In this document: positions 1-64,000 of the stretch, piece after piece
Position numbering within the stretch: the stretch's first letter is position 1
Layout of the letters: every line of letters starts with the position of its first letter
Virus record (IMG/VR): IMGVR_UViG_3300020438_000007
Span: 1 to 64,000 of that record
Length of the DNA stretch: 64,000 bases
Strand: one strand, 5' to 3'
The notes under the pieces: model-generated
Database searches by the model: none
Told to the model about the DNA's origin: nothing
What the model saw: the letters and a program-made list of their open reading frames with translations, nothing else
Program-made: the position numbers and the translations under genes

Positions 1-19
1 GTAATGTAGACGCAACCAT
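1..19 (-). CDS. psbD: Photosystem II D2 protein, 5' end only (runs off the window)
   Basis: ATG at 19 reads MVASTL, the usual cyanophage D2 N-terminus. It lies directly downstream of psbA with AAAGG upstream. Only 6 codons are visible. Confidence 0.6.
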
Positions 20-66
20 TTAATTTTACCTTTAAAAACATCTAAATTATTTGTGTAAGCAAAAGA

Positions 67-89
67 AAAGGGGTCGTGAAGACCCCTTT
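67..89. terminator. Rho-independent terminator after psbA, possibly bidirectional
   Basis: AAAGGGGTC-GTGAA-GACCCCTTT stem-loop with an A-rich tract on the left and a T-run on the right. Confidence 0.8.
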
Positions 90-114
90 GTTTTTTTGCG
101 ATGTGGTTAAGTTA

Positions 115-1203
115 TTAACCGATGGAAGGTGCAGTAAGAGCAACAGGAGTTGACTCAGCAGCAGCGAGATCCAAGGGGAAGTTGTGAGCGTTACGCTCGT
201 GCATGACTTCCATACCCAGACCAGCGCGGTTAAGCACGTCTGCCCATGTTGGAATCACTTTACCACTTGCGTCTACAACCGACTGGTTGAAGTTGAATCC
301 GTTAAGGTTGAATGCCATAGTTGACACACCCATTGCAGTAAACCAGATGCAAACCACTGGGAATGCTGCTAGGAAGAAGTGAAGTGAACGTGAGTTGTTG
401 AAAGATGCGTATTGGAAGATCAAACGACCGAAGTAGCCATGAGCTGCAACGATGTTATATGTTTCTTCTTCTTGTCCGAACTTGTAACCATAGTTCTGAG
501 ACTCTTGCTCAGTTGTTTCTCTGATTAGAGAAGATGTTACGAGTGAACCGTGCATTGCACTGAATAATGAACCACCGAAGACACCAGCCACTCCAAGCAT
601 ATGGAAGGGGTGCATTAGGATATTGTGCTCTGCCTGGAACACGAACATGTAGTTAAAAGTACCTGAGATACCAAGTGGCATTGCATCAGAGAAAGAACCT
701 TGACCGAAAGGATACACTAAGAATACAGCGAATGCTGCAGACACTGGTGCTGAATAAGCAACACAGATCCAAGGACGCATACCTAAACGGTATGAAAGTT
801 CCCACTGACGACCACAGTATGCTGTGATGCCGATTAGGAAATGGAAGACTACAAGTTGGAATGGACCACCGTTATACAACCACTCATCGAGTGATGCTGC
901 TTCCCAGATTGGGTAGAAGTGAAGTCCGATAGCATTTGAACTAGGAACAACTGCACCAGAGATGATGTTGTTACCGTACATTAAAGAACCTGCTACTGGT
1001 TCTCTGATTCCGTCGATGTCTACTGGAGGTGCTGCGATGAAAGCAATGATGAAACATGTTGCTGCTGCCAACAAGCATGGGATCATCAGTACGCCGAACC
1101 AGCCGACATAGATGCGGTTGTCAACTGAGGTTACCCAGCTGCAGAATTCGTCCCATCCTGAGAGGAGACCACCGCGTTGTTTTGAACGTGAAAGAGTTGT
1201 CAT
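115..1203 (-). CDS. psbA: Photosystem II D1 protein
   Basis: Unmistakable D1 sequence ([14 protein letters not shown]...[13 protein letters not shown]). Start placed at MTTLSR (ATG 1203). No intron. Confidence 0.99.
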
Positions 1204-1322
1204 TTGAAAAAGGGTTAGGTAATAGTGCAGGGATACACCGATAAAATATTCCTTCGCCACCCTCAGGCGGAGGTATAAGAGACGTAATTTAATGACCCAT
1301 AGGTCTCGGTTAGCGGGTCAGA
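1204..1322 (-). ncRNA. Structured psbA 5' leader, probably the PhotoRC-II motif
   Basis: TGACCC(1320-1315)/GGGTCA(1298-1293) stem. Loop GAGAC(1307-1303) pairs with GTCTC(1283-1279), giving a pseudoknot. A second hairpin lies at 1251-1273. The position matches the described cyanophage PhotoRC motifs, but the family name is from recall. Confidence 0.65.
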
Positions 1323-1347
1323 AAGATGTTGGAATCAACACCCCTAC

Positions 1348-1384
1348 ATTTATATATGTTAACAGAACTTTACACTTCTGTCAA
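1348..1384 (-). promoter_or_regulatory. psbA promoter: sigma70-like plus an adjacent T4-type late element
   Basis: TTGACA(1384-1379)-17 bp-TAACAT(1361-1356); TATAAAT at 1354-1348. Confidence 0.6.
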
Positions 1385-1515
1385 GTGTCTTCTTGGATTT
1401 CTTTCTTTTTTCTTAACCTTTCCAGAAACTCCTCGTCAGGCGTGAATACTATAGGTCCTTCGGAGATTCTTTCCTCCAACTCATCGAGCAGTGGATCCTT
1501 TTCATTCTGATTCAT
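1381..1515 (-). CDS. Small acidic hypothetical protein (44 aa)
   Basis: MNQNEKDPLLDELEER...; start overlaps the end of the upstream gene. Confidence 0.6.
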   Translation of the reverse strand: MNQNEKDPLLDELEERISEGPIVFTPDEEFLERLRKKKEIQEDT

Positions 1516-2161
1516 GTCGTTCTTTGCTAGTTTTCCAAAAATAATTTTCTTCTGATCCCAGTCCATCCCGATCATGACCGTTCTCTACTTGATAGTAGAC
1601 AGTAGACACCTTGAAGTCGGGGTCTGTTGGTTTCTCAGGAGTCAGACTGTTATCATAAATTCTCATCCTATTGTTAGGGTACAAAGCGAATTGTCCATTG
1701 TCAAGCTCTAAAAGATTAAAACTTTTATGTTCTGGTGGTTGTTCACTCGTAGAATAATCTATTGCGTCTATGTCCTGATGATAGTTGTCAAGAGTACAGA
1801 TGTATGTTCCTGTTTGATTGCCGAAATCTCTAGTCATGATCTCGTAGTGCATTGATCCAATGAACTGTTTCTGCACTGCTACTACACCATAGTCCATACA
1901 GTTCCAGAACTGTAAGTTGTGAAGTGTCAGGTCTGGTGTTGGTAACTCTGGTGATGCTACGAAAGCACTGATGGGTAACTTATCATACATCGCTGCATAC
2001 TCTGGTAGGTATGTCTCAAAGTAAAAGGCACGGCCTGGGATAGACTTTGCAGACACCCAGTATCCCTCTACAAATTCTCCGTGGCCACTCTTATGATCTG
2101 TTAGGTATTCTTTTCGCACCCACACATGATAGGAGGGTAAATTACAAATTAGTGCTGGCAT
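1502..2161 (-). CDS. Conserved cyanophage hypothetical protein
   Basis: Long ORF; start placed at MPALICNLPSY (ATG 2161). Confidence 0.8.
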   Translation of the reverse strand: MPALICNLPSYHVWVRKEYLTDHKSGHGEFVEGYWVSAKSIPGRAFYFETYLPEYAAMYDKLPISAFVASPELPTPDLTLHNLQFWNCMDYGVVAVQKQFIGSMHYEIMTRDFGNQTGTYICTLDNYHQDIDAIDYSTSEQPPEHKSFNLLELDNGQFALYPNNRMRIYDNSLTPEKPTDPDFKVSTVYYQVENGHDRDGLGSEENYFWKTSKERHESE

Positions 2162-2351
2162 TTCTTTCGTATTGTGGTGGTGTGTAGTGATCATTCCAAT
2201 GGCGAATGTTGCCTGCAATGATAAAACAATTAGTTACTACTAGTTGGACAAAGATAAAAGTTCTTATTAAAGCAATCTTATCGGCCTCTTTATCAGACCT
2301 ACCAGACTTGTCTCCAAGTGCTTTTGCCCATACTCTCCAGATTTTTTTCAC
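2142..2351 (-). CDS. Hypothetical membrane protein
   Basis: 69 aa with one hydrophobic stretch; tightly packed with its neighbours. Confidence 0.7.
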   Translation of the reverse strand: MKKIWRVWAKALGDKSGRSDKEADKIALIRTFIFVQLVVTNCFIIAGNIRHWNDHYTPPQYERNASTNL

Positions 2352-2377
2352 TCAAATTATAGTTCTATTATAATGAT

Positions 2378-2710
2378 TTATCCAACTTTCTGCAACCCCT
2401 GTACCACATTCGACTTCACATCTAAAAGTCCTTCTGCACTAAACCAAGGAGCATTCTCCCAGCTGAAACCTTCTCCAAATGTGTTGTCTGCATTGGCAAC
2501 ATACCAATGACATGATGAATCTGGTACATCTACGGCGCATTTAGACCAATCATCAGACCATTGAGGAACTTGTACCCACAATGTCTCTGCGTAAGCTGTT
2601 TGACTTGCACCGAATAACAATACAAATACTGTTATCCAACCAAACAGTCTAGGAATAAACTCTAGTGCCATTGGGCGTTTATATACTTCCATTACATCAT
2701 GGTAGTTCAT
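2378..2710 (-). CDS. Hypothetical membrane-anchored or exported protein
   Basis: Start at MNYHDV (2710) through a TAATG overlap; hydrophobic segment ending AYA|ET. Confidence 0.7.
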   Translation of the reverse strand: MNYHDVMEVYKRPMALEFIPRLFGWITVFVLLFGASQTAYAETLWVQVPQWSDDWSKCAVDVPDSSCHWYVANADNTFGEGFSWENAPWFSAEGLLDVKSNVVQGLQKVG

Positions 2711-2814
2711 TATATTAATCCTACTGATCCTGCTACAGTTCCTACTGCAACAAAGAACGCGAACTCTGCAAGTCCCAACCATGCAGGTGGGATGTTTAAA
2801 AATTGTTTGGTCAT
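2710..2814 (-). CDS. Small membrane protein (34 aa), not in the ORF track
   Basis: MTKQFLNIPPAWLGLAEFAFFVAVGTVAGSVGLI; GAGGAG SD upstream; stop overlaps the next ATG. Confidence 0.7.
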   Translation of the reverse strand: MTKQFLNIPPAWLGLAEFAFFVAVGTVAGSVGLI

Positions 2815-2841
2815 TTAAGCTTGTACTCCTCAGCTATTAGT

Positions 2842-2916
2842 TTATGAAAATACGAACGGTAGTCCGTTGATTGCAGTAAATGCTACTGCACATGCAAATG
2901 TTAATGTGTAAATCAT
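2842..2916 (-). CDS. Hydrophobic micropeptide (24 aa), not in the ORF track
   Basis: MIYTLTFACAVAFTAINGLPFVFS; TAATG overlap with the upstream stop; AAGGA SD. Confidence 0.6.
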   Translation of the reverse strand: MIYTLTFACAVAFTAINGLPFVFS

Positions 2917-3089
2917 TATGTTCCTTGGTATACTGGTGTCATTATCCCACCTTCGGGGTCATCATCGTCATCGTCACCCGATGCTCTTAAAAACAACTCA
3001 AACAATACGAGAACAGTCATGGGATATAAACACCAGACTAATGCTTTCCAATACGGAAATGATTCGGCAATAAACTGATATTCATTCAT
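2916..3089 (-). CDS. Small membrane protein with a poly-Asp tail (57 aa), not in the ORF track
   Basis: MNEYQFIAESFPYWKALVWCLYPMTVLVLFELFLRASGDDDDDDPEGGIMTPVYQGT; AAGGGA SD; late promoter upstream. Confidence 0.7.
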   Translation of the reverse strand: MNEYQFIAESFPYWKALVWCLYPMTVLVLFELFLRASGDDDDDDPEGGIMTPVYQGT

Positions 3090-3132
3090 TTATTATCCCT
3101 TTGTGTTGAATTGTAAATTTATCCTATGTTTT

Positions 3133-3139
3133 TATTTAG
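3133..3139 (-). promoter_or_regulatory. Late promoter CTAAATA
   Basis: Intergenic match to the (A/C)TAAATA motif that recurs upstream of many genes in this window. Confidence 0.55.
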
Positions 3140-3148
3140 TTTTGTAAA

Positions 3149-3179
3149 GTTCTAGGGTAAAAAAATTTGACCCTAGAAC
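3149..3179. terminator. Inverted repeat (terminator or RNA-stabilising hairpin)
   Basis: GTTCTAGGGT...ACCCTAGAAC 10 bp stem overlapping the stop of the 34 aa ORF. Confidence 0.5.
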
Positions 3180-3277
3180 ATACCAACTGCGTTAGTGGTC
3201 GTGCTTACGATCACTGAAATCATAAAGATGTATGGTACAACCTTAAATGGTACTGGTTGTCTCTTTACTGAGTTCAT
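3173..3277 (-). CDS. Small membrane protein (34 aa), not in the ORF track
   Basis: MNSVKRQPVPFKVVPYIFMISVIVSTTTNAVGMF; TAATG overlap with the hli stop. Confidence 0.65.
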   Translation of the reverse strand: MNSVKRQPVPFKVVPYIFMISVIVSTTTNAVGMF

Positions 3278-3399
3278 TACACAAAGCCAGGAATTATTTG
3301 ACCTGTTGTTAGATATGCACCTAACCCTGCGATGATGCCAAGCATGGCAAGTCTGCCATTAAGTTTCTCAGCAACTGATTTTGATTCCTTATCTGTCAT
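3277..3399 (-). CDS. hli: High-light-inducible protein
   Basis: AEKLNGRLAMLG...TGQIIPGF motif; start at MTDKES (3399). Confidence 0.95.
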   Translation of the reverse strand: MTDKESKSVAEKLNGRLAMLGIIAGLGAYLTTGQIIPGFV

Positions 3400-3506
3400 T
3401 AAAAGATGCCTGGAATAATTTGTCCTGTTAAAGCATATGCGCCTACTGCTGCAACGAAACCGAGCATAGCTGCCCAACCGTTAAATCTTTCTGCTTCTGG
3501 TGTCAT
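3399..3506 (-). CDS. hli: High-light-inducible protein (35 aa), not in the ORF track
   Basis: MTPEAERFNGWAAMLGFVAAVGAYALTGQIIPGIF. Confidence 0.95.
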   Translation of the reverse strand: MTPEAERFNGWAAMLGFVAAVGAYALTGQIIPGIF

Positions 3507-3555
3507 GATAGTGTACCTTTTATGTGTTTAAAATGTGTATGATTGGAATCTTCCT

Positions 3556-3747
3556 TTAGAAGATGCCTGGGATGATTTGACCTGTTGTTGTGTATGCAAC
3601 AAGTAATGATACGAAACCGAGCATAGCCCAACGTCCATTCATTTTTTCAGCGTTCTTGCCATACCCTTCATAGGATTCGTCAAGAGTCATCTGAGGTTCG
3701 ATAGAATAGATATTCTGTCTTCCGCCTTGTTCTGTAACAGTTGTCAT
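3556..3747 (-). CDS. hli: High-light-inducible protein
   Basis: AEKMNGRWAMLG...TGQIIPGIF. Confidence 0.95.
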   Translation of the reverse strand: MTTVTEQGGRQNIYSIEPQMTLDESYEGYGKNAEKMNGRWAMLGFVSLLVAYTTTGQIIPGIF

Positions 3748-3771
3748 TGAATTATTAAGAAACGTAACATA

Positions 3772-3800
3772 ATTATATAGTAAAGTTTAAATTTTGTCAA
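3772..3800 (-). promoter_or_regulatory. Consensus sigma70 promoter of the hli operon
   Basis: TTGACA(3800-3795)-17 bp-TATAAT(3777-3772). Confidence 0.85.
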
Positions 3801-3829
3801 GAAACTTAACAATTAAATATTTCCAAGTT

Positions 3830-3997
3830 CTAATATTCGTACTCTTTTAAGACTTCTAGGACGCAGTTTAGAGCCTGCTGTGCTGCTGCTCTCTGTCGAT
3901 CATCCCATTCTGAATACCATGTCTTGTCATACAATCCATTCTTCATCTTTAATAGTCTGGCGGTCATGTCAACCTTTGATAGTCTACCAGTGCTCAT
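3830..3997 (-). CDS. Hypothetical protein (55 aa), not in the ORF track
   Basis: MSTGRLSKVDMTARLLKMKNGLY...; ATGA overlap with the upstream stop. Confidence 0.7.
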   Translation of the reverse strand: MSTGRLSKVDMTARLLKMKNGLYDKTWYSEWDDRQRAAAQQALNCVLEVLKEYEY

Positions 3998-4533
3998 GAT
4001 TGATTTGGTCCTCTAGGGGGTTCTGTAAGGTAAATGTTACCTGATATCGTAGTTCCCTCTCCGCCACTCGTTACAAAGTGTTCTATCCATGAGGGGAAGA
4101 TAATAATATTACCAGCGGGAACGTTGGGAATGAAATCCATAGAGATTGCAGTACCATACATTGCCCACTGATTCATTATTAATTTACGAGAAGGATTCAT
4201 AAAAACAGTTCTGGAATGATCCACAGACTCCACAATAATGAAACTCCATTGAGCCCCTGAGTGGATGTGTGGATCTTGCCAGTCGTGTTTCTCATATTTG
4301 TTACGCCACACCTGACCAATCACAAAATCATCTGGTATGAACTGTTGTACGCACTCTGCAATGAGTCCTTTAACATATTCATATGATTCATCAGTGAACT
4401 TATCATGTCCCAGTGTTGTAGGACAATCACTAAGGAATGTAGGTTGAAAATCCTCAGATACCAAATTGACCTCATCTAGATCGATGGATTCAACAAAAAA
4501 TGGTGCCGAGAATATTGCGTGTGGATTTCTCAT
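3994..4533 (-). CDS. 2OG-Fe(II) oxygenase-like protein
   Basis: W..Y...HxH (PHIH) and FPSWIEH motifs; ISGN near the C-terminus. Confidence 0.75.
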   Translation of the reverse strand: MRNPHAIFSAPFFVESIDLDEVNLVSEDFQPTFLSDCPTTLGHDKFTDESYEYVKGLIAECVQQFIPDDFVIGQVWRNKYEKHDWQDPHIHSGAQWSFIIVESVDHSRTVFMNPSRKLIMNQWAMYGTAISMDFIPNVPAGNIIIFPSWIEHFVTSGGEGTTISGNIYLTEPPRGPNQS

Positions 4534-4550
4534 GTTGTAATTATAACAGA

Positions 4551-4583
4551 AAAAAGACCCACTGCAATCACAGGGGTCTTTTT
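4551..4583. terminator. Rho-independent terminator overlapping the next promoter
   Basis: AAAAAGACCC...GGGTCTTTTT; TATAAT at 4545-4540 just beyond it. Confidence 0.75.
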
Positions 4584-4609
4584 GTTTTTATATACTAACG
4601 TATCTATGT

Positions 4610-4960
4610 TTAGAAAACGTACTTAGCACCGACTTTAACACCGTATCCATTGTCTGCACCATCAGCAGTTTGGAAAGTTACTTCACCATAACCAAGAACT
4701 GTCTCTGACAAATCAACAGATCCACCTGCCTTAGCAAGGAATTCTGTGTCGCCATCAGTACCGTCAGGTGAGTTTACGATAGGACCGCCTTGAACGAACC
4801 AGTTGGAACCTTCGTAACCAAGTGCGAACTCAGTTGTATTTCCAGTGTAGTCCCCACCAGTGAATGAAGAATTGGCTTCTACATTTACATAAGGACCTGC
4901 GAACGCGGCACCAGCGAAAAGGGGTGCAGCAGCTAAAGCTGCGATTACATTTTTGAACAT
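4610..4960 (-). CDS. Small outer-membrane beta-barrel-like protein
   Basis: Signal peptide (..AGAAFA|GP), amphipathic beta strands and a C-terminal KYVF typical of BAM substrates. Confidence 0.75.
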   Translation of the reverse strand: MFKNVIAALAAAPLFAGAAFAGPYVNVEANSSFTGGDYTGNTTEFALGYEGSNWFVQGGPIVNSPDGTDGDTEFLAKAGGSVDLSETVLGYGEVTFQTADGADNGYGVKVGAKYVF

Positions 4961-4979
4961 TTAAAATTTCTCTCTAATT

Positions 4980-5144
4980 TACTTGCTGATTTGTTACCAG
5001 CAGATGATGGAAGTCTCGACATGACTTCGTGTTAGGTTTTGAACTTAACAGACCTAGCGCGAGTAATTGAGGCATTCGGAATACTTGTTCTCCCACAACA
5101 CGTCTGTTATGGAATGGTGACCCTGGCGGAATCGCCAGTTCCAT
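4980..5144 (-). ncRNA. Structured cis-regulatory RNA, probably the manA motif
   Basis: Paired elements ATGGAA/TTCCAT, CTGGCG/CGCCAG, AACAGAC/GTCTGTT, GAAGTC/GACTTC and TGCTG/CAGCA, with a possible CTCG/CGAG pseudoknot. It lies between the promoter and the ORF. The family assignment is from recall. Confidence 0.6.
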
Positions 5145-5145
5145 T

Positions 5146-5179
5146 TATTTAGTATACCACATGATCGATATCGCGTCAA
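5146..5179 (-). promoter_or_regulatory. Sigma70 promoter overlapping a late promoter
   Basis: TTGACG(5179-5174)-17 bp-TATACT(5156-5151); CTAAATA at 5152-5146. Confidence 0.8.
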
Positions 5180-5186
5180 GTGTTAC

Positions 5187-5993
5187 TTATCCCTGACCTT
5201 GATTTCTGGGATCACCACCAGCGATCCTACCTAGATAAGGATCAAAATCGGATAACATATCAATGGTGATATCCCCACCTCTTGTATTCCAGAGTTCTCT
5301 GAGACCATCGTGACTACCCCTATGGAAGACCTCAATGTGTTCCTCATGGATTGAGGAACCTAGTTCGATCTTGTATAGGAAGACAGGACAGGCATAAGCT
5401 GCACCTGAGTTGTAGATCAGGTCATCAGCGACAGGTCTGGGTTTCACGCCATTGTCGAGTTTGTATTTCTCTCCTCTGACATGAAGTTTCAATAGTTTCT
5501 GAGCATGATGTCTAGTTATTACATAACATGCAGTAGAAAAGTCATTAATAAATCTACGATGAACCTGTACATGTAATTCGCCAGGGCAAATTACTGCAAC
5601 TTGGACTGTATCCCAGTCGTATGGCATCCTAGAGATGAATTGTCTCCATGTAAATGTCCAGAACTGTGCGATACTAATATCACAATCATCTTCCATGATG
5701 ATTGCATAGGGTTCATCAGTCTCTTCAACAAAATGTTTGAGTGCTTTGAGGTGTGATGTTACACATCCTATCTCTCCAGCAGTAATACTATCTGGATACT
5801 TACCAGTTAATATATCACTTAGATCATCCCCTGTAGAGGGTCTACCATCGTATGCAGAGATACGAGTATAGTTTTCTATCTCCCATTCCTTAAGTTGATT
5901 TGACATCCACTCCATTCTCTCTGGCTGTTCATCCAGATTAATAATGTAAAGAGGACCGAATCCTTTAAGTTTGTATGCGGCTTTATTTGACAT
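5187..5993 (-). CDS. Glycosyltransferase family 25
   Basis: YIINL...ER, GEIGCVTSH and IMEDD motifs. Confidence 0.85.
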   Translation of the reverse strand: MSNKAAYKLKGFGPLYIINLDEQPERMEWMSNQLKEWEIENYTRISAYDGRPSTGDDLSDILTGKYPDSITAGEIGCVTSHLKALKHFVEETDEPYAIIMEDDCDISIAQFWTFTWRQFISRMPYDWDTVQVAVICPGELHVQVHRRFINDFSTACYVITRHHAQKLLKLHVRGEKYKLDNGVKPRPVADDLIYNSGAAYACPVFLYKIELGSSIHEEHIEVFHRGSHDGLRELWNTRGGDITIDMLSDFDPYLGRIAGGDPRNQGQG

Positions 5994-6492
5994 CGAAAAA
6001 GAATGTTTGTGTGAGTCTACTTGTTTCTAATGTGTTCCCGAAGCCAGGAACTATACTTCTATGATACAACACTTTGCCGCGATACGCAACCAGTCTATTG
6101 TAAATATTTCCTACACCGATATTCATATCACTATCGGGAGACTGATAGATAGCAGTTCCAGAATCAAGAATAGGATTGGGAGTCAGATATAATACTGCTG
6201 CCCACTCTCCTTGATCTTCTCCCTGACTATCAACATGAACCCAAGTTTCTGTTCCTTCTTGGCATGATTGAAAACAAAAACTATCCTGTGTCCAATCCCA
6301 TACTATCTCTCCTCCGAGAGTAGTCTTTAGTTTGGTCTCTACCTCTGTCTGTAGATCACCACCCAAAGCAGTATTTGATCTGACACCTGGCACAGATTTT
6401 TGAATCCTATCATAATCTAAGGATAAGGCATGAAACCTTATCCTGTCTGGGTCATCTAAAAAATTATCTATTACAATTAGATTACGTTCCAT
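5983..6492 (-). CDS. 2OG-Fe(II) oxygenase-like protein
   Basis: IVIDNF, HVD, VLYL, NRLV..., HRS and RLTQTFF motifs. Confidence 0.7.
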   Translation of the reverse strand: MERNLIVIDNFLDDPDRIRFHALSLDYDRIQKSVPGVRSNTALGGDLQTEVETKLKTTLGGEIVWDWTQDSFCFQSCQEGTETWVHVDSQGEDQGEWAAVLYLTPNPILDSGTAIYQSPDSDMNIGVGNIYNRLVAYRGKVLYHRSIVPGFGNTLETSRLTQTFFFDVK

Positions 6493-6560
6493 TGCTCAAC
6501 CTGACAGACCAAAAAATAGCCAGAGATTTTTTTACGGTATTTTTGAAACTAAAAGTGAAA

Positions 6561-7418
6561 TTAGGTAACGATCCAACCATCACAATATAAATCCTTTAGA
6601 TTTTTATCTTTGTAATCTGGCCCGAACCATTGCTTAGGTGCAACAACTTTACCTCTACCATTTTGTAACCATGCACCCCACCATGATAAGGAGGAGTTGG
6701 CGATGATTGCACCAGAGCATAAACTCATGATGCAAATATCAACAAATGGTTCATAAGATCCATCAGGATATTTGTCTGTTGGTTCTGATATGAGGAACCT
6801 ATCATCAGCAAAGAACTCTTGTTCTTTTACCCACTCAGGAGAGTCCGAACATACAACCACAGGTTGATCCTCTGGGAACTCCTTGAGTGCCTTCTCATAG
6901 TATTCTACGGGTTGTGGAGGGTGTTGACCAGAACATTCGGTGTAAGACCATTTGAATCCTCTGGCATCGACTAGGTTGGGATCTCCTCTCCTAACATGCA
7001 GAAACAATGGAGCCTGATCTAATGAATCTACCATCTCCTTACAAGGTCCTAGAATAGAATCATGAAAAGTAAAATCTCTCCTGATATCTTGTTCTATATT
7101 TTTAAAATATTTTTCTGTCTGAAAGAATCCAAATAAACTTACATCATTAGGACACATCCTATGGAGTTCTTCATCAAACTCAAAATGTTTTTCGATTACA
7201 ACAGGAGCATGACCTCTATCAAGAACTGCAAGATTACTTCTTCCCACACTCTCTAATGTAAATGCTCTGTGTAAACTATAATTATCTACTCTCTTGGATT
7301 CAAAAGGTGGAATACCAAACTCGTATCCACGCATCGCAGAGATACCCCTAACGGCAGCATATTGAAACATCTGATTACCTAGTCTGCCTAGGTTTCCCAT
7401 TTGATTAAAGGCCAGCAT
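6561..7418 (-). CDS. Glycosyltransferase family 11 (alpha-1,2-fucosyltransferase-like)
   Basis: GRLGNQMFQY, HVRRGD and IIANSSLSWWGAWL motifs. Confidence 0.92.
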   Translation of the reverse strand: MLAFNQMGNLGRLGNQMFQYAAVRGISAMRGYEFGIPPFESKRVDNYSLHRAFTLESVGRSNLAVLDRGHAPVVIEKHFEFDEELHRMCPNDVSLFGFFQTEKYFKNIEQDIRRDFTFHDSILGPCKEMVDSLDQAPLFLHVRRGDPNLVDARGFKWSYTECSGQHPPQPVEYYEKALKEFPEDQPVVVCSDSPEWVKEQEFFADDRFLISEPTDKYPDGSYEPFVDICIMSLCSGAIIANSSLSWWGAWLQNGRGKVVAPKQWFGPDYKDKNLKDLYCDGWIVT

Positions 7419-8241
7419 TTAGTTCTTCCCCCCTACGTTTGATGTAGTCTAGTTTTGAATAATATTGTGTAACGGACTCTTTATCTTGAGTCCTAATCCA
7501 GTTCCACAATCTATCGTTGTCTTGAAACTTAGGATTGTGGTAGTGTGAATTGAATGTTCTACCGTGTTCAAAGTGGTAGATGTCATCAATAACTCTGCCA
7601 ACTTTAAATCCAAAAAGATTTAGTCTGTAATAAAACTCACAATCTTCTGCACCCCATGAGATAAATTCTTCATTCCATAGTCCAGCAGATACTTCTGCGG
7701 TTTTAGTTATCATCTGACCCCATCCAATAGACGACGGAATCCTAACTTTAGCATCTTTCAGAACTTCAAAGTCAGCATCAGATCCATCATGTGATGATAG
7801 AAAATTATCCAATAGTTGATCAGAATAAGTTACTGCCCACTGATAGATACCACATCCGAAAGGATAGACAGCATCAGATCCTTCCCTCGTGATGGCACGG
7901 TGAGCAAGTTCATGTGAGTTCTTCGGAACAACAACGTCCACATCATGATTATAAATGATGGGAGTGTCAGCGAGAACACATAGGTCATTAAGGATTCTAG
8001 TTTTATGAAAGAACGTCTCGGTACTCTGTTCAAAAACATGTTTGAGTTGTGATGTGTCCTTTACATAATTTTTAATACGAGGTAAAGCACTCTCACTAAA
8101 GTGTGATTGAGTGTCAACTTCTTTAACAATAATCTTTGCTTCGGGGAAACATTTTAAGATATAGGTAACAGAAGTAATAACATTACGAAGTCTATCTTCT
8201 GTCTCAATCCTACATGGAAGTAGGTAGGTGAGGTCTTTCAT
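7405..8241 (-). CDS. GT-A fold glycosyltransferase (GT2/GT7 C-terminal type)
   Basis: DVD motif, WGAED motif and YHFEH. Confidence 0.8.
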   Translation of the reverse strand: MKDLTYLLPCRIETEDRLRNVITSVTYILKCFPEAKIIVKEVDTQSHFSESALPRIKNYVKDTSQLKHVFEQSTETFFHKTRILNDLCVLADTPIIYNHDVDVVVPKNSHELAHRAITREGSDAVYPFGCGIYQWAVTYSDQLLDNFLSSHDGSDADFEVLKDAKVRIPSSIGWGQMITKTAEVSAGLWNEEFISWGAEDCEFYYRLNLFGFKVGRVIDDIYHFEHGRTFNSHYHNPKFQDNDRLWNWIRTQDKESVTQYYSKLDYIKRRGEELNAGL

Positions 8242-9167
8242 TATTCTGGTTCAATATATGATGGATCATTATGTAATTTAACCCAACGTGGAGGAATCAA
8301 ATCGCTCATGTCATACATGTCATACTTAATTCCAAACCAAGGATCGGGGGCAACAACTTGCCAGTGTCTTTGGATAGAGTTTTTACCCATCTTATCTCCA
8401 CCTTTCTGCAACCATGCACCCCACCATGATAATGATGAGTTAGCAATGATACCACCACCGCATAGTGTCATAAGACAGAGATCAATGTATGGTACAGATG
8501 CACCATCTCCAAACTCCTCATACGAGGCATCAGAGAACAGGAATCTATCCCCCTGTAACCATTCTTGTTCCTTACACCAATCAATAGTATCAGAAACAAC
8601 TACAACATTCTTATCTTCTGGAAACTTTGATAGTGCCTGAATGTAATATTCTTTCTTACAAATAGGATGATACTCTTGCACCATTTGATAAGACCATTTC
8701 TCTCCTCTTCTGCCTGTCACATTAGGATTACCTCTGCGAACATGTAGGAAGATATTATTATCTTGTCCACCATTCCCATCAATAAATTCTTGACATGGTT
8801 CTAGATATTCTTTCTTGAATGTAAAGTCATGTCTAATGTCGGCAGAGATACTTTCAAAATAATATTCTGTCTGAAAATTACCAGAGAAGTTAGTGTTGTC
8901 TTCACACTCATTATAGATCTTCTCATTGAAAGCCATGTCTCTATAGACTTCCTGTTTAGCAAAGAATGGTTCTCCCTGATTCTCTGGGAGACAACCACTC
9001 AATTCAAAGGCATCAAACAAACCATAGTTGTCTAACCTATCTGCATTTGGGCCTGGTACTACCCAATTAAACCCACGGTGTGCAGCAACACCTCTTACAA
9101 AAGCATACTGGAACATTTGATTCCCAAGTCTACCTTCGTTACCTAATCCTTGAAATGAAATAGCCAT
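8241..9167 (-). CDS. Glycosyltransferase family 11
   Basis: GRLGNQMFQY, HVRRGN and IIANSSLSWWGAWL motifs. Confidence 0.92.
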   Translation of the reverse strand: MAISFQGLGNEGRLGNQMFQYAFVRGVAAHRGFNWVVPGPNADRLDNYGLFDAFELSGCLPENQGEPFFAKQEVYRDMAFNEKIYNECEDNTNFSGNFQTEYYFESISADIRHDFTFKKEYLEPCQEFIDGNGGQDNNIFLHVRRGNPNVTGRRGEKWSYQMVQEYHPICKKEYYIQALSKFPEDKNVVVVSDTIDWCKEQEWLQGDRFLFSDASYEEFGDGASVPYIDLCLMTLCGGGIIANSSLSWWGAWLQKGGDKMGKNSIQRHWQVVAPDPWFGIKYDMYDMSDLIPPRWVKLHNDPSYIEPE

Positions 9168-10012
9168 TATTTAATCAATTTAATGTAGGGATACTCATCA
9201 GACATTCGACCATCATAATTCTTAAACTCATCATTTGATTCTAAGTCATAATAGAAGAATTGTCTACCATATCTAGGTACAGTTTTCTGCCATCCTAGAA
9301 AATTTATAACACCACTTGGAGTGGAAGTAATTGATTGATCTATAAGATCTTCATTACCATTCCAACTCCAAGGAACACAAGAGTCAACAGTAATGATAGT
9401 TGATTTACTTTTGAAAGCAGTCATTCTGAGGAACCCCTCACTATAACCACTAAAAGCATCATTCCTTTTATCATTTCTATTCCATTTCATACCATTAGTA
9501 GCGTGAAATATAATAGATAAATTTCTATCCACAAGATGTCTCTCACAAAAAGCAATACCCATCTCTTCTGAACTGCCCCACATATCATTACATACCATCC
9601 CAACAACAGGAAGAGAATCTAAGTAAAAATATCTTATGGGATCAGTTTCTAATCTACCCAAGCAGTAGTCTGAGGGAATACAATAAGTCTTATGAGTTAT
9701 TGTATTCAATTTTCCAGACTTATCATAATGTCTGATTTGATTTCTATGAATCAAACCAATGTGTTCTTTTTCTTTGAATAATGTTCCTAAGTGTAGTCCA
9801 ACTCCAGTATTGTGTTGTTCTATTTCTTTAAGAGCATCTTTCAATTCTTCATCTTTATCTTGCCAACCATTACAGTATCCAGATAAAGCACCCTCTGGTG
9901 TTAGGAGGTGATCAACTGCATTTTGTTTAGCCCAATCTAATGATTTTAATATCTCTATCTTATTAGATTGAATATTAGAACCAACAGGAATCTGAGCCCC
10001 TGCAATTCTCAT
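9167..10012 (-). CDS. Carbon-nitrogen hydrolase (nitrilase superfamily)
   Basis: MRIAGAQ start; catalytic triad E (TPEG), K (HKTY) and C (VCND). Confidence 0.8.
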   Translation of the reverse strand: MRIAGAQIPVGSNIQSNKIEILKSLDWAKQNAVDHLLTPEGALSGYCNGWQDKDEELKDALKEIEQHNTGVGLHLGTLFKEKEHIGLIHRNQIRHYDKSGKLNTITHKTYCIPSDYCLGRLETDPIRYFYLDSLPVVGMVCNDMWGSSEEMGIAFCERHLVDRNLSIIFHATNGMKWNRNDKRNDAFSGYSEGFLRMTAFKSKSTIITVDSCVPWSWNGNEDLIDQSITSTPSGVINFLGWQKTVPRYGRQFFYYDLESNDEFKNYDGRMSDEYPYIKLIK

Positions 10013-10013
10013 G

Positions 10014-10868
10014 TTACCAATAGTGTGTCTGCCAACGGGCAGGAACCATCATACTTGTATCTAAGTGTGACATGGCAGAACCATACCACTTCTCTGGATC
10101 AGGGGCGATGACTTTACCCCTATCCCTTTGCAACCATGCACCCCACCAACTGAATGAACTGTTAGCAATGATTGCACCAGAACAAAGACTCATCAAACAT
10201 AGATCAACCTGAGGCAGAAGAGTATTCTGCATCTGTCCTGTGCCATCAATAGTTTGATATTCATATCTCTCAGGATTATCATTGAAGATAAACCTATCGT
10301 TCTCAAAGAATGATTGTTTCTTACACCAATCAATATCATCTGTGAATACAAAGCATGGAGTATCAGGACTCCAAAATTCTAACGCAGTCTCAAAATATGA
10401 TAGCGGGAGGATGGGATGGAATTCTTCTCTTCCGATGTTGTCAGACTGTCTAATGTGAAGAAAAATAGGAGGGCTATCCAAACTATTGATGTAAGCAGTA
10501 CAAGGTTCGAGAACATCTTTCTTAAAAGTGAAATCTTCAAGGATCTGATCTGCAATGTGTACAAAGTAATCTTCTGTCTGTAGATAGGCATCTATATTGA
10601 CACCATCTGTACAATAAAATAATCCTTCATCAAAAGCATGTGTAGATTCTTTTACTGTCATGGCATCATTGAACCCAAGATTCTCAGGTTTTACATGCTT
10701 CATTTCAAAGGTATCAAACAATCCATAATTATCTTTATGATTGCAGTCAGGTGGTGGAATCATCCACTGATACTGATTATAATTTGCGATTCCTCTGAGT
10801 GAGGCATACTGGAACATTTGGTTTCCAAGTCTACCATTACTACCGAGGCGATTATAACTAATCGTCAA
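10014..10868 (-). CDS. Glycosyltransferase family 11
   Basis: GRLGNQMFQY, HIRQSD and IIANSSFSWWGAWL motifs; TTG start. Confidence 0.9.
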   Translation of the reverse strand: MTISYNRLGSNGRLGNQMFQYASLRGIANYNQYQWMIPPPDCNHKDNYGLFDTFEMKHVKPENLGFNDAMTVKESTHAFDEGLFYCTDGVNIDAYLQTEDYFVHIADQILEDFTFKKDVLEPCTAYINSLDSPPIFLHIRQSDNIGREEFHPILPLSYFETALEFWSPDTPCFVFTDDIDWCKKQSFFENDRFIFNDNPERYEYQTIDGTGQMQNTLLPQVDLCLMSLCSGAIIANSSFSWWGAWLQRDRGKVIAPDPEKWYGSAMSHLDTSMMVPARWQTHYW

Positions 10869-12016
10869 AGGTCAATCCTCCATGTCTTCTCATGTATTTC
10901 ATTATAGTTCTTGACGAAGATAAGACTATCGCCATAATCTTCTTCTAGTTCCTCGCTATATTCATCAACAACAGCATCAATCTCTTGAACATATACCGTG
11001 TGACCATCCTTTAAAAGATCTTCTACTAGTCTAAGTCGTGGACTTTCAACTATAAGATCACATCCTATCTTGTAACCAATACTATCAATAAAGAAAGGTA
11101 GTCCGTCTACATTTCTTTCTACACAGTAGTTCTTAATGAACTCTGCATGTGCTTCATTGAAATCATCAGTTACTTGAGGAAGACTATACTTAAGACCAAC
11201 CTTATCAGCATAGTGTCCTAAAGCACGGTTGTCACGGGGCAGACAAGGACCTCCGAAACCTAAACCATAGTTCAAATATTTAGACCCAATCCTACTGTCC
11301 TGTCCGATAGATGATAGAACGTTTTTGATCTCATCACCACACCCAGAATTGTATAGAATCTGACCCATCATGTTAGCATAACTGATCTTATATGTAAGGA
11401 AACAATTAATACCAATCTTAGTAATCTCTGCAGCAGTATTAGACATGGGGTAGAAGTCTACATCTCTATCCATGATTCCACAGTAGATTGATTTGATAAG
11501 TTCAAATCCTTCCTCATCATTGCCACCACACAGAATCATATCTGCATTTCTCATGTCTCTGATAATTGTTCCCTGTGCAACAAACTCAGGACTATAGAAT
11601 ACACTTATACCTCTATCCTCCAATGTTTTGTCTACCTTATCAACAAAGCCTGGATTGGTTGTGCATCCAACAATAAATTTCTTACCCTCTAAATTAGGAG
11701 ATCTAATTAGATCAGACACCACTTCATCAACTAAACTACAATCGTAACTACCATCTTCTAGAGATGGCGTAGGAACAAAGGTAAAGATAACATCAGAAGA
11801 TTTTATAACATCAATATTACTAGTAGTTGCTCTAAGTTTTGTTGATCGAAGTAAAAGATCTTCTACCTCTGGTTCATTACTATAAAGTTCTTTAGCGGTA
11901 AGTTTATTGACATAACTTGGGTTTATGTCAGAAACATATACATCATGACCAGCGGACTCTGCAAGCAGGGCAAAACAAATGCCAAGTCTTCCAGCACCGA
12001 TAACACCGATTTTCAT
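10865..12016 (-). CDS. UDP-glucose/GDP-mannose dehydrogenase family protein
   Basis: GAGRLG Rossmann motif, VPTP, SPEF and GFGGPCLPRD catalytic Cys motif. Confidence 0.92.
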   Translation of the reverse strand: MKIGVIGAGRLGICFALLAESAGHDVYVSDINPSYVNKLTAKELYSNEPEVEDLLLRSTKLRATTSNIDVIKSSDVIFTFVPTPSLEDGSYDCSLVDEVVSDLIRSPNLEGKKFIVGCTTNPGFVDKVDKTLEDRGISVFYSPEFVAQGTIIRDMRNADMILCGGNDEEGFELIKSIYCGIMDRDVDFYPMSNTAAEITKIGINCFLTYKISYANMMGQILYNSGCGDEIKNVLSSIGQDSRIGSKYLNYGLGFGGPCLPRDNRALGHYADKVGLKYSLPQVTDDFNEAHAEFIKNYCVERNVDGLPFFIDSIGYKIGCDLIVESPRLRLVEDLLKDGHTVYVQEIDAVVDEYSEELEEDYGDSLIFVKNYNEIHEKTWRIDL

Positions 12017-12023
12017 TGTGAAA

Positions 12024-12785
12024 TTAAACCTCTAATTTGTACGTTGGGATAGGATCCATTTTATGTTTGTTTTGGGCATTAAATCTGTTCAAGATTTCTA
12101 AGGCAGGACCTGCACCAGTTTCCATTGCCTCTTCTAGTTGTTCGTATGAAGCACCAATCTGGTCTTCATCGTTTCTACCATCCTCCCACAGTCCATCTGT
12201 AGGAGTTGCATTGATGATCTCAGTAATCACTCCGAGTTCTCTTCCGAGCTCTCTGACTTCTGATTTATAAAGGTCCGCAATCGGAGCAATGTCAACCCCA
12301 CCATCACCATACTTAGTATAAAAACCGACTCCATAGTCCTCCACTTTGTTTCCTGTTCCAACCACTATACCACCCACATTGGCAGCGACATGATATAGTG
12401 TCACCATCCGTAGTCTGGATTTAGTATTGGCTTTCGCCATTGGATTACCAGTATACTCCACACCTACCTCACTTGTCAAATCAGACATAAGTTTAGCATA
12501 GGATTCTGATAGATCTGCTTTTAGAATTTTCACATTAGGATACATTGAACTTAACCAATACATGTGTGCATCGGATAGAGTTTCTTGTTCTTTGTTTTGA
12601 TTCAATGGCATACCTACAAGGTAAGTCGGTTTACCTGTTTTTACTGCAAGAGTAGAAGCAACAGCAGAATCAATTCCACCAGACACTCCTACTACAAAAC
12701 TATTAATATTATTTGTGTGTGTATATTTGCACAACCACCCAACCATATCAATGGTGAGTGATTTATAATCTTTGATTCGATTCAT
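12024..12785 (-). CDS. nadE: NH3-dependent NAD+ synthetase
   Basis: SGGIDS PP-loop, NTKSRLRM, GTGNKVE, YTKYGDG, PTDGLW and DEDQIG motifs. Confidence 0.93.
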   Translation of the reverse strand: MNRIKDYKSLTIDMVGWLCKYTHTNNINSFVVGVSGGIDSAVASTLAVKTGKPTYLVGMPLNQNKEQETLSDAHMYWLSSMYPNVKILKADLSESYAKLMSDLTSEVGVEYTGNPMAKANTKSRLRMVTLYHVAANVGGIVVGTGNKVEDYGVGFYTKYGDGGVDIAPIADLYKSEVRELGRELGVITEIINATPTDGLWEDGRNDEDQIGASYEQLEEAMETGAGPALEILNRFNAQNKHKMDPIPTYKLEV

Positions 12786-13594
12786 TTTCTAGTGGCTAGA
12801 ATGACAGTGTTTTCATAATCACGACCTGTATCAAAGGTGTAATCTTTTTTGATCTTCTCAATGAAATCATTATAATAGAATTCATTAAAGTTGACAAGGT
12901 TGTATATCATATAAACATATTTTGAATTAGTAATAACCTTATCGTAATATGCCATCTGTGTAGGAAGATCACACTCGGATAGAGCGTAGTTACTGATGAA
13001 TAAATCTACATCTTTAATCTCTTCGTACTCTGTACATGGAATACATGTTACCTTATCTTTCAGATCTTCAAACTGATCTAGATATTTTCTCTGCAAGGCA
13101 GATACTTCTGGTAAGTCGATCAAAATATATTGATCAAACTCACACACTTTACTCAAGACTCTACAGAGTCCACCATATCCACCACCTACTTCAACAACCT
13201 TACCAACTTCAGCACCATCAAGTAAGAATCCCATCTCAAAAGTATTCTTCATATACCTAAGAGTTGTAGGAGATATTGTACCAGTCATGCCTGGATACGG
13301 ATACAGTTCTGGATTACCAATCTTGTCATTCTCCTTGAATGACTCAAGGTTATCCCATACGGCATCCTCATTCATATCCTTACAGATGTTTAGATATGCC
13401 TGTCCTTGATCCTTGAGTACATGTTCTAGAATAGTTTTGTACTTTGGATTGGATTTGAAGTTTGCAAAGGCATCATCAGATGCAACTGCTTCCTTACATG
13501 CTTCAAGATATTCTACAGCGATTTGATCTTCTGCTTGCCATCCGCTGCGATCATCTTGAACAGCAGTGGCAGATACGTCAATGATTTCACTCAT
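12782..13594 (-). CDS. Putative sugar O-methyltransferase (SAM-dependent)
   Basis: VVEVGGGYGGL, LIDLPE and ISNYALSE motifs; inside the glycan cluster. Confidence 0.8.
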   Translation of the reverse strand: MSEIIDVSATAVQDDRSGWQAEDQIAVEYLEACKEAVASDDAFANFKSNPKYKTILEHVLKDQGQAYLNICKDMNEDAVWDNLESFKENDKIGNPELYPYPGMTGTISPTTLRYMKNTFEMGFLLDGAEVGKVVEVGGGYGGLCRVLSKVCEFDQYILIDLPEVSALQRKYLDQFEDLKDKVTCIPCTEYEEIKDVDLFISNYALSECDLPTQMAYYDKVITNSKYVYMIYNLVNFNEFYYNDFIEKIKKDYTFDTGRDYENTVILATRK

Positions 13595-14568
13595 GTTAAT
13601 TGTGGTTTCTGATTTCTAAGTGGGTCTAGTTGTGCAAAGTAGTTTCCATACATGTAATCCTCTGCGACTCTCATGCACTGAGCAGTCTCAAAGTTTTCTT
13701 GTATTACATCTTTCTTGGATTCATAATACTCTGGTGTGAGTTTATCCCAAGGAATATTCTCCCAAGGTGTTTTCTCATCTAGGAAGATGATACCTTCTGG
13801 ATTGAAGTATTGTGCTACTCCAACAGTTCCATAATAGACTGGAATAGTTCCACACGCAAAACAATCTGTCAACTTCTCCGTAAAGTAAGTTGGATAGTTT
13901 GCATTTTCTACTGCAAAAGAGAACATATAATCTCTCAATGCTCTTGACTTTTCTGTCAGTGGTAACTCTTGGGGTAATCCCCAACCAAATAAATCATCAC
14001 CACCTTGTTTTTTGAAGTAAGATTCTACAACTTTAAGGCGACGTTGATGTCCTAGAGTATATCCTTTGTTAGATGCGACCATTGAGACAAGTTTTGACTT
14101 CTTATAGACTGCCCTATCCATGACCCAAGGAGCAGCATTAGATAAACAATAGAGAAATTTGCCATCTGCGCCACTCTCATTCGTTAGTCTCTGATCAGCA
14201 GTAAAGATCCCATCAACCCGACTAGCAACAAAATCATAATTCTCTTCTATGAATTTATACTGTTCTGGAATAATTTCCCTTGACTCTAACAACCAGATAA
14301 ACTTTGGGTTATCGCTGGTGTCCTCCAAGACTTTTAGTGCCTCCCCATTCACATAGAGATTTACTAGACCAGTTCCGTTACGAATCCATCTAGTGTAAAC
14401 CGACCTATTGTTTGCCGAAGTAGATGGTTCTAATGAATCATTACAATAAAGATTGATAGGAAATTTTGAGTCAGGTCCTAGAACAGGAAAGTCCATTCCT
14501 GTAGGACTCTTCTTGGCTTTATCAACTGCCTCTCTCAGTGCTGCTGCCTCAGCATCATACTTATTCAT
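13591..14568 (-). CDS. Glycosyltransferase family 10 (alpha-1,3-fucosyltransferase-like)
   Basis: YMFSFAVEN...YFTEKLTDCF..GTIPVYYG motif. Confidence 0.85.
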   Translation of the reverse strand: MNKYDAEAAALREAVDKAKKSPTGMDFPVLGPDSKFPINLYCNDSLEPSTSANNRSVYTRWIRNGTGLVNLYVNGEALKVLEDTSDNPKFIWLLESREIIPEQYKFIEENYDFVASRVDGIFTADQRLTNESGADGKFLYCLSNAAPWVMDRAVYKKSKLVSMVASNKGYTLGHQRRLKVVESYFKKQGGDDLFGWGLPQELPLTEKSRALRDYMFSFAVENANYPTYFTEKLTDCFACGTIPVYYGTVGVAQYFNPEGIIFLDEKTPWENIPWDKLTPEYYESKKDVIQENFETAQCMRVAEDYMYGNYFAQLDPLRNQKPQLT

Positions 14569-15478
14569 AGTCTTTCCTCATCTCCTCAAATACTTTTTTC
14601 AAACCTTCTGGAACCGATGTTTTGGGGTTCCAAAACTTCTGGATGAATGGGTCGGGAACGTTCCTAGCATCCTTTTGCACTTCATCCTTCGACTGTGCTG
14701 GAGTAACCGTGATCTCCTTGCCAATACCCGAAAATAATAACTTAATTTCAGACGCAATCTCCAACACAGTTGTATAAACACCAGTAGTAATATGAAGTTC
14801 ATCGTCAGAACAGAGATCGTGGTATGTCTCCATAACAGTCTCCAACGCCTCACAACAGTCCTCCGCATAAAGAAATTCCCTCGCTTCAGTTCCGTCTGTC
14901 ATCATATCTATATCACCAGACTCAAACCCTTTACGGATGAAATCTGTAATGACATGTGCCTTGTTCATGTCTTTCTCAATACCATATACATTCCAGAACT
15001 TGACAATCAATCCACCAAGAGACTTAGTATAAAGTTCACCAACTCTCTTCAATACACCATAAGGAGAGTAAGACATGTTACTCATCTGAGATGATGCAAA
15101 GACAAATGGTTTCTTGTGTTTCTCAAGTAGACCAAAGGCATTTGCCATCAGTCTTGTATTATTATCTATGAACTGAAAAGTATGTTGATACTTTTTAAGA
15201 TAGTGTGATCCTCCTACATCAAAGGCGAGGAAGTACACAAAATCTGCCATATAAATTTTGGCTTCAAGTTCACCATTAGGAATGACTGTCATGTCCTGTT
15301 CACTACCATTAGTGATATCAAACTCAAGGACTTCATTCCCCATACGATTAAGATAATCAGTCAGATATGCTCCAACTTGACCACCCGATCCCAATACTAA
15401 AATCTTACGAGGTTTTAAAGTCTCGTAATACATGTCTTCATAATCCATATTTGAAATAATAACCTCCATCAAATCCAA
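14561..15478 (-). CDS. NAD-dependent nucleotide-sugar epimerase/dehydratase
   Basis: GSGGQVG, YGVLK (YxxxK) and REFLYAED motifs. Confidence 0.88.
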   Translation of the reverse strand: MDLMEVIISNMDYEDMYYETLKPRKILVLGSGGQVGAYLTDYLNRMGNEVLEFDITNGSEQDMTVIPNGELEAKIYMADFVYFLAFDVGGSHYLKKYQHTFQFIDNNTRLMANAFGLLEKHKKPFVFASSQMSNMSYSPYGVLKRVGELYTKSLGGLIVKFWNVYGIEKDMNKAHVITDFIRKGFESGDIDMMTDGTEAREFLYAEDCCEALETVMETYHDLCSDDELHITTGVYTTVLEIASEIKLLFSGIGKEITVTPAQSKDEVQKDARNVPDPFIQKFWNPKTSVPEGLKKVFEEMRKDYE

Positions 15479-16056
15479 TCAACAGAATGCTTCTCATCAA
15501 AATTGACAAGACCTGTACCACTCATGTGGCCAATCTCAGTGACATTAATCTTAGGATATGTAATTCTATTCCAGAAGTCCTCGATCTCAGGCCATTGAGG
15601 TCCAATATCATCTAGGAGAACAATACCTTTCCAACCTTTCTCTTCTAAAAATTCAAACATCTCTTCCTCTGCCGTTCCATCATGAGGATCAACATCAATC
15701 ATTATAATAGAAATATGATCCCAATTCAAGTCATCCGATCTAAAGTCTTGAATCTTAAACTCGACATTATCTTTCTTGATTCCTTCTGATGCACCTTGCT
15801 CAACTAAGTCATAACTAATAACTCTATTTTTGTCATTGTATGATAGTGCAAGGGCAGAACCACCTGTCCTTGTACCAACATCTAAGATAATAGAATCATT
15901 GAATTGTGTAGATAACCAAGAATACAATCGGTATTCACTCTGACCAGCAGAGAGCCAGTCATTTGGGTTGAGTGATTGTTCTGCAAGATGCGAAACATCT
16001 AGACTACTGATTGCATCCTTATCAAGTTGAATTGTTTTCTTAGTTACTTTTCGCAT
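15469..16056 (-). CDS. Class I SAM-dependent methyltransferase
   Basis: LDVGTRTGGS, IDVDPH and LLDD motifs; start at MRKV. Confidence 0.75.
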   Translation of the reverse strand: MRKVTKKTIQLDKDAISSLDVSHLAEQSLNPNDWLSAGQSEYRLYSWLSTQFNDSIILDVGTRTGGSALALSYNDKNRVISYDLVEQGASEGIKKDNVEFKIQDFRSDDLNWDHISIIMIDVDPHDGTAEEEMFEFLEEKGWKGIVLLDDIGPQWPEIEDFWNRITYPKINVTEIGHMSGTGLVNFDEKHSVDWI

Positions 16057-17095
16057 GTTCCAATACCTTTGGTGTAATTTCAACTACGCCATGTTGACGA
16101 GATTTAATTTGTTCAGTGATCCAAGCATAAGTCTTGGAGATACCTTCTTCAAGAGTCTGTGAATAATCCCATCCAAGTTTCTCACGAATGAGATCATTGT
16201 TTGAATTACGTCCACGGACACCCAAAGGTGCATCGAGTTTGTGTGCCTTTCTAACAACCTTACCTGATACCTTAGCAGCAGTTTCTACTAACTGATTGAT
16301 AGTAACCATTTCTTCAGAACCAATGTTAACAGGTCCTGCAAAATCAGAATCAATCAGCCTACGAGTTGCTTCAATACACTCATCAATGAAGAGGAAGGAT
16401 CTCGTCTGCAATCCATCACCCCATACCTCGATCGTTCCTCCCACCTCTGGGAGTAGTGAGACCTTACGACAGATTGCGGCGGGAGCCTTTTCCTTTCCTC
16501 CATCCCATGTTCCTTCTGGTCCAAAAATGTTATGATAACGAGCCACAGAAACGTCAAGGTTGTAGTTGCGAGCATATGCAAAATACAATCTCTCTGAAAA
16601 TAGTTTCTCCCATCCATACTCAGAGTCTGGATTGGCTGGGTAGGCAGAGTTTTCACGACAATCAGGATTGTCTGGATCTAATTGATTATGTTCTGGGTAC
16701 ATACAAGCAGAACTAGAATAGAAGATTTTAGTTTTGTTTACATCTAACAATCTATTCAATGCAACTTGTTCGTTCAATACATTAAGATTGATCGAAGCTG
16801 AGTTGTGCATGATGTCAGCGGAGTGTTCATCTGTAAAGATATATCCAGCACCACCCATATCGGCAGCGAACTGGTAGATCTCATCGAAAGCATCTCCTTC
16901 CACATCTAAGACTCTTGCCACAAGTCCTACTTCTCTAAGATCACCTCGAACAAAATCATCGGCAGCACTCATAGAAAAATCGGGGTACTTAATATCAACG
17001 CCACGAACCCAATACCCTTCTGATCGTAGTCGTTTTACCATGTGACTTCCAATGAAGCCACCTGCACCCAATACTAGTGCTGTCTTCTTATCCAT
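16040..17095 (-). CDS. GDP-mannose 3,5-epimerase-like SDR enzyme
   Basis: GAGGFIGSH, AADMGG, SSACMYPE, YGWEK, KEKAPAA and WGDGLQTRSF motifs resemble the GME subfamily. Confidence 0.8.
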   Translation of the reverse strand: MDKKTALVLGAGGFIGSHMVKRLRSEGYWVRGVDIKYPDFSMSAADDFVRGDLREVGLVARVLDVEGDAFDEIYQFAADMGGAGYIFTDEHSADIMHNSASINLNVLNEQVALNRLLDVNKTKIFYSSSACMYPEHNQLDPDNPDCRENSAYPANPDSEYGWEKLFSERLYFAYARNYNLDVSVARYHNIFGPEGTWDGGKEKAPAAICRKVSLLPEVGGTIEVWGDGLQTRSFLFIDECIEATRRLIDSDFAGPVNIGSEEMVTINQLVETAAKVSGKVVRKAHKLDAPLGVRGRNSNNDLIREKLGWDYSQTLEEGISKTYAWITEQIKSRQHGVVEITPKVLEHAKSN

Positions 17096-17129
17096 AGTTG
17101 TATACAAGTTTGAGAAATAAACTTCATCT

Positions 17130-17136
17130 TATTTAT
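17130..17136 (-). promoter_or_regulatory. Late promoter ATAAATA heading the glycan operon
   Basis: Intergenic match 35 bp upstream of the GME-like start. Confidence 0.65.
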
Positions 17137-17140
17137 TGTA

Positions 17141-17878
17141 TCACGCACTGACCGTTTTCGCAATAACCGTATCCAAAATGTTCACAGTTGGAAACCAACC
17201 GAGCTCCATGAGAGGCATGATATCTGCACATAATGAATCAGGTTCATTAGGTGTGTCTTCCTTGATAGGAAGATGTCCCATACCCATGGCACTGGCCAAT
17301 TCTATTACAGAAGTTTTATGTCCTGTTCCAACATCAATCGTACCTGTAAATGAACTAGGAATCAAAGTCGCAATCGCTCTGACAACATCCAATACATGAA
17401 CCCAATCTCTCTCATGTCTTGTGATATACTTTGCAGTTCCTTGTTTCAACATTTCATATAACATATCATCTCTACTACCTTCCTCTGCCCAGACATTAAA
17501 AAACCTCATACCCACACTATTAGGTGGAGCCATGAGTTCATTTACTTTCTTTGTTATTGCATAAGGATTTTGCCACCAACCGTATGCACCAGCAGAACTT
17601 GCATACAACAAGCGAGTACCATACTTTCTACAATAATCAAATATGGGTTTAGATTTTTCAACGTTGTTCTCCCAGAATTTATCAGGATTATCTACACTAT
17701 CTCTGAGTGCAGCATAGGCAGCAAGATGAACTATGAGATCATAGTCTGCACATCCAACGTCTGCAAAGTCTCCTATGTCATCTGGTCTGTCCAGTCCATC
17801 AACATCAAAGATGTCACTGAGAAAATCAAAGACATGACTGCCAATGAAACCTTTGTGACCTGTTACTAATACTTTCAT
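17141..17878 (-). CDS. NAD-dependent epimerase/dehydratase
   Basis: VTGHKGFIG, HLAA, YAITK and RDWVHVLD motifs. Confidence 0.9.
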   Translation of the reverse strand: MKVLVTGHKGFIGSHVFDFLSDIFDVDGLDRPDDIGDFADVGCADYDLIVHLAAYAALRDSVDNPDKFWENNVEKSKPIFDYCRKYGTRLLYASSAGAYGWWQNPYAITKKVNELMAPPNSVGMRFFNVWAEEGSRDDMLYEMLKQGTAKYITRHERDWVHVLDVVRAIATLIPSSFTGTIDVGTGHKTSVIELASAMGMGHLPIKEDTPNEPDSLCADIMPLMELGWFPTVNILDTVIAKTVSA

Positions 17879-18084
17879 TTTCTTTTCTTTCTATGCCTTG
17901 CAATCCAATTCCGTGCAGTGGCATCATTAAGAGATGTGTGTAGGATCTCTCCTTTATATACTATCACTCTTTTGGATTTACCGCAAGGAACTGCTGCGTA
18001 TCCATCTTTAGTAAAGAAACCCATCTTAGTATCCTTATAAAAATTATAAGTTGATTTGAGTTCCTTCTCTTCTGGAGTCATCAT
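17875..18084 (-). CDS. Hypothetical protein
   Basis: 69 aa ORF with ATGA overlaps. Confidence 0.7.
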   Translation of the reverse strand: MMTPEEKELKSTYNFYKDTKMGFFTKDGYAAVPCGKSKRVIVYKGEILHTSLNDATARNWIARHRKKRK

Positions 18085-18734
18085 TTTTTAACTTCAAATG
18101 TGAGATGATTATTACAATCCCCAAAGAACTTGCCGTCTAGATTGTAATTGAATGAGATACTATATCTGTCCTCATTAGAAAATGATGGAGTCACAGAGTG
18201 ATCTAGATGTGCAGGGAAAAGAAATAGACCACACTCTTCTGGTTGGAATCTTTTCTCAAAACTATTGAGATCATCATATCCAGTCACAGATGGTTCCCAA
18301 TAACTATTGATCCAAGTGGCATTTCTTGTAGTAAACATAATATCACCACTATTCTCAGGAACCTGTAGATAAAACACTCCAGCAAACTGAGTATTGTTGT
18401 GACGATGTTCTGCAATATAATTCCCTTTCTTTTGTAGGTTACCCCAAGAATTAATTCTTTTCAACCCATGTCTATCCAAATCAAGTTGTAAAGACTTAGC
18501 GAACCTATAAATTTCATTATTAATAGTATTCTCTAACTTCATCAACTCTGGACTTAACAATAGATCCGCTTGCAGTTTCGTTGTCTCTCCGTTAGGTCTG
18601 TTGACTATATCCATATCTTGTGCCCATTCACATGTCTTTAGAAAGTCCAACATGTGTTTTAATTCAGATGGTCTAAAATCTAGGACAGTTTGATAAACTG
18701 GAGTTGGAAATAATATATGAATATGTGACATCAC
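18081..18734 (-). CDS. 2OG-Fe(II) oxygenase (TIGR02466-like)
   Basis: LFPTPVY, HRH, GVFYL, FPAHLDHSV and RYSISFN motifs. Confidence 0.85.
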   Translation of the reverse strand: MMSHIHILFPTPVYQTVLDFRPSELKHMLDFLKTCEWAQDMDIVNRPNGETTKLQADLLLSPELMKLENTINNEIYRFAKSLQLDLDRHGLKRINSWGNLQKKGNYIAEHRHNNTQFAGVFYLQVPENSGDIMFTTRNATWINSYWEPSVTGYDDLNSFEKRFQPEECGLFLFPAHLDHSVTPSFSNEDRYSISFNYNLDGKFFGDCNNHLTFEVKK

Positions 18735-19348
18735 TCAGCATTTAAACTTTCATTGTATTGTTGATCCAAGCATCCCGCCGTGTTAACCTGTTGTAATCCT
18801 ATGTTACCTTGATACCAACCAGTAGCGATATACTTATCAGTCATAGGAGGATTACCTCTATGTAAATGAGTGTATCCGCCAGGCCAAATAAGAATAGTTC
18901 CTTTTGTAGGTTTTACTTTTCTCTTCTGGTATAAAAATTCTGTCTCTCCTCCCTCTTCAACGTCATTTAAATACACCATCCATGCCATAGTTCTATTGTT
19001 TAGATTCCAATTCACATTTTCTGCATGGAATAGATGATACCCATTTGTAGGTTCTGTCTTTTGAAGTAAACATAGAGAACTTACATAACTGAAATTGCCT
19101 AGGTAGGTGTATTCATTGATGTAATGAAACAAACAATTATTAACATACTTCATCATCTGGGAACACTCACTAGGAGAGAATCCATCTAAACATATCTGTT
19201 TATCTTTTACATGACTAAAGTTTCTTTTGAAGTCCACAAACTCCGCCTTATCCATATAGTTTACGAGAAAATCACAGAAGCGTGGGTCTACTGCGTTCTG
19301 AAAAATTCCAATAAAATCATGAAATTCATTTACAATTTGGGTTTCCAT
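18731..19348 (-). CDS. 2OG-Fe(II) oxygenase (prolyl-4-hydroxylase-like)
   Basis: HAE, YLNDVEEGGETEF, HRG and KYIATGW motifs. Confidence 0.88.
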   Translation of the reverse strand: METQIVNEFHDFIGIFQNAVDPRFCDFLVNYMDKAEFVDFKRNFSHVKDKQICLDGFSPSECSQMMKYVNNCLFHYINEYTYLGNFSYVSSLCLLQKTEPTNGYHLFHAENVNWNLNNRTMAWMVYLNDVEEGGETEFLYQKRKVKPTKGTILIWPGGYTHLHRGNPPMTDKYIATGWYQGNIGLQQVNTAGCLDQQYNESLNAE

Positions 19349-19352
19349 TATG

Positions 19353-19595
19353 TTACCAAAGATTTAATGGGCAATGTGCCGCTGAAAATTTGACCTTATT
19401 TACTAAGAAACAACCACACTCCTTGCATAAGTGTCGGTCTGGATCAAAACGATTACAGTCTCTACATATATCTATTCGTGCTTTCTTTACCTCTTCTGGA
19501 ACCATTAAGGTTCCGTCAAAGACGAAACCTTTTACAATATCGTAAGCAGTTCTAGAAAGATTTTTGGCTTTCTCTGGTAGAGAGGGATCAGTCAT
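19353..19595 (-). CDS. Cys-rich small protein (putative metal binding)
   Basis: CxxC...CxxCGC...CP..W pattern. Confidence 0.7.
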   Translation of the reverse strand: MTDPSLPEKAKNLSRTAYDIVKGFVFDGTLMVPEEVKKARIDICRDCNRFDPDRHLCKECGCFLVNKVKFSAAHCPLNLW

Positions 19596-19866
19596 TCGTA
19601 ACGGAATCCGTTACATAACAAGGAACCCCTGCTGGGTCTAACCATTTAGCATACTCAAAATCTTCAATAGCAAGAAGCAGTTGATCACCATTATCAAACA
19701 GATAGATATCTGAATACCTCTTAGTATACTCATGTGCTTTTTGCAAACGGAAATCAGGTTTACCATTTAGTTGAATGTAACCCCTTTGCACATAGCGGTA
19801 GGGGAACCTCTCATGGATCACGGTAGTCTTAGTCGTTGCGACAGACTTTGGATCTAAATCATTCAT
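19588..19866 (-). CDS. Conserved cyanophage hypothetical protein
   Basis: 92 aa ORF within an operon. Confidence 0.75.
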   Translation of the reverse strand: MNDLDPKSVATTKTTVIHERFPYRYVQRGYIQLNGKPDFRLQKAHEYTKRYSDIYLFDNGDQLLLAIEDFEYAKWLDPAGVPCYVTDSVTND

Positions 19867-20078
19867 TGGGAAACTCCTAGATCTTCTGCAATCAGACTCA
19901 TTAGCAATGAATACTCCTGTTCTGGATCCTCATCGCTGAACTCATAACCTTCTCCCTTATAGTACCTCAAAACTTTTTTGTAAATCTTTGGATACTTGAA
20001 GTCGAGCGCAAACTCTTGATCTACTGCTCCCTCCAAAGCATCAAGATTTTTCTTGAACTTAGAAATGAAAGTGGACAT
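19863..20078 (-). CDS. Hypothetical protein
   Basis: 71 aa ORF directly behind a sigma70 promoter. Confidence 0.75.
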   Translation of the reverse strand: MSTFISKFKKNLDALEGAVDQEFALDFKYPKIYKKVLRYYKGEGYEFSDEDPEQEYSLLMSLIAEDLGVSQ

Positions 20079-20101
20079 TTTCCGATTGTGTTTACGTTAC
20101 T

Positions 20102-20130
20102 ATTGTAGTCCTGTATTCAGTTTTTGTCAA
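20102..20130 (-). promoter_or_regulatory. Sigma70 promoter
   Basis: TTGACA(20130-20125)-17 bp-TACAAT(20107-20102). Confidence 0.8.
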
Positions 20131-20327
20131 GCACCGTCGTCATGATTCCACATGTGCTCAATATCTTGAGCCTGTCCCGAATCGATAACTGGTTTTAGTA
20201 CATCCTTATGTGGAACAAGTGCTACCTGTCCATCAGGAGTATCTATTACAAAGGTCTCTCCAGCATGGGCTCGATCGACCAATTCTTCAAAGTTTTCTTC
20301 TAAGTATTGGAGAGAAATAATTTGCAT
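20127..20327 (-). CDS. Phd/YefM antitoxin-like protein
   Basis: IISL..LEENFEELVDRA.AGETFVI.....VALV resembles the Phd/YefM N-terminal pattern. Confidence 0.55.
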   Translation of the reverse strand: MQIISLQYLEENFEELVDRAHAGETFVIDTPDGQVALVPHKDVLKPVIDSGQAQDIEHMWNHDDGA

Positions 20328-20965
20328 TAGATTGTCTGAGTTGTAGGCAAGTGATCCATAGATCCTGGCAACTCTAGTCCGCTTGGGGTGGACTCATTTA
20401 ATGATTTAATGCGATCAATTTGATCTCTGTTCTTTAAGCACTCCAACATTTGAGCTGCATGAGTAAGTTCAAATGGATCGTTAGGTAAGTTGTCTCTAGT
20501 TGCAACACCATCTGGTGTCTCTTCCTCAAGGTAAACCATCTGTGTATTGTTCTCAACTAACATGACCCACCGCCATGCTCTCATTCCCATACCTTTATTG
20601 TACATCTTGACTGAACATTGGGTTGCAGCCATTCCACCTTGTTTTGCAAGTCGTAAAATGTATGCTCCGTTTCCATCTGGAAGATACTTAAGGTTCTTAA
20701 TCTTCATATCTTTGAACCACTTATCCATAACAAATGAGTCGTTCATAGACACAACATAGATCTCATCAACAACAGTTTCTTTGATGAAGGTGTCATAAAG
20801 TTTCTCATACTCTTTGACCATTTCTGTACATGGAGGTGTGAAAGCACCACACACAGAGACGAGAAGAACATCCTTACCTTCAAACAATGAGTGTACTGAT
20901 TTCTTTGCTAATTTTTTAGATTTGTTATTCCAAAAGAACAACTCAGCATCAGGCAATAAATTCAT
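20327..20965 (-). CDS. Peroxiredoxin (Prx5-like redoxin)
   Basis: GAFTPPC, SMNDSFVM..W, PDGNG and GMGMRAWR motifs. Confidence 0.85.
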   Translation of the reverse strand: MNLLPDAELFFWNNKSKKLAKKSVHSLFEGKDVLLVSVCGAFTPPCTEMVKEYEKLYDTFIKETVVDEIYVVSMNDSFVMDKWFKDMKIKNLKYLPDGNGAYILRLAKQGGMAATQCSVKMYNKGMGMRAWRWVMLVENNTQMVYLEEETPDGVATRDNLPNDPFELTHAAQMLECLKNRDQIDRIKSLNESTPSGLELPGSMDHLPTTQTI

Positions 20966-21001
20966 TTTTCTAATTTACTTTCATGTATAGTATGTATATG
21001 A

Positions 21002-21214
21002 TTACTCAGGCAGATCCCTGAGTGCCTCAAGTTTAATAAACTGTTCGTTGAGATTATAGTGTAACTTATAATTTACAGTTGTCAAGTAAAACCCAGTAAT
21101 TTCTGATCCGTCACAACTGTATCCATAGCCTGTAAGTTTTTCATTTACTCCGTCAATTTTCAATGACTTACCTTTTTCGAGGTAACTGTGGTACTTCTCG
21201 TCTAGACTGATCAT
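21002..21214 (-). CDS. Hypothetical protein
   Basis: 70 aa ORF with ATGA overlap. Confidence 0.7.
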   Translation of the reverse strand: MISLDEKYHSYLEKGKSLKIDGVNEKLTGYGYSCDGSEITGFYLTTVNYKLHYNLNEQFIKLEALRDLPE

Positions 21215-21465
21215 CGTTCTTCGTAGGTTATTTTTCTAACGCCTCTTCGACGGCGTTCTTCTTGGTATTTTAGATCATCAGATGTCAGAATACCATCATA
21301 TCTGACAGTTTTGTCATATTCTGTAAGGATTACCTGACCTAGATCCTTCGCACCAACGGTTTCGTCTACAACCTTCATTTGATTTTCACATTTACAGACT
21401 TGAATCTTAGTTGTTGCTTTCAATTCTGTATTACATAGTTTGCATCTCGCTTTCAGCATCTTCAT
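21211..21465 (-). CDS. Hypothetical Zn-ribbon-like protein
   Basis: CKLC...CKC pattern. Confidence 0.7.
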   Translation of the reverse strand: MKMLKARCKLCNTELKATTKIQVCKCENQMKVVDETVGAKDLGQVILTEYDKTVRYDGILTSDDLKYQEERRRRGVRKITYEER

Positions 21466-21889
21466 TTACCTTTAAAACTAACTCGAACTCCCTCAATATA
21501 GAAGCTTCTGGATCTTGGTCTCTAATATTACAGTATTCCAACCACCTAAGAGCAGTCTTCTCTGGATCTTTTAATCCCTTTCCATATAAAATAGTGTAAG
21601 GTCGATTCTCTAAACTGTTAAATTTTGCTACCAAGTATTCTGGGTAATTTCCAATCAAGTCACAGAGTTCATCTCTGTCAACATCAACTTTGTACATTTG
21701 AAATTCATTACCATAAACAGAGTGAAATAACCCTGCCCTCACCTCATCATCTGGTCTTCCGTAGGAACACAACATACCAGCTACTCTTAGAGAGTGTGAT
21801 AAGAGATCTCCATCCAAGCCAGTAGAGTCTGTGTGAGGTATTTGATCAACCCCAAGATTGACCATGTAGTTTATGTATTCGTCCATCAT
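21431..21889 (-). CDS. HD-like fold protein
   Basis: LLSHSLRV...AGLFHSVYG. Confidence 0.65.
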   Translation of the reverse strand: MMDEYINYMVNLGVDQIPHTDSTGLDGDLLSHSLRVAGMLCSYGRPDDEVRAGLFHSVYGNEFQMYKVDVDRDELCDLIGNYPEYLVAKFNSLENRPYTILYGKGLKDPEKTALRWLEYCNIRDQDPEASILREFELVLKVNEDAESEMQTM

Positions 21890-22464
21890 CCTGACATATT
21901 AATCGTAAGTGACAATCTAGGTTCGGGACTAGCTACTACCGTGTGCATAGTTCCCTCTGGTATGATAAGAACATCTGATGGACCTACTTCACTCTTCTGT
22001 CCATTGATACTCCATGTGCAAGTGCCATAGAGTGGTTTTACTATGACATGATATTCGTGATTGTGTGGATCAAAACTTGGTCTATTAAAAACAGTTCCAG
22101 TACTTAAGTATAGATTAGCATTAGTTTCTGATCCTTTATATTCAAATAGTTTATCATCAAGAGATCTAAGATCTGCTGTCAGATCCATGACGTTACTCAG
22201 GAGACTAGTGAATCCAAGATCAAATAACCTCTTCCATTTGTCGTAGATTATATAACCTCTAGAGTCAAAAAATCCATTGGATTTTTTCTGACACTGATTG
22301 ATAACTTCGAGAGATGGTTCTGGCCATCTATATTTTATTTGAAGCAGATCAAGAATACCTTCTTCATCTAAATTTATTTCATGTGCGTTTATGATATCGG
22401 CCGCCTCTTGGAGATACGGCATAGCATCAGGGACAGGTGGTCTCCACTGTTGATAACTATTCAA
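21886..22464 (-). CDS. JmjC/cupin-family oxygenase
   Basis: ANLY, FDPHNH, G...W, IPEGTMH and LSLT motifs. Confidence 0.75.
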   Translation of the reverse strand: MNSYQQWRPPVPDAMPYLQEAADIINAHEINLDEEGILDLLQIKYRWPEPSLEVINQCQKKSNGFFDSRGYIIYDKWKRLFDLGFTSLLSNVMDLTADLRSLDDKLFEYKGSETNANLYLSTGTVFNRPSFDPHNHEYHVIVKPLYGTCTWSINGQKSEVGPSDVLIIPEGTMHTVVASPEPRLSLTINMSG

Positions 22465-22624
22465 TCTCTTCCCTCCATTCTTCGTAAAAAGCTATGGCTT
22501 CCTCATAGGCACCCTGTTCGTACAGGTCATGAATCCTGTCAATGATGTAATCTTTTGTAAGTTTTTCCTCTTGATAATCTTGGGTGAATTGAGAGAGGTC
22601 GGATTGGAATGATGGGTCAAGCAT
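22457..22624 (-). CDS. Small acidic protein (55 aa), not in the ORF track
   Basis: MLDPSFQSDLSQFTQDYQEE...WREEIE fills the gap between its neighbours, overlapping each by 8 bp. Confidence 0.7.
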   Translation of the reverse strand: MLDPSFQSDLSQFTQDYQEEKLTKDYIIDRIHDLYEQGAYEEAIAFYEEWREEIE

Positions 22625-23054
22625 CGAAGTAGTCCTTTCGGTAGTAACGTCCTAGCACATTAGAATTATAGTATGCAGGCTCTCCGTTGTCAAGAGCCTC
22701 AGTCAATACGTTATTTAGAAAGAGTTGTCTGGTCTCCTCATAGTTGGTTTTTCCTAGTGTAGTATGAAGGGATATTATCTCTCTGCTAAAGGTGTCCTTA
22801 CCGTACTCCTTAACGTCGGCCTTGAGTTCTGGGGAACTTCCATAATACTTCTTCCAATCGGACTCTGAAGTAACTCTCCTTTTACCACCTTTTGGCTTAC
22901 GTCTCTGCACGAAATACTTTCTACCGATGTACTTTTTACCTGTTGTCTTATTAGTAATGAGGTAGACGAAACCGAAGAAATCGCCAATGTCGTCAGTAGT
23001 AAAAGGTTTACCCTCATATAGCCAGGGGTTTTCGTAAACTCCTCCTTCAACCAT
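22617..23054 (-). CDS. GIY-YIG family nuclease
   Basis: GFVYLITN..GKKYIGRK, YYGSS, a conserved E and YYN. Confidence 0.85.
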   Translation of the reverse strand: MVEGGVYENPWLYEGKPFTTDDIGDFFGFVYLITNKTTGKKYIGRKYFVQRRKPKGGKRRVTSESDWKKYYGSSPELKADVKEYGKDTFSREIISLHTTLGKTNYEETRQLFLNNVLTEALDNGEPAYYNSNVLGRYYRKDYFDA

Positions 23055-23064
23055 ATCATGATTT

Positions 23065-23193
23065 TCATATCTTCACACTATGTATATGAGGTCTCTGATC
23101 CTGTTGTACCCACCACTGCATCGAACAAACATACAATGTTTGGAATAGTATTAGGGATAATATAATTGTTACATTCTGCCATTGAATTGTCAT
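23065..23193 (-). CDS. Small membrane protein (42 aa), not in the ORF track
   Basis: MTIQWQNVTIILSLILFQTLYV...; ATGA overlap. Confidence 0.5.
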   Translation of the reverse strand: MTIQWQNVTIILSLILFQTLYVCSMQWWVQQDQRPHIHSVKI

Positions 23194-23351
23194 GACCAAA
23201 TCCTAGTTAGTTGACGAACATCTGTTACACCATAGAGTGCCTTGACAGTTCGTTCTGCATCCTCTCTTAAATTAGATGGTGAAAAGAATTCTACTTTTGT
23301 TAATCTATTTGAGTCAAGTAGAATCTGCGCTGACCACTTAGTTTCTTTCAT
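23190..23351 (-). CDS. Hypothetical protein (53 aa), not in the ORF track
   Basis: MKETKWSAQILLDSNRL...RIWS; ATGA overlaps at both ends. Confidence 0.65.
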   Translation of the reverse strand: MKETKWSAQILLDSNRLTKVEFFSPSNLREDAERTVKALYGVTDVRQLTRIWS

Positions 23352-24037
23352 GTCAATTTATTCCAAGTGTCTTTCCAATCTGTGACTGTCACAACCATAC
23401 CTAGTTTGTTATCTGTAATGGCATCTGCTAATGGTCTATCATTACCACCTTCTTCCATCCTATCTCCAAAGAATACTAAATCACCGTCAGGAAAGTCTCT
23501 AATGATCTGACCCTTATCACTTCCCTTACTTGAAATGTCAACACCTGTTATACCACCAACAAAGGCATGTAACTCTGGAAACTTTTCATTGAATCTAGTT
23601 GATATTCCTTCTCTCTCTTTCTTAATATCATCCCAATCACTATAAACTAATCTCTCTGTATGATTGGCACCTCTACCAACAATACTAAAGTTGACACAGC
23701 CTGGTCTTTCTTCTATATGGTTTCCTGTTCTTACAGGGAAGTGACTCTCATGTAGTTCTTCTAGAAGATGTTCCTTTGCATCTAATGGCAACGTCCAATC
23801 GTTTCTGAATGTCAGAAGATCTCCCTCATAAACATCATTACCAGCACAATTATACACCCTCTTACAATTACAGTAAAGAAGGTGTGTAATTTGTTCTATA
23901 GTTTTCTCTCTATTACTTCCTGTTACCAGATAAACTTCGTTTGCCAAGGCAAAACTGTTGAAGAATATTAGAAAGTCAGGGTCAATCTTTTGTCTACTGG
24001 GTGTGAGAGTCCCATCGACATCAAAAATATATTTCAT
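23348..24037 (-). CDS. HAD-IIB phosphomannomutase-like enzyme (eukaryote-type PMM)
   Basis: FDVDGTLTPSRQKI, IEER...NFSIVGR, DK and FFGDR..GGND motifs. Confidence 0.85.
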   Translation of the reverse strand: MKYIFDVDGTLTPSRQKIDPDFLIFFNSFALANEVYLVTGSNREKTIEQITHLLYCNCKRVYNCAGNDVYEGDLLTFRNDWTLPLDAKEHLLEELHESHFPVRTGNHIEERPGCVNFSIVGRGANHTERLVYSDWDDIKKEREGISTRFNEKFPELHAFVGGITGVDISSKGSDKGQIIRDFPDGDLVFFGDRMEEGGNDRPLADAITDNKLGMVVTVTDWKDTWNKLT

Positions 24038-24043
24038 TTATCC

Positions 24044-24071
24044 ATTATACACATTATAAAAAGTTTGTCAA
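24044..24071 (-). promoter_or_regulatory. Sigma70 promoter, probably giving a leaderless mRNA
   Basis: TTGACA(24071-24066)-16 bp-TATAAT(24049-24044); the ATG is 7 nt downstream. Confidence 0.65.
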
Positions 24072-26420
24072 CTATTCTCCGCCTCCGTCGCCTCCGCCGT
24101 TCCCGCCACCATTTCCACCGTTACCGTTTCCACCATGTCCATTACCATTACCGTTTCCATTCTTTCCATTGGTATCATCATCTGAATTGTCTGGTTTTAA
24201 CATTCCGCCATAACCAACTCTATATCCTTTAGGGATAGACTTGCATTTCTTATCATCATTACAATAGTATTCACCTTCACCACACTTTTTCTTCTCTTCA
24301 TCTATTTCATTCTTTCTTACATACTCCTTTCCACCAGCCCCTATGTCAGTTACCTTAACTTTGATCTTTGATGGATCTTTAAGTTTAACTTTAACCATTG
24401 GTTTCTTTGCTTCAATTACAGGAGAGTACTCATCCCTTAGATGATCTGGAATGATGTCAGATACATATTTTTTATGTTCTTTTCTCTGTAGAAGTCTCCT
24501 CCCTCTAGCACCAGCATCCATAGCTTTCATAGGCTCTTTCAACACTGCCTGTTTTCTCTTGACTGCCGCCACCATACCACCAAGTTTCTCAGAAATCAAC
24601 TCACCTGTCTCAGGTTCGTAACCACAGTTCCATGCTCTGAGAGATTTATTGATTCTGGAATCAGGATCTCTTGCAGTCTTAGCAGAGGTAAGTTTTGATT
24701 TCATACCTTTCATTCTTGCACAGAATGATGCTCTTCTCTTGTTACCTTTCTTTTTACTGGGTGCTTTAAGATCTGAGCCTGGATTAGCTCTCTCGTAAGA
24801 CTTACGACCCTTCTCATTCAAACCACCCGAAGAGTTCTTACCAGCCTTTCTTGTCCATGCTGCAGCTTCTGTCATAGAAAGATCAGGAGTATGATCTGCT
24901 GCAAGAGTTCTGTAATCTGGTTCACCCTTCTTTACTGTTCCCTTTTTCTTTGCCATGTTGGCAAGATCTTTTGGTTCTTCTTTTGATTTGTTCCTTGTAG
25001 GATCAATAGAACCCTCAGTAAATTTTACAGGACTTGAGACAGTTCCCTTTCCATCAACATATTTTGTGACTCTAGGGTTCTTCTCATCATCATTTCTAAA
25101 ATCCTTATGTGTTTTTTTCCACTTCTGCCTTGTCATCTCAACAGTTTCTTTCAACTTTTTCTTTTTAGACACCATCATATCTTCCAATCTCTTCTTCTTA
25201 GAGACTGCAATAGCAGACTGTTGTGCTGCATTTTGTGCCTCACCCATCATTTTGGGTCCACCTGCTTTCTTCTCTGCCACTTTCTTTTCATTGGGATTCT
25301 CATTGCCTATGGCAAGATTCCTCATCTTCTGCTTCTTCTGTGCATCCTTATGTTCTTTAGGATTAATCTCAAAGCTATCATTGATCTGAGTAGTGGGGTT
25401 TAGAGTTTCTTTCTTCGCCTTTTCCTGTCTCCTCTTCTTTTCTTTTTGAACTCTCTTCAACATAAACTTATTAGATGGCATACTCTGATCCATCTTACTA
25501 AACTTATCGTGAAGTCTATCCAAGTTGATGTCAGTCTGCCTGTGCATCTTAGCATCTTCTAAGATGTCCCTAAAATTTTCTTTAAGACCCTTAGTTTTCT
25601 TACCTCTTCGGTCTGCATGGTCTGCTCTTCTATCTCTTTGGACACCGCCACCAAGTGGTTCAGATCCATAAGGATTACCGTATCTTTCAAGTCTTTTACC
25701 TGATCTTTTATGATCTGGTACTAATTTGTCAACCTTTGCTTCGTTCACTTTCTTCTTAGGTTTATCAGTACTAACATATGTAGGTTTTGCCGCACCTGAC
25801 TTGGACTGTTGGCCTGGATCTGCTGCCTTCTTTCTCCTTGCCGCAGACTGCCTTTCTGACTTAGACATACTTGCACGTTTAGATGATGACACACACTTAG
25901 GAGTACCCTCGCCTGGCTCGTCACTAGCACAGGTTCCACCTGTAACTACATTAACCCAACCACCTTTACCATCTTTAGACTTGGATCCTTTGAACCACTG
26001 ACGTAGATTACCTTCCTTAACCTCTGGTGTCTTAGGAATCATAACAGGTTCAAACATCTTCTTCTTAGCCCAGTCATCTGGAATCATGAGATGTTTTGCT
26101 TTGAACTGCATGTGTAGAAGAGTAGTGTCAATACCATTCCTTGAAGAAATTTTCTTCATCAGGTCGTCAACTTCACCGTAAGATGGGTAGTCTAATTTTT
26201 CTAGACCATCTTCTAGTTCTTTTACAGCGACTGACTCATTCATTTTTTTCTTCTCAGGTAATCCTTTATGTTTAGTAGATGCAAATTTCTTTACATCTTT
26301 TCTCTTCATGCTGGCAGCAGCTCTTTGAACCTCAAGCGTTTTTTCTCCCTTGAGAGTACCTTTTTGAGCCGCTCTAACAATCCCGAAGAATTTTTGTTGT
26401 TTTTTGGAGACTGCTGGCAT
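24072..26420 (-). CDS. Large basic modular protein, putative internal head polyprotein
   Basis: Lys/Arg-rich modules separated by hydrophobic-X-Glu sites; Gly/Asn tail. Confidence 0.8.
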   Translation of the reverse strand: MPAVSKKQQKFFGIVRAAQKGTLKGEKTLEVQRAAASMKRKDVKKFASTKHKGLPEKKKMNESVAVKELEDGLEKLDYPSYGEVDDLMKKISSRNGIDTTLLHMQFKAKHLMIPDDWAKKKMFEPVMIPKTPEVKEGNLRQWFKGSKSKDGKGGWVNVVTGGTCASDEPGEGTPKCVSSSKRASMSKSERQSAARRKKAADPGQQSKSGAAKPTYVSTDKPKKKVNEAKVDKLVPDHKRSGKRLERYGNPYGSEPLGGGVQRDRRADHADRRGKKTKGLKENFRDILEDAKMHRQTDINLDRLHDKFSKMDQSMPSNKFMLKRVQKEKKRRQEKAKKETLNPTTQINDSFEINPKEHKDAQKKQKMRNLAIGNENPNEKKVAEKKAGGPKMMGEAQNAAQQSAIAVSKKKRLEDMMVSKKKKLKETVEMTRQKWKKTHKDFRNDDEKNPRVTKYVDGKGTVSSPVKFTEGSIDPTRNKSKEEPKDLANMAKKKGTVKKGEPDYRTLAADHTPDLSMTEAAAWTRKAGKNSSGGLNEKGRKSYERANPGSDLKAPSKKKGNKRRASFCARMKGMKSKLTSAKTARDPDSRINKSLRAWNCGYEPETGELISEKLGGMVAAVKRKQAVLKEPMKAMDAGARGRRLLQRKEHKKYVSDIIPDHLRDEYSPVIEAKKPMVKVKLKDPSKIKVKVTDIGAGGKEYVRKNEIDEEKKKCGEGEYYCNDDKKCKSIPKGYRVGYGGMLKPDNSDDDTNGKNGNGNGNGHGGNGNGGNGGGNGGGDGGGE
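24075..24170 (-). repeat. Low-complexity Gly/Asn codon repeat
   Basis: Encodes NGKNGNGNGNGHGGNGNGGNGGGNGGGDGGGE. Confidence 0.8.
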
Positions 26421-26421
26421 G

Positions 26422-26787
26422 TCATGTACCTAATCCTTTTCCTGATTTCATGTTTTCTTTACTACCGTATCTAGCTTTTGTTTCTACATACCCCTTTGTA
26501 TTATCACCATAACCCATCTCTTTGGCATCTGACTTAAGTTTTTGGTTTGCATTATGTTGTTTAAGATACTTACCTTCACCATCAGTCTTCGCACCTTTCA
26601 CTTTAGGTTTCTGGTTACTACCACTTCTCATGATAGCACCTTTACCATACTGAGCTGTGATGGATTTCTTTACTGCGTCCATTACAGAATCTTTAGATTT
26701 AGATAATGGTTTCTTAGTTCCACCTACATCATAACCTGTTTCTTTTTTGAGACGAGTCGCCTCTTGAAAATCTTGGAAGTTCTTCAT
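26422..26787 (-). CDS. Basic protein with a capsid-targeting-like N-terminus
   Basis: MKNFQDFQEA, compared with the T4 IP consensus MKTYQEFIAE. Confidence 0.75.
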   Translation of the reverse strand: MKNFQDFQEATRLKKETGYDVGGTKKPLSKSKDSVMDAVKKSITAQYGKGAIMRSGSNQKPKVKGAKTDGEGKYLKQHNANQKLKSDAKEMGYGDNTKGYVETKARYGSKENMKSGKGLGT

Positions 26788-28094
26788 TTCTTTTTACCTA
26801 AGTCTTTAATAGATGACGTACCTTGAACAATCTTTGAACGTCCATAGGGGTTTCTGACATCATCATTGTCAGCAGACTTACGATACCTTTCTGGTTGTCC
26901 TCTACCAGTTGTGTTATTTCTTTTCTTACCATCAAAAGAAGTATATTGATTGGAAGTTTTGTTTTTCCTACCTTTAAAGGCATATTCATCATTTCTTCTA
27001 CCCATCTTGTTTGCAAGACTTTTACTTATGCCCTTGTCTTCATTACCTTCACCAGCACCAGCATTGTAAGCGGCCATTCTGTTCTCATCAAGTGAGTCCA
27101 GTTCATCTCTCCAATTAGAGAAACTACTCATCTGGATTGCTGCTACCTTTTGTTGTAACTTTGTATCCTGTTTGTTGTCTTTCTTGATTATCTTATTAAC
27201 CAATGCTTTTTTGGCCATGTTAGCCGATTTTAATTTCCGTTCTGCTTGTCTTTGTGAAGCTTGATTGACTGGTGACATAGACATTTCATCTAGGTTGTGA
27301 TCAACTTCTTCTTTCTTTGAACTGTTACCATAGTTTGCAGCACCCTTCTTGCGACACTGTACTAATCTACCTGATGCGTATGCAGATGGCCAAACACTTG
27401 CACTTGCTTTTACTTTTTTATAACAAGCGTCTTTCTTACCACTACCACTTCCTTTCTTATCTTCTTCGGTAACTACTTCTTCTTTATTCAGGATCGCCTG
27501 CCTACGTCCTGAAGGATCTTGTATTGCAATGCGACGTTGCATCTGCTTATTGGCTTCTTTCGATTTACCATGATGTGCAGCGACAACTTCTTTAGCATAA
27601 GCTTTATCAGCCTGACGTGACATCTTCTCTTTAGGAAGTGGTTTGTATCCTTCTAAAAGAGCCTCCAGAACCATATCTCTAGAACCCCAAAGATCATTCT
27701 CACTAATAAATGCCTCTACTAATTCTTCATCAGACCATCTGTCTGTGTCATATCCCTCTTCTACAATACCTGTCAACCAAGTATCAAATGTCTCTCTATG
27801 ATTCTCTTTCTCTAGGAGTTTAAGTGTATTCCATTCCGATCTATACTTTCCTTCCTTCTTTAATTTCTTTTGTTGCCAAGAGTCAAGTGCCTGATCTGGA
27901 CGTTTCCCTGATGCCATCTCAGATTTCTTATGAGCTTGAAATGCAGAAGCGGACTTCGCTCTGTCAGCATCCCTCTGTTGGTTCTTTGCAGCTTGATCTT
28001 GAATCTTTTTCTTTACATTGTCCTCATTCTTTTGTAGATTAGGATGTAAAGGCGATTCATAAATTGCAGAATAGGCTTCAGAAAGTTTGTCCAT
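26784..28094 (-). CDS. Modular basic/acidic protein, putative internal head polyprotein
   Basis: Start at MDKLSE; many L-X-E sites; SNWRDEL motif; late promoter upstream. Confidence 0.8.
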   Translation of the reverse strand: MDKLSEAYSAIYESPLHPNLQKNEDNVKKKIQDQAAKNQQRDADRAKSASAFQAHKKSEMASGKRPDQALDSWQQKKLKKEGKYRSEWNTLKLLEKENHRETFDTWLTGIVEEGYDTDRWSDEELVEAFISENDLWGSRDMVLEALLEGYKPLPKEKMSRQADKAYAKEVVAAHHGKSKEANKQMQRRIAIQDPSGRRQAILNKEEVVTEEDKKGSGSGKKDACYKKVKASASVWPSAYASGRLVQCRKKGAANYGNSSKKEEVDHNLDEMSMSPVNQASQRQAERKLKSANMAKKALVNKIIKKDNKQDTKLQQKVAAIQMSSFSNWRDELDSLDENRMAAYNAGAGEGNEDKGISKSLANKMGRRNDEYAFKGRKNKTSNQYTSFDGKKRNNTTGRGQPERYRKSADNDDVRNPYGRSKIVQGTSSIKDLGKKK

Positions 28095-28125
28095 TTTAAA
28101 AGGATACAGTATAGCTATCATAACG

Positions 28126-28146
28126 TATTTATTATATCAATAAATA
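28126..28146. promoter_or_regulatory. Back-to-back divergent late promoters
   Basis: ATAAATA on the minus strand (28132-28126) and on the plus strand (28140-28146), at the strand switch. Confidence 0.8.
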
Positions 28147-28175
28147 GAAGACAGGGACTCTATATTTTTAGCTAA

Positions 28176-30731
28176 ATGGCTCGTCAGGGAATATTTACTG
28201 GATTCACACCGAATGATGGTCTGGGAGATTCCCTTGCCTTAGGCGCATCCAAAGTAAATCAAAACTTTACAGAGATTTATACTACCTTCGGTGACGGTAC
28301 AAATCTCAGTGTTAATGCAGGGAGTGCTGGTACTTGGACGAAGGCAGGGAACACAGGAATTTACACAAGTAAGAACGTTGGCATCGGTACGACTGATCCT
28401 ACTGCTTCTTTATTTGTATCAGGTAATGTTCAATTAACAGGTATTACAACTGGAACATTCGTTGGAGATGGTTCTGGTCTAACAGGTGTGACCGCAGTTG
28501 GTCAAGGTGTTGTTATAAAAGACAGTGGAACACTAGTTGGTGTTGCACAAAGTCTTAACTTAGATAAGAATTTAACTGTCACACAGGTGTTTGGTGGAAA
28601 TGTAACAGTTTCTGCTGCTGATACTGTAGGATTTGCGTTCACTTCTGGATTCTCTACTACATCTGCATACGCAAACGTTTCTGGAGTATCAACCACTGCA
28701 ACAACTGCTGGGTTTGCTGACACTGCAACACTGGCATACACTGCAAACTTCGCCACGATTGCTGGTATCGTAACTTACTCACAGGCATCTGGTATTGCAA
28801 CCAACTCTGGTGTTGCTGAGTATGCAAAGGTAGCTGGTATCGCATCATACGTTGCCAATGCAGGGTTCTCAACCATGGCGGGGTATGCACATACCGCAGG
28901 CATCGCCACAGTCGCACAGAATTTAACAGGAACTCCTTCTATTGTTATCGACAATATCAATTCTGCGATTGGTATTGTGACCATGCCTGGTCAAGGTAGT
29001 AAGATGCGTTTCGACTTTGACGCAACAGGTGATCTACCCCAATCAACCTCTTGGAGAGGTATGTTTGCATGGGCAAACAACACCAAGACTGCATATGTTT
29101 CCAGTGGAACCACAATGGGTGGTTACAATGGTTGGAGACAGATACTTCATCAGGATGACGAAGGCAACTACTTTACAGTAGGTGTCATAACTGCATCCAA
29201 GTTTGCTGGTGATGGATCTGGACTTACAAACTTACCATCAACAGATAGTATTTGGAGAACAAACTCCACTGGTATTCACACTCTCAGCAACGTTGGTCTT
29301 GGAACTACCAACACAGAAGGATATAAACTTAACGTACTAGGTAACTTAAAGTTACAAGGCAGACTGGACGGAACTGCAACAGATAATATACTACCTCACT
29401 TGTGGTCAACCTACGCATCTCTACCATCATCATCCACTTATCATGGTGCATTTGCTCACGTTCATGAGACAGGAAAGGCATACTATGCACACGCTGGTTG
29501 GAATGAACTGGTCAATAAAAATCAAGATCAATCGGTTGGAACTGGAACTGAAAACTATAGAGTTGGTGTTCTAACTGCAATATCATTTACTGGAGATGGA
29601 TCTGGTTTAAGTAATATCAATGTATCATACGCAGCTTCAGCTGGTATTGCAACTCTATCACAAGGACTAGAAGGTAAACCAGACATCTTAGTTGCTAACA
29701 TCAACTGTACTGGTATTACTACTAGTGCAACATTCGTTGGAGATGGTTCTGGACTGACAGGTATCACTGCATCTGGTAGTGGTATTATCATCAGAGAAGG
29801 CGGCACACTCGTAGGAACTATTGGAACTGTAAACTTCGGAACTGGTTTCGATGTTTCCCCTGCATCTGCTGGTGTAGTAACAGTCACCACATCAGGTGGC
29901 GGCGGTGGTGGTATCTCTGGTATTGTATATCAGGAGGAAGGATCTACTGTTGGTACTGCACAAACCGTTAACTTCATTGGTGTTGCATGTACAGTAACAC
30001 ATAGTGGTGGAGTTGCAACTGTCAACTTGGCAGGAGCAGTACCATTCACAGGACCTGCTGCAAGCATAACTGCACTTGACATTACACAGTATGAAGCAGC
30101 ATATGGATGGGGTGATCACTCTGGTGCTGGATATCTGACAGGTATAGGTGGTCAAGGATTAGGTAATCTAAACAACGTTTCTAATGTATCTCCAAGTACA
30201 AGTGATGTATTAACATGGAGTGGATCACAGTGGGCACCAGCCGCACCTACAGGTGGTAGTGGTGGAATAATAATTAAAGAAGAAGGAAGTCAAGTTGCAG
30301 CAGGAATCACCTCACTTAATTTTGTTGGATCTACTGTAAGTGCAACTGCTTCTGGAACAGATGGAACTATCACAATCACTTCTGGTGGTGGTGGAGGTGG
30401 CAGTATTTCCACAACTGGAGTTGGAACATACACTGCATCTGCTGGTGTGGAACAACAGGTAGATTCATGGTCTAAGTTAAGTTACTCTGGTGCAGAGTAC
30501 ACATTTATGATTGGTCTAGGAACATTCAGACAATCACAGAAAGTTCTTGTCATGCACGATGGAACTACGGCGTTCTCACAAGAATATGGCATCATGTTCT
30601 CTCCAGAACAACAGGTATCAATCGCTGCAACTGTAAGTAGTAACAACGTTCTAGTTAAAGTTACTCCTGAGTCAGGGATATCTGGTTTATCAACATACAG
30701 ATTCGTTAAAACTTTTATTGAGAACCTATGA
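28176..30731 (+). CDS. Tail fibre-like virion protein
   Basis: gp9/gp10-like N-terminus (NDGLGDSL..GASKVNQNFTEIY); VGIGTT and FxGDGSGLT repeats; Gly/Thr-rich. Confidence 0.85.
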   Translation: MARQGIFTGFTPNDGLGDSLALGASKVNQNFTEIYTTFGDGTNLSVNAGSAGTWTKAGNTGIYTSKNVGIGTTDPTASLFVSGNVQLTGITTGTFVGDGSGLTGVTAVGQGVVIKDSGTLVGVAQSLNLDKNLTVTQVFGGNVTVSAADTVGFAFTSGFSTTSAYANVSGVSTTATTAGFADTATLAYTANFATIAGIVTYSQASGIATNSGVAEYAKVAGIASYVANAGFSTMAGYAHTAGIATVAQNLTGTPSIVIDNINSAIGIVTMPGQGSKMRFDFDATGDLPQSTSWRGMFAWANNTKTAYVSSGTTMGGYNGWRQILHQDDEGNYFTVGVITASKFAGDGSGLTNLPSTDSIWRTNSTGIHTLSNVGLGTTNTEGYKLNVLGNLKLQGRLDGTATDNILPHLWSTYASLPSSSTYHGAFAHVHETGKAYYAHAGWNELVNKNQDQSVGTGTENYRVGVLTAISFTGDGSGLSNINVSYAASAGIATLSQGLEGKPDILVANINCTGITTSATFVGDGSGLTGITASGSGIIIREGGTLVGTIGTVNFGTGFDVSPASAGVVTVTTSGGGGGGISGIVYQEEGSTVGTAQTVNFIGVACTVTHSGGVATVNLAGAVPFTGPAASITALDITQYEAAYGWGDHSGAGYLTGIGGQGLGNLNNVSNVSPSTSDVLTWSGSQWAPAAPTGGSGGIIIKEEGSQVAAGITSLNFVGSTVSATASGTDGTITITSGGGGGGSISTTGVGTYTASAGVEQQVDSWSKLSYSGAEYTFMIGLGTFRQSQKVLVMHDGTTAFSQEYGIMFSPEQQVSIAATVSSNNVLVKVTPESGISGLSTYRFVKTFIENL

Positions 30732-32944
30732 TTCATACTAGTACGAACACTCTCGATAGGTCAGGCCTGGCTACCAAGCCAGTTGGAACTGATGACAAGA
30801 AGGCATACTCTATTAAATGTTATACCAAAAATGATTGGGTATTCATTCATGAGGAACTAGAGAAAGATGGATCATTGGAAGATAACATTCCTGATCCAAC
30901 AATAGTATGTCCTGACAAGAAGGAACATAGTGATACCAGAGCAACTTACATGTTGACTGATGCGGAAGCAGAGGATTTAAGAAAACATGAGAAGGTACAG
31001 TGGGTCTGTATTGACTATGATGTATATCCAGGCAACTATTCTCCAGATCCAAAAGATATTATCGCTGGTGTACAAAAATTTGGTAGGTTCAATAAGACAG
31101 TATCTAACTACAGAGCATGGAATACTTCGCCAACAGGCACTAGGCCACCAACAACCCAGGCTGGTATTGGTGCAACAGATAAGAACAGAACTGGATATCA
31201 AATACTAAGACATACACAAAAAGAAAACCCTTGGGATGCAACATCCACTGGGCTGACTGGATCTGATCATCTAATAATAGAGACTGAACCAAAGCAATTA
31301 GGTGATGGCACTGGTGTAGATGCAATCGTAGCTGATGATGGTTTCTGGATTGCACACCCAGAATTTGTAACAACTGACGATGATCCTGTAGGTTGGTCAA
31401 CAGGAAACGCATTAACATGGAGTGGTATATCTACAACTCCAGGCACATGTGGTGTTCTAGATGTACTTCTTGATGGTCCATATTATATTGACCCAGCATG
31501 GTTCAATGCAGATCCAGGCAATAGATTGATTCAACGTTGGGACGGAACAACAGTACCAGTAGAGTCTGTTGCAAGAGCATGGTGGTCTGATTCAAGTCAG
31601 AGATCAGTAGGATTCTCTACCATTGGCACTACAAATGGTTTCAGTGCTTCATATAGTAGACAAAGTTGCAACGGAAGTAACACACAGAAACCAACCAACG
31701 GTTCTGATCACGGAACTCAGTGTTCTGGTCAAGTATATGGTAAGAATTATGGATCGGCATATAACTGTAACAAATGGGTATTGAATGGTATCGGTGGTTC
31801 TAATGCTGGAATCAATGGTAGTCAATTTGATATACAGAAACTCTTCCACTTATATAAACCAAACTATGATAGACATTCTGCTATCACTGGTAAAGAAAAT
31901 GATACTAAAAACCCCACACTATCAAGTAATAGTTGGGGTTACAGATCTAGCTCTATACATACCACAGGTTACTATTGGTATAGACCATCAGCAACAGATG
32001 GATCAGAGACTGGCGTATCCTATAGTAGTGGTGCTGAACCAGAATTCATTGATTTACTAGGCGCATATGGTGATAGTAATAGGTGTAAAGGAGAGATGGT
32101 AGAAAGTTCTGTAACTGCTGCTGGTGATGAGTTAGCTGAGGCGGGAGTTATCTTCGTCTGTGCTGCTGGTAATAGTAATCAGACTCAATGTAGTCCTGGC
32201 GATCTTGACTTTGATAATTATTGGGCTACCAGTTCTCAAGGTAACAGTTCTTCCTTAGAATCCGCAACTCATAGTGAATTTGGATTGACATGTTATAACA
32301 CTATCAATAGAAGAGGATGGCCACAGGCACTAGGTAAAACCACATCTGGATTATCTACTGCTGGAACTGAATATGCTGCTATTAATATTGGTGCATTAGA
32401 TGATCAAATTACAAGTAGTGGACTAGGTGGTAACACCACAGACTACAAAGAAAAGAAAGTGAACTATAGTGATATGGGAACAGGTATTGATTGTTATGGT
32501 GCTGCTGATGACACACTCACAGCAGATGGAAGAGCATCATCTCTTACATATGTTCACCCAGAAACATATACTGGTCTCACACTTACCCCATATGATATTG
32601 ATTTTGGTGGTACTAGTTCTGGATGTCCTACATGTGCTGGTTGGTTAACTACCAAACTACAATATAATAGAGATTGGACTTGGAGAGAAATAAAAGATTG
32701 GTTGAAAAACCAGTGTGGTAGTCAATCTCCTGACAGATTTTACTATGGTGATAACATTACATCTTTCACTGCAACAACAGCTGCATGGGAAGATATGTAT
32801 TCCGTTCAGATGTATGGTCAAGGACCTGTTGTCATCTGGGATGCTCCTACTGGTTCACCTACCGAACCCAAAAAACCTGAGATAAAAATCACCAACTCCC
32901 CTAACCTTAAAATCAGTGGTGGAGTTGAGATAAAGTTCTCTTAA
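30728..32944 (+). CDS. Subtilisin-like S8 serine peptidase
   Basis: D (VADDG), H (DHGTQCSG), oxyanion N (AAGN) and S (GGTSSGCP); N-terminal propeptide-like region. Confidence 0.85.
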   Translation: MIHTSTNTLDRSGLATKPVGTDDKKAYSIKCYTKNDWVFIHEELEKDGSLEDNIPDPTIVCPDKKEHSDTRATYMLTDAEAEDLRKHEKVQWVCIDYDVYPGNYSPDPKDIIAGVQKFGRFNKTVSNYRAWNTSPTGTRPPTTQAGIGATDKNRTGYQILRHTQKENPWDATSTGLTGSDHLIIETEPKQLGDGTGVDAIVADDGFWIAHPEFVTTDDDPVGWSTGNALTWSGISTTPGTCGVLDVLLDGPYYIDPAWFNADPGNRLIQRWDGTTVPVESVARAWWSDSSQRSVGFSTIGTTNGFSASYSRQSCNGSNTQKPTNGSDHGTQCSGQVYGKNYGSAYNCNKWVLNGIGGSNAGINGSQFDIQKLFHLYKPNYDRHSAITGKENDTKNPTLSSNSWGYRSSSIHTTGYYWYRPSATDGSETGVSYSSGAEPEFIDLLGAYGDSNRCKGEMVESSVTAAGDELAEAGVIFVCAAGNSNQTQCSPGDLDFDNYWATSSQGNSSSLESATHSEFGLTCYNTINRRGWPQALGKTTSGLSTAGTEYAAINIGALDDQITSSGLGGNTTDYKEKKVNYSDMGTGIDCYGAADDTLTADGRASSLTYVHPETYTGLTLTPYDIDFGGTSSGCPTCAGWLTTKLQYNRDWTWREIKDWLKNQCGSQSPDRFYYGDNITSFTATTAAWEDMYSVQMYGQGPVVIWDAPTGSPTEPKKPEIKITNSPNLKISGGVEIKFS

Positions 32945-32950
32945 TAAATA
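32944..32950 (+). promoter_or_regulatory. Late promoter ATAAATA
   Basis: Intergenic match upstream of 32969. Confidence 0.7.
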
Positions 32951-32968
32951 CTAAAAAGTACTAGCGAA

Positions 32969-33832
32969 ATGGCAGAAAAATCATTTGGTGTAAAGGACCT
33001 GAATATAGTTGGAGCGAGTGGTGATCCAACTATAGAAAGTAATGGCGACCTTAATTTAAAAGCTGGTCAAGTTGCAATCCAAACTAACACCACAATCACA
33101 GGAGTAGTTACTGCAACATCATTCAGTGGTAATGGATCAGGATTAACAGGAGTTACTGCTTCTGGAACTGGTATCATCATCAAAGATGGTGGATCAACAG
33201 TTGGAACTGCTGGAACCATAGACTTTGGAGCAAACTTAAGTGTGTCCGCACTATCAGGTGCAGCTGTGACTGTGACTGCGAGTGCTGGCGGAATCACTAT
33301 TGAAGATGAAGGCAGTGCATTATCCACAGCTGCAACCACACTAGACTTTGTTGGAGGTGGAGTGGTTGCATCTGGTACTGGAGCAGAAAAAACAATTACT
33401 ATTGCTGGTGCATCTGTCCCTGCAAACTTAACTGCAACAACCTTAGATGTAGTTGGAATCGTAACTGCTGGTAGTTTTGTTACCGATCTAATTACTGGAA
33501 ACGGAAGTGATCGTGGATTCTGTACTAGATATTATGTAACTGCAAACGGTGCTTCAGACTATAGATTTGCAGGGCCTGGAATACTTAATACTGTAGGTGA
33601 TCCTACTCTATATCTACATAGAGGATTCACATACTTGTTTGAGAACTCAACTGGTAGTTCACACCCATTCCGTATTCAATTTACAGGAACAACTACAGGT
33701 GTGGGAACATATGTCAGTGGAAGTCAGAATGGAGCACAGATATTTACAATACCTCACGATGCTCCACTCAGTTATGAATATCAATGTACTGCACATGCCA
33801 GTATGAAAGGAACATTTATTATCCCTAATTAG
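32969..33832 (+). CDS. Short fibre-like protein with a C-terminal cupredoxin-like domain
   Basis: FSGNGSGLT and IEDEG..LDFVG fibre repeats; HPF...YQCTAHASM. Confidence 0.75.
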   Translation: MAEKSFGVKDLNIVGASGDPTIESNGDLNLKAGQVAIQTNTTITGVVTATSFSGNGSGLTGVTASGTGIIIKDGGSTVGTAGTIDFGANLSVSALSGAAVTVTASAGGITIEDEGSALSTAATTLDFVGGGVVASGTGAEKTITIAGASVPANLTATTLDVVGIVTAGSFVTDLITGNGSDRGFCTRYYVTANGASDYRFAGPGILNTVGDPTLYLHRGFTYLFENSTGSSHPFRIQFTGTTTGVGTYVSGSQNGAQIFTIPHDAPLSYEYQCTAHASMKGTFIIPN

Positions 33833-33833
33833 T

Positions 33834-34436
33834 ATGTCACCATTAGCATTTGGAATTGGAAAGTCAAGGGGAGCTCAATTTGATGCTCCAGTATTCTACT
33901 CAAATTTATTACAGTTTTACTGGCACTGGACTGACGGTAAGGACTTTGATCTCAGATGTGAGTTCATTCGTCCTACTCAATTAGCTGGTCTAGTAGTAGG
34001 AACTGACAAACTATCTCAGATTGTAGATAGTGGTGGTTCAGTTACATACATGAAATGGGGTGGAGATAACACCCAAGACACAGAAGGATATGAAGGTGTA
34101 TACATTGACATAAATGCAATCAAAACTGTGCCAGGCGGACTTGCAAACAATGTTATAGAACTAGATTTCAGAGGTATGTGGTATGCAGAAGTTGGCACAA
34201 ACCCAGTAGTAGTAAGAGGTTCTGCATATCAAGGCGGAACAATGTCATTAGAAAGAGACACACCTAACGTGCCTGGATTTGGTTTTGTTAACGTAGGTTA
34301 CGCTCAATCCTTTACAAATTACAAAGAAAGTATACCCAAAGTTGTTACAAGTGTTGACCGAGAAGGAACTGGTCAACGATTAGGCCGCGCCATCATTGAC
34401 TTAAACACATTTGAGATAACTTTTCTAGATTACTAG
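33834..34436 (+). CDS. Hypothetical protein (probably structural)
   Basis: 200 aa, beta-rich, coupled to the fibre gene. Confidence 0.75.
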   Translation: MSPLAFGIGKSRGAQFDAPVFYSNLLQFYWHWTDGKDFDLRCEFIRPTQLAGLVVGTDKLSQIVDSGGSVTYMKWGGDNTQDTEGYEGVYIDINAIKTVPGGLANNVIELDFRGMWYAEVGTNPVVVRGSAYQGGTMSLERDTPNVPGFGFVNVGYAQSFTNYKESIPKVVTSVDREGTGQRLGRAIIDLNTFEITFLDY

Positions 34437-34471
34437 TATCAAATTGTATCAAATTATATAATTTCTCTGCG

Positions 34472-34479
34472 TATAAATA
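34472..34479 (+). promoter_or_regulatory. T4-consensus late promoter TATAAATA
   Basis: Exact match upstream of 34506. Confidence 0.75.
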
Positions 34480-34505
34480 CAGGCAGACTAAGAGTGGGAA
34501 ATCAC

Positions 34506-35018
34506 ATGAAAAGATTTTTACCTTTAATTATGCTTTTGATGGCGGCTCCCATGGCAGCGAGGGCCGATTTAACACACCGTTTGACTACGAGTACACAACT
34601 TACCGTAGACAGCGCAGCAACTCAGGCCACAAGGATTGGGTCAACCTATAGTGTACAAGGTACAAACATTACCGCAGGCACAATGGGTGGACTAACAAAG
34701 TCTTCTGGGGATAGTATTTCAACAGCGGCTGCTAGTCAAACTCAAGGTGCATACACAGTTACAACTGCTGGCTCTGCCTTCAGCTTAAGTGAATCATTCA
34801 CTTTAGGCGATGCAGTAAATCCAATCGGAACTGGTGTTGACGTATCTTCGGGTGTTGTCGTTGACATGCCTGCCTATGGTAGTGTAATCACTCAAAGTGG
34901 CGGCGTGGCAGGGAGTCTTGCTGGTACAATTACTTCAGCGGGCGTTATGACACTAACAGCTGGCGGGGCAGGCACATCTGCTACTGGGCAATTTGTTTCA
35001 GAAATCTCGATAGATTGA
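34506..35018 (+). CDS. Exported Thr/Ser/Gly-rich protein
   Basis: Signal peptide MKRFLPLIMLLMAAPMAARA|D. Confidence 0.8.
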   Translation: MKRFLPLIMLLMAAPMAARADLTHRLTTSTQLTVDSAATQATRIGSTYSVQGTNITAGTMGGLTKSSGDSISTAAASQTQGAYTVTTAGSAFSLSESFTLGDAVNPIGTGVDVSSGVVVDMPAYGSVITQSGGVAGSLAGTITSAGVMTLTAGGAGTSATGQFVSEISID

Positions 35019-35027
35019 ACATGAGTA

Positions 35028-35522
35028 ATGAAGAAACTTCTAACGACATTTGTGACAGTTGCGGTTGCCATTGTCCTTGCGAATGTGAGGACTGCGAAGG
35101 CTGTGCCTGTGGTGCCTAATTTCCAACAGGGCAGCATGACATCTCGGACCGAAACGACTTCGACAGTGACCGAGACTATAAATTCAATTGATATGAGGAC
35201 AGGATGGGAGTATTCGGTAACGGGCACAGGGGTTTCCAACAATGGAGAATCACTCAACCCACCAGTGAGTACATCAACAGTGAATGTAACACCAAGCAGT
35301 TCAGCGGGTTCAACAGGGGGAGCATTAGTAACAGGACAAGTAACAAGTTCCTTCGACTCCTTAGACTTCTCCAACCCAAACAGTTTTACAATAACAAATC
35401 CAGGCGGAAGCTTTCAATTCACACAGAGCTACCAAGGGCCTGGCATGACCAACCAGACAATAATACAGAGAGTGACCGCCATAGAAAGCGTGACCGACAC
35501 AACTTCAACGTTTACACAATAG
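35028..35522 (+). CDS. Exported Thr/Ser-rich protein
   Basis: Signal peptide ending TAKA|VPVVPNF. Confidence 0.8.
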   Translation: MKKLLTTFVTVAVAIVLANVRTAKAVPVVPNFQQGSMTSRTETTSTVTETINSIDMRTGWEYSVTGTGVSNNGESLNPPVSTSTVNVTPSSSAGSTGGALVTGQVTSSFDSLDFSNPNSFTITNPGGSFQFTQSYQGPGMTNQTIIQRVTAIESVTDTTSTFTQ

Positions 35523-36358
35523 GTACATTAGTACTATCAATTATCTCTCCAACGGCGGCATTAGCAGAGAATGTTGGAGGGGTATCAGCGACAGCAAATC
35601 CAATAGCGAACAGCTCGGGCAGTGTTACAAATCAAGCTATACAGGTGCTACAAGGACCGTATATAACTAATACTTACGGTGGTGGCGTGCAATGTCAAGG
35701 TGCTACTGTCAACTTCACACCCTACTTACAATTTGCGGACAGTAGAAAAGATCCTTGGAGAGATTTCTACATGGAGCCACAATATAATACTACTGACTTT
35801 ACTGGTCGTACTTCACAACAAACTGTCACAGTAAAAAACTATCCTTGGGAGTCATGGTATGACACAAGGACTAAAGCAGATGGAACTAGATGGTTCCCCG
35901 ATGGTGAAGACATGGATATAGTTGTAGATGTAGATGGTCCCAATGGCATACCAGACAATCCAGGCCAAGTACTCTGGGAGAAACCTGTTCGTACTAATAT
36001 GGTAGCAAACCAGTCATTCAATCTTGGTTTATCTGCTACTCTTTCTATACCACTCAACAGAGGTTTGCAAAAGAAATGTAGTGAAGCAGCACAGGCACAA
36101 AATGATATGCAAAAACAATTACTTGCCAATAAGCGCCTCGACTTTGAACTAGCAAGACTCAAGAATTGTGGTGAATTGAAAAAAACTGGCATATTTTTCC
36201 ACCCCAAATCACCATACCATTCTGTATGTGCTGACGTGGTAGTTACAAATCCTGGCGGTCAACTACTTCCGCACACACATGACATGCCTAAACCAAATTG
36301 GAAAGAAGAAAAACCAAATGGCAGTGCATCTGATCTAGAAACATTTCAAATACCCTAA
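35204..36358 (+). CDS. Exported or membrane protein; start codon uncertain
   Basis: Signal-like segment IGTLVLSIISPTAALA|E near 35520. The only in-frame ATG upstream of it is at 35204, inside the previous gene. Confidence 0.7.
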   Translation: MGVFGNGHRGFQQWRITQPTSEYINSECNTKQFSGFNRGSISNRTSNKFLRLLRLLQPKQFYNNKSRRKLSIHTELPRAWHDQPDNNTESDRHRKRDRHNFNVYTIGTLVLSIISPTAALAENVGGVSATANPIANSSGSVTNQAIQVLQGPYITNTYGGGVQCQGATVNFTPYLQFADSRKDPWRDFYMEPQYNTTDFTGRTSQQTVTVKNYPWESWYDTRTKADGTRWFPDGEDMDIVVDVDGPNGIPDNPGQVLWEKPVRTNMVANQSFNLGLSATLSIPLNRGLQKKCSEAAQAQNDMQKQLLANKRLDFELARLKNCGELKKTGIFFHPKSPYHSVCADVVVTNPGGQLLPHTHDMPKPNWKEEKPNGSASDLETFQIP

Positions 36359-36909
36359 TGTTTAGACCACCCTATTGGTCTCATGATAACATTAAGATTC
36401 CAGATAGTATAATAAACACATTAAAATTAAGATTGTCCAACGTAGAATTGATTGACAATCATAAAAGTTCTTACTGGATGAATCGAGAGTATGCAGAGAA
36501 GAGACCAGATGAATTTCTAAATGAAAGATACGATATTATCGTAGAAGATATCGTAAAGAATGTAGGCGTCTTCAATGAATCAACATACGCATATACATAC
36601 TGGACACAACTATATGATCATGGTAATAACATAGGACCACATAATCATGTAGATAAAAAATGTCCGGCTGATATATCTTGGGTTCACTTCCTAGATGTGC
36701 CAGATCAAAAGTGTTTTCGTTTTACTGACACTCAAGGAAATACATTAGTTCCTGACAATCAAAGTAATGGTGATATAATTTGTTTTCCCTCGTGGTTATG
36801 GCATGAAACCATACCAACTGATGAACAAAGATTGATTGTCTCTGGTAATATAAGCTTAAACTTTGATGATGTTGATATGTCTAAGTATAAATCAATACCT
36901 ACTTACTAG
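36358..36909 (+). CDS. 2OG-Fe(II) oxygenase-like protein
   Basis: PHNH, SWVHFL, FPSWLWHE and RLIVSGN motifs. Confidence 0.8.
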   Translation: MFRPPYWSHDNIKIPDSIINTLKLRLSNVELIDNHKSSYWMNREYAEKRPDEFLNERYDIIVEDIVKNVGVFNESTYAYTYWTQLYDHGNNIGPHNHVDKKCPADISWVHFLDVPDQKCFRFTDTQGNTLVPDNQSNGDIICFPSWLWHETIPTDEQRLIVSGNISLNFDDVDMSKYKSIPTY

Positions 36910-37774
36910 ACTTCTTTAAGTCCTTTAACATATTCTTTTTGTTACCGAACCTTAGTTCTGGTAATCCTTTTTCTTTTCTATACTTATTAGTTTTTATCTC
37001 GTTTGCGGAAAGTTTCCTCTCTTTCTTACCTAATGCTTTCTGAACTCTCTTGATAACCTGTTTGACTAAGGGTTTGATAACTCTTAGTAAGAGAGGCGTT
37101 GCAGCTGCAGCAGCAGTAGCCACTATAGCAATTGATGCAGTAGTAGTTGCCTGATTGGCAGAAGGCAAAAATTTCTCTACAACTGTAGTAGATTCATACA
37201 ATGTCTCACAAATTTTTTGCTTAGGATTATTTGGATCAGTTATTAACTGGTGTCCAGTCACCCTCTCGTCTCCCGACGAAGTTACATCACCCACTCTAAG
37301 TTCATTAGGACCAGGGCACTCAGGATCTTTATATCCTCCTGTAGTATCTGGTCGTTCAGTATTGGAATCTGGTGGTGAAGGTGGATCACCTGTATCCACA
37401 CCACCTGTAACTTCTTCTGGTTCTCCGTATACTGTAGTCCACGTCAGTTCATTAGCTTGATAATCAGGTGGTTCGTAGTATGGCATACCGCCATCACATA
37501 ATACCACGTTACCTTTAGGGTCATCATTGACCAAATTTTTATTTCTAGATGGATCTCTCTTAGCGTTCTCTTTGTTTACCTTGACACACCCTGGCATGTC
37601 TACAATAGGCACTCCTATGTTCACAGTCACAGGTGGCGTGAAAGGAACTGACTGTGGAGTATTTCTCATCCAAGGTCTATTGATATTTGCAATATCAAGT
37701 GTACCTGTGTCTATGTTCTGGATGAGTCTTAATCCAGTACCATTTACATAGATCTGTGGAATATCATTTGGCAT
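36899..37774 (-). CDS. Hypothetical membrane protein
   Basis: Pro/Cys-containing domain, Ala-rich TM segment and a basic tail. Confidence 0.8.
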   Translation of the reverse strand: MPNDIPQIYVNGTGLRLIQNIDTGTLDIANINRPWMRNTPQSVPFTPPVTVNIGVPIVDMPGCVKVNKENAKRDPSRNKNLVNDDPKGNVVLCDGGMPYYEPPDYQANELTWTTVYGEPEEVTGGVDTGDPPSPPDSNTERPDTTGGYKDPECPGPNELRVGDVTSSGDERVTGHQLITDPNNPKQKICETLYESTTVVEKFLPSANQATTTASIAIVATAAAAATPLLLRVIKPLVKQVIKRVQKALGKKERKLSANEIKTNKYRKEKGLPELRFGNKKNMLKDLKKSSK

Positions 37775-38006
37775 TAGGGATCACCATCTTCAATCCCCTA
37801 ACTTGGCCAGATTGACTAGGCCATGCTTCTTTTAAAGCAGAACGAACTTCTTCTCTAACTACTTCTCTAATTTGTTGTAGTTGCACTTCCTGTCTTTTTT
37901 CAGGACCACCCAGTTGTTGATCAATAAGTTGACCTCCACCCATCACTGCACCAGTTCCTACAACTGCTACTGCGGTTCCATAGGTAGCTATTTTTTGTAT
38001 ATCCAT
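37764..38006 (-). CDS. Hypothetical membrane-anchored protein
   Basis: N-terminal hydrophobic segment followed by a charged helix. Confidence 0.7.
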   Translation of the reverse strand: MDIQKIATYGTAVAVVGTGAVMGGGQLIDQQLGGPEKRQEVQLQQIREVVREEVRSALKEAWPSQSGQVRGLKMVIPNAK

Positions 38007-38251
38007 CAGTGATCGGGGGTATCATCATCTTTAGGTAAACCTAAGTCACCTAATTTATCTAGGAAAGCTGCACGTTGTTCCCATGTTTGTCCACTAGTAG
38101 AACCTTTACATGGGTTAATACACTGCTCAAAGTCATGAACGTTACAAACTAACCCTGCAAGATCATGAGGACATCCTTCTTTACCTGTTGACCAATACAG
38201 TTGGTCATCTATCCACTTAGCTTCACATTTTGGACATGTTTTAATATTCAT
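38006..38251 (-). CDS. Cys-containing hypothetical protein
   Basis: CPKC...DLAGLVCN...CINPC. Confidence 0.75.
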   Translation of the reverse strand: MNIKTCPKCEAKWIDDQLYWSTGKEGCPHDLAGLVCNVHDFEQCINPCKGSTSGQTWEQRAAFLDKLGDLGLPKDDDTPDH

Positions 38252-38454
38252 AATGAGTCACTATCACAATTAATGTACTGTCTTTCGAGAATTAGTTTAT
38301 AGAAATTATTTTTCAAATCTCTCAAACGTTCTTGTTCATCTGGATCAATATTGTTTCCTGGCCATTTTTCTAAATGGAAGCACAATGATTGGTAGATTTG
38401 TTTTACGGAACTATATTCTAACTCGAAAGCAAACCAAAGTTCTTCGTCCATCAA
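38248..38454 (-). CDS. Hypothetical protein
   Basis: 68 aa ORF; CTAAATA late motif at 38490-38484 upstream. Confidence 0.7.
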   Translation of the reverse strand: MMDEELWFAFELEYSSVKQIYQSLCFHLEKWPGNNIDPDEQERLRDLKNNFYKLILERQYINCDSDSL

Positions 38455-38498
38455 GGTCCTCCCCTTGCGTGACTATAAAGAACTATTTAGTGTTGATA

Positions 38499-38750
38499 CT
38501 AGAAGGGACTCGTAGGCACGTCAGGTAACGTTGACGGTGCAGTTGCATCCATGCCTGGAGTAGTAAGTCCTCCTAATGCTCCGCCACCAAGAGCACCACC
38601 AAGAGATCCAGTGACTGCCTCCATTACTTGACCTTTGACGTTATCTACGATTGCGTCCTTATTTACATATAGATACCCAGCAGCACCCACGACGGTGAGG
38701 GATACAATACCACTAGCAAGAGCGATTCCATTTACGATTTTTTGAAACAT
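38499..38750 (-). CDS. Hypothetical membrane protein
   Basis: N-terminal TM segment and a Gly/Pro tail. Confidence 0.75.
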   Translation of the reverse strand: MFQKIVNGIALASGIVSLTVVGAAGYLYVNKDAIVDNVKGQVMEAVTGSLGGALGGGALGGLTTPGMDATAPSTLPDVPTSPF

Positions 38751-38752
38751 AA

Positions 38753-39217
38753 TTACATCTCATATTTTTTAGGATCAGTTTCGGTAGTTATTTTTAAAGG
38801 TGCTTGTTCAATACGAATAGTTTGTGCTGGTGCAGTTTGTGATGCTGCAGCAATCAGTTTTTCCATATCTGCCTTTGTTATTCCACTGCCACTACCAGAA
38901 GCAGTACCGTTACCATTCATCTTCATAGTACCGTCACCTTTCTTAGATGCGGTCTGAATGCCAAAGCTCGCCAAAACGCCTGTAAAGACCGAAGCTATAA
39001 AAGTTGGATCAATTTTCTGTTGAGGAATGCCTGGAATGGCAACATAATTTAATGTCAATATCCCGCCGGACCAAACCAACACACCAAGGCGAACAAATGT
39101 ACTAATGATAGCACCTCGATCATCCTCATCGGGTAGGATTTTGTCTTTTAATTTTCCGAGAGGGCCTTTTGGTTTCTCTTCTTCTTTCTTAGGCGGAGTT
39201 TTAATAGATTCTGACAT
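38753..39217 (-). CDS. Hypothetical two-TM membrane protein
   Basis: VRLGVLVWSGGILTLNY and IDPTFIASVFTGVLASFG segments. Confidence 0.8.
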   Translation of the reverse strand: MSESIKTPPKKEEEKPKGPLGKLKDKILPDEDDRGAIISTFVRLGVLVWSGGILTLNYVAIPGIPQQKIDPTFIASVFTGVLASFGIQTASKKGDGTMKMNGNGTASGSGSGITKADMEKLIAAASQTAPAQTIRIEQAPLKITTETDPKKYEM

Positions 39218-39250
39218 GGTAAAATATTATAACCTTAGTATATATAAGAT

Positions 39251-39496
39251 CTATCTAGGAAACAATATTCCTTTTGCTGGTCTATCATCGTCAGTATATT
39301 GACGAGTATCTCCAGTCATTCCTAGAAGTGGATAATTATAATTACCATAATTAGTATTTCCACTACCAGTCCTAGTACCAACAGTGGTAGTGTAACTAGA
39401 CTTTGTAGTGAGTTTTAAAAAGTAGTTGACTCCGCTTGTATTTTCATTGTAATCTACAGGAGGAGTTTGTAACTTTGAAATTGTAAAGTTATTCAT
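39251..39496 (-). CDS. Hypothetical protein
   Basis: 81 aa, coupled to the upstream structural gene. Confidence 0.65.
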   Translation of the reverse strand: MNNFTISKLQTPPVDYNENTSGVNYFLKLTTKSSYTTTVGTRTGSGNTNYGNYNYPLLGMTGDTRQYTDDDRPAKGILFPR

Positions 39497-40974
39497 CAGA
39501 CCTTCCTAGCAACGAATAATAATCCACGAGTTGTTGTACTTTGATTGTAACATCCTTGTATCACAGTCCAAACCTCAGTGCCACTTATAGTAATAGTATC
39601 TCCCTGTTGTATGTTTATTGAAGGAGCATTATATACAAAGTCTATTAGTGCAAAGTCTTCGGGCATATTATATGGTGAAGGAACCATCATGGCGTTTAGA
39701 GGTATTCCTTTTATGACTGCATTGAAATCGGCGGCAGGATCTACACTAGTGGTTACACCAAATCCAGTGTTACCGTTAGTGTCATAAGTAGCATCTCTAT
39801 TGTAGATTTTTGGATGGTAAGCATAAGCATAATTGCTAGGACTACCGATCGCAAGGTTAGATGTATAAATTGTCTGAAGACCATCGTTGTCTCTATCATA
39901 TGGTGCCTCTGCTGCCCTCCTCTGATAATTTGGATGATCAGAAGAACCATAAGGAGTTGTTTTAAACGTTAATTGAACGTGTAGACTCTCACTAGTGTAT
40001 GGTTCTATCTCCGTGTTTCCCGCTAGACATACATGATCAAGATCCCATATAGGTGTAGTAAAATTATGAGGAATCCATGTATAAAAAGTATTGTCTCTCA
40101 ACTTAGTTGATGATAGTGTAGGTTGTCTATATGAAAACACAACAAAATTAGGATCAATTCCTGATCTAAAAACATTCAAATCTAATTGAAAATTATTAGA
40201 AGAAGCGACTGTATGTGTTCCATCTGTACCTTGGAAATATTGAGATTTAGGACCATTATATCGACCTCCATAACCCTCATCAAGACCCCATCTTGTATCT
40301 AGGTATCTATCACCAGCAAATCTTGGGACATAATTGGAAGAACCATTGCCACCATGATCATCCCCATCACCAGTGGGATTTACATCTAATGGGTGGAAGA
40401 AAGGTCCAGCCTGATGTTCTATAGTAGTTGTGCTGGGTGCTTGGAATGCTCGGTAGGTTACTCCATACTTTTTATTATCTTGTATCTTATGTCTTAATAC
40501 TCCATAAGGATAAGTAACGTTTGCATCTACATTCTTGGTATAAAAAGCATTAGTAGTGGTTCCATATGACACACTATTATCAACAAACACGGTACAACCC
40601 CAACCAACTCCAGAGTTTGGCATAGACGCTTCGCCTGGTGCGAATGTTAAGTATTCTCCATTGGTATATCCAATTCCAGGCTTGTTAACATATACCAAAT
40701 TAGGATCACCATAGTATCTTCGCATATAGAAAGAAGCACCAGTACCTACACCAGTGGTTGAAATCTGTTCTGCATCATAATAATATGAGTAAAATGCGGT
40801 ATTGGTAGGGTCGTCGTCTTGATACATACCATAATCAACTAGACCAGTGACGATACCAGTATGATCGCACTTATCATGCCATCCCAACCATGTGAAGGCA
40901 CTCTCTATTTGAGTGATCATTTGTTGCTTGGTATAACCAGAGTTGATCGTAAACGTATTAGTACTAATTGCCAT
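39496..40974 (-). CDS. Putative virion structural protein
   Basis: Tyr/Thr/Gly-rich; follows the fibre gene; TTGVGTGASF...PGIGYTNG motif. Confidence 0.7.
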   Translation of the reverse strand: MAISTNTFTINSGYTKQQMITQIESAFTWLGWHDKCDHTGIVTGLVDYGMYQDDDPTNTAFYSYYYDAEQISTTGVGTGASFYMRRYYGDPNLVYVNKPGIGYTNGEYLTFAPGEASMPNSGVGWGCTVFVDNSVSYGTTTNAFYTKNVDANVTYPYGVLRHKIQDNKKYGVTYRAFQAPSTTTIEHQAGPFFHPLDVNPTGDGDDHGGNGSSNYVPRFAGDRYLDTRWGLDEGYGGRYNGPKSQYFQGTDGTHTVASSNNFQLDLNVFRSGIDPNFVVFSYRQPTLSSTKLRDNTFYTWIPHNFTTPIWDLDHVCLAGNTEIEPYTSESLHVQLTFKTTPYGSSDHPNYQRRAAEAPYDRDNDGLQTIYTSNLAIGSPSNYAYAYHPKIYNRDATYDTNGNTGFGVTTSVDPAADFNAVIKGIPLNAMMVPSPYNMPEDFALIDFVYNAPSINIQQGDTITISGTEVWTVIQGCYNQSTTTRGLLFVARKV

Positions 40975-40978
40975 TGTT

Positions 40979-43900
40979 TTAAGCTTCTAGTTGTAGGATA
41001 GTAAGATAGCCTGTAATAGACTGGGTATGAGTAGAAAGGTTTTTGATTGATACATAAATGGTTGTCCCGACAGGACTGTCCATGTTACCACCTATAGTGA
41101 ATGGAGAGAATGTTCCACTGGTTTCTACACCAACAGATCTAAACTCACCAACAATTCCAGATCCTGGCGAAGGGTCTTCCCCTTCACTACGAGTGAGGTC
41201 CGCAGCTCTAGATGCACTATCAGTATATATGCGAATCCACGCATCAGTGGACACTCCCACCTTCATCAAAGCATAAGATTTGAATCCAGTTATGTCAGTG
41301 TTACCAATACCATATCTTGCAATGGCAGTAGTAGTCCCAACAACAGTTGATCTTGATTGTAATGATCCACCTGATGCGGTAACTGAAGCAATTCCAGCAG
41401 CAGAGTAAGTAACATCAAGTCCATCACCAAAGTTTACAGTTCTTGCAGAACCAATGTTGACATCATTATCTTCAACAACAATACCAGATCCAGTGGCATT
41501 GACGTTCAATAGATTAGAACCATCAATCGCTGGTAGAATACCAGTGATATTACCAGCAGGGACATCAGTAAGTCCAGAAGCAGAACCTTTAAATGATGTG
41601 GAGGATGTTACACCAGTAACATTCAACCCATATGGAGATGCAGTAACAGCCGAACCAACTGCAAGTTGATTGGCGATAGTTGCATTGTGTCCAACCTCAA
41701 GACTTCTATAAACTTTTACAAGTCTGTCTGGAGTTGACCCTGCACTATAGATTCTTAATGCTTCTTTCTGAACAGCAGGGATGCCTGGATCAGTGGTCTT
41801 GAATATAAAACTTCCATCCTCGCCAGAAGAATCTGTTCCAGAACTTATCTGGAATATCATCTGATTCTGTAAGGAATCATCTAGTTTTATCCAACCATAA
41901 GTACCCAACAATAAGGTTTGATTATTTAAACGTAAATTACCAATCAGTTGAGTCTGACCCTGCACTGTGAGAGGGAATGTTGGATTAGTTGTGCCTATAC
42001 CTATGTTGCTAAGGGTATGAATACCAGCATTTGTACTTACAAATTGTTGTTCACTACCAGTAATAGTAGCAACTCCAGCACCAAATGTTACTCCGAGATT
42101 GTCTGCAAAATCAACAGTCGCAGCAGTACCAACCACACTACCACTGTTTCTAATTTCAACACCAGTACCAGATGCAACCACACCAGTAAGTTGTGATCCA
42201 TCCAATGAAGGCAAAGCACCTGTCAACTGTGAAGCATTTAATGATCCATAGAATCCTGTCGCAGATACAATACCAGAAACAGTCAGTGCCTCTGTGATAA
42301 CAGTGGTTTTTATACCAACATCACCACTTGCATTGATAGTCTGACGAATGTTTCCTTGTCCATCAGATAATACAACAAAGTTAGAGGTAGTTCTGATGTC
42401 AAGATCAGCACTATTACCTCGATACGAACCTAGTAATACGTTAAAAGATCCAGTTGTTAAGTCTCGGCCTGCGTCATTACCTAGTGCAAGGTTGAAAGAT
42501 CCAGAAGTAGTACCATAAAGAGATAAGTTACCGACAGCAACGTTGTATCCACTACCACCACTCAATGATCTTAATGATTGATCACCAACACCAATATTAT
42601 TATTAGAACCACTACCTATAATTGAGTTACCAACCTTGAGGTTGACTCCACTAGGAGTTTGAATCCTTCCAGACACAACTGTAGTAACACCTGTGTTGTT
42701 AAATCCATCAACATCAAGAGTGCCTTTGATATTTGCATTACCATTAGCGGTGAATACCTTGGCTGGATCTGGGCATGTCATACCCACACCAACTCTTGCA
42801 GTGGTTCCAATACCTATCTGGCCAGGCAATCCATCGTTATTCCATATCGAACCAGTAGCAGTACTACTAATCGTTACGATACCACAAGTAGGACTAGTAT
42901 TGATTAGAACATTATTACCTTCAACAATAGAAGTAACAATACCTGTTAGTTTATTACCTGATCCATAATACTCACCAATTACTGTCACTCCAAGAGCCAC
43001 AGTCTCCAAACGCTTCGTTCCATTTTGGAATAGCTCTACCGCTCCGCCTGGTTTAAAGTTTGCTAACTGGTTGGAGTTGGCATCAGTAATTTTTATGTCC
43101 GAATCTGATACTAATTTGAACGCAGTTCCATCATATGTTATATGTGCATCATCAGCATCTCCAAAGTTTGCCTTAAGTAAATCTGGTATCTTTAATCCAC
43201 CATTAGATGCCTTAGTAATCGTCACATTACCGTAGACTTCAAGAGCTTGATTCGCTATAGTGGTTCCTATACCAACATTAGATGATGTAACAATACCACT
43301 GACATTCTTTGTCCAATATCCAGTTCCAAAACCAGCGACACCACCAGCGAAGTCAATCGCAACGTTAGTTATACCTGTAATTTTACCCTGATTATTGACT
43401 ACAATCTGTGGAACTATTGTGGTATTACCATACGTTCCATCACTCGCACCAGTTAAATTAATTAATGCTCCACCATTACCATAAAATTCTGCAGCAGTAA
43501 TGATACCAGTAGTGTTTACACTAGAATCACCCTGTAATGTTACAGCAGCATCTGCAAGAGTGGCCTTTGGAGCAGTAACCTGTGCAGAGTATGATAGTAC
43601 AGACCAGTTAGAACCACCTACGGCAACTACCCAGTCACCAGAATATACACTAGAGATGCCTGGGTTGGAATAGGTTGCAATACCAACATCAATACCACCC
43701 TTAGAGACAATAAAATAGTCACCTGTAGTAATACCAGATGACGCAAGTGTCTGTCCTATGCCAGTGTATGCTCTTCCCTGTCCAACAACTGTCAGTGCGG
43801 TGACAACACCAGCAACTGCATCAAAGAATCCAACGATGTTTAAGTTGGTTCCAAGAGCATTGATCTGTGATTGAAGAACCGCAGCACCTACATTGGTTGC

Positions 43901-44278
43901 AATACCAGTAAGTTGAGATCCATCTCCATGATAAGTTGTTGCAGTAACAATACCACCAGCAACAAATCCAGACGCACCAACTACGTCTGTAGTAAACCCA
44001 ACGTCATTAGTAAACGATGATAGTACAGATGGTGTGTTTGTAAAATTATTATAGTCTAGGTAATATGATGGTGTTTGTCCATTGAGATTCAGAGAGTTAG
44101 TCGAAATCCCAGCAGTGAGAGCAAAACCAGTAGTATTAGAGGCGTTTAAAGTTAGACCGTCACCAATCGAATTATAAATCTCATTGAAGTTTGCGTTAAC
44201 TTTGATGGCACCCTGTCTCAGGGTATCACCTGTGCCGTCATTACTACTTTGCCCAGCATTTATTAACTGTTTCGACAT
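40979..44278 (-). CDS. Long tail fibre-like protein
   Basis: N-terminal NDGTGDTLRQGAIKVNANFNEIY; VGIGTT, GDGSQLT and NxAxG repeats. Confidence 0.88.
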   Translation of the reverse strand: MSKQLINAGQSSNDGTGDTLRQGAIKVNANFNEIYNSIGDGLTLNASNTTGFALTAGISTNSLNLNGQTPSYYLDYNNFTNTPSVLSSFTNDVGFTTDVVGASGFVAGGIVTATTYHGDGSQLTGIATNVGAAVLQSQINALGTNLNIVGFFDAVAGVVTALTVVGQGRAYTGIGQTLASSGITTGDYFIVSKGGIDVGIATYSNPGISSVYSGDWVVAVGGSNWSVLSYSAQVTAPKATLADAAVTLQGDSSVNTTGIITAAEFYGNGGALINLTGASDGTYGNTTIVPQIVVNNQGKITGITNVAIDFAGGVAGFGTGYWTKNVSGIVTSSNVGIGTTIANQALEVYGNVTITKASNGGLKIPDLLKANFGDADDAHITYDGTAFKLVSDSDIKITDANSNQLANFKPGGAVELFQNGTKRLETVALGVTVIGEYYGSGNKLTGIVTSIVEGNNVLINTSPTCGIVTISSTATGSIWNNDGLPGQIGIGTTARVGVGMTCPDPAKVFTANGNANIKGTLDVDGFNNTGVTTVVSGRIQTPSGVNLKVGNSIIGSGSNNNIGVGDQSLRSLSGGSGYNVAVGNLSLYGTTSGSFNLALGNDAGRDLTTGSFNVLLGSYRGNSADLDIRTTSNFVVLSDGQGNIRQTINASGDVGIKTTVITEALTVSGIVSATGFYGSLNASQLTGALPSLDGSQLTGVVASGTGVEIRNSGSVVGTAATVDFADNLGVTFGAGVATITGSEQQFVSTNAGIHTLSNIGIGTTNPTFPLTVQGQTQLIGNLRLNNQTLLLGTYGWIKLDDSLQNQMIFQISSGTDSSGEDGSFIFKTTDPGIPAVQKEALRIYSAGSTPDRLVKVYRSLEVGHNATIANQLAVGSAVTASPYGLNVTGVTSSTSFKGSASGLTDVPAGNITGILPAIDGSNLLNVNATGSGIVVEDNDVNIGSARTVNFGDGLDVTYSAAGIASVTASGGSLQSRSTVVGTTTAIARYGIGNTDITGFKSYALMKVGVSTDAWIRIYTDSASRAADLTRSEGEDPSPGSGIVGEFRSVGVETSGTFSPFTIGGNMDSPVGTTIYVSIKNLSTHTQSITGYLTILQLEA

Positions 44279-44309
44279 TATCGTCTTCTGATAGGGCTAC
44301 ACTATAGTA

Positions 44310-44316
44310 TATTTAG
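44310..44316 (-). promoter_or_regulatory. Late promoter CTAAATA
   Basis: Intergenic, upstream of the fibre gene. Confidence 0.65.
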
Positions 44317-44317
44317 A

Positions 44318-45481
44318 CTACAGTTTAAATCCACTAAATTGGTTCTTCTTGATATCTTGTTTGATACCACCAACAACGTAGGATTCAACCTCTGTTTCCT
44401 GTGGTGCAACCTGTAATCCTTTAGATGAGATCCAGTGTTGTGTCCAAGGCAATGGATTGTTCTTCAATGGTTGATCATAGATTGGATCAAACCCAAGAGC
44501 TTTCATTCTCTTGTTAGCAATCCACTCAACATATTGATTGAGTAGTTTATCATTCAAACCAATCATAGAACCATCTTTGAACAGATACTCTGCCCATTCT
44601 TTCTCTTCTTCAACGGCATTTTTGAACATGCTTATTACATTATCTTTTTCCTCTTCTGCGATTTGTTGCATTTCTGGATCATCGCCATCGGCCCACTTCT
44701 TGAGAATCTGTTGTGTGAGAACTAAGTGTTGGTTTTCATCCCTACTGATGAGGGATATAATTTTTGCCGATCCTTCCATAAGCTTAAGCTCTCCAAATGC
44801 AAACGAGCACGCAAAGGAGACATAGAACCTAATTCCTTCCAGAATATTGACGTTTGCAACCGCTCTGTAGAGTTTTCTCTTGAGTTCATGTATTGTCCAT
44901 TGTGATGAAGGTGAATCTTTCCAGTCTTTATCCCACATATGTCCCTGCCCATACTGTTGGGCTTCATTAATAAAGTCATCATATGCTGCTGTTACAGAGT
45001 TTGCTCTCTTTAAAATCTTTTCATCATTTAGAATCGTGTCAAAGACTTCGCCTGGATCTGGATACACGTTCTTGATAATATATGTATAGGATCTAGAATG
45101 TATCGTCTCCATAAATTGCCACACATTCATAGCACCTTCCAACTCAGGAAGAGCACAGTATGGAGAGAATGCCATGCCAGGACCACGACCTTGTACAGAG
45201 TCCAAGAGGATCTGATACTTGAGGTTTGACGTGAAGATGTGCTTCTGTTCTGGTCTTAGTGATTGGAAGTCGGCTCTATCTTTCTGTAGAGATACCTCCT
45301 CTGGTCTCCAGAAATACCCTAGCATTTGAGTTGTTAATTTATCAAACACTGGATACTTATATTCATCATATCTTTGGACTCCAAGTGGAGCACCAAAGAA
45401 CATTGGTTGAGTCTTTGTGTCTACTTGCTGTTTATTAAAAACAGTCATTCTCTCTACTTTTTTAGATGGTGCAGCTGTCAC
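44318..45481 (-). CDS. nrdB: Ribonucleotide reductase class Ia beta subunit
   Basis: FWRPEEV, ETIHSRSY, EGIRFYVSF, RDENQH and VAPQETEVESY motifs. Confidence 0.98.
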   Translation of the reverse strand: MTAAPSKKVERMTVFNKQQVDTKTQPMFFGAPLGVQRYDEYKYPVFDKLTTQMLGYFWRPEEVSLQKDRADFQSLRPEQKHIFTSNLKYQILLDSVQGRGPGMAFSPYCALPELEGAMNVWQFMETIHSRSYTYIIKNVYPDPGEVFDTILNDEKILKRANSVTAAYDDFINEAQQYGQGHMWDKDWKDSPSSQWTIHELKRKLYRAVANVNILEGIRFYVSFACSFAFGELKLMEGSAKIISLISRDENQHLVLTQQILKKWADGDDPEMQQIAEEEKDNVISMFKNAVEEEKEWAEYLFKDGSMIGLNDKLLNQYVEWIANKRMKALGFDPIYDQPLKNNPLPWTQHWISSKGLQVAPQETEVESYVVGGIKQDIKKNQFSGFKL

Positions 45482-47759
45482 ACTCTTGCTCCTCGGATAG
45501 TTCTGTGAATAGTTTTTCTAATTGTGGTTTCGCATCGTCAAGGTCTACATCATCACTCTTCATATCATAAGTATTCTGATAGTATGAGGTCTTCCAACCA
45601 TATTTGTATGTGGCGAGAAGATCCTGTGCCATAACAGAAATAGGCACTTCATTATCTGGATACTGGGTTGGATTATAACTCCAGTTCCCACTGATGGCCT
45701 GATCAAAGAACTTCTGCATTACTGCAACTACCTTGATGTACCCATCATTACCTTCCATATCCCATAGTAGGGTATAGTTATTTTTCAAATGTCCATAAGA
45801 CGGAACAACTTGCTTAAGAGGTCCTTTCTTTGATTTTTTAATGGACAAGTAGTCTCTAGGAGGCTCGATTCCATTTGTTGCGTTTGACACAACGGAACTG
45901 CTCTCTGAAGGCATCTGTGCGGACAGAGTGCTGTGCCTGAGTCCGTGTTCTTTGATAGATTCCCTAAGACTACCCCAATCATGATTCAATCCTACCTGTG
46001 TAATCTCATCTACATCTCTTTTGTATGTATCAATCGGTAGGATTCCATCTGCATATTTTGTGGATCCAAAGTCAGGACATCTACCTTTTTCTTTTGCTAG
46101 TTGATTAGATGATCTCAACAGATAGTATTGGAATGATTCGGTAAGTTTATGTACCGTATCCCAAGCACCTTGTGAGTCGTACTTGTGTCCATTCTTAGCA
46201 AGATAATGTGCAAGACCAATGAAACCTATTCCAAGGGATCTACGACCCAGTGTGGCAAGTTCTGCCGCTTTCACAGGATAGTCTTGATAGTCAATCAACT
46301 CTTCTAGAGATCTCACAGAGAGGTCACAAAGGTCTTCCAACTCTTCTAATCTAGTGATCTTACCTACATTGATGGCAGATAGGATACAGAGTGCAATCTC
46401 ACCGTCTATGGCATCAATATGTTGAAGAGGTTCTGTGGGTAGAGTGATCTCTTGGCAGAGATTACTCATACTTATCTTATCCTTGAAGGAAGAGTGTTCA
46501 TTACAGTGATCAATATTCATGATATAGATACGACCTGTCTCTGCTCTCTCCTTAAGGAGAGACATTATTAGTTTTTGAGCTCCGATTGTGGTCTTGGGGA
46601 TTGATTCATCCAGTTCGTAACGGCAATATAACTCATCAAAGTCAGGGGTCCCAAAACTCTCAAACAAGTCAGGACAACTATGGGGAGAAAAAAGCGTGAT
46701 TTCTTTATCTTCGATAAACCTTTCATAGAAAAGTTTTGAGATTTGGATTGAGTAGTCGAGTTTTCTGACACGGTTATCTTCTGTTCCTTTGTTGTTCTTG
46801 AGAACTAAAATGTCCTCTATTTCTTGGTGCCAAATGGGGAAGTGTACCGTCGCGCTTCCACCTCTGATGCCATTTTGAGTGCAACATCTGACAGTGCTCT
46901 CAAACTTTTTAAGAAACGGTACGACACCCGTGTGTTGAACCTCTCCGCCCCTGATCTTACTGTTGATCCCACGGATGCGGCCTGCGTTGATACCGATACC
47001 AGCCCTCTGAGCGACATAGCGACCGATGGCCATATCACTACTAAAAATACTATCCAAGGTGTCGTCAACATCAACCAGAACGCAAGACGCAAACTGCCGA
47101 ATGGGTGTTCGTACACCTCCCATGATGGGGGTTGGGATGTTGATTTTGTGTCGGGAAATGGCATTGTAGTAACGTGTAACGTAATCGAGTCTTGACTCTG
47201 GTGGATACTCTGCAAAGATAGTCATTGCAATGAGCAAGTACATGAACTGTGGTGTCTCGTATAGAGACCCAGTGCTTCTATCCTGTACAAGATACTTGTC
47301 AACAACTTGTCTTAGACCAGCATAGGTGAACAAATAGTCACGGTCGTGGTCAATAATTTTATCTAAAGATTCAATTTCTGATTTAGAATACTTAGTAAGT
47401 ATATCACTATCATATATACCCTTCCCAATTCCTCGATTGATCTGATCAATCAGTGTTGGCAGTTCATGAATTCTACCGTATAAGTTCTTACGGAGACCAA
47501 AGAGAAGAAGTCTAGCAGCAACATATTGATAGTTTGGAAATTCCAAATCAATCAGATCACTTGCCGACTTGACGAGGATGCCTTGGATTTCGGAGGTGTT
47601 AATTCCATCATAGAATTGGATTCCAGATTGGATTTCGACTTGACTTGCAGATACCCCTGCAAGACCTTCACAAGCTTGTTCAACCATCTTGTGCATCTTT
47701 TCTAAGTCAAGAGGCTCAATGTGTCCAGCTCTCTTTACTACTTTAATCCCATTGCTCAT
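45462..47759 (-). CDS. nrdA: Ribonucleotide reductase class Ia alpha subunit
   Basis: ATP cone, QFASCVL, SNLCQEI, KTSYY and C-terminal CDSC; no intein or intron. Confidence 0.98.
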   Translation of the reverse strand: MSNGIKVVKRAGHIEPLDLEKMHKMVEQACEGLAGVSASQVEIQSGIQFYDGINTSEIQGILVKSASDLIDLEFPNYQYVAARLLLFGLRKNLYGRIHELPTLIDQINRGIGKGIYDSDILTKYSKSEIESLDKIIDHDRDYLFTYAGLRQVVDKYLVQDRSTGSLYETPQFMYLLIAMTIFAEYPPESRLDYVTRYYNAISRHKINIPTPIMGGVRTPIRQFASCVLVDVDDTLDSIFSSDMAIGRYVAQRAGIGINAGRIRGINSKIRGGEVQHTGVVPFLKKFESTVRCCTQNGIRGGSATVHFPIWHQEIEDILVLKNNKGTEDNRVRKLDYSIQISKLFYERFIEDKEITLFSPHSCPDLFESFGTPDFDELYCRYELDESIPKTTIGAQKLIMSLLKERAETGRIYIMNIDHCNEHSSFKDKISMSNLCQEITLPTEPLQHIDAIDGEIALCILSAINVGKITRLEELEDLCDLSVRSLEELIDYQDYPVKAAELATLGRRSLGIGFIGLAHYLAKNGHKYDSQGAWDTVHKLTESFQYYLLRSSNQLAKEKGRCPDFGSTKYADGILPIDTYKRDVDEITQVGLNHDWGSLRESIKEHGLRHSTLSAQMPSESSSVVSNATNGIEPPRDYLSIKKSKKGPLKQVVPSYGHLKNNYTLLWDMEGNDGYIKVVAVMQKFFDQAISGNWSYNPTQYPDNEVPISVMAQDLLATYKYGWKTSYYQNTYDMKSDDVDLDDAKPQLEKLFTELSEEQECDSCTI

Positions 47760-48757
47760 ACTCGTTTCCAGGCTTGTAATTTTAATTTGGCTTCTAAACC
47801 TTGGTAGATATTTGATTCTACCACTCTTTGCACACTTTGTCCACTGAGATACATATCATTTATGTCCTTTTCAAGAATATTCTTAGGGAAGATTACGACT
47901 CTATCACCCTTATCGATAGTGGTGGCAAGTCTTTCGACTATTTGTCTGTTCCTTGGTTCATTGTCATATACCCATACAGGATTAGTGATTCCCCATTTGG
48001 AAACATCACCATCCGCTCCACACATTGCGATTGAATTAGGAATGAATGTGGAGTCAAATGGTCCTTCTGTAACGTAAACAGTTTTTCCAGTATTGATATC
48101 ATCAAGACCATAAATCTTCGGAGCATCGTCCTCCAACATGATCGTAATATATTTGATCTTGGATCTAGAGAGCAAAGATCTCCCTTGGTATCCTACAAGT
48201 GTACCTTTGTACCTAAGCGGAATGATGATTCTCGGTTCATCATTGTTGACATCATCAAACGTGTGCTTTTGTGCATTAGTCCACTCCTTAAAGTTTTTAC
48301 AGTAGTACAAATTTTCTAGTATTTTACCAGTAATTTCTCTACTCTGTTCTAGGTATGTTCGAGCGGGGTGTGATGTATTTAGACTGGCGATATTTTCTAG
48401 ATCTATCTTAAATTTGTCTTTAATAAATACAGGTTTTGGTATGTCAAATTTAGGTACAGGAGTGTTAGATCCCAGTCCCACAGTACCTTTCTTGTACCTC
48501 TCCATGATATACTGCTTGTGTAAAACAGTATCTTGATCCCGAAGAAAATTAGTAAGTGTCTTAGAAACGCCACAGTTATGACACTTAAAATTATAATCAT
48601 TTTTTATAGGATATAGGAATCCCCTTGCTTTATTCTTATGCTTACTAGAATCCCCACAGTAAGGGCATCTGAAATTATATAATCCTCTACTCTTCTTTGA
48701 AAACTTTTGTAGTCTAGCTGATACTAAACTTATGTATTTGCTGTCTACTAGGTTCAA
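47756..48757 (-). CDS. DNA primase (T4 gp61-like)
   Basis: CPYCGDS...CHNC Zn finger; TOPRIM EGPFD and DNE motifs. Confidence 0.95.
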   Translation of the reverse strand: MNLVDSKYISLVSARLQKFSKKSRGLYNFRCPYCGDSSKHKNKARGFLYPIKNDYNFKCHNCGVSKTLTNFLRDQDTVLHKQYIMERYKKGTVGLGSNTPVPKFDIPKPVFIKDKFKIDLENIASLNTSHPARTYLEQSREITGKILENLYYCKNFKEWTNAQKHTFDDVNNDEPRIIIPLRYKGTLVGYQGRSLLSRSKIKYITIMLEDDAPKIYGLDDINTGKTVYVTEGPFDSTFIPNSIAMCGADGDVSKWGITNPVWVYDNEPRNRQIVERLATTIDKGDRVVIFPKNILEKDINDMYLSGQSVQRVVESNIYQGLEAKLKLQAWKRV

Positions 48758-49142
48758 TGTTGACTACTCTTTCGACTCCTAGTATAACAGATGATTGATT
48801 ATTCTGCAACCCCTGTAGGAGTTTCTGACCCATAGGACTGACGAAAACAGATATGACACCAATACCACCAGCGATTGTCCACATCTTCTTCTCCATCATC
48901 CTCAGGCGTTCCTCTACCTTTCTTATATCTCTCTCACATCCCTTCTTAATTTCTGTTGTTGACTTATCTAAGTCCTTGTGTAATGATTCTACCTTCTCGA
49001 ATAGAACTGCATCTATCCTGTCTTGCTTATCAAGCTTCTCATTATGGACAGCAAGAAGTTGCCCCATCTTTACAGAGTTCTCCTGTAATGAGTCTACAAC
49101 TCTTTCGAGTCTTTCTATTATAGCAGTGTTAATGTCAGACAT
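48714..49142 (-). CDS. Coiled-coil protein with a C-terminal TM segment
   Basis: Start at MSDINT; heptad pattern followed by WTIAGGIGVISVFV. Confidence 0.8.
   Translation of the reverse strand: MSDINTAIIERLERVVDSLQENSVKMGQLLAVHNEKLDKQDRIDAVLFEKVESLHKDLDKSTTEIKKGCERDIRKVEERLRMMEKKMWTIAGGIGVISVFVSPMGQKLLQGLQNNQSSVILGVERVVNIEPSRQQIHKFSIS
48781..48809 (-). promoter_or_regulatory. Internal sigma70-like promoter for primase-nrdAB
   Basis: TTGCAG(48809-48804)-17 bp-TATACT(48786-48781) with a TGn extension; lies inside the upstream CDS. Confidence 0.55.
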
Positions 49143-49209
49143 TATTGATTCTTCGGAAGTGCCTTCCACAAACTAGGTGTTTATACTTCGTAAATATTTA
49201 TGAATTTTA

Positions 49210-49365
49210 TTATCTCTTTTTATTTGCTGCTTCTTTCCACCTTCTCAATATTGTTCCCTTAAAAGGTAGATCATATCCAGCAACAGGACCTTTGGAATCT
49301 GCAGCAGAAGTGAAACCACCTGTACCAGCAGTCATCATCTCATTAAATTCCTTAAAAGTCTTCAT
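49210..49365 (-). CDS. Small protein (51 aa) with a T4 IPI-like N-terminus, not in the ORF track
   Basis: MKTFKEFNEMMTAGTGGFTSAADSKGPVAGYDLPFKGTILRRWKEAANKKR; AAGGA SD; ATGA overlap. Confidence 0.75.
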   Translation of the reverse strand: MKTFKEFNEMMTAGTGGFTSAADSKGPVAGYDLPFKGTILRRWKEAANKKR

Positions 49366-49736
49366 AATTCCTTGAGACACTGTAAACAAGTATCATCCAT
49401 AGGCACTTCATGTAGTGCCGATTTGGGATACTCAGGAAATCTACCTAAGTATACAACAAAAGTTTTAACAACAGGCCAGAGATCCTTATCTATCTTAAAA
49501 AATAGAAGAGGTGTCGCTGCTTCACCAAAAACATTGTAGAGGATTATGAAATGGTTAATAAGTAAATGGGCTTTCAAAACGCCAGTAGTTTTATAGCGTT
49601 TCAAAAGCCTCTTTACCCATTTGAATCTTTTCAGATCTTCTTCAAAATCTTCCTTGGTGACTGCGTGAGGGTTTTCGTAATTCTTAATTGCAAAAATTAC
49701 ATAATTATTTTCATTCAGTTCAGAAAACTTCATCAA
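49362..49736 (-). CDS. Conserved T4-like phage hypothetical protein
   Basis: FAIKNYENP...DLKRFKWVKRLL...INHFIILYNVFG. Confidence 0.85.
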   Translation of the reverse strand: MMKFSELNENNYVIFAIKNYENPHAVTKEDFEEDLKRFKWVKRLLKRYKTTGVLKAHLLINHFIILYNVFGEAATPLLFFKIDKDLWPVVKTFVVYLGRFPEYPKSALHEVPMDDTCLQCLKEL

Positions 49737-49764
49737 TCATTTAATTCTATATTATGTAGGTCGT

Positions 49765-50355
49765 TTATGCAACGACTGTAATCGATCCAGCAGCAGTTCC
49801 GATTGAAGCAATGTTAGTAATTGTGGAGTTGGTAGCTTTACCAGCATCCTTAATTGTTCCACTGTTCAATGCAAGTGCGTTTGCACCAATGACTAAAACG
49901 TCATCTTCGTTAGTTGCAGCGTTAGCAGCACCAAGAGTGATTCTGAATACTAATTCGTTAGTACCTGTTCCACTAGTATATGCTGCAGCGTGTGGTCCAC
50001 GACCTGATCCAGTACCTTGGTTTCCGTTAGTAATGGCAAGTGTAGGTGTTCCACCTGTTGTAACAACATCTACTGCTTCGTTAAATCTAACTCGTACATC
50101 AATGTTACCACCATCTGACTTGTCAAATGCGGTTGTGATGAATTCGATTTGTGTAATGTCTGCAGCACCGATACTTGTAGCGAGTTCACCAATAGCAACC
50201 AGAATCTCTGGATCTGCATTAGCGTTGTCGTTACCAGTTAAGGCACCATTTTCTAACACCCAACCAGACTTTGTAGCAAAACATTGCTTCTTCTGTTCGT
50301 CGGTCAGAAACTTAGGCTTTGACTCGTCCGAGTCGGTTGCTCCCCAAAGAGGCAT
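49765..50355 (-). CDS. Putative structural protein with an Ig-like beta domain
   Basis: MPLWG start; VRFNEAVDV...YTSGTGTNELVF; late motif at 50397-50391. Confidence 0.75.
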   Translation of the reverse strand: MPLWGATDSDESKPKFLTDEQKKQCFATKSGWVLENGALTGNDNANADPEILVAIGELATSIGAADITQIEFITTAFDKSDGGNIDVRVRFNEAVDVVTTGGTPTLAITNGNQGTGSGRGPHAAAYTSGTGTNELVFRITLGAANAATNEDDVLVIGANALALNSGTIKDAGKATNSTITNIASIGTAAGSITVVA

Positions 50356-50400
50356 GGGCTTTTCTCCAATTTAAGACTTCTTTCTAGATTTATTTATGGT

Positions 50401-50595
50401 TTAGCGGCTTTGAATCGAAGCTTTAACCGTCTCAAGTAACTTGTCATCCATGTCTGTCTTAGTCATTTTGACTGCTTTAGACAGAATAACGAGGCACAAG
50501 TCAATTAATTTCTCACCAAGTTCCGCATCATCGGGAATCTTAGCGACGGCATCTGATACAATTTTAGATGCAAAGGGTAGTAAAAAAGATAGCAT
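50401..50595 (-). CDS. Hypothetical amphipathic protein
   Basis: 64 aa; TKTDMDDKLL motif. Confidence 0.75.
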   Translation of the reverse strand: MLSFLLPFASKIVSDAVAKIPDDAELGEKLIDLCLVILSKAVKMTKTDMDDKLLETVKASIQSR

Positions 50596-50631
50596 AATCT
50601 TATAGCAAGTTACACTATATATACGAGCACT

Positions 50632-51735
50632 TTATAAAAAACTATCAAACATTTTCTCTCTGAATTGTAGGTTCCAATCTAGTATGTAATTCCAATTACA
50701 TTTAGTAGGATCGATACCCTCATAAAGTTCTTTCGCACCCTTACTAGCCATCTGCCAGAAAGGAGTATCAAAGTTAGAACCATTTAGATAGTGTAAGTTG
50801 ATGAACTTAATTACTTCATCCATGATACTTTGGTACATATTATTGTCGTACTTATTATCTAAGATCAGATCTATAATCATTCCATTTATTAGACCATAAC
50901 AACCAAGAGATGTTGCTTGTATGGGTTCTAGAAACAAGGCACGGTTACCATTGACAAATATATTACCATCTTCATTGACTAGACTCTTAGCATAGTAGTT
51001 CTTAAAGGAGAACTCTCTGCAATCTCTACTGTGGGACTCAATCTGATACTCTTGTAGGATATCTATGAGACTTGATTGTGCTTCTAGTTGTGATGTAATA
51101 TTAGAATTATACAAGTAACCCCAACCACTTCTATCTCTTAAAGGTATACCAAACATCCACCCATGTTCATGAGCAATATGGTAGGTATACTCCCAATCTC
51201 CAGGCGTGTATGACTTTACTACGATACCAGAGTCTAAGTAAACTTTATCTGTGATAATATAATCAGAGTAATCCTCTGGATATCCTCTACAATCAACTAC
51301 AAAATCATATACTTCACCATCAATAGATACCTTTTTACCTAAAGACTTTATTTCTTTTACTGTCCTAAGTTTTTCTGAGAAGTTCTGATACATCTTATTG
51401 AGCCTAGGTAAGATAAACCTAGGCAATTTTGTAGTATCAAACTGTATTCCATATGATCCAGAAGCAAAAGGAATGAAATGATCGCCATTCCAATTCTTAA
51501 ATTGAACTCCAAACTTTATAGTAGAACCTAGTTCATCTGCATCAAAATGATGAACATAGTCCACACCACAACTCAAGGCATGTGGAAATGAAACCAGAGA
51601 AGACTCACCAACTTCTATAGGATTGATGGTTCTACTATGGATTAGATCTACCTTAAAAAACTTTGGCAGTGACTCTAAGAGGGAAACAATACAATATAGT
51701 CCCGCTGTACCAGCACCGACTACGGCTACTTTCAT
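50632..51735 (-). CDS. Flavin-dependent halogenase-like protein (tryptophan halogenase family, short form)
   Basis: GAGTAG, VGES, TIKFGV.F, DCRG, GWMFGIPL and FLEPIQATS motifs. Confidence 0.85.
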   Translation of the reverse strand: MKVAVVGAGTAGLYCIVSLLESLPKFFKVDLIHSRTINPIEVGESSLVSFPHALSCGVDYVHHFDADELGSTIKFGVQFKNWNGDHFIPFASGSYGIQFDTTKLPRFILPRLNKMYQNFSEKLRTVKEIKSLGKKVSIDGEVYDFVVDCRGYPEDYSDYIITDKVYLDSGIVVKSYTPGDWEYTYHIAHEHGWMFGIPLRDRSGWGYLYNSNITSQLEAQSSLIDILQEYQIESHSRDCREFSFKNYYAKSLVNEDGNIFVNGNRALFLEPIQATSLGCYGLINGMIIDLILDNKYDNNMYQSIMDEVIKFINLHYLNGSNFDTPFWQMASKGAKELYEGIDPTKCNWNYILDWNLQFREKMFDSFL

Positions 51736-51948
51736 TTAGTCTTTCCAACCACCTGCTTTTAACCAGTTATTGTAGTGTGGATTATCCCAGTTATCACTAA
51801 TCTCATAAGATGGAATGACAACCTCTTGGATATATCTACGATTCTCTTCCACAAGTCTTACCTTGTGATCTATCTGAGCACCCCACCAAACTGCTGCACC
51901 TACTTGTGCTGCTAAGAATGTGAGTAATGGTATTGGTAAATTTTTCAT
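51736..51948 (-). CDS. Hypothetical membrane-anchored protein
   Basis: 70 aa with an N-terminal hydrophobic segment. Confidence 0.7.
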   Translation of the reverse strand: MKNLPIPLLTFLAAQVGAAVWWGAQIDHKVRLVEENRRYIQEVVIPSYEISDNWDNPHYNNWLKAGGWKD

Positions 51949-51949
51949 T

Positions 51950-52414
51950 TTAACCCTCGTTTAGTGTACCTCTAGATCTACGGAGAACTCGTAGTTCCTC
52001 AAAGTCTTTTTGTTTTTTACCACCATCATATGGCCAAGCATAACCCTCACCAATCATTTCTTCGTTGATTGACACAGGCTCGTCCCCAATGTAAAGCCAA
52101 CCAAGAAGACGCCCATATTTGCCAACCCCACCGACAAGTTCAGTACGGATAAGAAGATCATCGTCACCAGCCACCGCCTTCTGGAGTTTCTCTTTGAGCC
52201 AATTCGTCGCATCAATTCCAAGAGCTTTCTCCTCTAAGTCTCTAGTTCTTTTCTCAGGTGTGTCAATACCAGCAACTCGAACTCTCTCTTTCTTCGTCAG
52301 ATCAAATCCAAGATCAATAGTAACATCGATAGTATCTCCGTCAACTACCTTGTTAATTTTCGTCACTCGGAAGTTGTAACAACTCTTTCGTGACGGTGGG
52401 GTCATTGCTCCCAT
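51950..52414 (-). CDS. Thermonuclease (SNase) family nuclease
   Basis: VVDGDTID, RVRVAGIDTPE and GKYGRLLG motifs. Confidence 0.9.
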   Translation of the reverse strand: MGAMTPPSRKSCYNFRVTKINKVVDGDTIDVTIDLGFDLTKKERVRVAGIDTPEKRTRDLEEKALGIDATNWLKEKLQKAVAGDDDLLIRTELVGGVGKYGRLLGWLYIGDEPVSINEEMIGEGYAWPYDGGKKQKDFEELRVLRRSRGTLNEG

Positions 52415-52604
52415 AGTAAAACTCCATTAATGCTTTATTTATGGAGTCTTCTGGGGAAGTTCTCCATCGTTTCCGCCTTTCATTTCTTGCTTCTTCAAAC
52501 GCTTCATAAAGTTGGTCGTATATATCATCCCCCATCATCGGACTTGCCATGACTGGCATGGCTGTCATGAGAGTGAGTAACATCATTCGGAAAAAAATGG
52601 TCAT
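52353..52604 (-). CDS. Hypothetical protein
   Basis: 83 aa ORF; start uncertain; overlaps both neighbours. Confidence 0.55.
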   Translation of the reverse strand: MTIFFRMMLLTLMTAMPVMASPMMGDDIYDQLYEAFEEARNERRKRWRTSPEDSINKALMEFYYGSNDPTVTKELLQLPSDEN

Positions 52605-52683
52605 ATCTTATAATATAGTATATTAGAATAGAAATTGCAACCAGCAGTATAAAAATCATCCATACAATACTCCAGACTATCAT
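52525..52683 (-). CDS. Small membrane protein (52 aa), not in the ORF track
   Basis: MIVWSIVWMIFILLVAISILIYYIIRYDHFFPNDVTHSHDSHASHGKSDDGG; ATGA overlap. Confidence 0.5.
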   Translation of the reverse strand: MIVWSIVWMIFILLVAISILIYYIIRYDHFFPNDVTHSHDSHASHGKSDDGG

Positions 52684-52910
52684 AATGTTCTCTCTTTTGA
52701 CTTAATGAGATCAATCCTTGCTCTTAAATTTACTTCAGAATCTCTTTGAAGATGTCCATAAAACATATTCATATGAGTTTCAACCGTCTTCCATCCATGA
52801 TATTTTTTATGAGATCTTACCTTCATATAGTAGTCATGGAGTAGAAGTTTGGCATCATGTACCGTCATCCACTCATGTATTAGAGTTAAGTTGATGGCAT
52901 CCTGTTCCAT
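52680..52910 (-). CDS. Hypothetical protein
   Basis: 76 aa ORF within an operon. Confidence 0.7.
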   Translation of the reverse strand: MEQDAINLTLIHEWMTVHDAKLLLHDYYMKVRSHKKYHGWKTVETHMNMFYGHLQRDSEVNLRARIDLIKSKERTL

Positions 52911-52911
52911 T

Positions 52912-53226
52912 TTACAAAGTCCTTTCTAATCTGGTTGTTGCTTGGTCGGGAAAGTCTCTAGGTCTACTGTCGGTTGCGTTGTCGGTCTTGGGAGAACCTT
53001 CGTTCGCCTTCATAGTATGTTGATAGTTTGGTCTTGGGTATCTGATACGAAAGGGATCAGGCATCCAGTATGTTACTTGCCATTCTTGTTCTGGACATAA
53101 CTCAAGATGTTTCTCTACAGTATGGGAGAAACTACCAAGTTGAATGTAACCATCGTGACTGACACATCTGCCATCGCCAGTGTCAACCAAGAACATCATT
53201 TTACTACTCAATCTCTTTGTCTCCAA
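52912..53226 (-). CDS. Hypothetical protein
   Basis: 104 aa ORF within an operon. Confidence 0.75.
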   Translation of the reverse strand: METKRLSSKMMFLVDTGDGRCVSHDGYIQLGSFSHTVEKHLELCPEQEWQVTYWMPDPFRIRYPRPNYQHTMKANEGSPKTDNATDSRPRDFPDQATTRLERTL

Positions 53227-53507
53227 TCGTCAGATCTTTCTTGATGAAACCAGTCTACCACTTCATCTGGATTAAAGAAACCCCTACGGTGATTGTTTGA
53301 ATCGGGGTCTCCTAAATTCAAACCGTTAAGAAAAGAATCGTCTGGATTCGTATTCATACGTCTTGCTGTACTCAGCATACCTCTTGCGGACGTATTTGCT
53401 TTTGCTAATTTCTGTGCCCATATCATATCATCTATACTTACTTCTGTGCCTGCTGCGATAGATTTACATATGCCTTCTAGGCGAAGGCGATAAGCGGTGG
53501 ATAGCAT
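53208..53507 (-). CDS. Conserved cyanophage hypothetical protein
   Basis: MLSTAYRLRLEGIC...DDWRQRD; TATAAAT upstream. Confidence 0.8.
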   Translation of the reverse strand: MLSTAYRLRLEGICKSIAAGTEVSIDDMIWAQKLAKANTSARGMLSTARRMNTNPDDSFLNGLNLGDPDSNNHRRGFFNPDEVVDWFHQERSDDWRQRD

Positions 53508-53541
53508 TTGTTAATGTGTAGTATTACTATAATTTATAATA

Positions 53542-54045
53542 CTACATTACCATAGACATTGCATGTTGCAATTCTTTAGCATGTTGTAATTCGTCTTCTG
53601 CAATCTCTTGTATCTTTGTATCTTCTGGATGAACACTTAAATATTTTGTGTAGGTTTCAAATGCGTGCTTTTCTATCTTCATGTTTATGTCGTAAGCGTC
53701 CACAGGATCAATGAGATAATACCCAACCATGATCCAATAATAAACCAGAACAAGATGCTTGGCACAGAAACGGTCGATCCAATATTTATTTCCTTCCCTG
53801 CGTTCCATCTCTTCCAAGTGTTCTGTTTCATTGAGAGCCTGATAGAAGTGTTCTTTCATCAAGTATATATGATCCTTTCCTCTAAGTCCAAGGGATTCTC
53901 TAAAGTGTAACACACTGATAAATGCAAAGTAGGGTGCTCTCGCAATGACTTCCAATACCCAGAACCTTTGGAAAGGTCTGTTATGGTAAAGGAAGTCAAG
54001 TATTCCTATGGTTACACTTAATATTATAGTGTTAAATTGTTTCAT
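53542..54045 (-). CDS. ptox: Plastoquinol terminal oxidase
   Basis: RFWVLEVIARAPYF, NETEHL, IEKHA..TY and DELQH diiron motifs. Confidence 0.95.
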   Translation of the reverse strand: MKQFNTIILSVTIGILDFLYHNRPFQRFWVLEVIARAPYFAFISVLHFRESLGLRGKDHIYLMKEHFYQALNETEHLEEMERREGNKYWIDRFCAKHLVLVYYWIMVGYYLIDPVDAYDINMKIEKHAFETYTKYLSVHPEDTKIQEIAEDELQHAKELQHAMSMVM

Positions 54046-54134
54046 TGTGCGTAGGCAATTTGCGGTAAGTATATCATTGCGAATGTAATTGCTGTAAATA
54101 TTATAATAGTAGATGCTATTGGGAAATGTTTCAT
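54042..54134 (-). CDS. Hydrophobic micropeptide (30 aa), not in the ORF track
   Basis: MKHFPIASTIIIFTAITFAMIYLPQIAYAQ; ATGA overlaps at both ends. Confidence 0.65.
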   Translation of the reverse strand: MKHFPIASTIIIFTAITFAMIYLPQIAYAQ

Positions 54135-54295
54135 ACGTCTTCTTTCAGAATTTCATACAAAGAAAAAGGATGTTCCTGTAGATAGGGAACATCCTTCTTC
54201 GCTTGTTCTTGTGCTTGAAATGAGGTTTCTGCGTATTCGCAGATATGATGCTCAAAATTCTCTTTGTCGTGCCAACCAAGGGTGTAGTGGGACAT
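54131..54295 (-). CDS. Small hypothetical protein (54 aa), not in the ORF track
   Basis: MSHYTLGWHDKENFEHHICEYAE...DVPYLQEHP; GGAG SD. Confidence 0.75.
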   Translation of the reverse strand: MSHYTLGWHDKENFEHHICEYAETSFQAQEQAKKDVPYLQEHPFSLYEILKEDV

Positions 54296-54320
54296 GATAG
54301 TTTCAACTCCAGTACGCTAT

Positions 54321-54328
54321 TATTTATA
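54321..54328 (-). promoter_or_regulatory. Late promoter TATAAATA for the ptox operon
   Basis: Exact T4 late consensus in an intergenic position. Confidence 0.7.
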
Positions 54329-54373
54329 ATAACATACTAGGTATAAACCACTAGTTATGTGTGGACTTACTGA

Positions 54374-54646
54374 CTATCCGATTGTGTATCCAGCTGCTGC
54401 ACCCAAGACTTCAGCATTGGCCGCAAAGATTGCTTCGGTTGATTTTTTCTCTACAAACTCAACAGTATTGGCCGGCATTGTGAACGTTCCTGTTGTGGTT
54501 GATCCACCAACAGAATCAATAACACTTACCAATCTTGCAGTGCTACCATTGTTAACAAGACGCACTACCGTCGCACTTCCGAATGTAGAAGCATTAGCAG
54601 CATCTGTGCCACATGCGGCTTGAGTTCCTTTTATGTTAGTTAACAT
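54374..54646 (-). CDS. Small putative structural protein
   Basis: 90 aa, Ala/Thr-rich and beta-type. Confidence 0.75.
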   Translation of the reverse strand: MLTNIKGTQAACGTDAANASTFGSATVVRLVNNGSTARLVSVIDSVGGSTTTGTFTMPANTVEFVEKKSTEAIFAANAEVLGAAAGYTIG

Positions 54647-54652
54647 GATTCC

Positions 54653-56200
54653 TTAATAACCTCTCTTATATTTAGCGGATTCATCCTCTGGGTTGATGAT
54701 GATTGTATTTTTACCACTCATGGGTTTAATCTCTTTGTTCTTATCTGGATACTTTTTATCAGTTTCCCAGATAAATTCTTCACGCCAGTCAGAGTATGAC
54801 TCATTTCTTTGTTCAGAGACTCCCATTTTTTTCAGTGCTGCTGCTTTTGCTTTATCCTTCTGCATCTGAGCATAGGTTCTCATGTTTTTCTTGCCCGCAG
54901 CCTTTGCCTCCTGTTCCGCTTTGATGAAATTAGTTGCCTCTTTGACTTCTTTTGCCTTTTCATCTCTCAATCCTTGAATGATTTTATCTGCTGCGTTTCT
55001 TGTCTGCTCTTTACTACTTGCTTTAGTTGCTGGTCTACCCCTCTTACCACTAGTAGATCCTTTTGGTCTACCAGCTTTCTTCGGAACTGATGTTGCCTTA
55101 ACAGTGATTGCCTTATCTCCACTCTCATCATCTTTCTTTCCCTGTGCTTTCATGGCGGCCATGAGTCTATTAGCGCCTGCGTCAGACTTCTTGTTCTTCT
55201 CATTCTGATTGATAGCAGCTTTGACTGCACCCTTCACTATAGGAGAATTGGTCTTCCCACCTTCTCCACCTGTTGTAGTAAGTTTTCCGCCTGGTGATCT
55301 TACAATGTTTCCAATTTTCTGTCCAGAGTCTTTCTCTACTTGGTTCTTAGCAGAGGTGTCTTTCGATGCTGTTTTAATCTGTTTTTCAACTGTTTTATTA
55401 TCAGGCGATTTTGTGAACTTCCTCATCGACGAAGAGTCTTTACTCTGTGTGGGAGTCTTGGATGTATCATTAGTAGTTTGTTTCCTTACCTTTCTAGATT
55501 CTCTATACTTATCCTCTGCTGTTTTTCTTGCAGCTGCTCTTCTTTCCTGGCCTGGTCTATACTTTTCAGCATCACCTGTGATAGTTTTACCACCAGAAGT
55601 TTTTACTTCTTGGGGTTTGTCCATACCAATAAACTTTTTGCCAACACCCTTAAGTGCTGTACCAAGTACACCCCTAGTTCCAGTACCACCAGTAGTAACT
55701 TTATCTGAATCAGAACCTGTAACTTTACTTCTTGGTAATCCTTTTGTGTCTTGTGCTTTCTTTTTATCTTTATAAGCAGAGATGCCACCACCAATAGTAG
55801 ATTGAGCTCTACCAGCCAGGGCTCTCATATTAGTTCCAAGTCCAGTTCCTCTGGTTGCATCTTCTTTATCTGGTCTGTATTTTGCAAATCCTGATACAGC
55901 TCCGCCTACTGCGGAAAGTTGTCTTTGTCCTCTATCAGACGATGCGTACTTACTTGCTCTATCTTTATTCCTATCTAACGTCGCCTGTATCCCTCTTTTC
56001 TTAGTTCCATCGTTTAATCTTCCAGCCCTTGTAGGAATACTAGGAGCCTGAGCACCTTTAGTTACAGGAGATCTAGCTCCTGTAGTGGTGGACTTAACAG
56101 AAGCTGTAGTTTTAGTTTTATCAAAACGTTTTGAGACATCCACTCCAACAATCTCAGTTATTGGAGACTGTTCATATTCAAATTGTTCAAAGCTTTTCAT
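54653..56200 (-). CDS. Large basic low-complexity protein with a capsid-targeting-like N-terminus
   Basis: MKSFEQFEYE..ITE; Lys/Gly/Ala-rich body; ESYSDWREEF motif. Confidence 0.8.
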   Translation of the reverse strand: MKSFEQFEYEQSPITEIVGVDVSKRFDKTKTTASVKSTTTGARSPVTKGAQAPSIPTRAGRLNDGTKKRGIQATLDRNKDRASKYASSDRGQRQLSAVGGAVSGFAKYRPDKEDATRGTGLGTNMRALAGRAQSTIGGGISAYKDKKKAQDTKGLPRSKVTGSDSDKVTTGGTGTRGVLGTALKGVGKKFIGMDKPQEVKTSGGKTITGDAEKYRPGQERRAAARKTAEDKYRESRKVRKQTTNDTSKTPTQSKDSSSMRKFTKSPDNKTVEKQIKTASKDTSAKNQVEKDSGQKIGNIVRSPGGKLTTTGGEGGKTNSPIVKGAVKAAINQNEKNKKSDAGANRLMAAMKAQGKKDDESGDKAITVKATSVPKKAGRPKGSTSGKRGRPATKASSKEQTRNAADKIIQGLRDEKAKEVKEATNFIKAEQEAKAAGKKNMRTYAQMQKDKAKAAALKKMGVSEQRNESYSDWREEFIWETDKKYPDKNKEIKPMSGKNTIIINPEDESAKYKRGY

Positions 56201-56207
56201 GTGTATC

Positions 56208-57059
56208 CTACTTCTGGATGGACTTGTGTGCTTTAAGAATAGAACTTGCGTGTTTCTCTACAGTCTCTTCTGACATAGTTTCTTCCACTTCCTCTTCTTG
56301 TTTAGAGAACGAAACTGGACTCTTGACATTGAAACTCTCGTTCTTAGGACGGCAATCATTCACCATCTTGTTTCCTTTCTTCTTCATTCCGACTTTCTTA
56401 TGAGTATCCCAACAGGCAACTTCATCTACGTTCTCTACTTCTTCCTTCTTCATTGCCTTTCCGATTGCGTCACGACGATTCTTAAGGTATGAATCAGACT
56501 TATCTACATCACCATCATTATCAACATCAGCATCTTCCTTTCCGACTGGATCTAATTTCTTTTTCTTTTTCTTTCCTTCCTCTAAAGGAGTTACTTGATA
56601 CCTTGTACCAGACATCTCTCCAAGAGTAGTAAGGTTTGCTGCAACCTGATCCCAGAGTCTATTGGCCAAGTTCTCATCTGGATTACCTAATGGTTTTGGA
56701 GTAACAACATCAGTAATCTCATGAGTTAAATTACCATCCATATCATGCAATTCAACAGATTCACTGTTGTTAAGTTGACCCTTTCCTCTAAGTTTATCAG
56801 CAGTATCTTTAACTTTTCCGACACCATCAGCAACAGCACCAACCTTACCAGCAATGTTTGCAGCCTTAGAAAGTCCACCCATTACTTTAGCACCCTTAAT
56901 GGCACCCATGGCGGCCTTTGCTGCCAGTAAAGAACCAGTAACTACAGCCTCATCAGTCTGTTCCTTATCATCATGCTCGATGACTTTACCATCAGTATCT
57001 TTCTGATGATGTTCATACATTGATTTATAAGCATTAACCAGTTTTGAATCGTCAGTCAT
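56208..57059 (-). CDS. Modular protein with a DxDxDG loop, putative internal head protein
   Basis: DADVDNDGDVDKSD; CW...KKKGNKMVNDC module; multiple hydrophobic-X-E sites; late motif at 57102-57096. Confidence 0.8.
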   Translation of the reverse strand: MTDDSKLVNAYKSMYEHHQKDTDGKVIEHDDKEQTDEAVVTGSLLAAKAAMGAIKGAKVMGGLSKAANIAGKVGAVADGVGKVKDTADKLRGKGQLNNSESVELHDMDGNLTHEITDVVTPKPLGNPDENLANRLWDQVAANLTTLGEMSGTRYQVTPLEEGKKKKKKLDPVGKEDADVDNDGDVDKSDSYLKNRRDAIGKAMKKEEVENVDEVACWDTHKKVGMKKKGNKMVNDCRPKNESFNVKSPVSFSKQEEEVEETMSEETVEKHASSILKAHKSIQK

Positions 57060-57098
57060 GATAGTAAAAAAATTAGATAGGCCTTGATCTATCCTTAT

Positions 57099-58466
57099 TT
57101 ATCCCTTTCCAACTTTGTAAGGTATAGATGTATCATTATATTTTACTCCAGGTCCACTAGGAGGATCATTAGGATTCTTTACTTTCTTGCCATCATGGTA
57201 AGAACCACTGGTAATTGGTTTAATAATAGGATCATTATTCCATTTCTTATCACCTTGGCCTGGTGTCATTCTCTGCATGTATTGTCTATACTCATCTGTC
57301 CCTACATCATATGCCTCTGTCAAGTCTTTTAACCATGCTTTGTACATAGTAGACTCTGGAGTTTGTACGATAACATGATTCGCACCTCTTCTAGTAATTC
57401 TACCTCTCACTCCAGTGTTTACATTCTCTACTAATGATCCTACTTTATAACATTGCTCGTTGAGATATGCAATTCTCAATCCAAATGGATCTAACTTAGG
57501 TGCATACTGCCATGTCTCAGAAGCTAATGATCCTCTAAGTTGATCATCAGTGGCTCCCATAGATTTTTGAATGAGGTTGAAGAGATTTTTTTTCTCCATA
57601 TTACCTAAGTTGGGAATACCTTTTGCAAATCCTTTGAAGTCATCCTTTGCTACTGCATCTCTCATCTTAGATGCAGACATACCCTCTACACCATCTGAGT
57701 CTGGATCTCTTGCACCAGCAGATATGACTTGAAGATCCTCAAAATCATATAAGTCACCATTATATTTCTGTGCAAGACTTTGGAATTCGGAGAGTCTATC
57801 TTGTCCTACAACTATTGTTATTGCTTTGTATCCTAGATTGAAGGCACCTGTAAGAACATCAAATATAGTTCTTGCATTAGGATCATCTTTGATATCCTCT
57901 TCATAATCTGGGAACATCTTCCTCATATATTCTATTTTCGCACCAGGCTGTAGAGGATTCTTCTTAGAATCTACACTACGACTTGGATATACCTTCAAGT
58001 CAAATCCTAGTCTGTTTGCTTCTGATTTTGCTTTTTGTAATAACTTTTCGTGTCCTACTGTTGGTGGATTGAATCTACCAAATACAACTACTGCACCCTC
58101 GCTAGCAGGATTTCCCATCACCTCTGCTGTCTGTTTATCCGATTCGCCAGGCTCAGGTGATTTGGTTGCGGTAGAAGAAGGATCTTCCTTTGGTTTTGGT
58201 TTTGGAGAAGATGCAACTGGAGCAGGTGCTTTCTTCTGGACAGTGGGTTTCTCAGGTGTGGCAACTTTAGTAGATTTTGGATCGTCGGTGGCGGCCGCAC
58301 CCCCTCCTCCTGTGTATTGAAGTTTACCGCTTACAGTTTTTGCAACGAATTTACCCTTAGCATCATACCAGCCTCCATGACCGTCGCCCTTTAGTCCCTT
58401 GAGTTTAGCCTCAGTGGATGCAGCAGTCTTTACAGCTTCTGTTAAAAATTGACCGAAGGATTTCAC
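57099..58466 (-). CDS. Cytidylyltransferase-like HxGH nucleotidyltransferase with a capsid-targeting-like N-terminus
   Basis: GTG start MKSFGQFLTEA; FGRFNPPTVGHEKL, VVGQDR and MSASKMR motifs; late motif at 58498-58492. Confidence 0.88.
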   Translation of the reverse strand: MKSFGQFLTEAVKTAASTEAKLKGLKGDGHGGWYDAKGKFVAKTVSGKLQYTGGGGAAATDDPKSTKVATPEKPTVQKKAPAPVASSPKPKPKEDPSSTATKSPEPGESDKQTAEVMGNPASEGAVVVFGRFNPPTVGHEKLLQKAKSEANRLGFDLKVYPSRSVDSKKNPLQPGAKIEYMRKMFPDYEEDIKDDPNARTIFDVLTGAFNLGYKAITIVVGQDRLSEFQSLAQKYNGDLYDFEDLQVISAGARDPDSDGVEGMSASKMRDAVAKDDFKGFAKGIPNLGNMEKKNLFNLIQKSMGATDDQLRGSLASETWQYAPKLDPFGLRIAYLNEQCYKVGSLVENVNTGVRGRITRRGANHVIVQTPESTMYKAWLKDLTEAYDVGTDEYRQYMQRMTPGQGDKKWNNDPIIKPITSGSYHDGKKVKNPNDPPSGPGVKYNDTSIPYKVGKG

Positions 58467-58502
58467 AAATATCAATAGACGAGTACAGTTTTATTTATCC
58501 TA

Positions 58503-59762
58503 TTAAGATATCTTATTAAACTTAACAGCAAGATTTTGGAATTGACCCATCTTGTGCATTGCACCTACTTTATTAGTTCTAGTTGTGAAAGCCATTGACA
58601 TGACTGAACCATCACTCAATACAATATTAAAATCTTGCTTACCACTACCCGCTTGAGCCCTCACACTTGTTACAGCCGTCAAGGCAGCAGACAATTTTTC
58701 ATTAGTATTATCTAAACTCGCATCAGTTTCTGTGGCCTTTACCGTTATTGCTGGAGTTCTGAATCCTGAGTATGCAATCTTTTGAGTAATATATTTTTTT
58801 GCCATAACAAAATTACTATTGAAAAGATTGATCAACTCCTGTCTCACAATATTCAAATTAGAATCATATAATCTATTATACTCAGCCTCATTCTGTTGTT
58901 CAAATTCAAAAGTCTTTAGTGCCAGTCTTGATGTTCCCCAGAAGGCTTTATCAGATGCTTCGATACCTTCTATGGATTCATAGTTTGGCCATAGTTTATC
59001 TTTGATTGCATTGTAAGAACTCTGTTCACCAAAGAAATCAAATATTGGTTTCACATATGTGTTCAACTTAGGTTCAGCAGATTTTGCAGTTCCAGCCTTT
59101 AGACTGATACCTAACATACCACCATTTCTATACTGGATAAAGATATCGCCAGGATGACTTCCATCTACACCACTTGGTTTTGCTCTGTATCCCCAGTAAC
59201 ATTGTGCAATAGGATGTTTTGCATTATGAGATCTCAACCACTTTGTTATATTCTTTGCGTTCGTTACTTTTGTTTGGAATGATCCGTTCTCTGCCTGATC
59301 TATAAATTTCTTTCCAGCAACTGCATCCTGTGATGTTAGATAGTATGCAGCATTAGGATTATTAGCCTTTCTAATTGCTTGATAAAAATCTCTAACTGAT
59401 AGGTTAGGATTGATACCGTTCATAAAAGCAATACATGGAAACAGTTCTGTCATGGAAGAGTTCAACGTTGTCATTGACATACCACCCTTTCTGGGTTTGT
59501 ATATAAACATTAAAATAGTTCCGTCACCCATCCTTACACAGGATACAGGAACGGAACTAACAGATTTCTGTTCGTTATAAACTCTGCCTAGTCTTGATAG
59601 AAGTCCTTCTACGTCTGCTTTAGTTTTATCTCTGTCATCAGACTTAACGAGATAAGTAACTGACCTAGAAGTTGCACCTTTTACTTCTACATCTCTATCA
59701 GGAATATTAATCTCCTGTAAGATCTGATTAAGTTCTAATACTTCCTCAGCAGTTCTAGCCAT
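58503..59762 (-). CDS. Hypothetical protein, possibly a PD-(D/E)xK nuclease
   Basis: TE...PGDIF...GISLK pattern; late motif at 59782-59776. Confidence 0.6.
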   Translation of the reverse strand: MARTAEEVLELNQILQEINIPDRDVEVKGATSRSVTYLVKSDDRDKTKADVEGLLSRLGRVYNEQKSVSSVPVSCVRMGDGTILMFIYKPRKGGMSMTTLNSSMTELFPCIAFMNGINPNLSVRDFYQAIRKANNPNAAYYLTSQDAVAGKKFIDQAENGSFQTKVTNAKNITKWLRSHNAKHPIAQCYWGYRAKPSGVDGSHPGDIFIQYRNGGMLGISLKAGTAKSAEPKLNTYVKPIFDFFGEQSSYNAIKDKLWPNYESIEGIEASDKAFWGTSRLALKTFEFEQQNEAEYNRLYDSNLNIVRQELINLFNSNFVMAKKYITQKIAYSGFRTPAITVKATETDASLDNTNEKLSAALTAVTSVRAQAGSGKQDFNIVLSDGSVMSMAFTTRTNKVGAMHKMGQFQNLAVKFNKIS

Positions 59763-59778
59763 GACTTTTTGATACTAT

Positions 59779-60183
59779 TTAGAGGTCTCCCTCCTGTCTG
59801 TTCTCGGAATAATGCACATCAAAACTACCGCCTGGATATCTTTTCTCTAGTTTCTTGACGTTTGTTTCAATTACCTCGTCAAATGATACGTCCAGTGCCA
59901 TACATGCTTGTGCTACATACCACATTACATCTCCCAATTCGGTAATAAGATGATGTTTGTTTGCACCATTCCAAGGCTTTCCTTGGAAAACCATCTTCTT
60001 TACAATCTCAGTAAACTCACCCGCTTCAGCAGATACACCTACCGCAGCAGTCAAAAGTCTTTCAATGTTCGCACCCTGTCCATCCAACTCAACCATACGG
60101 TCAGCGAGATTAACAAAATCTTTGGAAGCGTCAGAGGTTACGGCATCTACAAATGTCTCGTACCTTTTAAAATCAATAGTCAT
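59779..60183 (-). CDS. mazG: MazG-like NTP pyrophosphohydrolase
   Basis: AEAGEFTEIVKK, ELGDVMWY and NVKKLEKRYP motifs. Confidence 0.95.
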   Translation of the reverse strand: MTIDFKRYETFVDAVTSDASKDFVNLADRMVELDGQGANIERLLTAAVGVSAEAGEFTEIVKKMVFQGKPWNGANKHHLITELGDVMWYVAQACMALDVSFDEVIETNVKKLEKRYPGGSFDVHYSENRQEGDL

Positions 60184-61565
60184 TAGAATTTCAACGTTGC
60201 GAACTTGTTTTTGATCTTTTTAGATTCATCATTATTATACTCCTCATCCTGTCCACTGTCAACTATGCCATCCTGAGCACTCTGGTCACAATCAAATAGT
60301 TTCATCTTTGAACGATCAATACCAATAACAAATCTCTTATTCATATTGATATCGTTGTATCTATTCTTCAACTGTTTGATCATAATTTGATTTACTTCCT
60401 CTAATTCCTCCGTAGAAATAAGAGCAAACATAAGGTCGGCAGTAGCGGGAAGACCGAATGACTCAGAGGTATCTGTAATATCAACGTCACTGTTACTATA
60501 CCCACTACGAGTGGTTTGAGTTGCGGATACAATAGGAAGGTTCGCTTCAACTGCGAGACCCCTAAGTTCCTCTGCGATTGCTTTGATGTAGGAGTATGAG
60601 TTGACATTAGAACCAGCTCTATAACGTGATGATGCACATATGTTTAAGTAATCAATAAAGATAATATCAGGTTTGAAAGACTTTTTAAGTGCAAGTTCAT
60701 TCAACAAACCTTTGAAATGTCCTGAGTGTGCAGCGGCAGTGGGATACTCTTTGATGATAAGATTACCTTGAGTCTTTTCTGACAATTTAGTAACCTTAGT
60801 TTCAAACATCTGACGAGGAATCTCTGTCAACTGTTGTATAGGTATGTTTAAAAGATTAGCATCAATTCTTTCAGCAATCTTTTCCTCAGCCATCTCAAGC
60901 GTGATGTATAATACGTTCTTGCCTTGGAGTAACATACTGCTTGCGACATGACACATAAACAAAGACTTACCAACACCAGTGCCAGCGAGAGCAATATTGA
61001 GTGTTTTATTTGGAAGGCCACCCTTTGTAATCTTGTTGAGAAATTCGAGGTCAAACTCGATTCTATCTTCCTTCTTGTGATATGAGTCAAATCTCTCCTC
61101 ATAATCCTCTAAGTAATCGTGTCCAACATGGTTATCAAATCCAACAGCAAGTGCATCTGATAGGATAGCAGGGATAGCATCGACACCTTTCTTGATATCA
61201 TGTCCGTCTGCAATAGAGATACTCTCGACCAGTGCAAGATAGATTGCTCTTTCCTTACACCATTTCTCTGTAGTATCTATCAACCAATCATCTACAGCAT
61301 CTTCTTTACTTGTCTGACTTAGACAATCTAAAATTTCTTTGTAGGTATCATCATTGATATCCTTTCTCTTCTCACATTCAATGGAGAGAATCTCTACAGT
61401 AGGGCACTTGTCATAGTCTACAATAAATCTTGCACACTCTTCAAATATAATCTTATCTGTCGTCTTGTCAAAGTAATCGGGTTTTAGGAAAGGCAATACC
61501 TTCCTTGTATAATCCTCATTGAATATGAGATTCTTGATGATCGTATTTTCAATAGTTTCAATCAT
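60183..61565 (-). CDS. Replicative DNA helicase (T4 gp41-like)
   Basis: AGTGVGKS, TLEMAEE, IDYL, SATQ and KNRY motifs. Confidence 0.97.
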   Translation of the reverse strand: MIETIENTIIKNLIFNEDYTRKVLPFLKPDYFDKTTDKIIFEECARFIVDYDKCPTVEILSIECEKRKDINDDTYKEILDCLSQTSKEDAVDDWLIDTTEKWCKERAIYLALVESISIADGHDIKKGVDAIPAILSDALAVGFDNHVGHDYLEDYEERFDSYHKKEDRIEFDLEFLNKITKGGLPNKTLNIALAGTGVGKSLFMCHVASSMLLQGKNVLYITLEMAEEKIAERIDANLLNIPIQQLTEIPRQMFETKVTKLSEKTQGNLIIKEYPTAAAHSGHFKGLLNELALKKSFKPDIIFIDYLNICASSRYRAGSNVNSYSYIKAIAEELRGLAVEANLPIVSATQTTRSGYSNSDVDITDTSESFGLPATADLMFALISTEELEEVNQIMIKQLKNRYNDINMNKRFVIGIDRSKMKLFDCDQSAQDGIVDSGQDEEYNNDESKKIKNKFATLKF

Positions 61566-62104
61566 TGATAATGAAGATATGTACTCATAATGTACTTTGG
61601 TGATCCGTCTTTAACAGGATATCCTCTGTGTGGATATTGCCATGTGGGAGGGAATACTAACACTCTACCAGTTTTAGGTTGAACTGTCAATTCATTATAT
61701 GGAAAGTCGGTCTCTCCGCCTACAAAATCATCATTAAGATAAAAGAGAAAAGCAAGGTATCTCTTTGCACTCATGTGATCTTGAACATCAGTATGCAATC
61801 CAAACTGGTCACTGCCTGGATCATACTTTTTAATTCTAAATTCTTCAAAGAAAAATCTGTCAGGGAACCACTCCACATATTCTGGCAGATCTTTCTTATA
61901 TCGTTTTATTACATCTACAGTTTTGTAACACAACAACTGTACAAACTTATCAAACTTGCCAGCCGTGTTTAAATTAACTTGAGTAAAATCAGGTACTCCA
62001 CCATTTTCTACTCTCTGCTTTTTCTCACAGTTTTCATATGTTTCTATGATAGATTTGCATAATGATTCATCAAAAACCTCATAGGTCTTGATGAATTTAT
62101 CCAT
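61562..62104 (-). CDS. 2OG-Fe(II) oxygenase (prolyl-4-hydroxylase-like)
   Basis: HTD, YLND..GGET.F, HRG and KYI motifs; start at MDKFIK. Confidence 0.88.
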   Translation of the reverse strand: MDKFIKTYEVFDESLCKSIIETYENCEKKQRVENGGVPDFTQVNLNTAGKFDKFVQLLCYKTVDVIKRYKKDLPEYVEWFPDRFFFEEFRIKKYDPGSDQFGLHTDVQDHMSAKRYLAFLFYLNDDFVGGETDFPYNELTVQPKTGRVLVFPPTWQYPHRGYPVKDGSPKYIMSTYLHYQ

Positions 62105-63098
62105 AGCTAAAGGTATCCCCTGCAACCTTCTCCAACTTTGCCATAACTTCGTCAGTAAAATATTCTTCGGGGGAAGCCAGAATTTGTTTGGCATAGATCT
62201 TCTTACCATTCATCTCATAACGACCAGCAACATTCTTCCACAGACCACCAAGTTCTCCTAGTTCTAGAAGACCATAGTATCTGTCAAGACCTCTCTCATC
62301 ATAGTAAAGTCTGATAGCGACTTCCTTATTTTCTTTACTCAGACGCGACTTGTGCGTCTTAGCTTTAATAAGATTTCCAACGACTTCCGTTCCTTCCTTT
62401 TCTTTAGCCTTTCTAAGATAAATGATTGTGCTCGCTGCATACTTGAGACCGCTGCCTCCGCCCATCTCTTTGGTGGGAACGTATGATCCGATGACATCAT
62501 AGGTATGATTAGTAACTATTAGTGGAATCTTTGCCTGACCAAGTTTAAGAGTTAACATTCTAAATGCACCCTTGACAAGTTGAGATTTGGTCATGTCTCT
62601 GACTTGTTTATCATCTAGTGCGTCACGAATCTCTTTCTCTGTGGATAACATACCAAGAGAATCCAATACAAACATACAAGGTTTGCGATTGTCCTCATCT
62701 GTCTTAAGGTATATATCTACGGCTTTAAGTGCCTTCTGTCTAAACTCTTCGATTGTTACCACATTGACAACAACGAGCCTTTCGAGATCAACTCCTCTAG
62801 ACTCAAGGAGTCCCCTATTGACAGCAGCTTCAGTATCAAAATAGAGACAATACCCATCAGGGTTAGTGTCAAGGAAATTTTTAACGACAGCGAGGCTGAA
62901 GAAAGTTTTTCCAGTGCTAGACTCCCCAGCAATAGCAGTAATCTTATTCCGAGATACACCACCAAATATACTACCTGATACGAGTCCGTTAAAAATGTAC
63001 GAACCTGTGTCAATAAATTCTTCAGTCGATTCTGCCTCGGAGGCAAGGTGGGTGTACTCATCTCCTATCTCTTTGACTATTTCTTTTAAAAAATCCAT
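62097..63098 (-). CDS. uvsX: RecA-like recombinase
   Basis: AGESSTGKT, FDTE, LDSLG, TNHTY and MGGGSG motifs. Confidence 0.97.
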   Translation of the reverse strand: MDFLKEIVKEIGDEYTHLASEAESTEEFIDTGSYIFNGLVSGSIFGGVSRNKITAIAGESSTGKTFFSLAVVKNFLDTNPDGYCLYFDTEAAVNRGLLESRGVDLERLVVVNVVTIEEFRQKALKAVDIYLKTDEDNRKPCMFVLDSLGMLSTEKEIRDALDDKQVRDMTKSQLVKGAFRMLTLKLGQAKIPLIVTNHTYDVIGSYVPTKEMGGGSGLKYAASTIIYLRKAKEKEGTEVVGNLIKAKTHKSRLSKENKEVAIRLYYDERGLDRYYGLLELGELGGLWKNVAGRYEMNGKKIYAKQILASPEEYFTDEVMAKLEKVAGDTFSYG

Positions 63099-63113
63099 AA
63101 TGATTCACTTCTA

Positions 63114-63773
63114 TTATAATTCTACCACAGACCACAATAAATTACCAGCAATTGATATTCTTGGTTCATTTGTGTTATAAAATGGATACACTTGATGATG
63201 TAATGTCGATGGAAATAACATCAGGGTGCCTTCCATTTCTGGACTCATGAAGATAGGATACTCAATGGTATTCCCTAGAATATCATTGTAGGTAAACTGA
63301 AAATCAGATGCAGCTTTAGAATGGAATGGTAGGTTGTGTTGATCCTCATGGTGTGTGGGGATCTTCATCCAGATCACAAATGATGTAATCCCTGAGTGGG
63401 CGTGTTCTGGATTGAACTCAGTTTGATATTGGTAGTTTACCCACCAATTCATTCTAAGTTCTGTTGTATATTTTAGATCTAAACTTGGGTCAAGATCTAT
63501 AGGAGGAAAGTAATGCTTTGGGTCTTCATCTATCAACTGTTGTGTTAGAGGACCTACAACTTCATCTTTGAATTTGTTAGCGTCGTCTTTCAATCCTAGA
63601 CTGCCAGTTATATTTCCAGCAAGTCTGTAACTGTAATCGTTACTATTATTGACATTATCTTTCTCCGCCTGTTTAACCACAGACCAAAGATAAGTCATCC
63701 ACTTATCATTAAGTTTAGTCTTATACAATGGCATATTGGGTAATTTAAACCCTTCCCATGCTATGTCACTCAT
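63114..63773 (-). CDS. 2OG-Fe(II) oxygenase-like protein
   Basis: WVNYQ..EFNPEHAH, FPSTLHHQVYP and RISIAGN motifs. Confidence 0.8.
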   Translation of the reverse strand: MSDIAWEGFKLPNMPLYKTKLNDKWMTYLWSVVKQAEKDNVNNSNDYSYRLAGNITGSLGLKDDANKFKDEVVGPLTQQLIDEDPKHYFPPIDLDPSLDLKYTTELRMNWWVNYQYQTEFNPEHAHSGITSFVIWMKIPTHHEDQHNLPFHSKAASDFQFTYNDILGNTIEYPIFMSPEMEGTLMLFPSTLHHQVYPFYNTNEPRISIAGNLLWSVVEL

Positions 63774-63912
63774 CTCTCTTTGGATAATAAACTTCTACAT
63801 AAGATTCACACTTAGGACATGAAAGATTAGTTACGAAACTATACTCCTCAGCAAAGGGACAATCAGTATCCCCTCCCCATATGAGTTCAGTGTTGCAGTG
63901 CCAACAATTCAT
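63766..63912 (-). CDS. Small Zn-ribbon protein (48 aa), not in the ORF track
   Basis: MNCWHCNTELIWGGD...NLSCPKCESYVEVY. Confidence 0.75.
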   Translation of the reverse strand: MNCWHCNTELIWGGDTDCPFAEEYSFVTNLSCPKCESYVEVYYPKRDE

Positions 63913-63992
63913 TTCTTAAAAACTCCAAGTTTTGCTAGTAGATATACTGACAATATTGTCCAGAATACAACTTCTAATCCTATATTATTCAT
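63909..63992 (-). CDS. Membrane micropeptide (27 aa), not in the ORF track
   Basis: MNNIGLEVVFWTILSVYLLAKLGVFKK; ATGA overlap. Confidence 0.6.
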   Translation of the reverse strand: MNNIGLEVVFWTILSVYLLAKLGVFKK

Positions 63993-64000
63993 AGACCTAC

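What the first reader, a model, noticed from the sequence alone, without database searches (positions are those of the whole stretch)
24072..28094. Putative capsid-packaged polyproteins built from small basic modules separated by prohead-protease sites
Seen: the 782 aa protein splits into about 12 short, mostly Lys/Arg-rich modules at hydrophobic-X-Glu sites (MNE|S, VKE|G, VNE|A, LKE|N, ILE|D, MGE|A, LKE|T, FTE|G, MTE|A, ISE|K, VIE|A, IDE|E). Several modules look like folded mini-domains with Cys pairs (GNLRQWF..C..PKC; AAAWTRK..SFCARM..WNC; CGEGEYYC..C). The neighbouring 26784 protein shows the same pattern (LSE|A, VEE|G, LLE|G, LDE|M, LDE|N), and the 121 aa gene starts MKNFQDFQEA. A late promoter heads the operon. 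Knowledge: T4 gp21 cleaves after Glu at (L/I)-X-E during head maturation, and T4 internal proteins are injected with the DNA; IPI* inhibits the GmrSD nuclease. Inference: a modular delivery system in which one gene yields many injected peptides for DNA condensation or anti-defence, with exchangeable modules.
Basis: partly seen in the sequence, partly recalled or inferred. Interest (0 to 1): 0.78.

Follow-up and report, generated by a model that had tools for sequence, protein, structure and literature searches.

The report
Cyanophage modular head-cargo polyproteins
A marine T4-like cyanophage encodes late-expressed, lysine-rich proteins built from small interchangeable modules joined at sites that match its head-maturation protease, which suggests that one gene supplies many small proteins packed in the capsid with the DNA; cleavage and function remain untested.

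Summary
The window is a T4-like cyanomyovirus close to S-SSM7. The three minus-strand ORFs form one late operon. The 782-aa and 445-aa proteins rank first and second of 52 window genes for hydrophobic-X-Glu enrichment.

Their modules are shuffled among thousands of marine phage proteins. Module starts are preceded by Glu in about 98% of distinct contexts, with P3 hydrophobic in about 80% (background 28%) and P1' G/A/S in about 90% (background 23%). Cassette indels begin and end at these sites.

In five phages without a T4-type head pathway, the same module is a free-standing gene with no leader and no Glu.

The 121-aa protein starts with a T4-type capsid-targeting leader (MKNFQDFQE|A; T4 IPIII is MKTYQEFIAE|A). 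So does the cytidylyltransferase found repeatedly in cyanophage virions.

Homologues of the 782-aa protein were detected by mass spectrometry in S-SM1 and S-SCSM1 virions. The cyanophage protease is 44% identical to T4 gp21, and the gp23 maturation site is conserved.

Cleavage, head-internal location, ejection and function are inferred, not shown. No module has a known function. I found no published description. Verdict: a new variant of the T4 internal-protein system. Interest is about 0.7.

The parts
28126..28132 (-). Late-promoter core ATAAATA (cyanophage NATAAATA type) heading the three-gene operon. A second core at 28140-28146(+) serves the divergent tail-fibre-like gene.
26784..28094 (-). 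First gene: 436 aa from Met at 28094 (445 aa if started at 28121), pI 9.6. It has a conserved N-terminal MDKLSE|AYSAIYE| and a helical central domain. Linker-located Phi-x-E sites lie at residues 6, 13, 210, 270 and 337 (436-aa numbering).
27285..27464 (-). Two-Cys module 'KKDACYKKV..WPSAYASG..C' within the first gene. In other cyanophages it lies inside the 782-aa-type protein.
27084..27125 (-). Recurrent junction element SFSNWRDELDSLDE| ([FY]S-x-WR..Phi-x-E|), which precedes diverse modules in relatives.
26422..26787 (-). Second gene: 121 aa, 20% Lys, pI 9.9. The predicted mature product is 112 aa with net charge +15.
26761..26787 (-). T4-type capsid-targeting leader MKNFQDFQE|A (aromatic residues at positions 4 and 7; Phi-x-E).
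24072..26420 (-). Third gene: the 782-aa modular protein (T4-GC119 family), 17% Lys, net charge +76, about 12 segments.
26253..26420 (-). Module A, residues 1-56 (Pfam DUF3008). Helical with confident AF2 prediction, ending at LPE|.
26049..26216 (-). Residues 69-124: a conserved acidic helical block bounded by VKE| and MFE| (both Glu 100% conserved).
25740..26012 (-). Module B, residues 137-227 (GNLRQWF..C..PKC..KKKVNE|). It forms the N-terminus of proteins in S-B05 and ACG-2014f.
25578..25739 (-). Cassette, residues 228-281 (VNE|..LKE|). It is replaced or absent in relatives.
24588..24866 (-). Module C, residues 519-611 (Pfam DUF6321 core 527-597; AAAWTRK..RAWNC, then a linker ending in ISE|). 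It is usually the C-terminal end of the protein in relatives (124 of 146 representatives) and is stand-alone in many phages.
24297..24410 (-). Cassette, residues 671-708 (VIE|..IDE|). It is absent in S-SSM7, and other cassettes are inserted at the same site in relatives.
24075..24296 (-). Module D, residues 709-782 (CGEGEYYC..C mini-domain plus an Asn/Gly-rich tail). It forms the N-terminus of the S-SCSM1 virion protein gp029.
57099..58466 (-). Outside the finding: a cytidylyltransferase (T4-GC190 family) that begins MKSFGQFLTE|A, a perfect T4-type CTS, if started at GTG 58466. A late-promoter core lies at 58492-58498(-).
56208..57059 (-). Outside the finding: a 283-aa protein sharing PHROG families with the operon. 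It contains the CW..C module flanked by VDE| and KNE|. A late-promoter core lies at 57096-57102(-).
54653..56200 (-). Outside the finding: a 515-aa Lys-rich protein (net +54) starting MKSFEQFEYEQSPITE|, with a YSDWREEFIWE| junction element near the C-terminus.
49210..49365 (-). Outside the finding: a 51-aa ORF starting MKTFKEF, identical over 7 residues to T4 IPI.

Best explanation
The operon encodes head-cargo proteins of a T4-like cyanophage. These work like T4's internal proteins but are organised as polyproteins.

**Proposed mechanism.**
1. The three genes are transcribed late from an NATAAATA promoter.
2. Their products enter the prohead core. The 121-aa protein enters through an N-terminal T4-type capsid-targeting sequence. 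The 445-aa protein carries a conserved short N-terminal propeptide. The 782-aa protein enters by an unknown route, perhaps by binding of its very basic modules to the acidic gp22 scaffold.
3. The gp21-type prohead protease cuts after Glu at hydrophobic-X-Glu|(Gly/Ala/Ser) junctions in flexible linkers. This removes the leaders and releases about a dozen small, mostly basic mini-proteins (4-11 kDa, pI about 10, several with one Cys pair).
4. The mini-proteins stay with the packaged DNA and probably leave with it at infection.

Because every module carries its own junction, modules can be inserted, deleted or swapped at these sites without disturbing the rest. This would explain the thousands of architectures seen in the ocean.

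**Shown:** ORFs, motif enrichment, module shuffling, junction logo, CTS similarity, the natural control, and virion presence of homologues.

**Inferred:** cleavage at internal sites, location inside the head, ejection, and any role in DNA charge neutralisation or counter-defence.
For: **Motif enrichment.** The two large proteins have the highest Phi-x-E enrichment of 52 genes in the window.

**Module shuffling across Kyanoviridae and metagenomes**.
- 7,426 small proteins and more than 5,537 large proteins carry the DUF6321-type module.
- 2,394 cluster representatives at 50% identity carry it, in hosts of 105-1228 aa.

**Junction logos.**
- First set: 147/149 distinct contexts have Glu just upstream; P3 hydrophobic 82% vs 28% background; P1' G/A/S 90% vs 23%.
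- Independent non-redundant set: 139/143 with Glu, 78% P3 hydrophobic, 91% P1' G/A/S.

**Boundaries and cassettes.**
- Coverage steps fall at 137, 225 and 517, against cuts at 136, 227 and 518.
- Cassette indels have both ends at Phi-x-E| in 13/107 cases vs 0.6% null. The same ATYPSDF..EIDE| cassette sits at three different sites in different phages.

**Natural control.** In 5 of 5 non-T4-type phages the module is a free gene starting MAK(T/S)PAW or similar, with no leader and no Glu, and lies next to capsid or scaffold genes.

**Leaders.**
- Stand-alone copies in cyanomyovirus-like sequences carry MK-x-[FY]-x-x-[FL]..E| leaders.
- The real T4 leaders are MKTYQEFIAE|A and MKTFKEF..ITE|A. The published CTS rules assign positions 4 and 7 to targeting and positions 8 and 10 to processing.
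- The cytidylyltransferase detected in virions starts with a canonical CTS in six cyanophages.

**Virion mass spectrometry.**
- S-SM1: T4-GC119 (13 peptides), GC190 (25), GC1454 (10) and GC1455 (7).
- S-SCSM1: gp029.
- S-CREM2: the cytidylyltransferase.

**Protease.** Cyanophage gp21 is 44% identical to T4 gp21. The gp23 site GSFLAE|A aligns with T4 GSFLTE|A.

**Structure and transcription.** The AF2 model is beads-on-a-string, with the nine best-conserved junction sites in low-confidence linkers. Late-promoter cores lie before both loci.
Against: - No direct evidence of cleavage at any site in any cyanophage. The published proteomes give only presence.
- The 782-aa protein and most large relatives lack an N-terminal CTS, so head targeting is unexplained.
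- In the family alignment, site Glu residues of p782 are on average no better conserved than other Glu (0.66 vs 0.64), and several listed sites are poorly conserved.
- The unanchored HSP-end test gives only a modest enrichment (22% vs 14% within 3 aa).
- Module B junctions have a hydrophobic P3 in only 38% of cases, and often have it at P4 instead.
- More than half of the protein is low-pLDDT, so finding sites in linkers discriminates poorly.
- Syn9 encodes a T4-GC119 member that was not detected in its virion.
- In this genome the operon lies beside tail-fibre genes and a subtilase-family gene.
- The protease gene is not in the window.
Confidence: 0.6

Rival explanations
1. Prohead core or scaffold accessories. 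On this view the proteins are functional stand-ins for T4 gp67/gp68, which cyanophages lack. They help build or size the prohead, are chopped up by gp21, and are mostly expelled before DNA packaging. They would not be injected cargo.
For: - gp67 and gp68 are reported missing from all cyanomyoviruses.
- T4 gp22, gp67 and gp68 are cut at many L/I-x-E sites.
- T4 gp68 combines a Phi-x-E-rich half with a very basic tail.
- In most cyanophages the cassette sits in the head/packaging gene block between the terminase subunit genes.
Against: - Peptides from these proteins are found in mature virions.
- The modules are highly conserved mini-domains (>=85% identity across more than 140 unrelated host architectures).
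- They exist as autonomous genes in podophages that have no such core or protease.
- Hypervariable cassette content is unexpected for an assembly scaffold.
- S-SCSM1 already has two small virion proteins at the gp67/68 position.
Confidence: 0.15
2. Uncleaved beads-on-a-string virion proteins. On this view the proteins are multi-domain structural or internal proteins whose Lys/Glu-rich linkers merely resemble protease sites. At most the N-terminal leader would be removed.
For: - There are no cleavage data.
- p782 site Glu residues are not better conserved than other Glu overall.
- Lys/Glu-rich linkers are common.
- The N4 vRNAP precedent shows a large protein packaged unprocessed.
Against: - The junction logo has a specific shape (P3 hydrophobic, P1 Glu, P1' small) that matches gp21 and the gp23 site.
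- The same module is preceded either by an internal E| junction or by a T4-type cleavable leader.
- The Glu disappears in phages without gp21.
- Cassettes begin and end exactly at E|.
Confidence: 0.15
3. Tail- or baseplate-associated proteins, possibly processed by the neighbouring subtilase-family protein rather than by gp21.
For: In this genome and in S-SSM7 the operon is divergent from a tail-fibre/baseplate-connector-like gene, which is followed by a Peptidase_S8 protein.
Against: - In most other cyanophages the cassette lies between the gp16 and gp17 genes.
- In podophages the free modules lie next to capsid or scaffold genes.
- T4-type capsid-targeting leaders are present.
- Glu-specific junctions fit gp21, not typical subtilases (my own knowledge).
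Confidence: 0.05

Closest known systems
T4 internal proteins IPI, IPII, IPIII with the capsid-targeting sequence, processed by gp21 (Black laboratory; review PMC9026906)
   Same: - N-terminal leader MK-x-[FY]-x-x-F-Phi-x-E| followed by a small residue.
- Small Lys-rich basic products.
- Late expression.
- A gp21 homologue with the same apparent specificity.
- Hyperplastic loci in which only the leader is conserved.
- A non-structural enzyme cargo (here the cytidylyltransferase) comparable to T4 Alt.
   Different: - Here many cargo units are concatenated in one polypeptide with internal junction sites.
- Most of the large proteins have no N-terminal CTS.
- The mature regions share no detectable homology with T4 IPs.
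- Cleavage and ejection are unproven.
T4 prohead core proteins gp22, gp67, gp68
   Same: Multiple L/I-x-E sites per protein, cut by gp21 into several fragments, some of which stay in the head.
   Different: - The core proteins are acidic or coiled-coil assembly proteins encoded between the portal and capsid genes.
- These proteins are basic strings of conserved mini-domains that also exist as separate genes in unrelated phages.
Polyvalent proteins of phages and conjugative elements (Iyer et al. 2017, PMC5512222)
   Same: Many domains sit in one polypeptide that is predicted to travel with the DNA into the new host. Combinatorial architectures are proposed to result from an arms race. The authors draw an analogy to viral polyproteins.
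   Different: - Polyvalent proteins carry recognisable enzymatic or effector domains and are released by embedded peptidase domains.
- Here the modules are tiny and non-enzymatic, with DUF-only annotation.
- Release would be by the trans-acting prohead protease at short junction motifs.
- Cyanophages are not treated in that work.
Inner-body and ejection proteins of giant phages (phiKZ, 201phi2-1, SPN3US) processed by a gp21-like protease
   Same: Many head-internal, ejected proteins are cleaved after Glu by a T4-gp21-related protease (abstracts).
   Different: - The motif there is reported as small-X-Glu rather than hydrophobic-X-Glu (my own knowledge).
- Processing there mainly removes propeptides.
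- There is no evidence of shuffled mini-module polyproteins.
Pfam DUF6321 (PF19846) and DUF3008 (PF11450)
   Same: Residues 527-597 and 3-58 of the 782-aa protein match these families above their cut-offs.
   Different: Both families are of unknown function. No paper mentions DUF6321.

Membership tests
T4-type CTS-bearing internal head proteins | N-terminal leader of about 10 residues with aromatic residues at positions 4 and 7, a hydrophobic residue at 8 and Glu at 10, followed by a small residue | tested here: met
   - p121: MKNFQDFQE|A (Glu one position early).
- Cytidylyltransferase: MKSFGQFLTE|A (exact fit).
- p51: MKTFKEF.
- p515: MKSFEQFEYE..ITE|.
- T4 leaders were read from NC_000866, and the rules come from PMC9026906.
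- This is NOT met for the 782-aa protein, which starts MPAVSKKQQ.
T4-type CTS-bearing internal head proteins | A cognate gp21-type prohead protease cutting after Glu in L/I-x-E | tested here: inconclusive
   - The protease gene is not in the window.
- It is present in all 16 cyanomyoviruses, including S-SSM7 (Table S8).
- S-SCSM1 gp21 is 44% identical to T4 gp21, and the gp23 site is conserved.
- The specificity has not been measured.
T4-type CTS-bearing internal head proteins | Protein present inside mature heads in processed form and ejected with the DNA | not testable with these tools
   Only presence of homologues in whole-virion proteomes is known.
T4-type CTS-bearing internal head proteins | Sequence homology of the mature region to IPI, IPII or IPIII | tested here: not met
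   No Pfam, PHROG or PDB match links them. The similarity is confined to the leader.
Polyvalent proteins (Iyer et al. 2017) | 2-15 domains in one polypeptide, encoded by a phage in a virion-gene context | tested here: met
   There are about 12 segments in p782. The operon is late and lies beside structural genes, and homologues are in virions.
Polyvalent proteins (Iyer et al. 2017) | Recognisable effector or enzymatic domains plus embedded peptidase domains for release | tested here: not met
   Only DUF3008 and DUF6321 are found, with no peptidase or enzyme domain.
Prohead core/scaffold proteins (gp22, gp67, gp68) | Multiple gp21 motifs per protein | tested here: met
   18 and 12 motifs, about twice the expected number.
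Prohead core/scaffold proteins (gp22, gp67, gp68) | Acidic or coiled-coil character and a gene position between the portal and major capsid genes | tested here: not met
   pI 9.6-9.9 and net charge +76. The genes are located elsewhere. Cyanophage gp22 is a separate gene.
Pfam DUF6321 / DUF3008 | Score above the curated gathering cut-off | tested here: met
   DUF6321 scores 77.4 bits against a cut-off of 28.5. DUF3008 scores 24.1 against 24, which is marginal.
phiKZ-type processed inner-body proteins | Cleavage motif with a small residue (S/A/G) at P3 | tested here: not met
   P3 is hydrophobic in 78-82% of junctions. The phiKZ motif itself is from my own knowledge.

The most novel reading that the evidence does not exclude
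Marine T4-like cyanophages may run a combinatorial capsid-cargo system. On this reading the gp21 junction (Phi-x-E|small) and the T4-type leader act as universal plug-in connectors, so that mini-proteins and even enzymes (such as the NMNAT-like cytidylyltransferase) can be added, removed or swapped as cassettes. All of them would then be delivered into the host with the DNA as a pre-made first wave of counter-defence or takeover factors. The thousands of architectures in ocean metagenomes would be the record of an arms race fought with injected mini-effectors. An injected NAD-salvage-type enzyme could, for example, pre-empt NAD-depleting defences; that last point is speculation from my own knowledge.
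Probability: 0.3. Interest if true: 0.88.

Novelty: new variant of a known kind. Interest (0 to 1): 0.72.

Why it matters
**For phage biology.**
- Tailed phages are not known for polyproteins. A trans-processed polyprotein whose junctions double as recombination-tolerant cassette boundaries would be a new way of organising and evolving virion cargo.
- It would extend T4's capsid-targeting and gp21 paradigm to the most abundant myoviruses in the ocean.
- It would explain why 'non-structural' enzymes such as the cytidylyltransferase keep turning up in cyanophage virion proteomes. Authors have noted this without offering a mechanism.
- It would give function-directed handles on several very abundant families of unknown function, including DUF6321, DUF3008 and T4-GC119.

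**Practical use.** A conserved leader and junction motif would allow prediction of the injected proteome from sequence. It could also be used to load foreign proteins into cyanophage heads, as was done in T4.

Tried and rejected
**Tests that gave weak or no signal.**
- The unanchored test of BLAST HSP ends against Phi-x-E positions gave only a modest enrichment (22% vs 14% within 3 aa). HSP ends are too noisy, so I relied on anchored module starts and indels instead.
- The alignment-wide comparison of site Glu with other Glu showed no difference for p782 (0.66 vs 0.64), because the mosaic alignment is poor. For p445 the difference is clear (0.93 vs 0.52).
- AF2 models of both large proteins are low-confidence (pLDDT 53 and 56). 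They are useful only as a domain/linker sketch.
- The fold search gave only generic helical hairpins (Z <= 6.5).

**Searches that found nothing useful.**
- PDB sequence searches found nothing.
- The ESM Atlas returned only unnamed viral clusters.
- The S-SCSM1 supplement held no peptide-level proteomics data.
- Clokie 2008 is not held in the library.
- The P-SCSP1u cryo-EM paper does not mention the small free-standing proteins.

**Explanations rejected.**
- Compositional artefact: the enrichment ranks top of 52 genes, and the junction logo is position-specific.
- gp22-type scaffold: these proteins are basic rather than acidic, and a separate gp22 gene exists.

Full report
**What the window is.** The 64-kb window is from a T4-like cyanomyovirus (Kyanoviridae). 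The closest sequenced relative is Synechococcus phage S-SSM7, at about 82% nucleotide identity over half of the region.
- 26784-28121(-), 445 aa, or 436 aa from the Met at 28094;
- 26422-26787(-), 121 aa;
- 24072-26420(-), 782 aa.

The ORFs overlap or abut. The S-SSM7 orthologues are SSSM7_234, _235 and _236 (T4-GC1371, 422 and 119).

**Is the pattern more than chance?**
- [LIVMF]-x-E occurs 18 times in the 782-aa protein (9.5 expected) and 12 times in the 445-aa protein (5.9 expected).
- These are the two highest z-scores among 52 genes of the window. All other genes together give observed/expected 1.14.
- Not all sites are equally credible. In family alignments the P1 Glu is >=92% conserved at E56, E68, E124, E136, E227, E394, E611 and E670. 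It is poorly conserved at E281, E288, E383 and E629, and E536 lies inside the DUF6321 domain.
- In the 445-aa protein the sites at 95-148 lie in a predicted helical domain. Those at 6, 13, 210, 270 and 337 lie in low-confidence linkers.

**Modules are real and shuffled.** PHROG and Pfam hits cover separate pieces of the 782-aa protein: DUF3008 at 3-58, DUF6321 at 527-597, and PHROGs whose profiles start exactly at residue 137. Comparison with eight Kyanoviridae loci shows the following:
- Module B (137-227) is the N-terminus of proteins in S-B05 (MQE|GNLHKWF) and ACG-2014f (MGNLHKWF).
- Module C (519-599) ends the protein in the six polyprotein-type relatives compared. It is a stand-alone 89-aa gene in P-TIM40.
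- Module D (709-747) is the N-terminus of S-SCSM1 gp029.
- A two-Cys module of the 445-aa protein (KDACY..WPSAYASG..C) lies inside the 782-aa-type protein in five other phages.
- A further CW..C module is present in S-SSM7 and elsewhere, but cleanly absent here.

In the large databases, 7,426 small proteins and more than 5,537 large proteins carry module C. The 445-aa family has more than 4,233 members. An exhaustive search finds 2,394 representatives of 50%-identity clusters. Among the best 150, a module that is >=84% identical is attached to hosts of 105-1228 aa, and it is C-terminal in 124 of 146.

**Boundaries coincide with Glu junctions.**
- For module C, 147 of 149 distinct upstream contexts have a Glu within a few residues of the module start. 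P3 is hydrophobic in 82% (28% for all Glu in these proteins) and P1' is G/A/S in 90% (23% background).
- An independent, non-redundant set gives 139/143, 78% and 91%.
- Modules F, D and H behave alike (76-89% P3 hydrophobic). Module B keeps the Glu (53/54) but often has the hydrophobic residue at P4.
- In the window's own protein the three sharpest steps in homologue coverage (137, 225, 517) fall within 1-2 residues of cuts 136, 227 and 518.
- Of 107 distinct indels of >=15 aa against close relatives, 26 can be placed with Glu at both ends (null 6.4%) and 13 with Phi-x-E at both ends (null 0.6%).
- The same ATYPSDF..EIDE| cassette sits after MVE| in S-SSM7, after VIE| in a metagenomic relative, and after KTE| in S-SSM4.
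- A recurrent junction element, [FY]S-x-WR..Phi-x-E|, precedes diverse modules.
- An unanchored HSP-end test is only modestly positive.

**A natural control.** In five phages without a T4-type head pathway, module C is a free-standing gene. These are pelagiphages Lederberg, HTVC103P and HTVC304P, Planktothrix phage Pra-JY27, and the T7-like P-SCSP1m. In these phages the gene starts MAK(T/S)PAW.. or similar, with no leader and no Glu. In four of the five it lies among head or other virion structural genes. In two of them the GLYANIHAKR module is the neighbouring gene. The Glu junction is therefore not part of the domain. It appears only where a gp21-type system exists.

**T4-type capsid-targeting leaders.** The T4 leaders, read from the T4 genome, are MKTYQEFIAE|A (IPII, IPIII) and MKTFKEFTSTTTPVSTITE|A (IPI). 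The literature assigns positions 4 and 7 to targeting and positions 8 and 10 to processing.
- The 121-aa protein starts MKNFQDFQE|A.
- Its positional counterparts elsewhere start MKTFKQFMSE|S, MKSFQDFLQE|S and MKSYKQFMSE|S, although their bodies are unrelated.
- Stand-alone module C copies commonly carry such leaders, and some are mini-polyproteins made of a leader, a small module and module C.
- Only four ORFs in the window start this way: p121; a 515-aa Lys-rich ORF (54653-56200); a 51-aa ORF (49210-49365, MKTFKEF); and the cytidylyltransferase (57099-58466, GTG start, MKSFGQFLTE|A).
- The cytidylyltransferase leader is conserved in P-TIM68, Syn9, S-RIM2, S-SM2 and S-SM1.
- The cytidylyltransferase (T4-GC190) is the 'non-structural' protein found in virions of S-SM1 (25 peptides), S-SCSM1, S-CBWM1 and S-CREM2.
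- So the leader predicts virion packaging for a protein whose packaging is already experimentally known.

**Virion presence and the protease.**
- T4-GC119, the family of the 782-aa protein, varies from 276 to 2985 nt among 15 genomes and was detected in S-SM1 virions (13 peptides). It was not detected in Syn9.
- The S-SM1 member is a 495-aa string of the same modules with E| junctions.
- S-SCSM1 gp029 is annotated as a virion protein from MS.
- In S-SM1 the neighbours of the cytidylyltransferase (GC1453, 1454, 1455) were also detected, and GC1455 starts MLSFKELQE|K.
- The protease gene is not in the window, but gp21 is in all 16 compared cyanomyoviruses.
- S-SCSM1 gp21 is 44% identical to T4 gp21 over the catalytic core. 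T4's gp23 site GSFLTE|A aligns with GSFLAE|A, and cyanophage gp22 is acidic and full of Phi-x-E.

**Structure and function.**
- AF2 gives low-confidence beads-on-a-string models. For p782 the confident blocks are 1-50, 61-110, 290-340, 400-469 and 720-745. The nine best-conserved junction sites lie in low-confidence linkers, but 56% of the protein is low-confidence, so this is only consistent, not discriminating.
- Predicted products are mostly 4-11 kDa with pI about 10, and several have exactly two Cys. The net charge of p782 is +76.
- No module has a solved or annotated relative. Function therefore remains inference from composition, head association and hypervariability.

**Comparison with what is known.** The system works like T4's CTS/gp21 internal-protein system. 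It differs in concatenating many units with internal junctions.
- Most large proteins lack a CTS, so their targeting is unexplained.
- It resembles gp22/gp67/gp68 in multi-site cleavage, but not in charge, gene position or conservation.
- The nearest concept, polyvalent proteins, involves enzymatic domains released by embedded peptidases and does not cover cyanophages.
- I found no paper linking capsid-targeting sequences to cyanophages, none on DUF6321, and none of the cyanophage reviews or proteome papers I read mentions internal proteins.

**Verdict.** I rate it a new variant of a known kind, with confidence about 0.6 in the core mechanism and interest about 0.72.

Noticed in passing
window 57099-58466 (-), with ATAAATA at 58492-58498 (-): The cytidylyltransferase (T4-GC190 family, repeatedly found in cyanophage virions) begins with a perfect T4-type capsid-targeting leader, MKSFGQFLTE|A, if started at its GTG. 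The leader is conserved in P-TIM68, Syn9, S-RIM2, S-SM2 and S-SM1. About 110 residues of low-complexity linker precede the enzyme domain.
   Followed up: yes
window 54653-57059 (-): This is a second late operon of the same kind. It holds a 283-aa protein with the CW..C module flanked by VDE| and KNE|, and a 515-aa Lys-rich protein (net +54) with the leader MKSFEQFEYEQSPITE|. Their S-SM1 positional counterparts (GC1454, GC1455) are MS-detected virion proteins.
   Followed up: partly
window 56208-57059 (-), residues ~165-195: An acidic motif, KKLDPVGKEDADVDNDGDVDKSDSYL, resembles a calcium-binding DxDxDG loop. It is conserved in Syn9 gp185, S-RIM2_175 and S-SM1_191.
   Followed up: no
window 49210-49365 (-): A 51-aa ORF starts MKTFKEF, identical to the first seven residues of T4 IPI. 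It has a weak PHROG hit to the N-terminal part of a 'major head protein' family.
   Followed up: partly
window 24044-24071 (-): A perfect sigma-70 consensus promoter (TTGACA-16 nt-TATAAT, 12/12) lies immediately after the stop of the 782-aa gene. It probably drives the downstream HAD-like gene (23348-24037) as an early gene and marks the end of the late operon.
   Followed up: no
window 30728-32944 (+): A 738-aa protein with a subtilase (Peptidase_S8) domain lies in the divergent late operon, right after the tail-fibre/baseplate-connector-like gene. Its substrate is unknown, and it is formally an alternative protease candidate.
   Followed up: partly
window 28095-28121 (-): Nine codons upstream of the likely start of the 445-aa gene (MIAILYPFK) are conserved at the amino-acid level in many relatives (MIDILYPFK, MIALLYPLK and others). 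They overlap the promoter-proximal region, so the true start is ambiguous.
   Followed up: partly
L010 (S-SCSM1) 3117-3670: Two small MS-detected virion proteins (93 and 90 aa, paralogous-looking) sit between the portal and protease genes. T4 has gp67 and gp68 at this position, and those two are said to be missing from cyanophages.
   Followed up: no
L015 (P-SCSP1m) 2459-2877; L023 (HTVC304P) 1328-1692: In T7-like marine podophages, the DUF6321 module and the GLYANIHAKRKR module are adjacent tiny genes inside the capsid/scaffold gene block. This suggests small basic head-associated proteins also exist in phages without proteolytic maturation.
   Followed up: partly
window 24075-24170 (-): An Asn/Gly-rich low-complexity tail (NGNGNGNGHGGNGNGGNGGGNGGG) ends the 782-aa protein. 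The same kind of tail follows module D in S-SSM7 and S-SCSM1, and in S-SCSM1 it acts as a linker ending in VSE|G.
   Followed up: no

What the first reader, a model, noticed from the sequence alone, without database searches (positions are those of the whole stretch)
26422..58466. Four dispersed genes share a T4 internal-protein capsid-targeting N-terminus
Seen: MKNFQDFQEA (26787), MKTFKEFNEM (49365, unannotated), MKSFEQFEYE (56200) and MKSFGQFLTEA (58466), with the consensus MK(S/T/N)Fx(E/Q/D)F. Knowledge: T4 IPI starts MKTFKEF and IPII/IPIII start MKTYQEFIAE. Two of the modular proteins also share an internal motif (SFSNWRDEL and SYSDWREEF) that may be a second prohead-core-binding signal. 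Inference: these signals define the head cargo of this phage.
Basis: partly seen in the sequence, partly recalled or inferred. Interest (0 to 1): 0.66.

Follow-up and report, generated by a model that had tools for sequence, protein, structure and literature searches.

The report
T4-type capsid-targeting leaders in a cyanophage
Four genes of this marine T4-like cyanophage begin with the same short leader that phage T4 uses to load proteins into its head, which would explain why an NMNAT-like enzyme keeps appearing in cyanophage particles and lets head cargo be predicted from sequence.

Summary
The window is the first 64 kb of a 230.7-kb T4-like cyanomyovirus, about 85% identical in DNA to S-SSM7. 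Genome-wide, K[STN]Fx[EQD]F occurs six times in six frames, and four of these are the reported ORF starts (P about 2e-10).

T4's own record confirms that IPI starts MKTFKEF and IPII/IPIII start MKTYQEFIAE.

In 48 distinct homologous leaders of the nucleotidyltransferase gene, F4 (47/48), F7, [LIV]8, E10 and A11 (all 48/48) are kept through synonymous codon changes. Positions 5 and 9 vary freely. Positions 4, 7, 8 and 10 are the ones shown to matter in T4.

The genome encodes a gp21-type protease and a gp22 scaffold. The leader's F-L-x-E end matches the gp23 maturation junction.

Relatives of two of the four families have been found in purified virions (S-SCSM1, S-CREM2, S-SM1). A degenerate DNA scan of IMG/VR found at least 120 such leaders against 7 for a reversed control. 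All were at ORF starts, nearly all were on T4-like contigs, and they sit on at least 33 unrelated proteins.

Not shown here: that these four proteins are in heads, or that the leader is cut off. The leaders do not define the whole cargo, and the role of the WR[DE]E motif is unknown.

Verdict: new members of a known kind.

The parts
57099..58466 (-). Tagged cargo 1: 455-aa basic protein (pI 9.1). It has a 10-residue leader, a small beta domain, a disordered Pro/Lys linker, a HIGH-motif nucleotidyltransferase domain (residues about 121-310) and a C-terminal beta barrel. It belongs to T4-GC190, the 'cytidylyltransferase/NMNAT' of cyanophages.
   Evidence: PF01467, E 0.0019; phrog_395, 1e-99; AF2 model; Foldseek PPAT/NaMNAT hits, about 15% identity. 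Relatives found in virions.
58437..58466 (-). Leader of cargo 1: (M)KSFGQFLTE, with the predicted cut after E10 before A11. It has the same length and register as T4 IPII/IPIII, and 7 of 10 residues match the T4 gp23 junction AFGSFLTE|A.
54653..56200 (-). Tagged cargo 2: 515-aa Lys-rich low-complexity protein (pI 10.1, net charge +54). It has a conserved leader, a variable middle and a conserved C-terminal module of about 50 aa.
   Evidence: No Pfam or PHROG family.
56153..56200 (-). Leader of cargo 2: MKSFEQF, then a spacer, then ITE at residues 14-16, with the predicted cut after E16. This resembles the 19-residue T4 IPI leader, which ends in ITE.
   Evidence: Thirteen homologues all have MKS[FY]xxF followed by [LIV]xE at positions 10-17.
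54773..54799 (-). SYSDWREEF motif at the start of the conserved C-terminal module. An IWE site follows it directly.
49210..49365 (-). Tagged cargo 3: 51-aa basic peptide (pI 10.0). The 9-residue leader MKTFKEFNE is followed by a copy of the N-terminal arm of mature gp23. It belongs to phrog_696 and lies two genes upstream of the primase.
   Evidence: 39% identity over 41 aa to this phage's gp23 residues 53-92. Long-form relatives found in virions.
26422..26787 (-). Tagged cargo 4: 121-aa basic protein (pI 9.9, T4-GC422). The leader is MKNFQDFQE, with the predicted cut before ATRLKKE.
   Evidence: In other phages the same module is preceded by [LVFM]-x-E, whether it stands alone or sits inside larger proteins.
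26784..28121 (-). Untagged modular neighbour (445 aa) that holds SFSNWRDEL at 27125-27099. It has the second leader type (MDKLSEAYSAIYE, from the Met at 28094) and overlaps the start of cargo 4.
56208..57059 (-). Untagged neighbour (283 aa) between cargo 1 and cargo 2, with the second leader type. It is homologous to S-SCSM1 gp280, which is annotated as a virion protein.
58492..58499 (-). GATAAATA, a late-promoter-like NATAAATA motif 33 nt upstream of cargo 1. Similar motifs lie at 57096-57103 and 28126-28133.
   Evidence: 38 such motifs on this strand in 230 kb. The motif is described for S-PM2 in PMC2984593.

Best explanation
The four ORFs carry a genuine T4-type capsid-targeting leader, M-K-x-F-x-x-F-(h)-x-E.

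Inferred mechanism, by analogy with T4 IPIII:
1. The genes are transcribed late.
2. The leader docks the protein to the gp22/gp21 scaffolding core while the prohead forms. Its C-terminal half copies the F-L-x-E maturation junction of the major capsid protein gp23.
3. The gp21 (Peptidase S77) prohead protease cuts after the Glu.
4. The basic mature protein stays in the head with the DNA and enters the host at infection.

The cargo here is:
- a HIGH-motif nucleotidyltransferase (NMNAT/PPAT-like, substrate unknown);
- a 515-aa Lys-rich protein;
- a 121-aa basic module;
- a 51-aa copy of the gp23 N-arm.

Shown: the motif, its conservation pattern, the assembly machinery, virion presence of relatives, and portability of the leader. 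Inferred: docking, cleavage and ejection.
For: 1. Specificity: four of the six genome-wide motif hits are ORF starts.

2. Identity to T4: IPI MKTFKEF and IPII/III MKTYQEFIAE, read from the T4 record.

3. Protein-level selection on the positions that matter in T4. In 48 distinct leaders, F4 is kept in 47/48 (TTT 24, TTC 23). F7, [LIV]8 (eight different codons), E10 and A11 are kept in 48/48. Positions 5 and 9 take 8 and 11 different residues. In T4, residues 4 and 7 govern targeting and residues 8 and 10 govern processing (PMC9026906).

4. Machinery: Peptidase_S77 (7e-38) and the T4_CASP scaffold (4e-80) are in the genome.

5. Protease calibration: the gp23 junction is SLTE|A in this phage, FL[YS]E| in related contigs and FLTE|A in T4.

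6. Every family has a conserved Glu between an exchangeable leader and a conserved mature module.

7. Virion proteomics of relatives:
- nucleotidyltransferase: S-SCSM1 gp281 (MKSFLQFLKEA) and S-CREM2 gp154 (MKNFSSFLTEA) were detected, and T4-GC190 is flagged as a structural protein;
- phrog_696 family: S-CREM2 gp160 had 7 peptides and T4-GC426 is flagged with 17 counts in S-SM1.

8. Portability: at least 120 IMG/VR stretches match the leader, against 7 for the reversed control. All 84 matches examined are at ORF starts. 76 of 80 loci share genes with this T4-like phage. The cargo falls into 33 unrelated clusters, including DPBB, GNAT and glucosaminidase domains.

9. All four proteins are basic, pI 9.1-10.1.

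10. Late-promoter-like motifs lie upstream of the operons.
Against: - There is no proteomic or N-terminal data for this phage or for S-SSM7.
- Leader removal has not been shown in any cyanophage. The S-SCSM1 supplement holds no peptide list.
- Virion detection does not separate head from tail. Cargo 4 lies beside baseplate and fibre genes.
- Two leaders (26787, 49365) are one residue shorter, with F rather than L/I at P3.
- S-SCSM1 gp030 carries the tag but was not annotated as detected.
- S-PM2 has the enzyme domain without the tag.
- Several virion-detected relatives of cargo 3 have other leaders.
- For families 2 and 4 there is no virion evidence at all.
Confidence: 0.72

Rival explanations
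1. The leaders are only protease-recognition propeptides, or relics of duplicated gp23 junctions. They would be cut by gp21, or not used at all, and would not be what brings the proteins into the prohead. Loading would depend on other parts of the proteins.
For: The processing half of the leader equals the gp23 junction. Cargo 3 is a gp23 N-arm copy. Relatives of cargo 3 reach virions with other leaders. Untagged neighbours have homologues that are virion proteins.
Against: F4, which lies outside the cleavage site, is as conserved as E10, and it is a targeting residue in T4. The same 11-residue leader heads 33 unrelated proteins that share no other segment.
Confidence: 0.14
2. The tag directs proteins to another part of the virion or the cell, such as the tail or baseplate lumen or the membrane, rather than the head interior.
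For: The proteomes cited are of whole virions. Cargo 4 and its operon adjoin baseplate and fibre genes. Some tagged cargo elsewhere are peptidoglycan hydrolases, which are often tail-associated.
Against: The leader matches the head-specific T4 signal and the capsid protein junction. Cleavage after Glu is a prohead protease activity. The leader has no hydrophobic stretch for membrane insertion.
Confidence: 0.08
3. The shared start is a nucleotide-level feature, such as A-rich codons after the start that aid translation, or a chance resemblance.
For: MK starts and AAA codons are common in highly expressed phage genes.
Against: Conserved residues are kept through synonymous codons, and through both ATG and GTG starts. 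The reversed-pattern control gives 7 stretches against at least 120. Genome-wide P is about 2e-10.
Confidence: 0.02

Closest known systems
Capsid targeting sequence (CTS) of phage T4 internal proteins IPI, IPII and IPIII (Mullaney and Black 1996, as reviewed in PMC9026906 and PMC3012670)
   Same: N-terminal position, a length of 9-16 residues and the consensus MK(T/S)(F/Y)xxF. It ends in hydrophobic-x-Glu. The cargo is basic and otherwise unrelated. The genes are dispersed. A gp21 protease and gp22 scaffold are present.
   Different: The host phage is a cyanomyovirus (Kyanoviridae), far from the T-evens. One cargo is a 455-aa enzyme. Two leaders are one residue shorter, with F at P3. No experimental proof of loading or cleavage exists.
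Maturation junction of the major capsid protein gp23 (T4 residues 57-66, cut after Glu65)
   Same: The F-x-x-F-L-T-E|A of T4 gp23 matches the leader of cargo 1 at 7 of 10 positions. This phage's gp23 has AFQSLTE|A, the register of the two 9-residue leaders.
   Different: In gp23 the junction is internal, at the end of a propeptide of about 57-65 residues. In the tagged proteins it is the whole propeptide.
T4 gp61.1 (54 aa, function unknown, just upstream of primase gene 61)
   Same: It starts MKTFKEFIKE, is followed by a copy of its own phage's gp23 N-arm (46% identity over 37 aa), and lies next to the primase gene. Cargo 3 shares all three features.
   Different: The two fall in different PHROG families (phrog_1823 and phrog_696). 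Each resembles only its own phage's gp23, so common descent is not shown.
Propeptide-bearing ejection proteins of giant phages phiKZ and SPN3US (PMC5694885)
   Same: Head-internal proteins processed after Glu by a related prohead protease.
   Different: Those propeptides are mostly over 100 residues, and the cleavage motifs are A/S-x-E. There is no MKxFxxF consensus.

Membership tests
T4-type capsid targeting sequence (CTS) | Located at the extreme N-terminus of the protein, about 10-19 residues long | tested here: met
   All four motifs follow the start codon directly. Start positions are confirmed in homologues.
T4-type capsid targeting sequence (CTS) | Consensus MK(T)(F/Y)xxF, with aromatic residues at positions 4 and 7 (the targeting determinants in T4) | tested here: met
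   F4 and F7 are present in all four. In the family of cargo 1, F4 is kept in 47/48 and F7 in 48/48 distinct leaders through synonymous codons. The T4 sequences were read from the record.
T4-type capsid targeting sequence (CTS) | Ends in a prohead-protease site, L/I-x-E followed by a small residue | tested here: met
   LTE|A (58466) and ITE|I at residues 14-16 (56200) fit the T4 rule. FQE|A (26787) and FNE|M (49365) have F at P3. This agrees with the junctions of the same modules in other phages ([LVFM]-x-E) and with the register of this phage's gp23 junction, but it departs from the T4 rule.
T4-type capsid targeting sequence (CTS) | The phage encodes the gp21 serine protease and the gp22 scaffolding core | tested here: met
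   PF03420 Peptidase_S77 at 7e-38 and PF25623 T4_CASP at 4e-80, at G000 91.5-92.3 kb and 90.4-91.5 kb.
T4-type capsid targeting sequence (CTS) | The tagged protein is present in the mature head | tested here: inconclusive
   Relatives of cargo 1 and cargo 3 were detected in whole-virion proteomes of S-SCSM1, S-CREM2 and S-SM1. There are no data for cargo 2 or 4, none for this phage, and heads were not separated from tails.
T4-type capsid targeting sequence (CTS) | The leader is removed on maturation | not testable with these tools
   This needs semi-tryptic or N-terminal peptide data. The supplement held lists no peptides.
T4-type capsid targeting sequence (CTS) | The leader alone is sufficient to load a foreign protein | not testable with these tools
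   Indirect support only: the same leader heads at least 33 unrelated natural proteins.
NMN/NaMN adenylyltransferase (name given to cargo 1 in the literature) | HxGH nucleotidyltransferase fold with specificity for NMN or NaMN | tested here: inconclusive
   The fold and the GxFxPxTxGH motif are present. Foldseek ranks PPAT and NaMNAT about equally, at 12-19% identity. Pfam PF01467 scores below its cut-off. There is no sequence hit in the PDB. The substrate is not assignable.

The most novel reading that the evidence does not exclude
The T4 capsid-targeting sequence is a free-standing copy of the major capsid protein's own maturation junction. It has been kept almost letter for letter from coliphage T4 to marine cyanomyoviruses. 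There it serves as a portable address label on dozens of unrelated proteins, including a nucleotidyltransferase, peptidoglycan hydrolases and a GNAT. If so, the set of proteins ejected into the host by this abundant group of ocean viruses can be read directly from genomes and metagenomes. The small gp23-arm copies (cargo 3 here, gp61.1 in T4) would be the evolutionary link between the capsid protein junction and the label.
Probability: 0.45. Interest if true: 0.75.

Novelty: new member of a known kind. Interest (0 to 1): 0.6.

Why it matters
Papers on S-SCSM1 and S-CREM2 report NMNAT/cytidylyltransferase-like proteins in cyanophage virions and ask how and why they get there (PMC9602691, PMC10665884). 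A conserved T4-type leader gives a concrete, testable loading mechanism.

It also gives a sequence rule for predicting which proteins marine T4-like phages carry into Prochlorococcus and Synechococcus at the first moment of infection. In T4, such proteins are anti-defence factors.

The match between the leader and the gp23 maturation junction suggests where the signal came from and what it binds.

Practically, the leader could be used to load reporters or enzymes into cyanophage capsids, as has been done with T4.

In full-text searches of the held library I found no paper linking the capsid targeting sequence to cyanophages. The Syn9 and S-PM2 proteome papers are not held, so earlier mention cannot be excluded.

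Tried and rejected
- Complex prediction of the first 45 residues of cargo 1 with gp22 gave no answer (score 0.00). This is not evidence either way.
- A sequence search of cargo 1 against the PDB found nothing.
- Pfam and PHROGs gave nothing for cargo 2 and cargo 4.
- I considered that cargo 3 and T4 gp61.1 are orthologues. PHROGs place them in different families, and the pairwise match is mostly the leader. I keep this only as a parallel.
- I looked for peptide-level data to see leader removal in S-SCSM1. The supplement has no peptide list.
- The Syn9 structural paper is not held.
- I checked whether the tag is universal on the enzyme. In S-PM2 the domain sits in a 592-aa protein without the tag.
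- I began fetching the full S-SCSM1 annotation to score tag against virion status genome-wide, and stopped after the first 50 kb. A pattern scan had already shown only two ATG-type tags in that genome.
- I did not use sequencing-run searches or read laying. They cannot address encapsidation.
Full report
**What the window is.** The window is the first 64 kb of a single-contig, 230,739-bp virus genome. Its DNA is about 85% identical to Synechococcus phage S-SSM7 (Kyanoviridae, Lipsvirus), a T4-like cyanomyovirus. The genome has the T4 head module in T4 order, with gp21 identified as Peptidase_S77 and gp22 as T4_CASP.

**The observation.** All four N-termini are present at the stated coordinates on the minus strand.
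- A six-frame scan of the whole genome finds K[STN]Fx[EQD]F six times. Four are these ORF starts and two are internal chance hits.
- The probability that four or more of six fall on ORF starts is about 2e-10.
- The first seven residues at 49365 are identical to T4 IPI.

**Conservation of the leader in cargo 1.** The 455-aa protein at 58466 belongs to the cyanophage core family T4-GC190. In 79 related IMG/VR loci, down to 46% identity, every copy starts M-[KR]-x-F-x-x-F-[LIV]-x-E-A.
- Among 48 distinct DNA leaders, F4, F7, the hydrophobic residue 8, E10 and A11 are essentially invariant. Their codons vary freely, and the start codon is ATG in 25 and GTG in 23.
- Positions 5 and 9 take 8 and 11 different residues.
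- This is selection on the protein. It falls on the positions that amber-suppressor work on T4 IPIII identified: 4 and 7 for targeting, 8 and 10 for processing (PMC9026906).

**The other three families.**
- Homologues of the 515-aa protein all start MKS[FY]xxF and then have an [LIV]xE site at positions 10-17, like the longer IPI leader. Next comes a variable Lys-rich middle and a conserved C-terminal module of about 50 residues.
- The 121-aa protein is a module. In close relatives it stands alone behind MKNFQ[DE]FQE, MKNFQDFLLE or MKTFNDFLTE.
- In other cyanomyoviruses that module is the C-terminal part of 200-950-aa modular proteins. In the copies that keep its ATR start it is preceded by [LVFM]-x-E, directly before ATRLKKE.
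- The 51-aa protein has a mature part that is always preceded by Glu, while the leader in front varies between phages.
- So each family shows a conserved Glu junction between an exchangeable leader and a conserved mature part. Propeptide removal would produce this pattern.

**The leader copies the capsid protein's cleavage junction.**
- In this phage gp23 reads ...AFQSLTE|ASP. In related marine contigs it reads ...FL[YS]E|. In T4 it reads ...AFGSFLTE|AEIGG.
- The leader of cargo 1, KSFGQFLTE|A, matches the T4 gp23 junction at 7 of 10 positions.
- The two 9-residue leaders have the register of this phage's own gp23 junction.
- The 51-aa protein continues past the junction as a copy of the gp23 N-terminal arm (39% identity over 41 residues). 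T4 gp61.1, which starts MKTFKEFIKE and sits beside the primase gene, does the same with T4 gp23 (46% over 37 residues). Neither matches the other phage's gp23.
- This explains the odd 'major head protein' labels on these small genes.
- It suggests that the leader binds the same partner as the end of the gp23 propeptide. That step is inference.

**Virion evidence from relatives.**
- T4-GC190 is listed as an experimentally determined structural protein.
- For the phrog_696 family, S-CREM2 gp160 gave 7 peptides, and T4-GC426 is flagged with 17 counts in S-SM1.
- T4-GC422 (cargo 4) is absent from the three phages analysed in 2010, so it was never tested.
- The family of cargo 2 is confined to S-SSM7-like phages and Sf-FS3.
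- A tagged small protein of S-SCSM1, gp030, is not annotated as detected.

**Portability.** The reversed pattern found 7.
- All 84 matches in the 80 loci returned lie at ORF starts.
- 76 of the 80 loci share genes with this genome, including gp17, gp18, gp20, gp23, gp41 and gp43.
- The mature parts fall into 33 unrelated clusters.
- Besides the nucleotidyltransferase (29 copies), these include a DPBB lytic-transglycosylase domain, a GNAT, a glucosaminidase, DUF6267, and stand-alone versions of modules that occur inside the 782-aa ORF at 24072-26420.

**The cargo.**
- All four proteins are basic.
- The AlphaFold model of cargo 1 (mean pLDDT 67) shows a helix over residues 4-12, a small beta domain, a disordered linker, a Rossmann-type HIGH nucleotidyltransferase domain and a beta barrel.
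- Foldseek matches phosphopantetheine and NaMN adenylyltransferases about equally, at roughly 15% identity. The substrate therefore remains open, although the literature calls the protein NMNAT.

**Expression context.** NATAAATA motifs, the late-promoter form reported for S-PM2, lie 33, 44 and 12-39 nt upstream of ORFs 58466, 57059 and 28121/28094. Cargo 4 overlaps the stop of the preceding ORF and the start of the following ORF, so it forms an operon with two other likely virion proteins.

**Limits.**
- Nothing here shows the window's own proteins in heads, or that any cyanophage leader is cut.
- Whole-virion proteomes do not separate head from tail.
- The tag is not the only route into the particle. 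Homologues of four untagged neighbours are virion proteins in S-SCSM1, and two of these neighbours carry a second conserved leader.
- S-PM2 has the enzyme domain without the tag.
- The WR[DE]E motif is conserved in two families here and in a virion protein of S-CREM2. It always sits 2-6 residues before an [LI]xE site. Its role is unknown.

**Verdict.** The main interpretation is well supported by comparative evidence but has not been demonstrated. The claim that the tag defines the whole cargo is too strong. These are new members of a known kind, with a useful extension: conservation across the T4 superfamily, an enzyme as cargo, and a link to the capsid protein junction.

Noticed in passing
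window 28056-28094 (ORF 28121-26784) and 57012-57059 (ORF 57059-56208): A second conserved N-terminal leader, roughly M(T/S)DDxxLxxAYxS(I/M)Y, then a spacer, then [LI]DE. It heads both untagged modular proteins and about 40 relatives, including S-SCSM1 gp089, which was detected in virions. It may be a second loading or processing signal.
   Followed up: partly
window 49210-49365; T4 locus L085:967-1131: The 51-aa ORF and T4 gp61.1 are each a leader plus a copy of the N-terminal arm of their own phage's gp23. Each matches only its cognate gp23, and both lie next to the primase gene. This explains the 'major capsid protein' labels on these small genes. Their function is unknown.
   Followed up: partly
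outside the window: G000 99481-99729, minus strand: A fifth tagged ORF (83 aa, MKSFKSISE) lies between the gp16 and gp17 terminase genes. It resembles S-SCSM1 gp030 (MKTFKQFMSE), which lies two genes upstream of that phage's large terminase gene.
   Followed up: partly
window 27099-27125 and 54773-54799; S-CREM2 locus L087:1492-2013: The motif FSxWR[DE]E[LF] is conserved in two families here and in S-CREM2 virion protein gp155. In every case an [LI]xE site follows within 2-6 residues.
   Followed up: partly
window 24072-26420: The 782-aa Lys-rich ORF is a chain of small modules: DUF3008, a WF..DG..GW module, DUF6321 and a Cys-rich YYC..DKKCK module. In other marine T4-like contigs, the last three of these occur as separate small proteins, each behind its own MKxFxxF leader. 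This suggests fusion and fission of head-cargo modules.
   Followed up: partly
window 58503-59762: The 419-aa ORF upstream of cargo 1 (phrog_2496) starts MARTAEEVLE, with V-L-E at residues 8-10 as in the 10-residue propeptide of T4 gp24. Its S-SCSM1 homologue gp282 is annotated as a virion protein.
   Followed up: no
S-SSM7 locus L001:6278-7952: The S-SSM7 counterpart of the 515-aa ORF is annotated as two overlapping CDS (SSSM7_196 and SSSM7_197). This points to a frameshift or an annotation split in that record.
   Followed up: no
loci L123-L153; Syn9 locus L088:5472-6200: Many modular proteins in other cyanomyoviruses start MLSFKxLSEKK, with F4, L7 and E9. This looks like a variant of the same leader with Leu in place of Lys2.
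   Followed up: no
loci L003, L004, L089: IMG/VR contigs from several metagenomes encode proteins 100% identical to the window's, so this phage or a near-identical one recurs in environmental samples.
   Followed up: no

What the first reader, a model, noticed from the sequence alone, without database searches (positions are those of the whole stretch)
32969..33832. Fibre-type protein ending in a cupredoxin-like domain with a full type-1 copper ligand set
Seen: fibre repeats shared with the two long fibres (GxxIKDGGSTVGTA..IDFG), then a ~95 aa beta domain with HPF...YQCTAHASMKG. Knowledge: His...Cys-x2-His-x(2-4)-Met is the blue-copper site of plastocyanin and amicyanin. Inference: a copper-binding, possibly redox-active appendage on the virion, which could be a copper analogue of the proposed iron-carrying fibre strategy or a receptor-binding tip.
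Basis: partly seen in the sequence, partly recalled or inferred. Interest (0 to 1): 0.65.

Follow-up and report, generated by a model that had tools for sequence, protein, structure and literature searches.

The report
Blue-copper-like domain on cyanophage fibre
A short tail-fibre-type protein of a marine cyanophage ends in a domain that has the fold and all four metal-binding residues of blue-copper proteins such as amicyanin. The same module sits on baseplate and fibre proteins of nearly all T4-like cyanophages, so these virus particles may carry copper, which nobody has yet measured.

Summary
ORF 32969-33832 (+) encodes 287 aa. Its N-terminal part shares fibre repeats with two long fibres in the window. 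Residues ~183-287 form a beta domain carrying His232, Cys273, His276 and Met279.

The module is a very large phage family, with 2379 clusters at 50% identity and hits in 321 phage records, all cyanophages or uncultured marine viruses. All four ligands are present in 172 of 187 domain copies, and most exceptions are truncated copies. The Cys-x2-His-x2-Met spacing is that of amicyanin.

The protein is not a T4 gp9 orthologue, although its S-SSM7 counterpart is annotated so. It lacks the gp9/gp10 N-terminal anchor, and the positional gp9 of this genome lies elsewhere and has no such domain. It is not a PetE plastocyanin either.

A relative that carries the module (S-SM1 gp9) was detected in virions by mass spectrometry.

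Copper occupancy, redox activity and the biological role remain untested. I found no paper describing this. It is a new variant of a known kind.

The parts
32969..33832 (+). Whole gene: 287-aa fibre-type protein ending in a cupredoxin-like domain
   Evidence: ORF list and translation. PHROG 677 E 1.4e-43 on residues 110-286 and PHROG 6942 (tail fibre) E 3.3e-5 on residues 47-106. The S-SSM7 counterpart SSSM7_231 is 63.8% identical and sits in the same gene order.
32969..33163 (+). N-terminal segment (residues 1-65). It is conserved among the short relatives and contains a fibre motif of the F-x-G-x-G-S-G-L-T-G type. It has no gp9/gp10-type anchor.
   Evidence: Alignment A2. It is the most conserved region among 121 close homologues, at 92% mean identity. 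No Pfam match, PF07880 included.
33164..33406 (+). Two ~40-aa fibre repeats (residues 66-105 and 106-146), shared with the 851-aa and 1099-aa fibres
   Evidence: Motif scan. BLASTP of the N-terminal part against the genome's ORFs. Low pLDDT and no secondary structure as a monomer.
33515..33829 (+). Cupredoxin-like domain (residues 183-287), a nine-strand beta sandwich
33662..33664 (+). His232 codon (cac), the putative first copper ligand, just before strand 4
   Evidence: Aligns on the ligand His of amicyanin. Conserved in 179/184 domain copies.
33785..33805 (+). Ligand loop Cys273-x2-His276-x2-Met279 between the last two strands
   Evidence: Aligns on the Cys-x2-His-x2-Met loop of amicyanin. 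Cys 178/180, His 178/180, Met 179/180. Loop length 2+2 in 163 copies, with variants 2+3, 3+2 and 4+2 that keep the ligands. Cys273 is the only conserved cysteine.
28176..30731 (+). Context: 851-aa fibre with a gp9/gp10-type N-terminus and the same repeats; first gene of the cluster
   Evidence: The first 51 aa are 47% identical to the N-terminus of S-RIM8 gp9, E 8e-12. PF07880 20.5 bits, below the cut-off. PHROG 6942 and 677.
30728..32944 (+). Context: 738-aa subtilase-like (Peptidase_S8) protein between the fibre and this gene
   Evidence: PF00082 E 4.1e-10. Same gene order in S-SSM7 and S-SCSM2R.
33834..34436 (+). Context: 200-aa gene starting 2 nt after the stop codon; function unknown, viral only
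   Evidence: PHROG 24956. Atlas neighbours are all viral hypothetical proteins and there is no PDB match.
40979..44278 (-). Context: 1099-aa fibre with a gp9/gp10-type N-terminal anchor and the same repeats
   Evidence: PF07880 44.6 bits. BLASTP E 7e-16 to residues 21-105 of the 287-aa protein.

Best explanation
**What it is.** This is a late structural gene of a large T4-like cyanomyovirus. The genome is 231 kb, and its closest isolate is Synechococcus phage S-SSM7 (genus Lipsvirus). The protein has a fibre-type N-terminal half made of the same repeats as two long fibres of the phage. Its C-terminal ~105 residues are a phage-specific member of the cupredoxin superfamily.

**The metal site.** The domain keeps the complete type-1 (blue) copper site with the short amicyanin-type spacing: His232 before strand 4, and Cys273-x2-His276-x2-Met279 in the loop between the last two strands.

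**Most likely mechanism (inferred).** The site holds one metal ion, most probably copper, that staples the loops at one end of the beta sandwich. This makes a rigid terminal knob. The knob's job is binding, either to a conserved host-surface component or to another virion part, rather than bulk electron transfer or copper delivery.

**Modular use.** The same module ends the gp9-type baseplate protein of most T4-like cyanophages. It is also reused, singly or in tandem, in many other cyanophage fibre and baseplate proteins.

**Shown versus inferred.** Shown: the gene, its fibre kinship, the fold, the ligand set and its conservation, the modular spread, and virion presence of one relative. Inferred: metal occupancy, copper as the metal, and the binding role.
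For: **Fold.**
- AF2 on a 50-sequence alignment gives pLDDT 89 overall and >95 for domain residues 21-123.
- Foldseek against the PDB returns almost only cupredoxins: the nitrite reductase type-1 Cu domain 2dv6_A at E 5.5e-6, then rusticyanin, amicyanin and plastocyanin.

**Sequence.**
- All 10 PDB sequence hits are cupredoxins (E 0.11-1.5). The four residues align on the amicyanin ligands.
- A Pfam-verified bacterial cupredoxin (L008:3731-4078, PF00127 35 bits) shares the C-terminal ligand stretch, hhalign probability 96%.
- 5 of 66 long family members reach PF00127 themselves.

**Conservation.**
- 2379 clusters at 50% identity carry the domain.
- All four ligands are present in 172 of 187 copies. 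Most exceptions are truncated copies.
- The ligand loop changes length while keeping Cys, His and Met.
- Cys273 is the only conserved cysteine, so a disulphide role is unlikely.

**Structural context.**
- Repeats are shared with two fibres.
- PHROG tail families match.
- Co-occurring domains in the family are all fibre or adhesin modules: T4_gp9_10_N, Mtd_N, YadA_head, Peptidase_S74, CBM_4_9 and C1q.
- The domain is C-terminal in 91 of 150 representatives.
- S-SM1 gp9 (T4-GC398), which carries the module, was detected in purified virions with 25 peptide counts (PMC3037559 Table S8).

**Occurrence in nature.** Contigs identical to the gene occur in marine DNA runs of many studies and in contigs of RNA libraries. 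That is presence only, not proof of transcription.
Against: - No Pfam cupredoxin model matches this protein, even at E 10.
- Sequence matches to solved cupredoxins are not significant on their own.
- I could not measure ligand geometry, because no coordinates are returned. Copper is also not among the ligands the complex tool offers.
- From general knowledge: cellular cupredoxins receive copper outside the cytoplasm, whereas virion proteins fold in the cytoplasm, where free copper is vanishingly low. Zinc loading or an empty site is therefore a real possibility.
- The residue after the first His is Pro, not the Asn that is usual in plastocyanin, azurin and amicyanin (sequence plus general knowledge).
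- The phage encodes no HMA-type copper chaperone.
- This protein itself has not been shown in virions.
- It lacks the gp9/gp10 anchor, so its attachment point is unknown.
- Trimer formation could not be tested.
- The N-terminal half folds poorly as a monomer.
Confidence: 0.55

Rival explanations
1. The domain is only a cupredoxin-shaped beta sandwich used as a structural bead, like Ig-like domains on other phages. The site is empty or holds zinc, and the four residues are kept for folding reasons.
For: - No Pfam cupredoxin hit.
- The domain also occurs internally and in tandem in long fibres, like a shaft bead.
- Virion proteins fold in the cytoplasm, which is copper-poor (general knowledge).
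- The phage encodes no copper chaperone.
Against: - Near-invariance of exactly the four type-1 ligands in 172 of 187 copies, while neighbouring loop residues vary.
- The ligands are kept through loop-length changes.
- A lone invariant Cys in an extracellular protein is hard to explain without a metal.
Confidence: 0.2
2. The copper centre is redox-active in infection. It would sense the redox or light state at the host surface and gate adsorption or baseplate triggering, or exchange electrons with a host surface protein.
For: - The complete type-1 site is the hallmark of electron-transfer proteins.
- It is conserved across essentially all T4-like cyanophage lineages in the phage collection.
- Among close relatives, variable residues fall in and beside the ligand loop (positions 275, 277, 278) and at 205-210, 252-254 and 267-268. 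I take these to be neighbouring loops, but no coordinates were available to check. In cupredoxins the partner-docking face lies around the exposed His ligand (general knowledge).
Against: - No redox partner is identified.
- The module also occurs in internal, non-terminal positions.
- The idea rests on analogy only.
Confidence: 0.1
3. It is the phage's gp9, the baseplate wedge tail-fibre connector, as its S-SSM7 orthologue is annotated.
For: - PHROG 677 match at E 1.4e-43.
- GenBank and RefSeq annotation of S-SSM7 SSSM7_231, and the T4-GC398 grouping.
Against: - The PHROG match covers only profile positions 228-409, which is the cupredoxin module.
- The protein has no PF07880 anchor and no match to T4 gp9 structures.
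- The genome has a positional gp9 of 340 aa with PF07880 (44.9 bits) in the baseplate module at 148-149 kb, and that protein lacks the cupredoxin domain.
Confidence: 0.05
4. It is a PetE-type plastocyanin, an auxiliary metabolic gene for photosynthetic electron transport, as the S-SCSM2R homologue is labelled.
For: - The 'PetE' label in PQ898602.
- The cupredoxin fold.
Against: - No PF00127 match.
- No signal peptide is visible in the N-terminus, though no predictor was run.
- The domain is fused to fibre repeats.
- The gene lies in a fibre gene cluster.
- The loop is Cys-x2-His-x2-Met. From general knowledge, the plastocyanin spacing is x2/x4.
- The family architecture is that of fibres.
Confidence: 0.02

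Closest known systems
Amicyanin and plastocyanin type mononuclear blue-copper proteins (cupredoxins, Pfam PF00127)
   Same: - Greek-key beta sandwich.
- One His before strand 4, plus Cys, His and Met in the last loop.
- The Cys-x2-His-x2-Met spacing and the Y-x-Y-x-C-T-x-H-x-x-M-x-G context match amicyanin.
   Different: - It is a module fused to a phage fibre.
- It has no export signal.
- It gets no Pfam match.
- Pro rather than Asn follows the first His.
- Copper binding is unproven.
N-terminal type-1 copper domain of the three-domain nitrite reductase of Hyphomicrobium denitrificans (PDB 2dv6, 6tfo, 6tfd)
   Different: Sequence identity is 18%. There it feeds electrons to an enzyme, and no enzyme domain is present here.
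Cyanophage 'gp9 baseplate wedge tail fibre connector' (T4-GC398, PHROG 677), for example in S-RIM8, S-SM1 and S-SSM5
   Same: It has the same C-terminal cupredoxin-like module (40-50% identity). S-SM1 gp9 is a virion protein.
   Different: Those proteins start with the T4 gp9/gp10 N-terminal anchor (PF07880, 35 bits in S-RIM8) and lie in the baseplate module. The window's protein has fibre repeats instead and lies in a fibre and subtilase cluster.
Coliphage T4 gp9 (PDB 1s2e, 1qex)
   Same: Only indirect: other cyanophage proteins combine its N-terminal domain with this module.
   Different: There is no detectable similarity to this protein. From general knowledge, the T4 gp9 C-terminal domain is not a cupredoxin and has no such metal site.
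Metal sites in phage fibres (iron bound by His in the T4 long-fibre tip gp37) and the 'Ferrojan horse' hypothesis
   Same: A metal ion would be held in a virion appendage (inference).
   Different: From general knowledge, those sites are His clusters on the trimer axis of a fibre. Here there is a complete single-chain blue-copper site in a globular domain. The amount of copper per virion would be negligible as cargo (own estimate).
Cyanophage PetE (plastocyanin auxiliary metabolic gene, T4-GC225)
   Same: Cupredoxin superfamily; encoded by cyanomyoviruses (PMC3037559).
   Different: From general knowledge, PetE is free-standing, exported and metabolic. This module is fused, structural and not matched by PF00127. 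No PF00127 gene was found in this genome.

Membership tests
Cupredoxin superfamily, type-1 (blue) copper site | Greek-key beta sandwich of 7-9 strands, superposable on solved cupredoxins | tested here: met
Cupredoxin superfamily, type-1 (blue) copper site | Ligand set: one His upstream, plus Cys, His and Met in the loop between the last two strands | tested here: met
   His232, Cys273, His276 and Met279 align on the amicyanin ligands. In the model they lie before strand 4 and between the last two strands. All four are present in 172 of 187 family copies.
Cupredoxin superfamily, type-1 (blue) copper site | The four side chains converge on one point in three dimensions | not testable with these tools
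   Structure prediction and fold search return no coordinates. Support comes only from topology and from sequence and structure alignments to amicyanin.
Cupredoxin superfamily, type-1 (blue) copper site | Bound copper with a ~600 nm absorption band and narrow EPR hyperfine splitting | not testable with these tools
   This needs protein chemistry.
Pfam PF00127 Copper-bind / PF13473 Cupredoxin_1 | Score above the family's gathering threshold | tested here: not met
   No Pfam family at E up to 10 for the domain or up to 1 for the whole protein. 5 of 66 long relatives do reach PF00127, best E 3e-5; I did not check where on those proteins the hits fall.
T4 gp9 baseplate wedge tail-fibre connector | N-terminal gp9/gp10 domain (PF07880) | tested here: not met
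   Absent from this protein. PF07880 is found in three other ORFs of the genome.
T4 gp9 baseplate wedge tail-fibre connector | Similarity to the T4 gp9 middle and C-terminal domains (solved structures) | tested here: not met
   No gp9 chain among the PDB hits at E up to 10.
T4 gp9 baseplate wedge tail-fibre connector | Position in the baseplate gene module next to gp8 and gp10 homologues | tested here: not met
   The positional gp9 (340 aa, PF07880 44.9 bits) lies at about 148.3-149.3 kb of the genome, next to a 3000-aa protein. This gene lies at 33 kb, between a subtilase and a protein of unknown function.
PHROG 677 (cyanophage 'gp9') | Match to the family profile | tested here: met
   E 1.4e-43, but only to profile positions 228-409 of 412, which is the C-terminal module.
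PetE plastocyanin (auxiliary metabolic gene) | Free-standing ~100-120 aa protein with a PF00127 match, an export signal and Cys-x2-His-x4-Met spacing | tested here: not met
   The protein is 287 aa and fused to fibre repeats. It has no PF00127 match. Read by eye, the N-terminus has no hydrophobic signal; no predictor was run. The spacing is x2/x2.
Phage tail-fibre proteins | Shares repeat modules with other fibre proteins of the same phage and matches fibre families | tested here: met
   BLASTP E 3e-28 and 7e-16 to the 851-aa and 1099-aa fibres. PHROG 6942 E 3.3e-5.
Phage tail-fibre proteins | Homotrimer; present in the virion | not tested
Virion evidence exists only for a relative with a different N-terminus, S-SM1 gp9.

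The most novel reading that the evidence does not exclude
Nearly all marine T4-like cyanophages would carry working blue-copper redox centres on their baseplates and fibres, the first redox metalloprotein known in a virion. The centre would act as a sensor of the redox or light state at the cyanobacterial surface and would gate adsorption or tail triggering.
Probability: 0.1. Interest if true: 0.9.

Novelty: new variant of a known kind. Interest (0 to 1): 0.62.

Why it matters
**If the site holds copper.**
- Cyanophage particles would be the first virions known to carry a blue-copper centre.
- Cyanophages are among the most abundant viruses in the sea.
- The centre sits in a module conserved across almost the whole T4-like cyanophage group, so it is probably important for infection.
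- That would open simple tests linking trace-metal chemistry to phage adsorption: chelators, redox agents and light.
- It would also give structural biologists a marker domain for the still unsolved cyanomyovirus baseplate.

**Practical point.** The widespread 'gp9' and occasional 'PetE' labels on these proteins are transferred through one shared module. They should not be read as orthology or as a photosynthesis gene.

**If the site is empty or holds zinc.** The finding shrinks to a new phage-specific branch of the cupredoxin fold used as a fibre bead.

Tried and rejected
**Literature.** I ran seven searches: cyanophage with cupredoxin; blue copper; copper-binding with baseplate; plastocyanin-like with tail fibre; cupredoxin with tail fibre; cupredoxin with virion; and gp9 with plastocyanin. 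None found a paper on this module. The library is incomplete, so prior description elsewhere is not excluded.

**Trimer test.** There is no result either way.

**Profile search against the PDB.** Cupredoxins came top, but at E 0.07-0.7, which is not significant.

**Cellular relatives.**
- The six-sequence alignment had no stretch conserved enough to build search patterns.
- The three-sequence alignment gave narrow patterns and found only two loci. One is a likely mis-binned phage contig and one is a true bacterial cupredoxin.
- This does not measure how far the family reaches into cells.

**Other copies or copper genes in this genome.**
- No second copy of the domain.
- No PF00127 plastocyanin.
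- No HMA-type copper chaperone.

**T4-type late promoter.** TATAAATA occurs twice in the window against 4.5 expected, and neither copy lies upstream of this gene. I make no promoter claim.

**RNA libraries.** Contigs of RNA libraries cover the gene. The tool warns that this does not show transcription.

**Downstream 200-aa gene.** No family or structure lead was found.

**Rejected readings.** A true gp9 orthologue, a PetE auxiliary metabolic gene, and copper cargo or a 'Trojan horse'. The last would involve too few atoms per particle by my own estimate.

Full report
**1. The observation**

The ORF runs from 32969 to 33832 on the + strand and encodes 287 residues. Homologues begin with the same residues, so the start is right.

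The N-terminal half is of fibre type:
- BLASTP of residues 1-165 against all ORFs of the genome finds that 851-aa protein (E 3e-28) and the 1099-aa ORF 40979-44278 on the minus strand (E 7e-16).

The C-terminal part carries HPF (His232) and the stretch with Cys273, His276 and Met279.

The bare pattern C-x2-H-x(2-4)-M is not remarkable. It occurs ten times in the six-frame ORFs of the genome. With an upstream His it occurs once, here.

**2. The source genome**

The window is the first 64 kb of a 230,739-base virus record that is rated 99% complete.

The nearest isolate is Synechococcus phage S-SSM7 (Kyanoviridae, Lipsvirus). It has the same gene order: long fibre, S8 subtilase-like protein, this gene, then a 200-aa gene. 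S-SCSM2R shares the fibre, subtilase and this gene.

[quoted passage not shown] The S-SCSM2R counterpart is annotated 'PetE'.

**3. Fold**

Pfam finds nothing in the protein. PHROG 677 matches residues 110-286, but only to the last 180 positions of its profile.

A sequence search of the PDB gave ten weak hits (E 0.11-1.5). All are cupredoxins, and the alignments to amicyanin put His232, Cys273, His276 and Met279 on the four copper ligands.

I folded residues 165-287 with a 50-sequence alignment of diverse relatives. The model has pLDDT 89 overall and above 95 from domain residue 21 onward, with nine strands.

Structure searches with this model:
- Foldseek against the PDB returned cupredoxins almost exclusively: the type-1 copper domain of the three-domain nitrite reductase 2dv6 at E 5.5e-6, then rusticyanin, amicyanin, plastocyanin and small laccases.

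In the model the first His lies just before strand 4, and Cys, His and Met lie at the end of the penultimate strand and in the loop to the last strand. That is the canonical arrangement. I could not measure distances, because no coordinates are returned.

**4. Family and conservation**

A search with the domain alone against one representative per 50%-identity cluster found 2379 proteins at E <= 0.001 and 1171 at E <= 1e-10.

In the 187 domain copies of the best 150 proteins:

| Ligand | Copies that keep it |
|---|---|
| His232 | 179 of 184 |
| Cys273 | 178 of 180 |
| His276 | 178 of 180 |
| Met279 | 179 of 180 |
| All four together | 172 of 187 |

- Most of the rest are truncated copies.
- The spacing is C-x2-H-x2-M in 163 copies. 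The variants 2+3, 3+2 and 4+2 keep the ligands.
- Cys273 is the only conserved cysteine.

From general knowledge, this x2/x2 spacing is the short loop of amicyanin. Plastocyanin has x2/x4.

Links to recognised cupredoxins:
- A bacterial cupredoxin found in a Gemmatimonadota assembly passes Pfam PF00127 (35 bits). It shares the C-terminal ligand stretch with the phage profile at 96% hhalign probability.
- Five of 66 long family members reach PF00127 themselves.
- The ESM Atlas names one neighbouring viral cluster 'Blue (type 1) copper domain-containing protein'.

**5. Where the module occurs**

In the phage collection, 321 records have it. All are Synechococcus or Prochlorococcus phages or uncultured marine viruses.

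Examples:
- In S-RIM8 and most others it ends a ~408-aa protein in the baseplate module. That protein begins with the T4 gp9/gp10 N-terminal domain: PF07880 at 35 bits, with PDB hits to T4 gp10 and gp9 N-termini.
- In S-SKS1 it is internal to a 1727-aa baseplate protein. In Bellamy it lies near the C-terminus of a 481-aa protein.
- BFVD and Atlas structure searches find it in proteins named long tail fibre proximal subunit, tail fibre-like protein, S8 peptidase and others, all viral.

Across the 150 representatives:
- The domain is C-terminal in 91.
- It occurs two or three times in 28.
- It is combined with T4_gp9_10_N, Mtd_N, YadA_head, Peptidase_S74, CBM_4_9 and C1q.

It is therefore a mobile module of cyanophage fibre and baseplate proteins.

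**6. It is not gp9 and not PetE**

Against gp9:
- This protein has no PF07880 domain and no similarity to T4 gp9.
- Three other ORFs of the genome carry PF07880: the two long fibres in the window, and a 340-aa protein in the baseplate module at about 148-149 kb.
- That 340-aa protein is the positional gp9, and it has no cupredoxin domain.
- The 'gp9' label of the S-SSM7 counterpart is therefore a transfer through the shared C-terminal module.

Against PetE:
- The protein is fused to fibre repeats.
- Read by eye, it has no signal sequence; no predictor was run.
- It is not matched by PF00127.
- It has a different loop spacing.
- No PF00127 gene was found anywhere in this genome.

**7. Virion evidence and occurrence in nature**

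Supplementary Table 8 of Sullivan et al. 2010 (PMC3037559) lists T4-GC398 'gp9' as detected with 25 peptide counts. I read the first pair of columns as S-SM1, the phage analysed in that study. S-SM1 gp9 carries the module. The S-SSM7 member of the same gene cluster, 735 nt, is the counterpart of the window's gene.

The stretch 30728-34436 is held by marine, seawater, estuary and viral metagenome runs; the 20 holding runs come from 13 studies. Identical contigs occur in two oligo-dT RNA libraries. The tool warns that this shows presence, not transcription.

**8. Mechanism**

Shown:
- a fibre-type structural protein;
- a cupredoxin fold;
- a complete and strongly conserved type-1 ligand set;
- modular reuse in virion proteins.

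Inferred:
- The site binds a metal, most likely copper.
- The metal rigidifies a terminal knob whose role is binding.

I favour a binding or structural role over electron transfer for two reasons. No partner is known, and the module also occurs internally.

I doubt that it determines host range. Among 121 close relatives the domain is as conserved as the rest of the protein (86% mean identity against 86% for the repeats and 92% for the N-terminus). The more variable positions include residues inside the ligand loop and positions I take to be neighbouring loops.

Against copper:
- From general knowledge, virion proteins fold in the cytoplasm, where free copper is extremely scarce. Cupredoxins made there often take up zinc.
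- The phage has no HMA chaperone.
- The residue after the first His is Pro, not the usual Asn.

As cargo the copper would be trivial. With the 18 copies that gp9 has in T4, or even a few tens of sites, a virion would carry tens of atoms. A cell's quota is orders of magnitude larger, and seawater holds nanomolar copper. This is my own estimate.

**9. Novelty**

Automatic pipelines have already noticed the resemblance ('PetE', 'Blue (type 1) copper domain-containing protein'). I found no paper that describes or tests it.

I file it as a new variant of a known kind: a cupredoxin with a full blue-copper site used as a module of virion proteins.

**10. Limits**

- No coordinates were available, so ligand geometry was not measured.
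- The N-terminal half is poorly modelled as a monomer.
- The survey of cellular genomes was narrow.
- No alternative genetic code was used.

Noticed in passing
window 30728-32944 (+): A 738-aa subtilase-like protein (PF00082, E 4.1e-10) lies between the long fibre and the cupredoxin fibre. Its start overlaps the fibre's stop codon. Read by eye, stretches resembling the Asp, His and Ser catalytic motifs are visible in the translation. The same order is kept in S-SSM7 and S-SCSM2R, and in ACG-2014e and ACG-2014h an S8 peptidase protein itself contains the cupredoxin-like fold (BFVD hits). It may be a virion-associated protease.
   Followed up: partly
window 28176-30731 (+), window 40979-44278 (-), and genome about 148.3-149.3 kb (-) (L009:769-1791): Three proteins of this phage start with the T4 gp9/gp10-type N-terminal anchor (PF07880: 20.5, 44.6 and 44.9 bits). 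Two of them are long fibres. This suggests several different appendages plug into the baseplate in the gp9/gp10 manner.
   Followed up: partly
window 34494-35018, 35028-35522 and 35204-36358 (+): Small ORFs just downstream have hydrophobic, signal-peptide-like stretches: the first two at their N-termini, the third within the ORF as listed, so its true start may be later. They are rich in Thr, Ser and Gly. A TATAAATA motif lies at 34472-34479, directly upstream of the first. They may be exported or membrane proteins of unknown role.
   Followed up: no
window 33834-34436 (+): A 200-aa gene starts 2 nt after the stop codon of the cupredoxin fibre and is conserved next to it in S-SSM7. It has only viral hypothetical relatives, no PDB match and PHROG 24956 (unknown function). 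It could be an assembly factor or a partner.
   Followed up: partly
L007 (PAWX01000033.1, labelled Gammaproteobacteria MAG): An 11.7-kb contig of a 'Gammaproteobacteria' assembly carries an 82%-identical copy of the domain, with a similar run of ORF sizes (244, 200 and 176 aa). It is most likely a mis-binned cyanophage contig.
   Followed up: partly
L008:3731-4078 (+) (Gemmatimonadota MAG): A 116-aa bacterial lipoprotein-type cupredoxin (PF00127, 35 bits) has a C-terminal ligand stretch almost identical to the phage family consensus. It is a possible pointer to the cellular lineage from which the phage module came.
   Followed up: partly
Family members P0019, P0072, P0096, P0121, P0154, P0176, P0177 (alignment A2): The ligand loop varies in length within the family (C-x4-H-x2-M and C-x2-H-x3-M variants) while keeping all ligands. 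In known cupredoxins (general knowledge) such changes tune the site, which may indicate functional diversification.
   Followed up: no
Family members in alignment A5: Five of 66 long relatives match Pfam PF25489 (At5g54830-like domain), best E 8.1e-7. I did not examine where the match falls or what it means.
   Followed up: no
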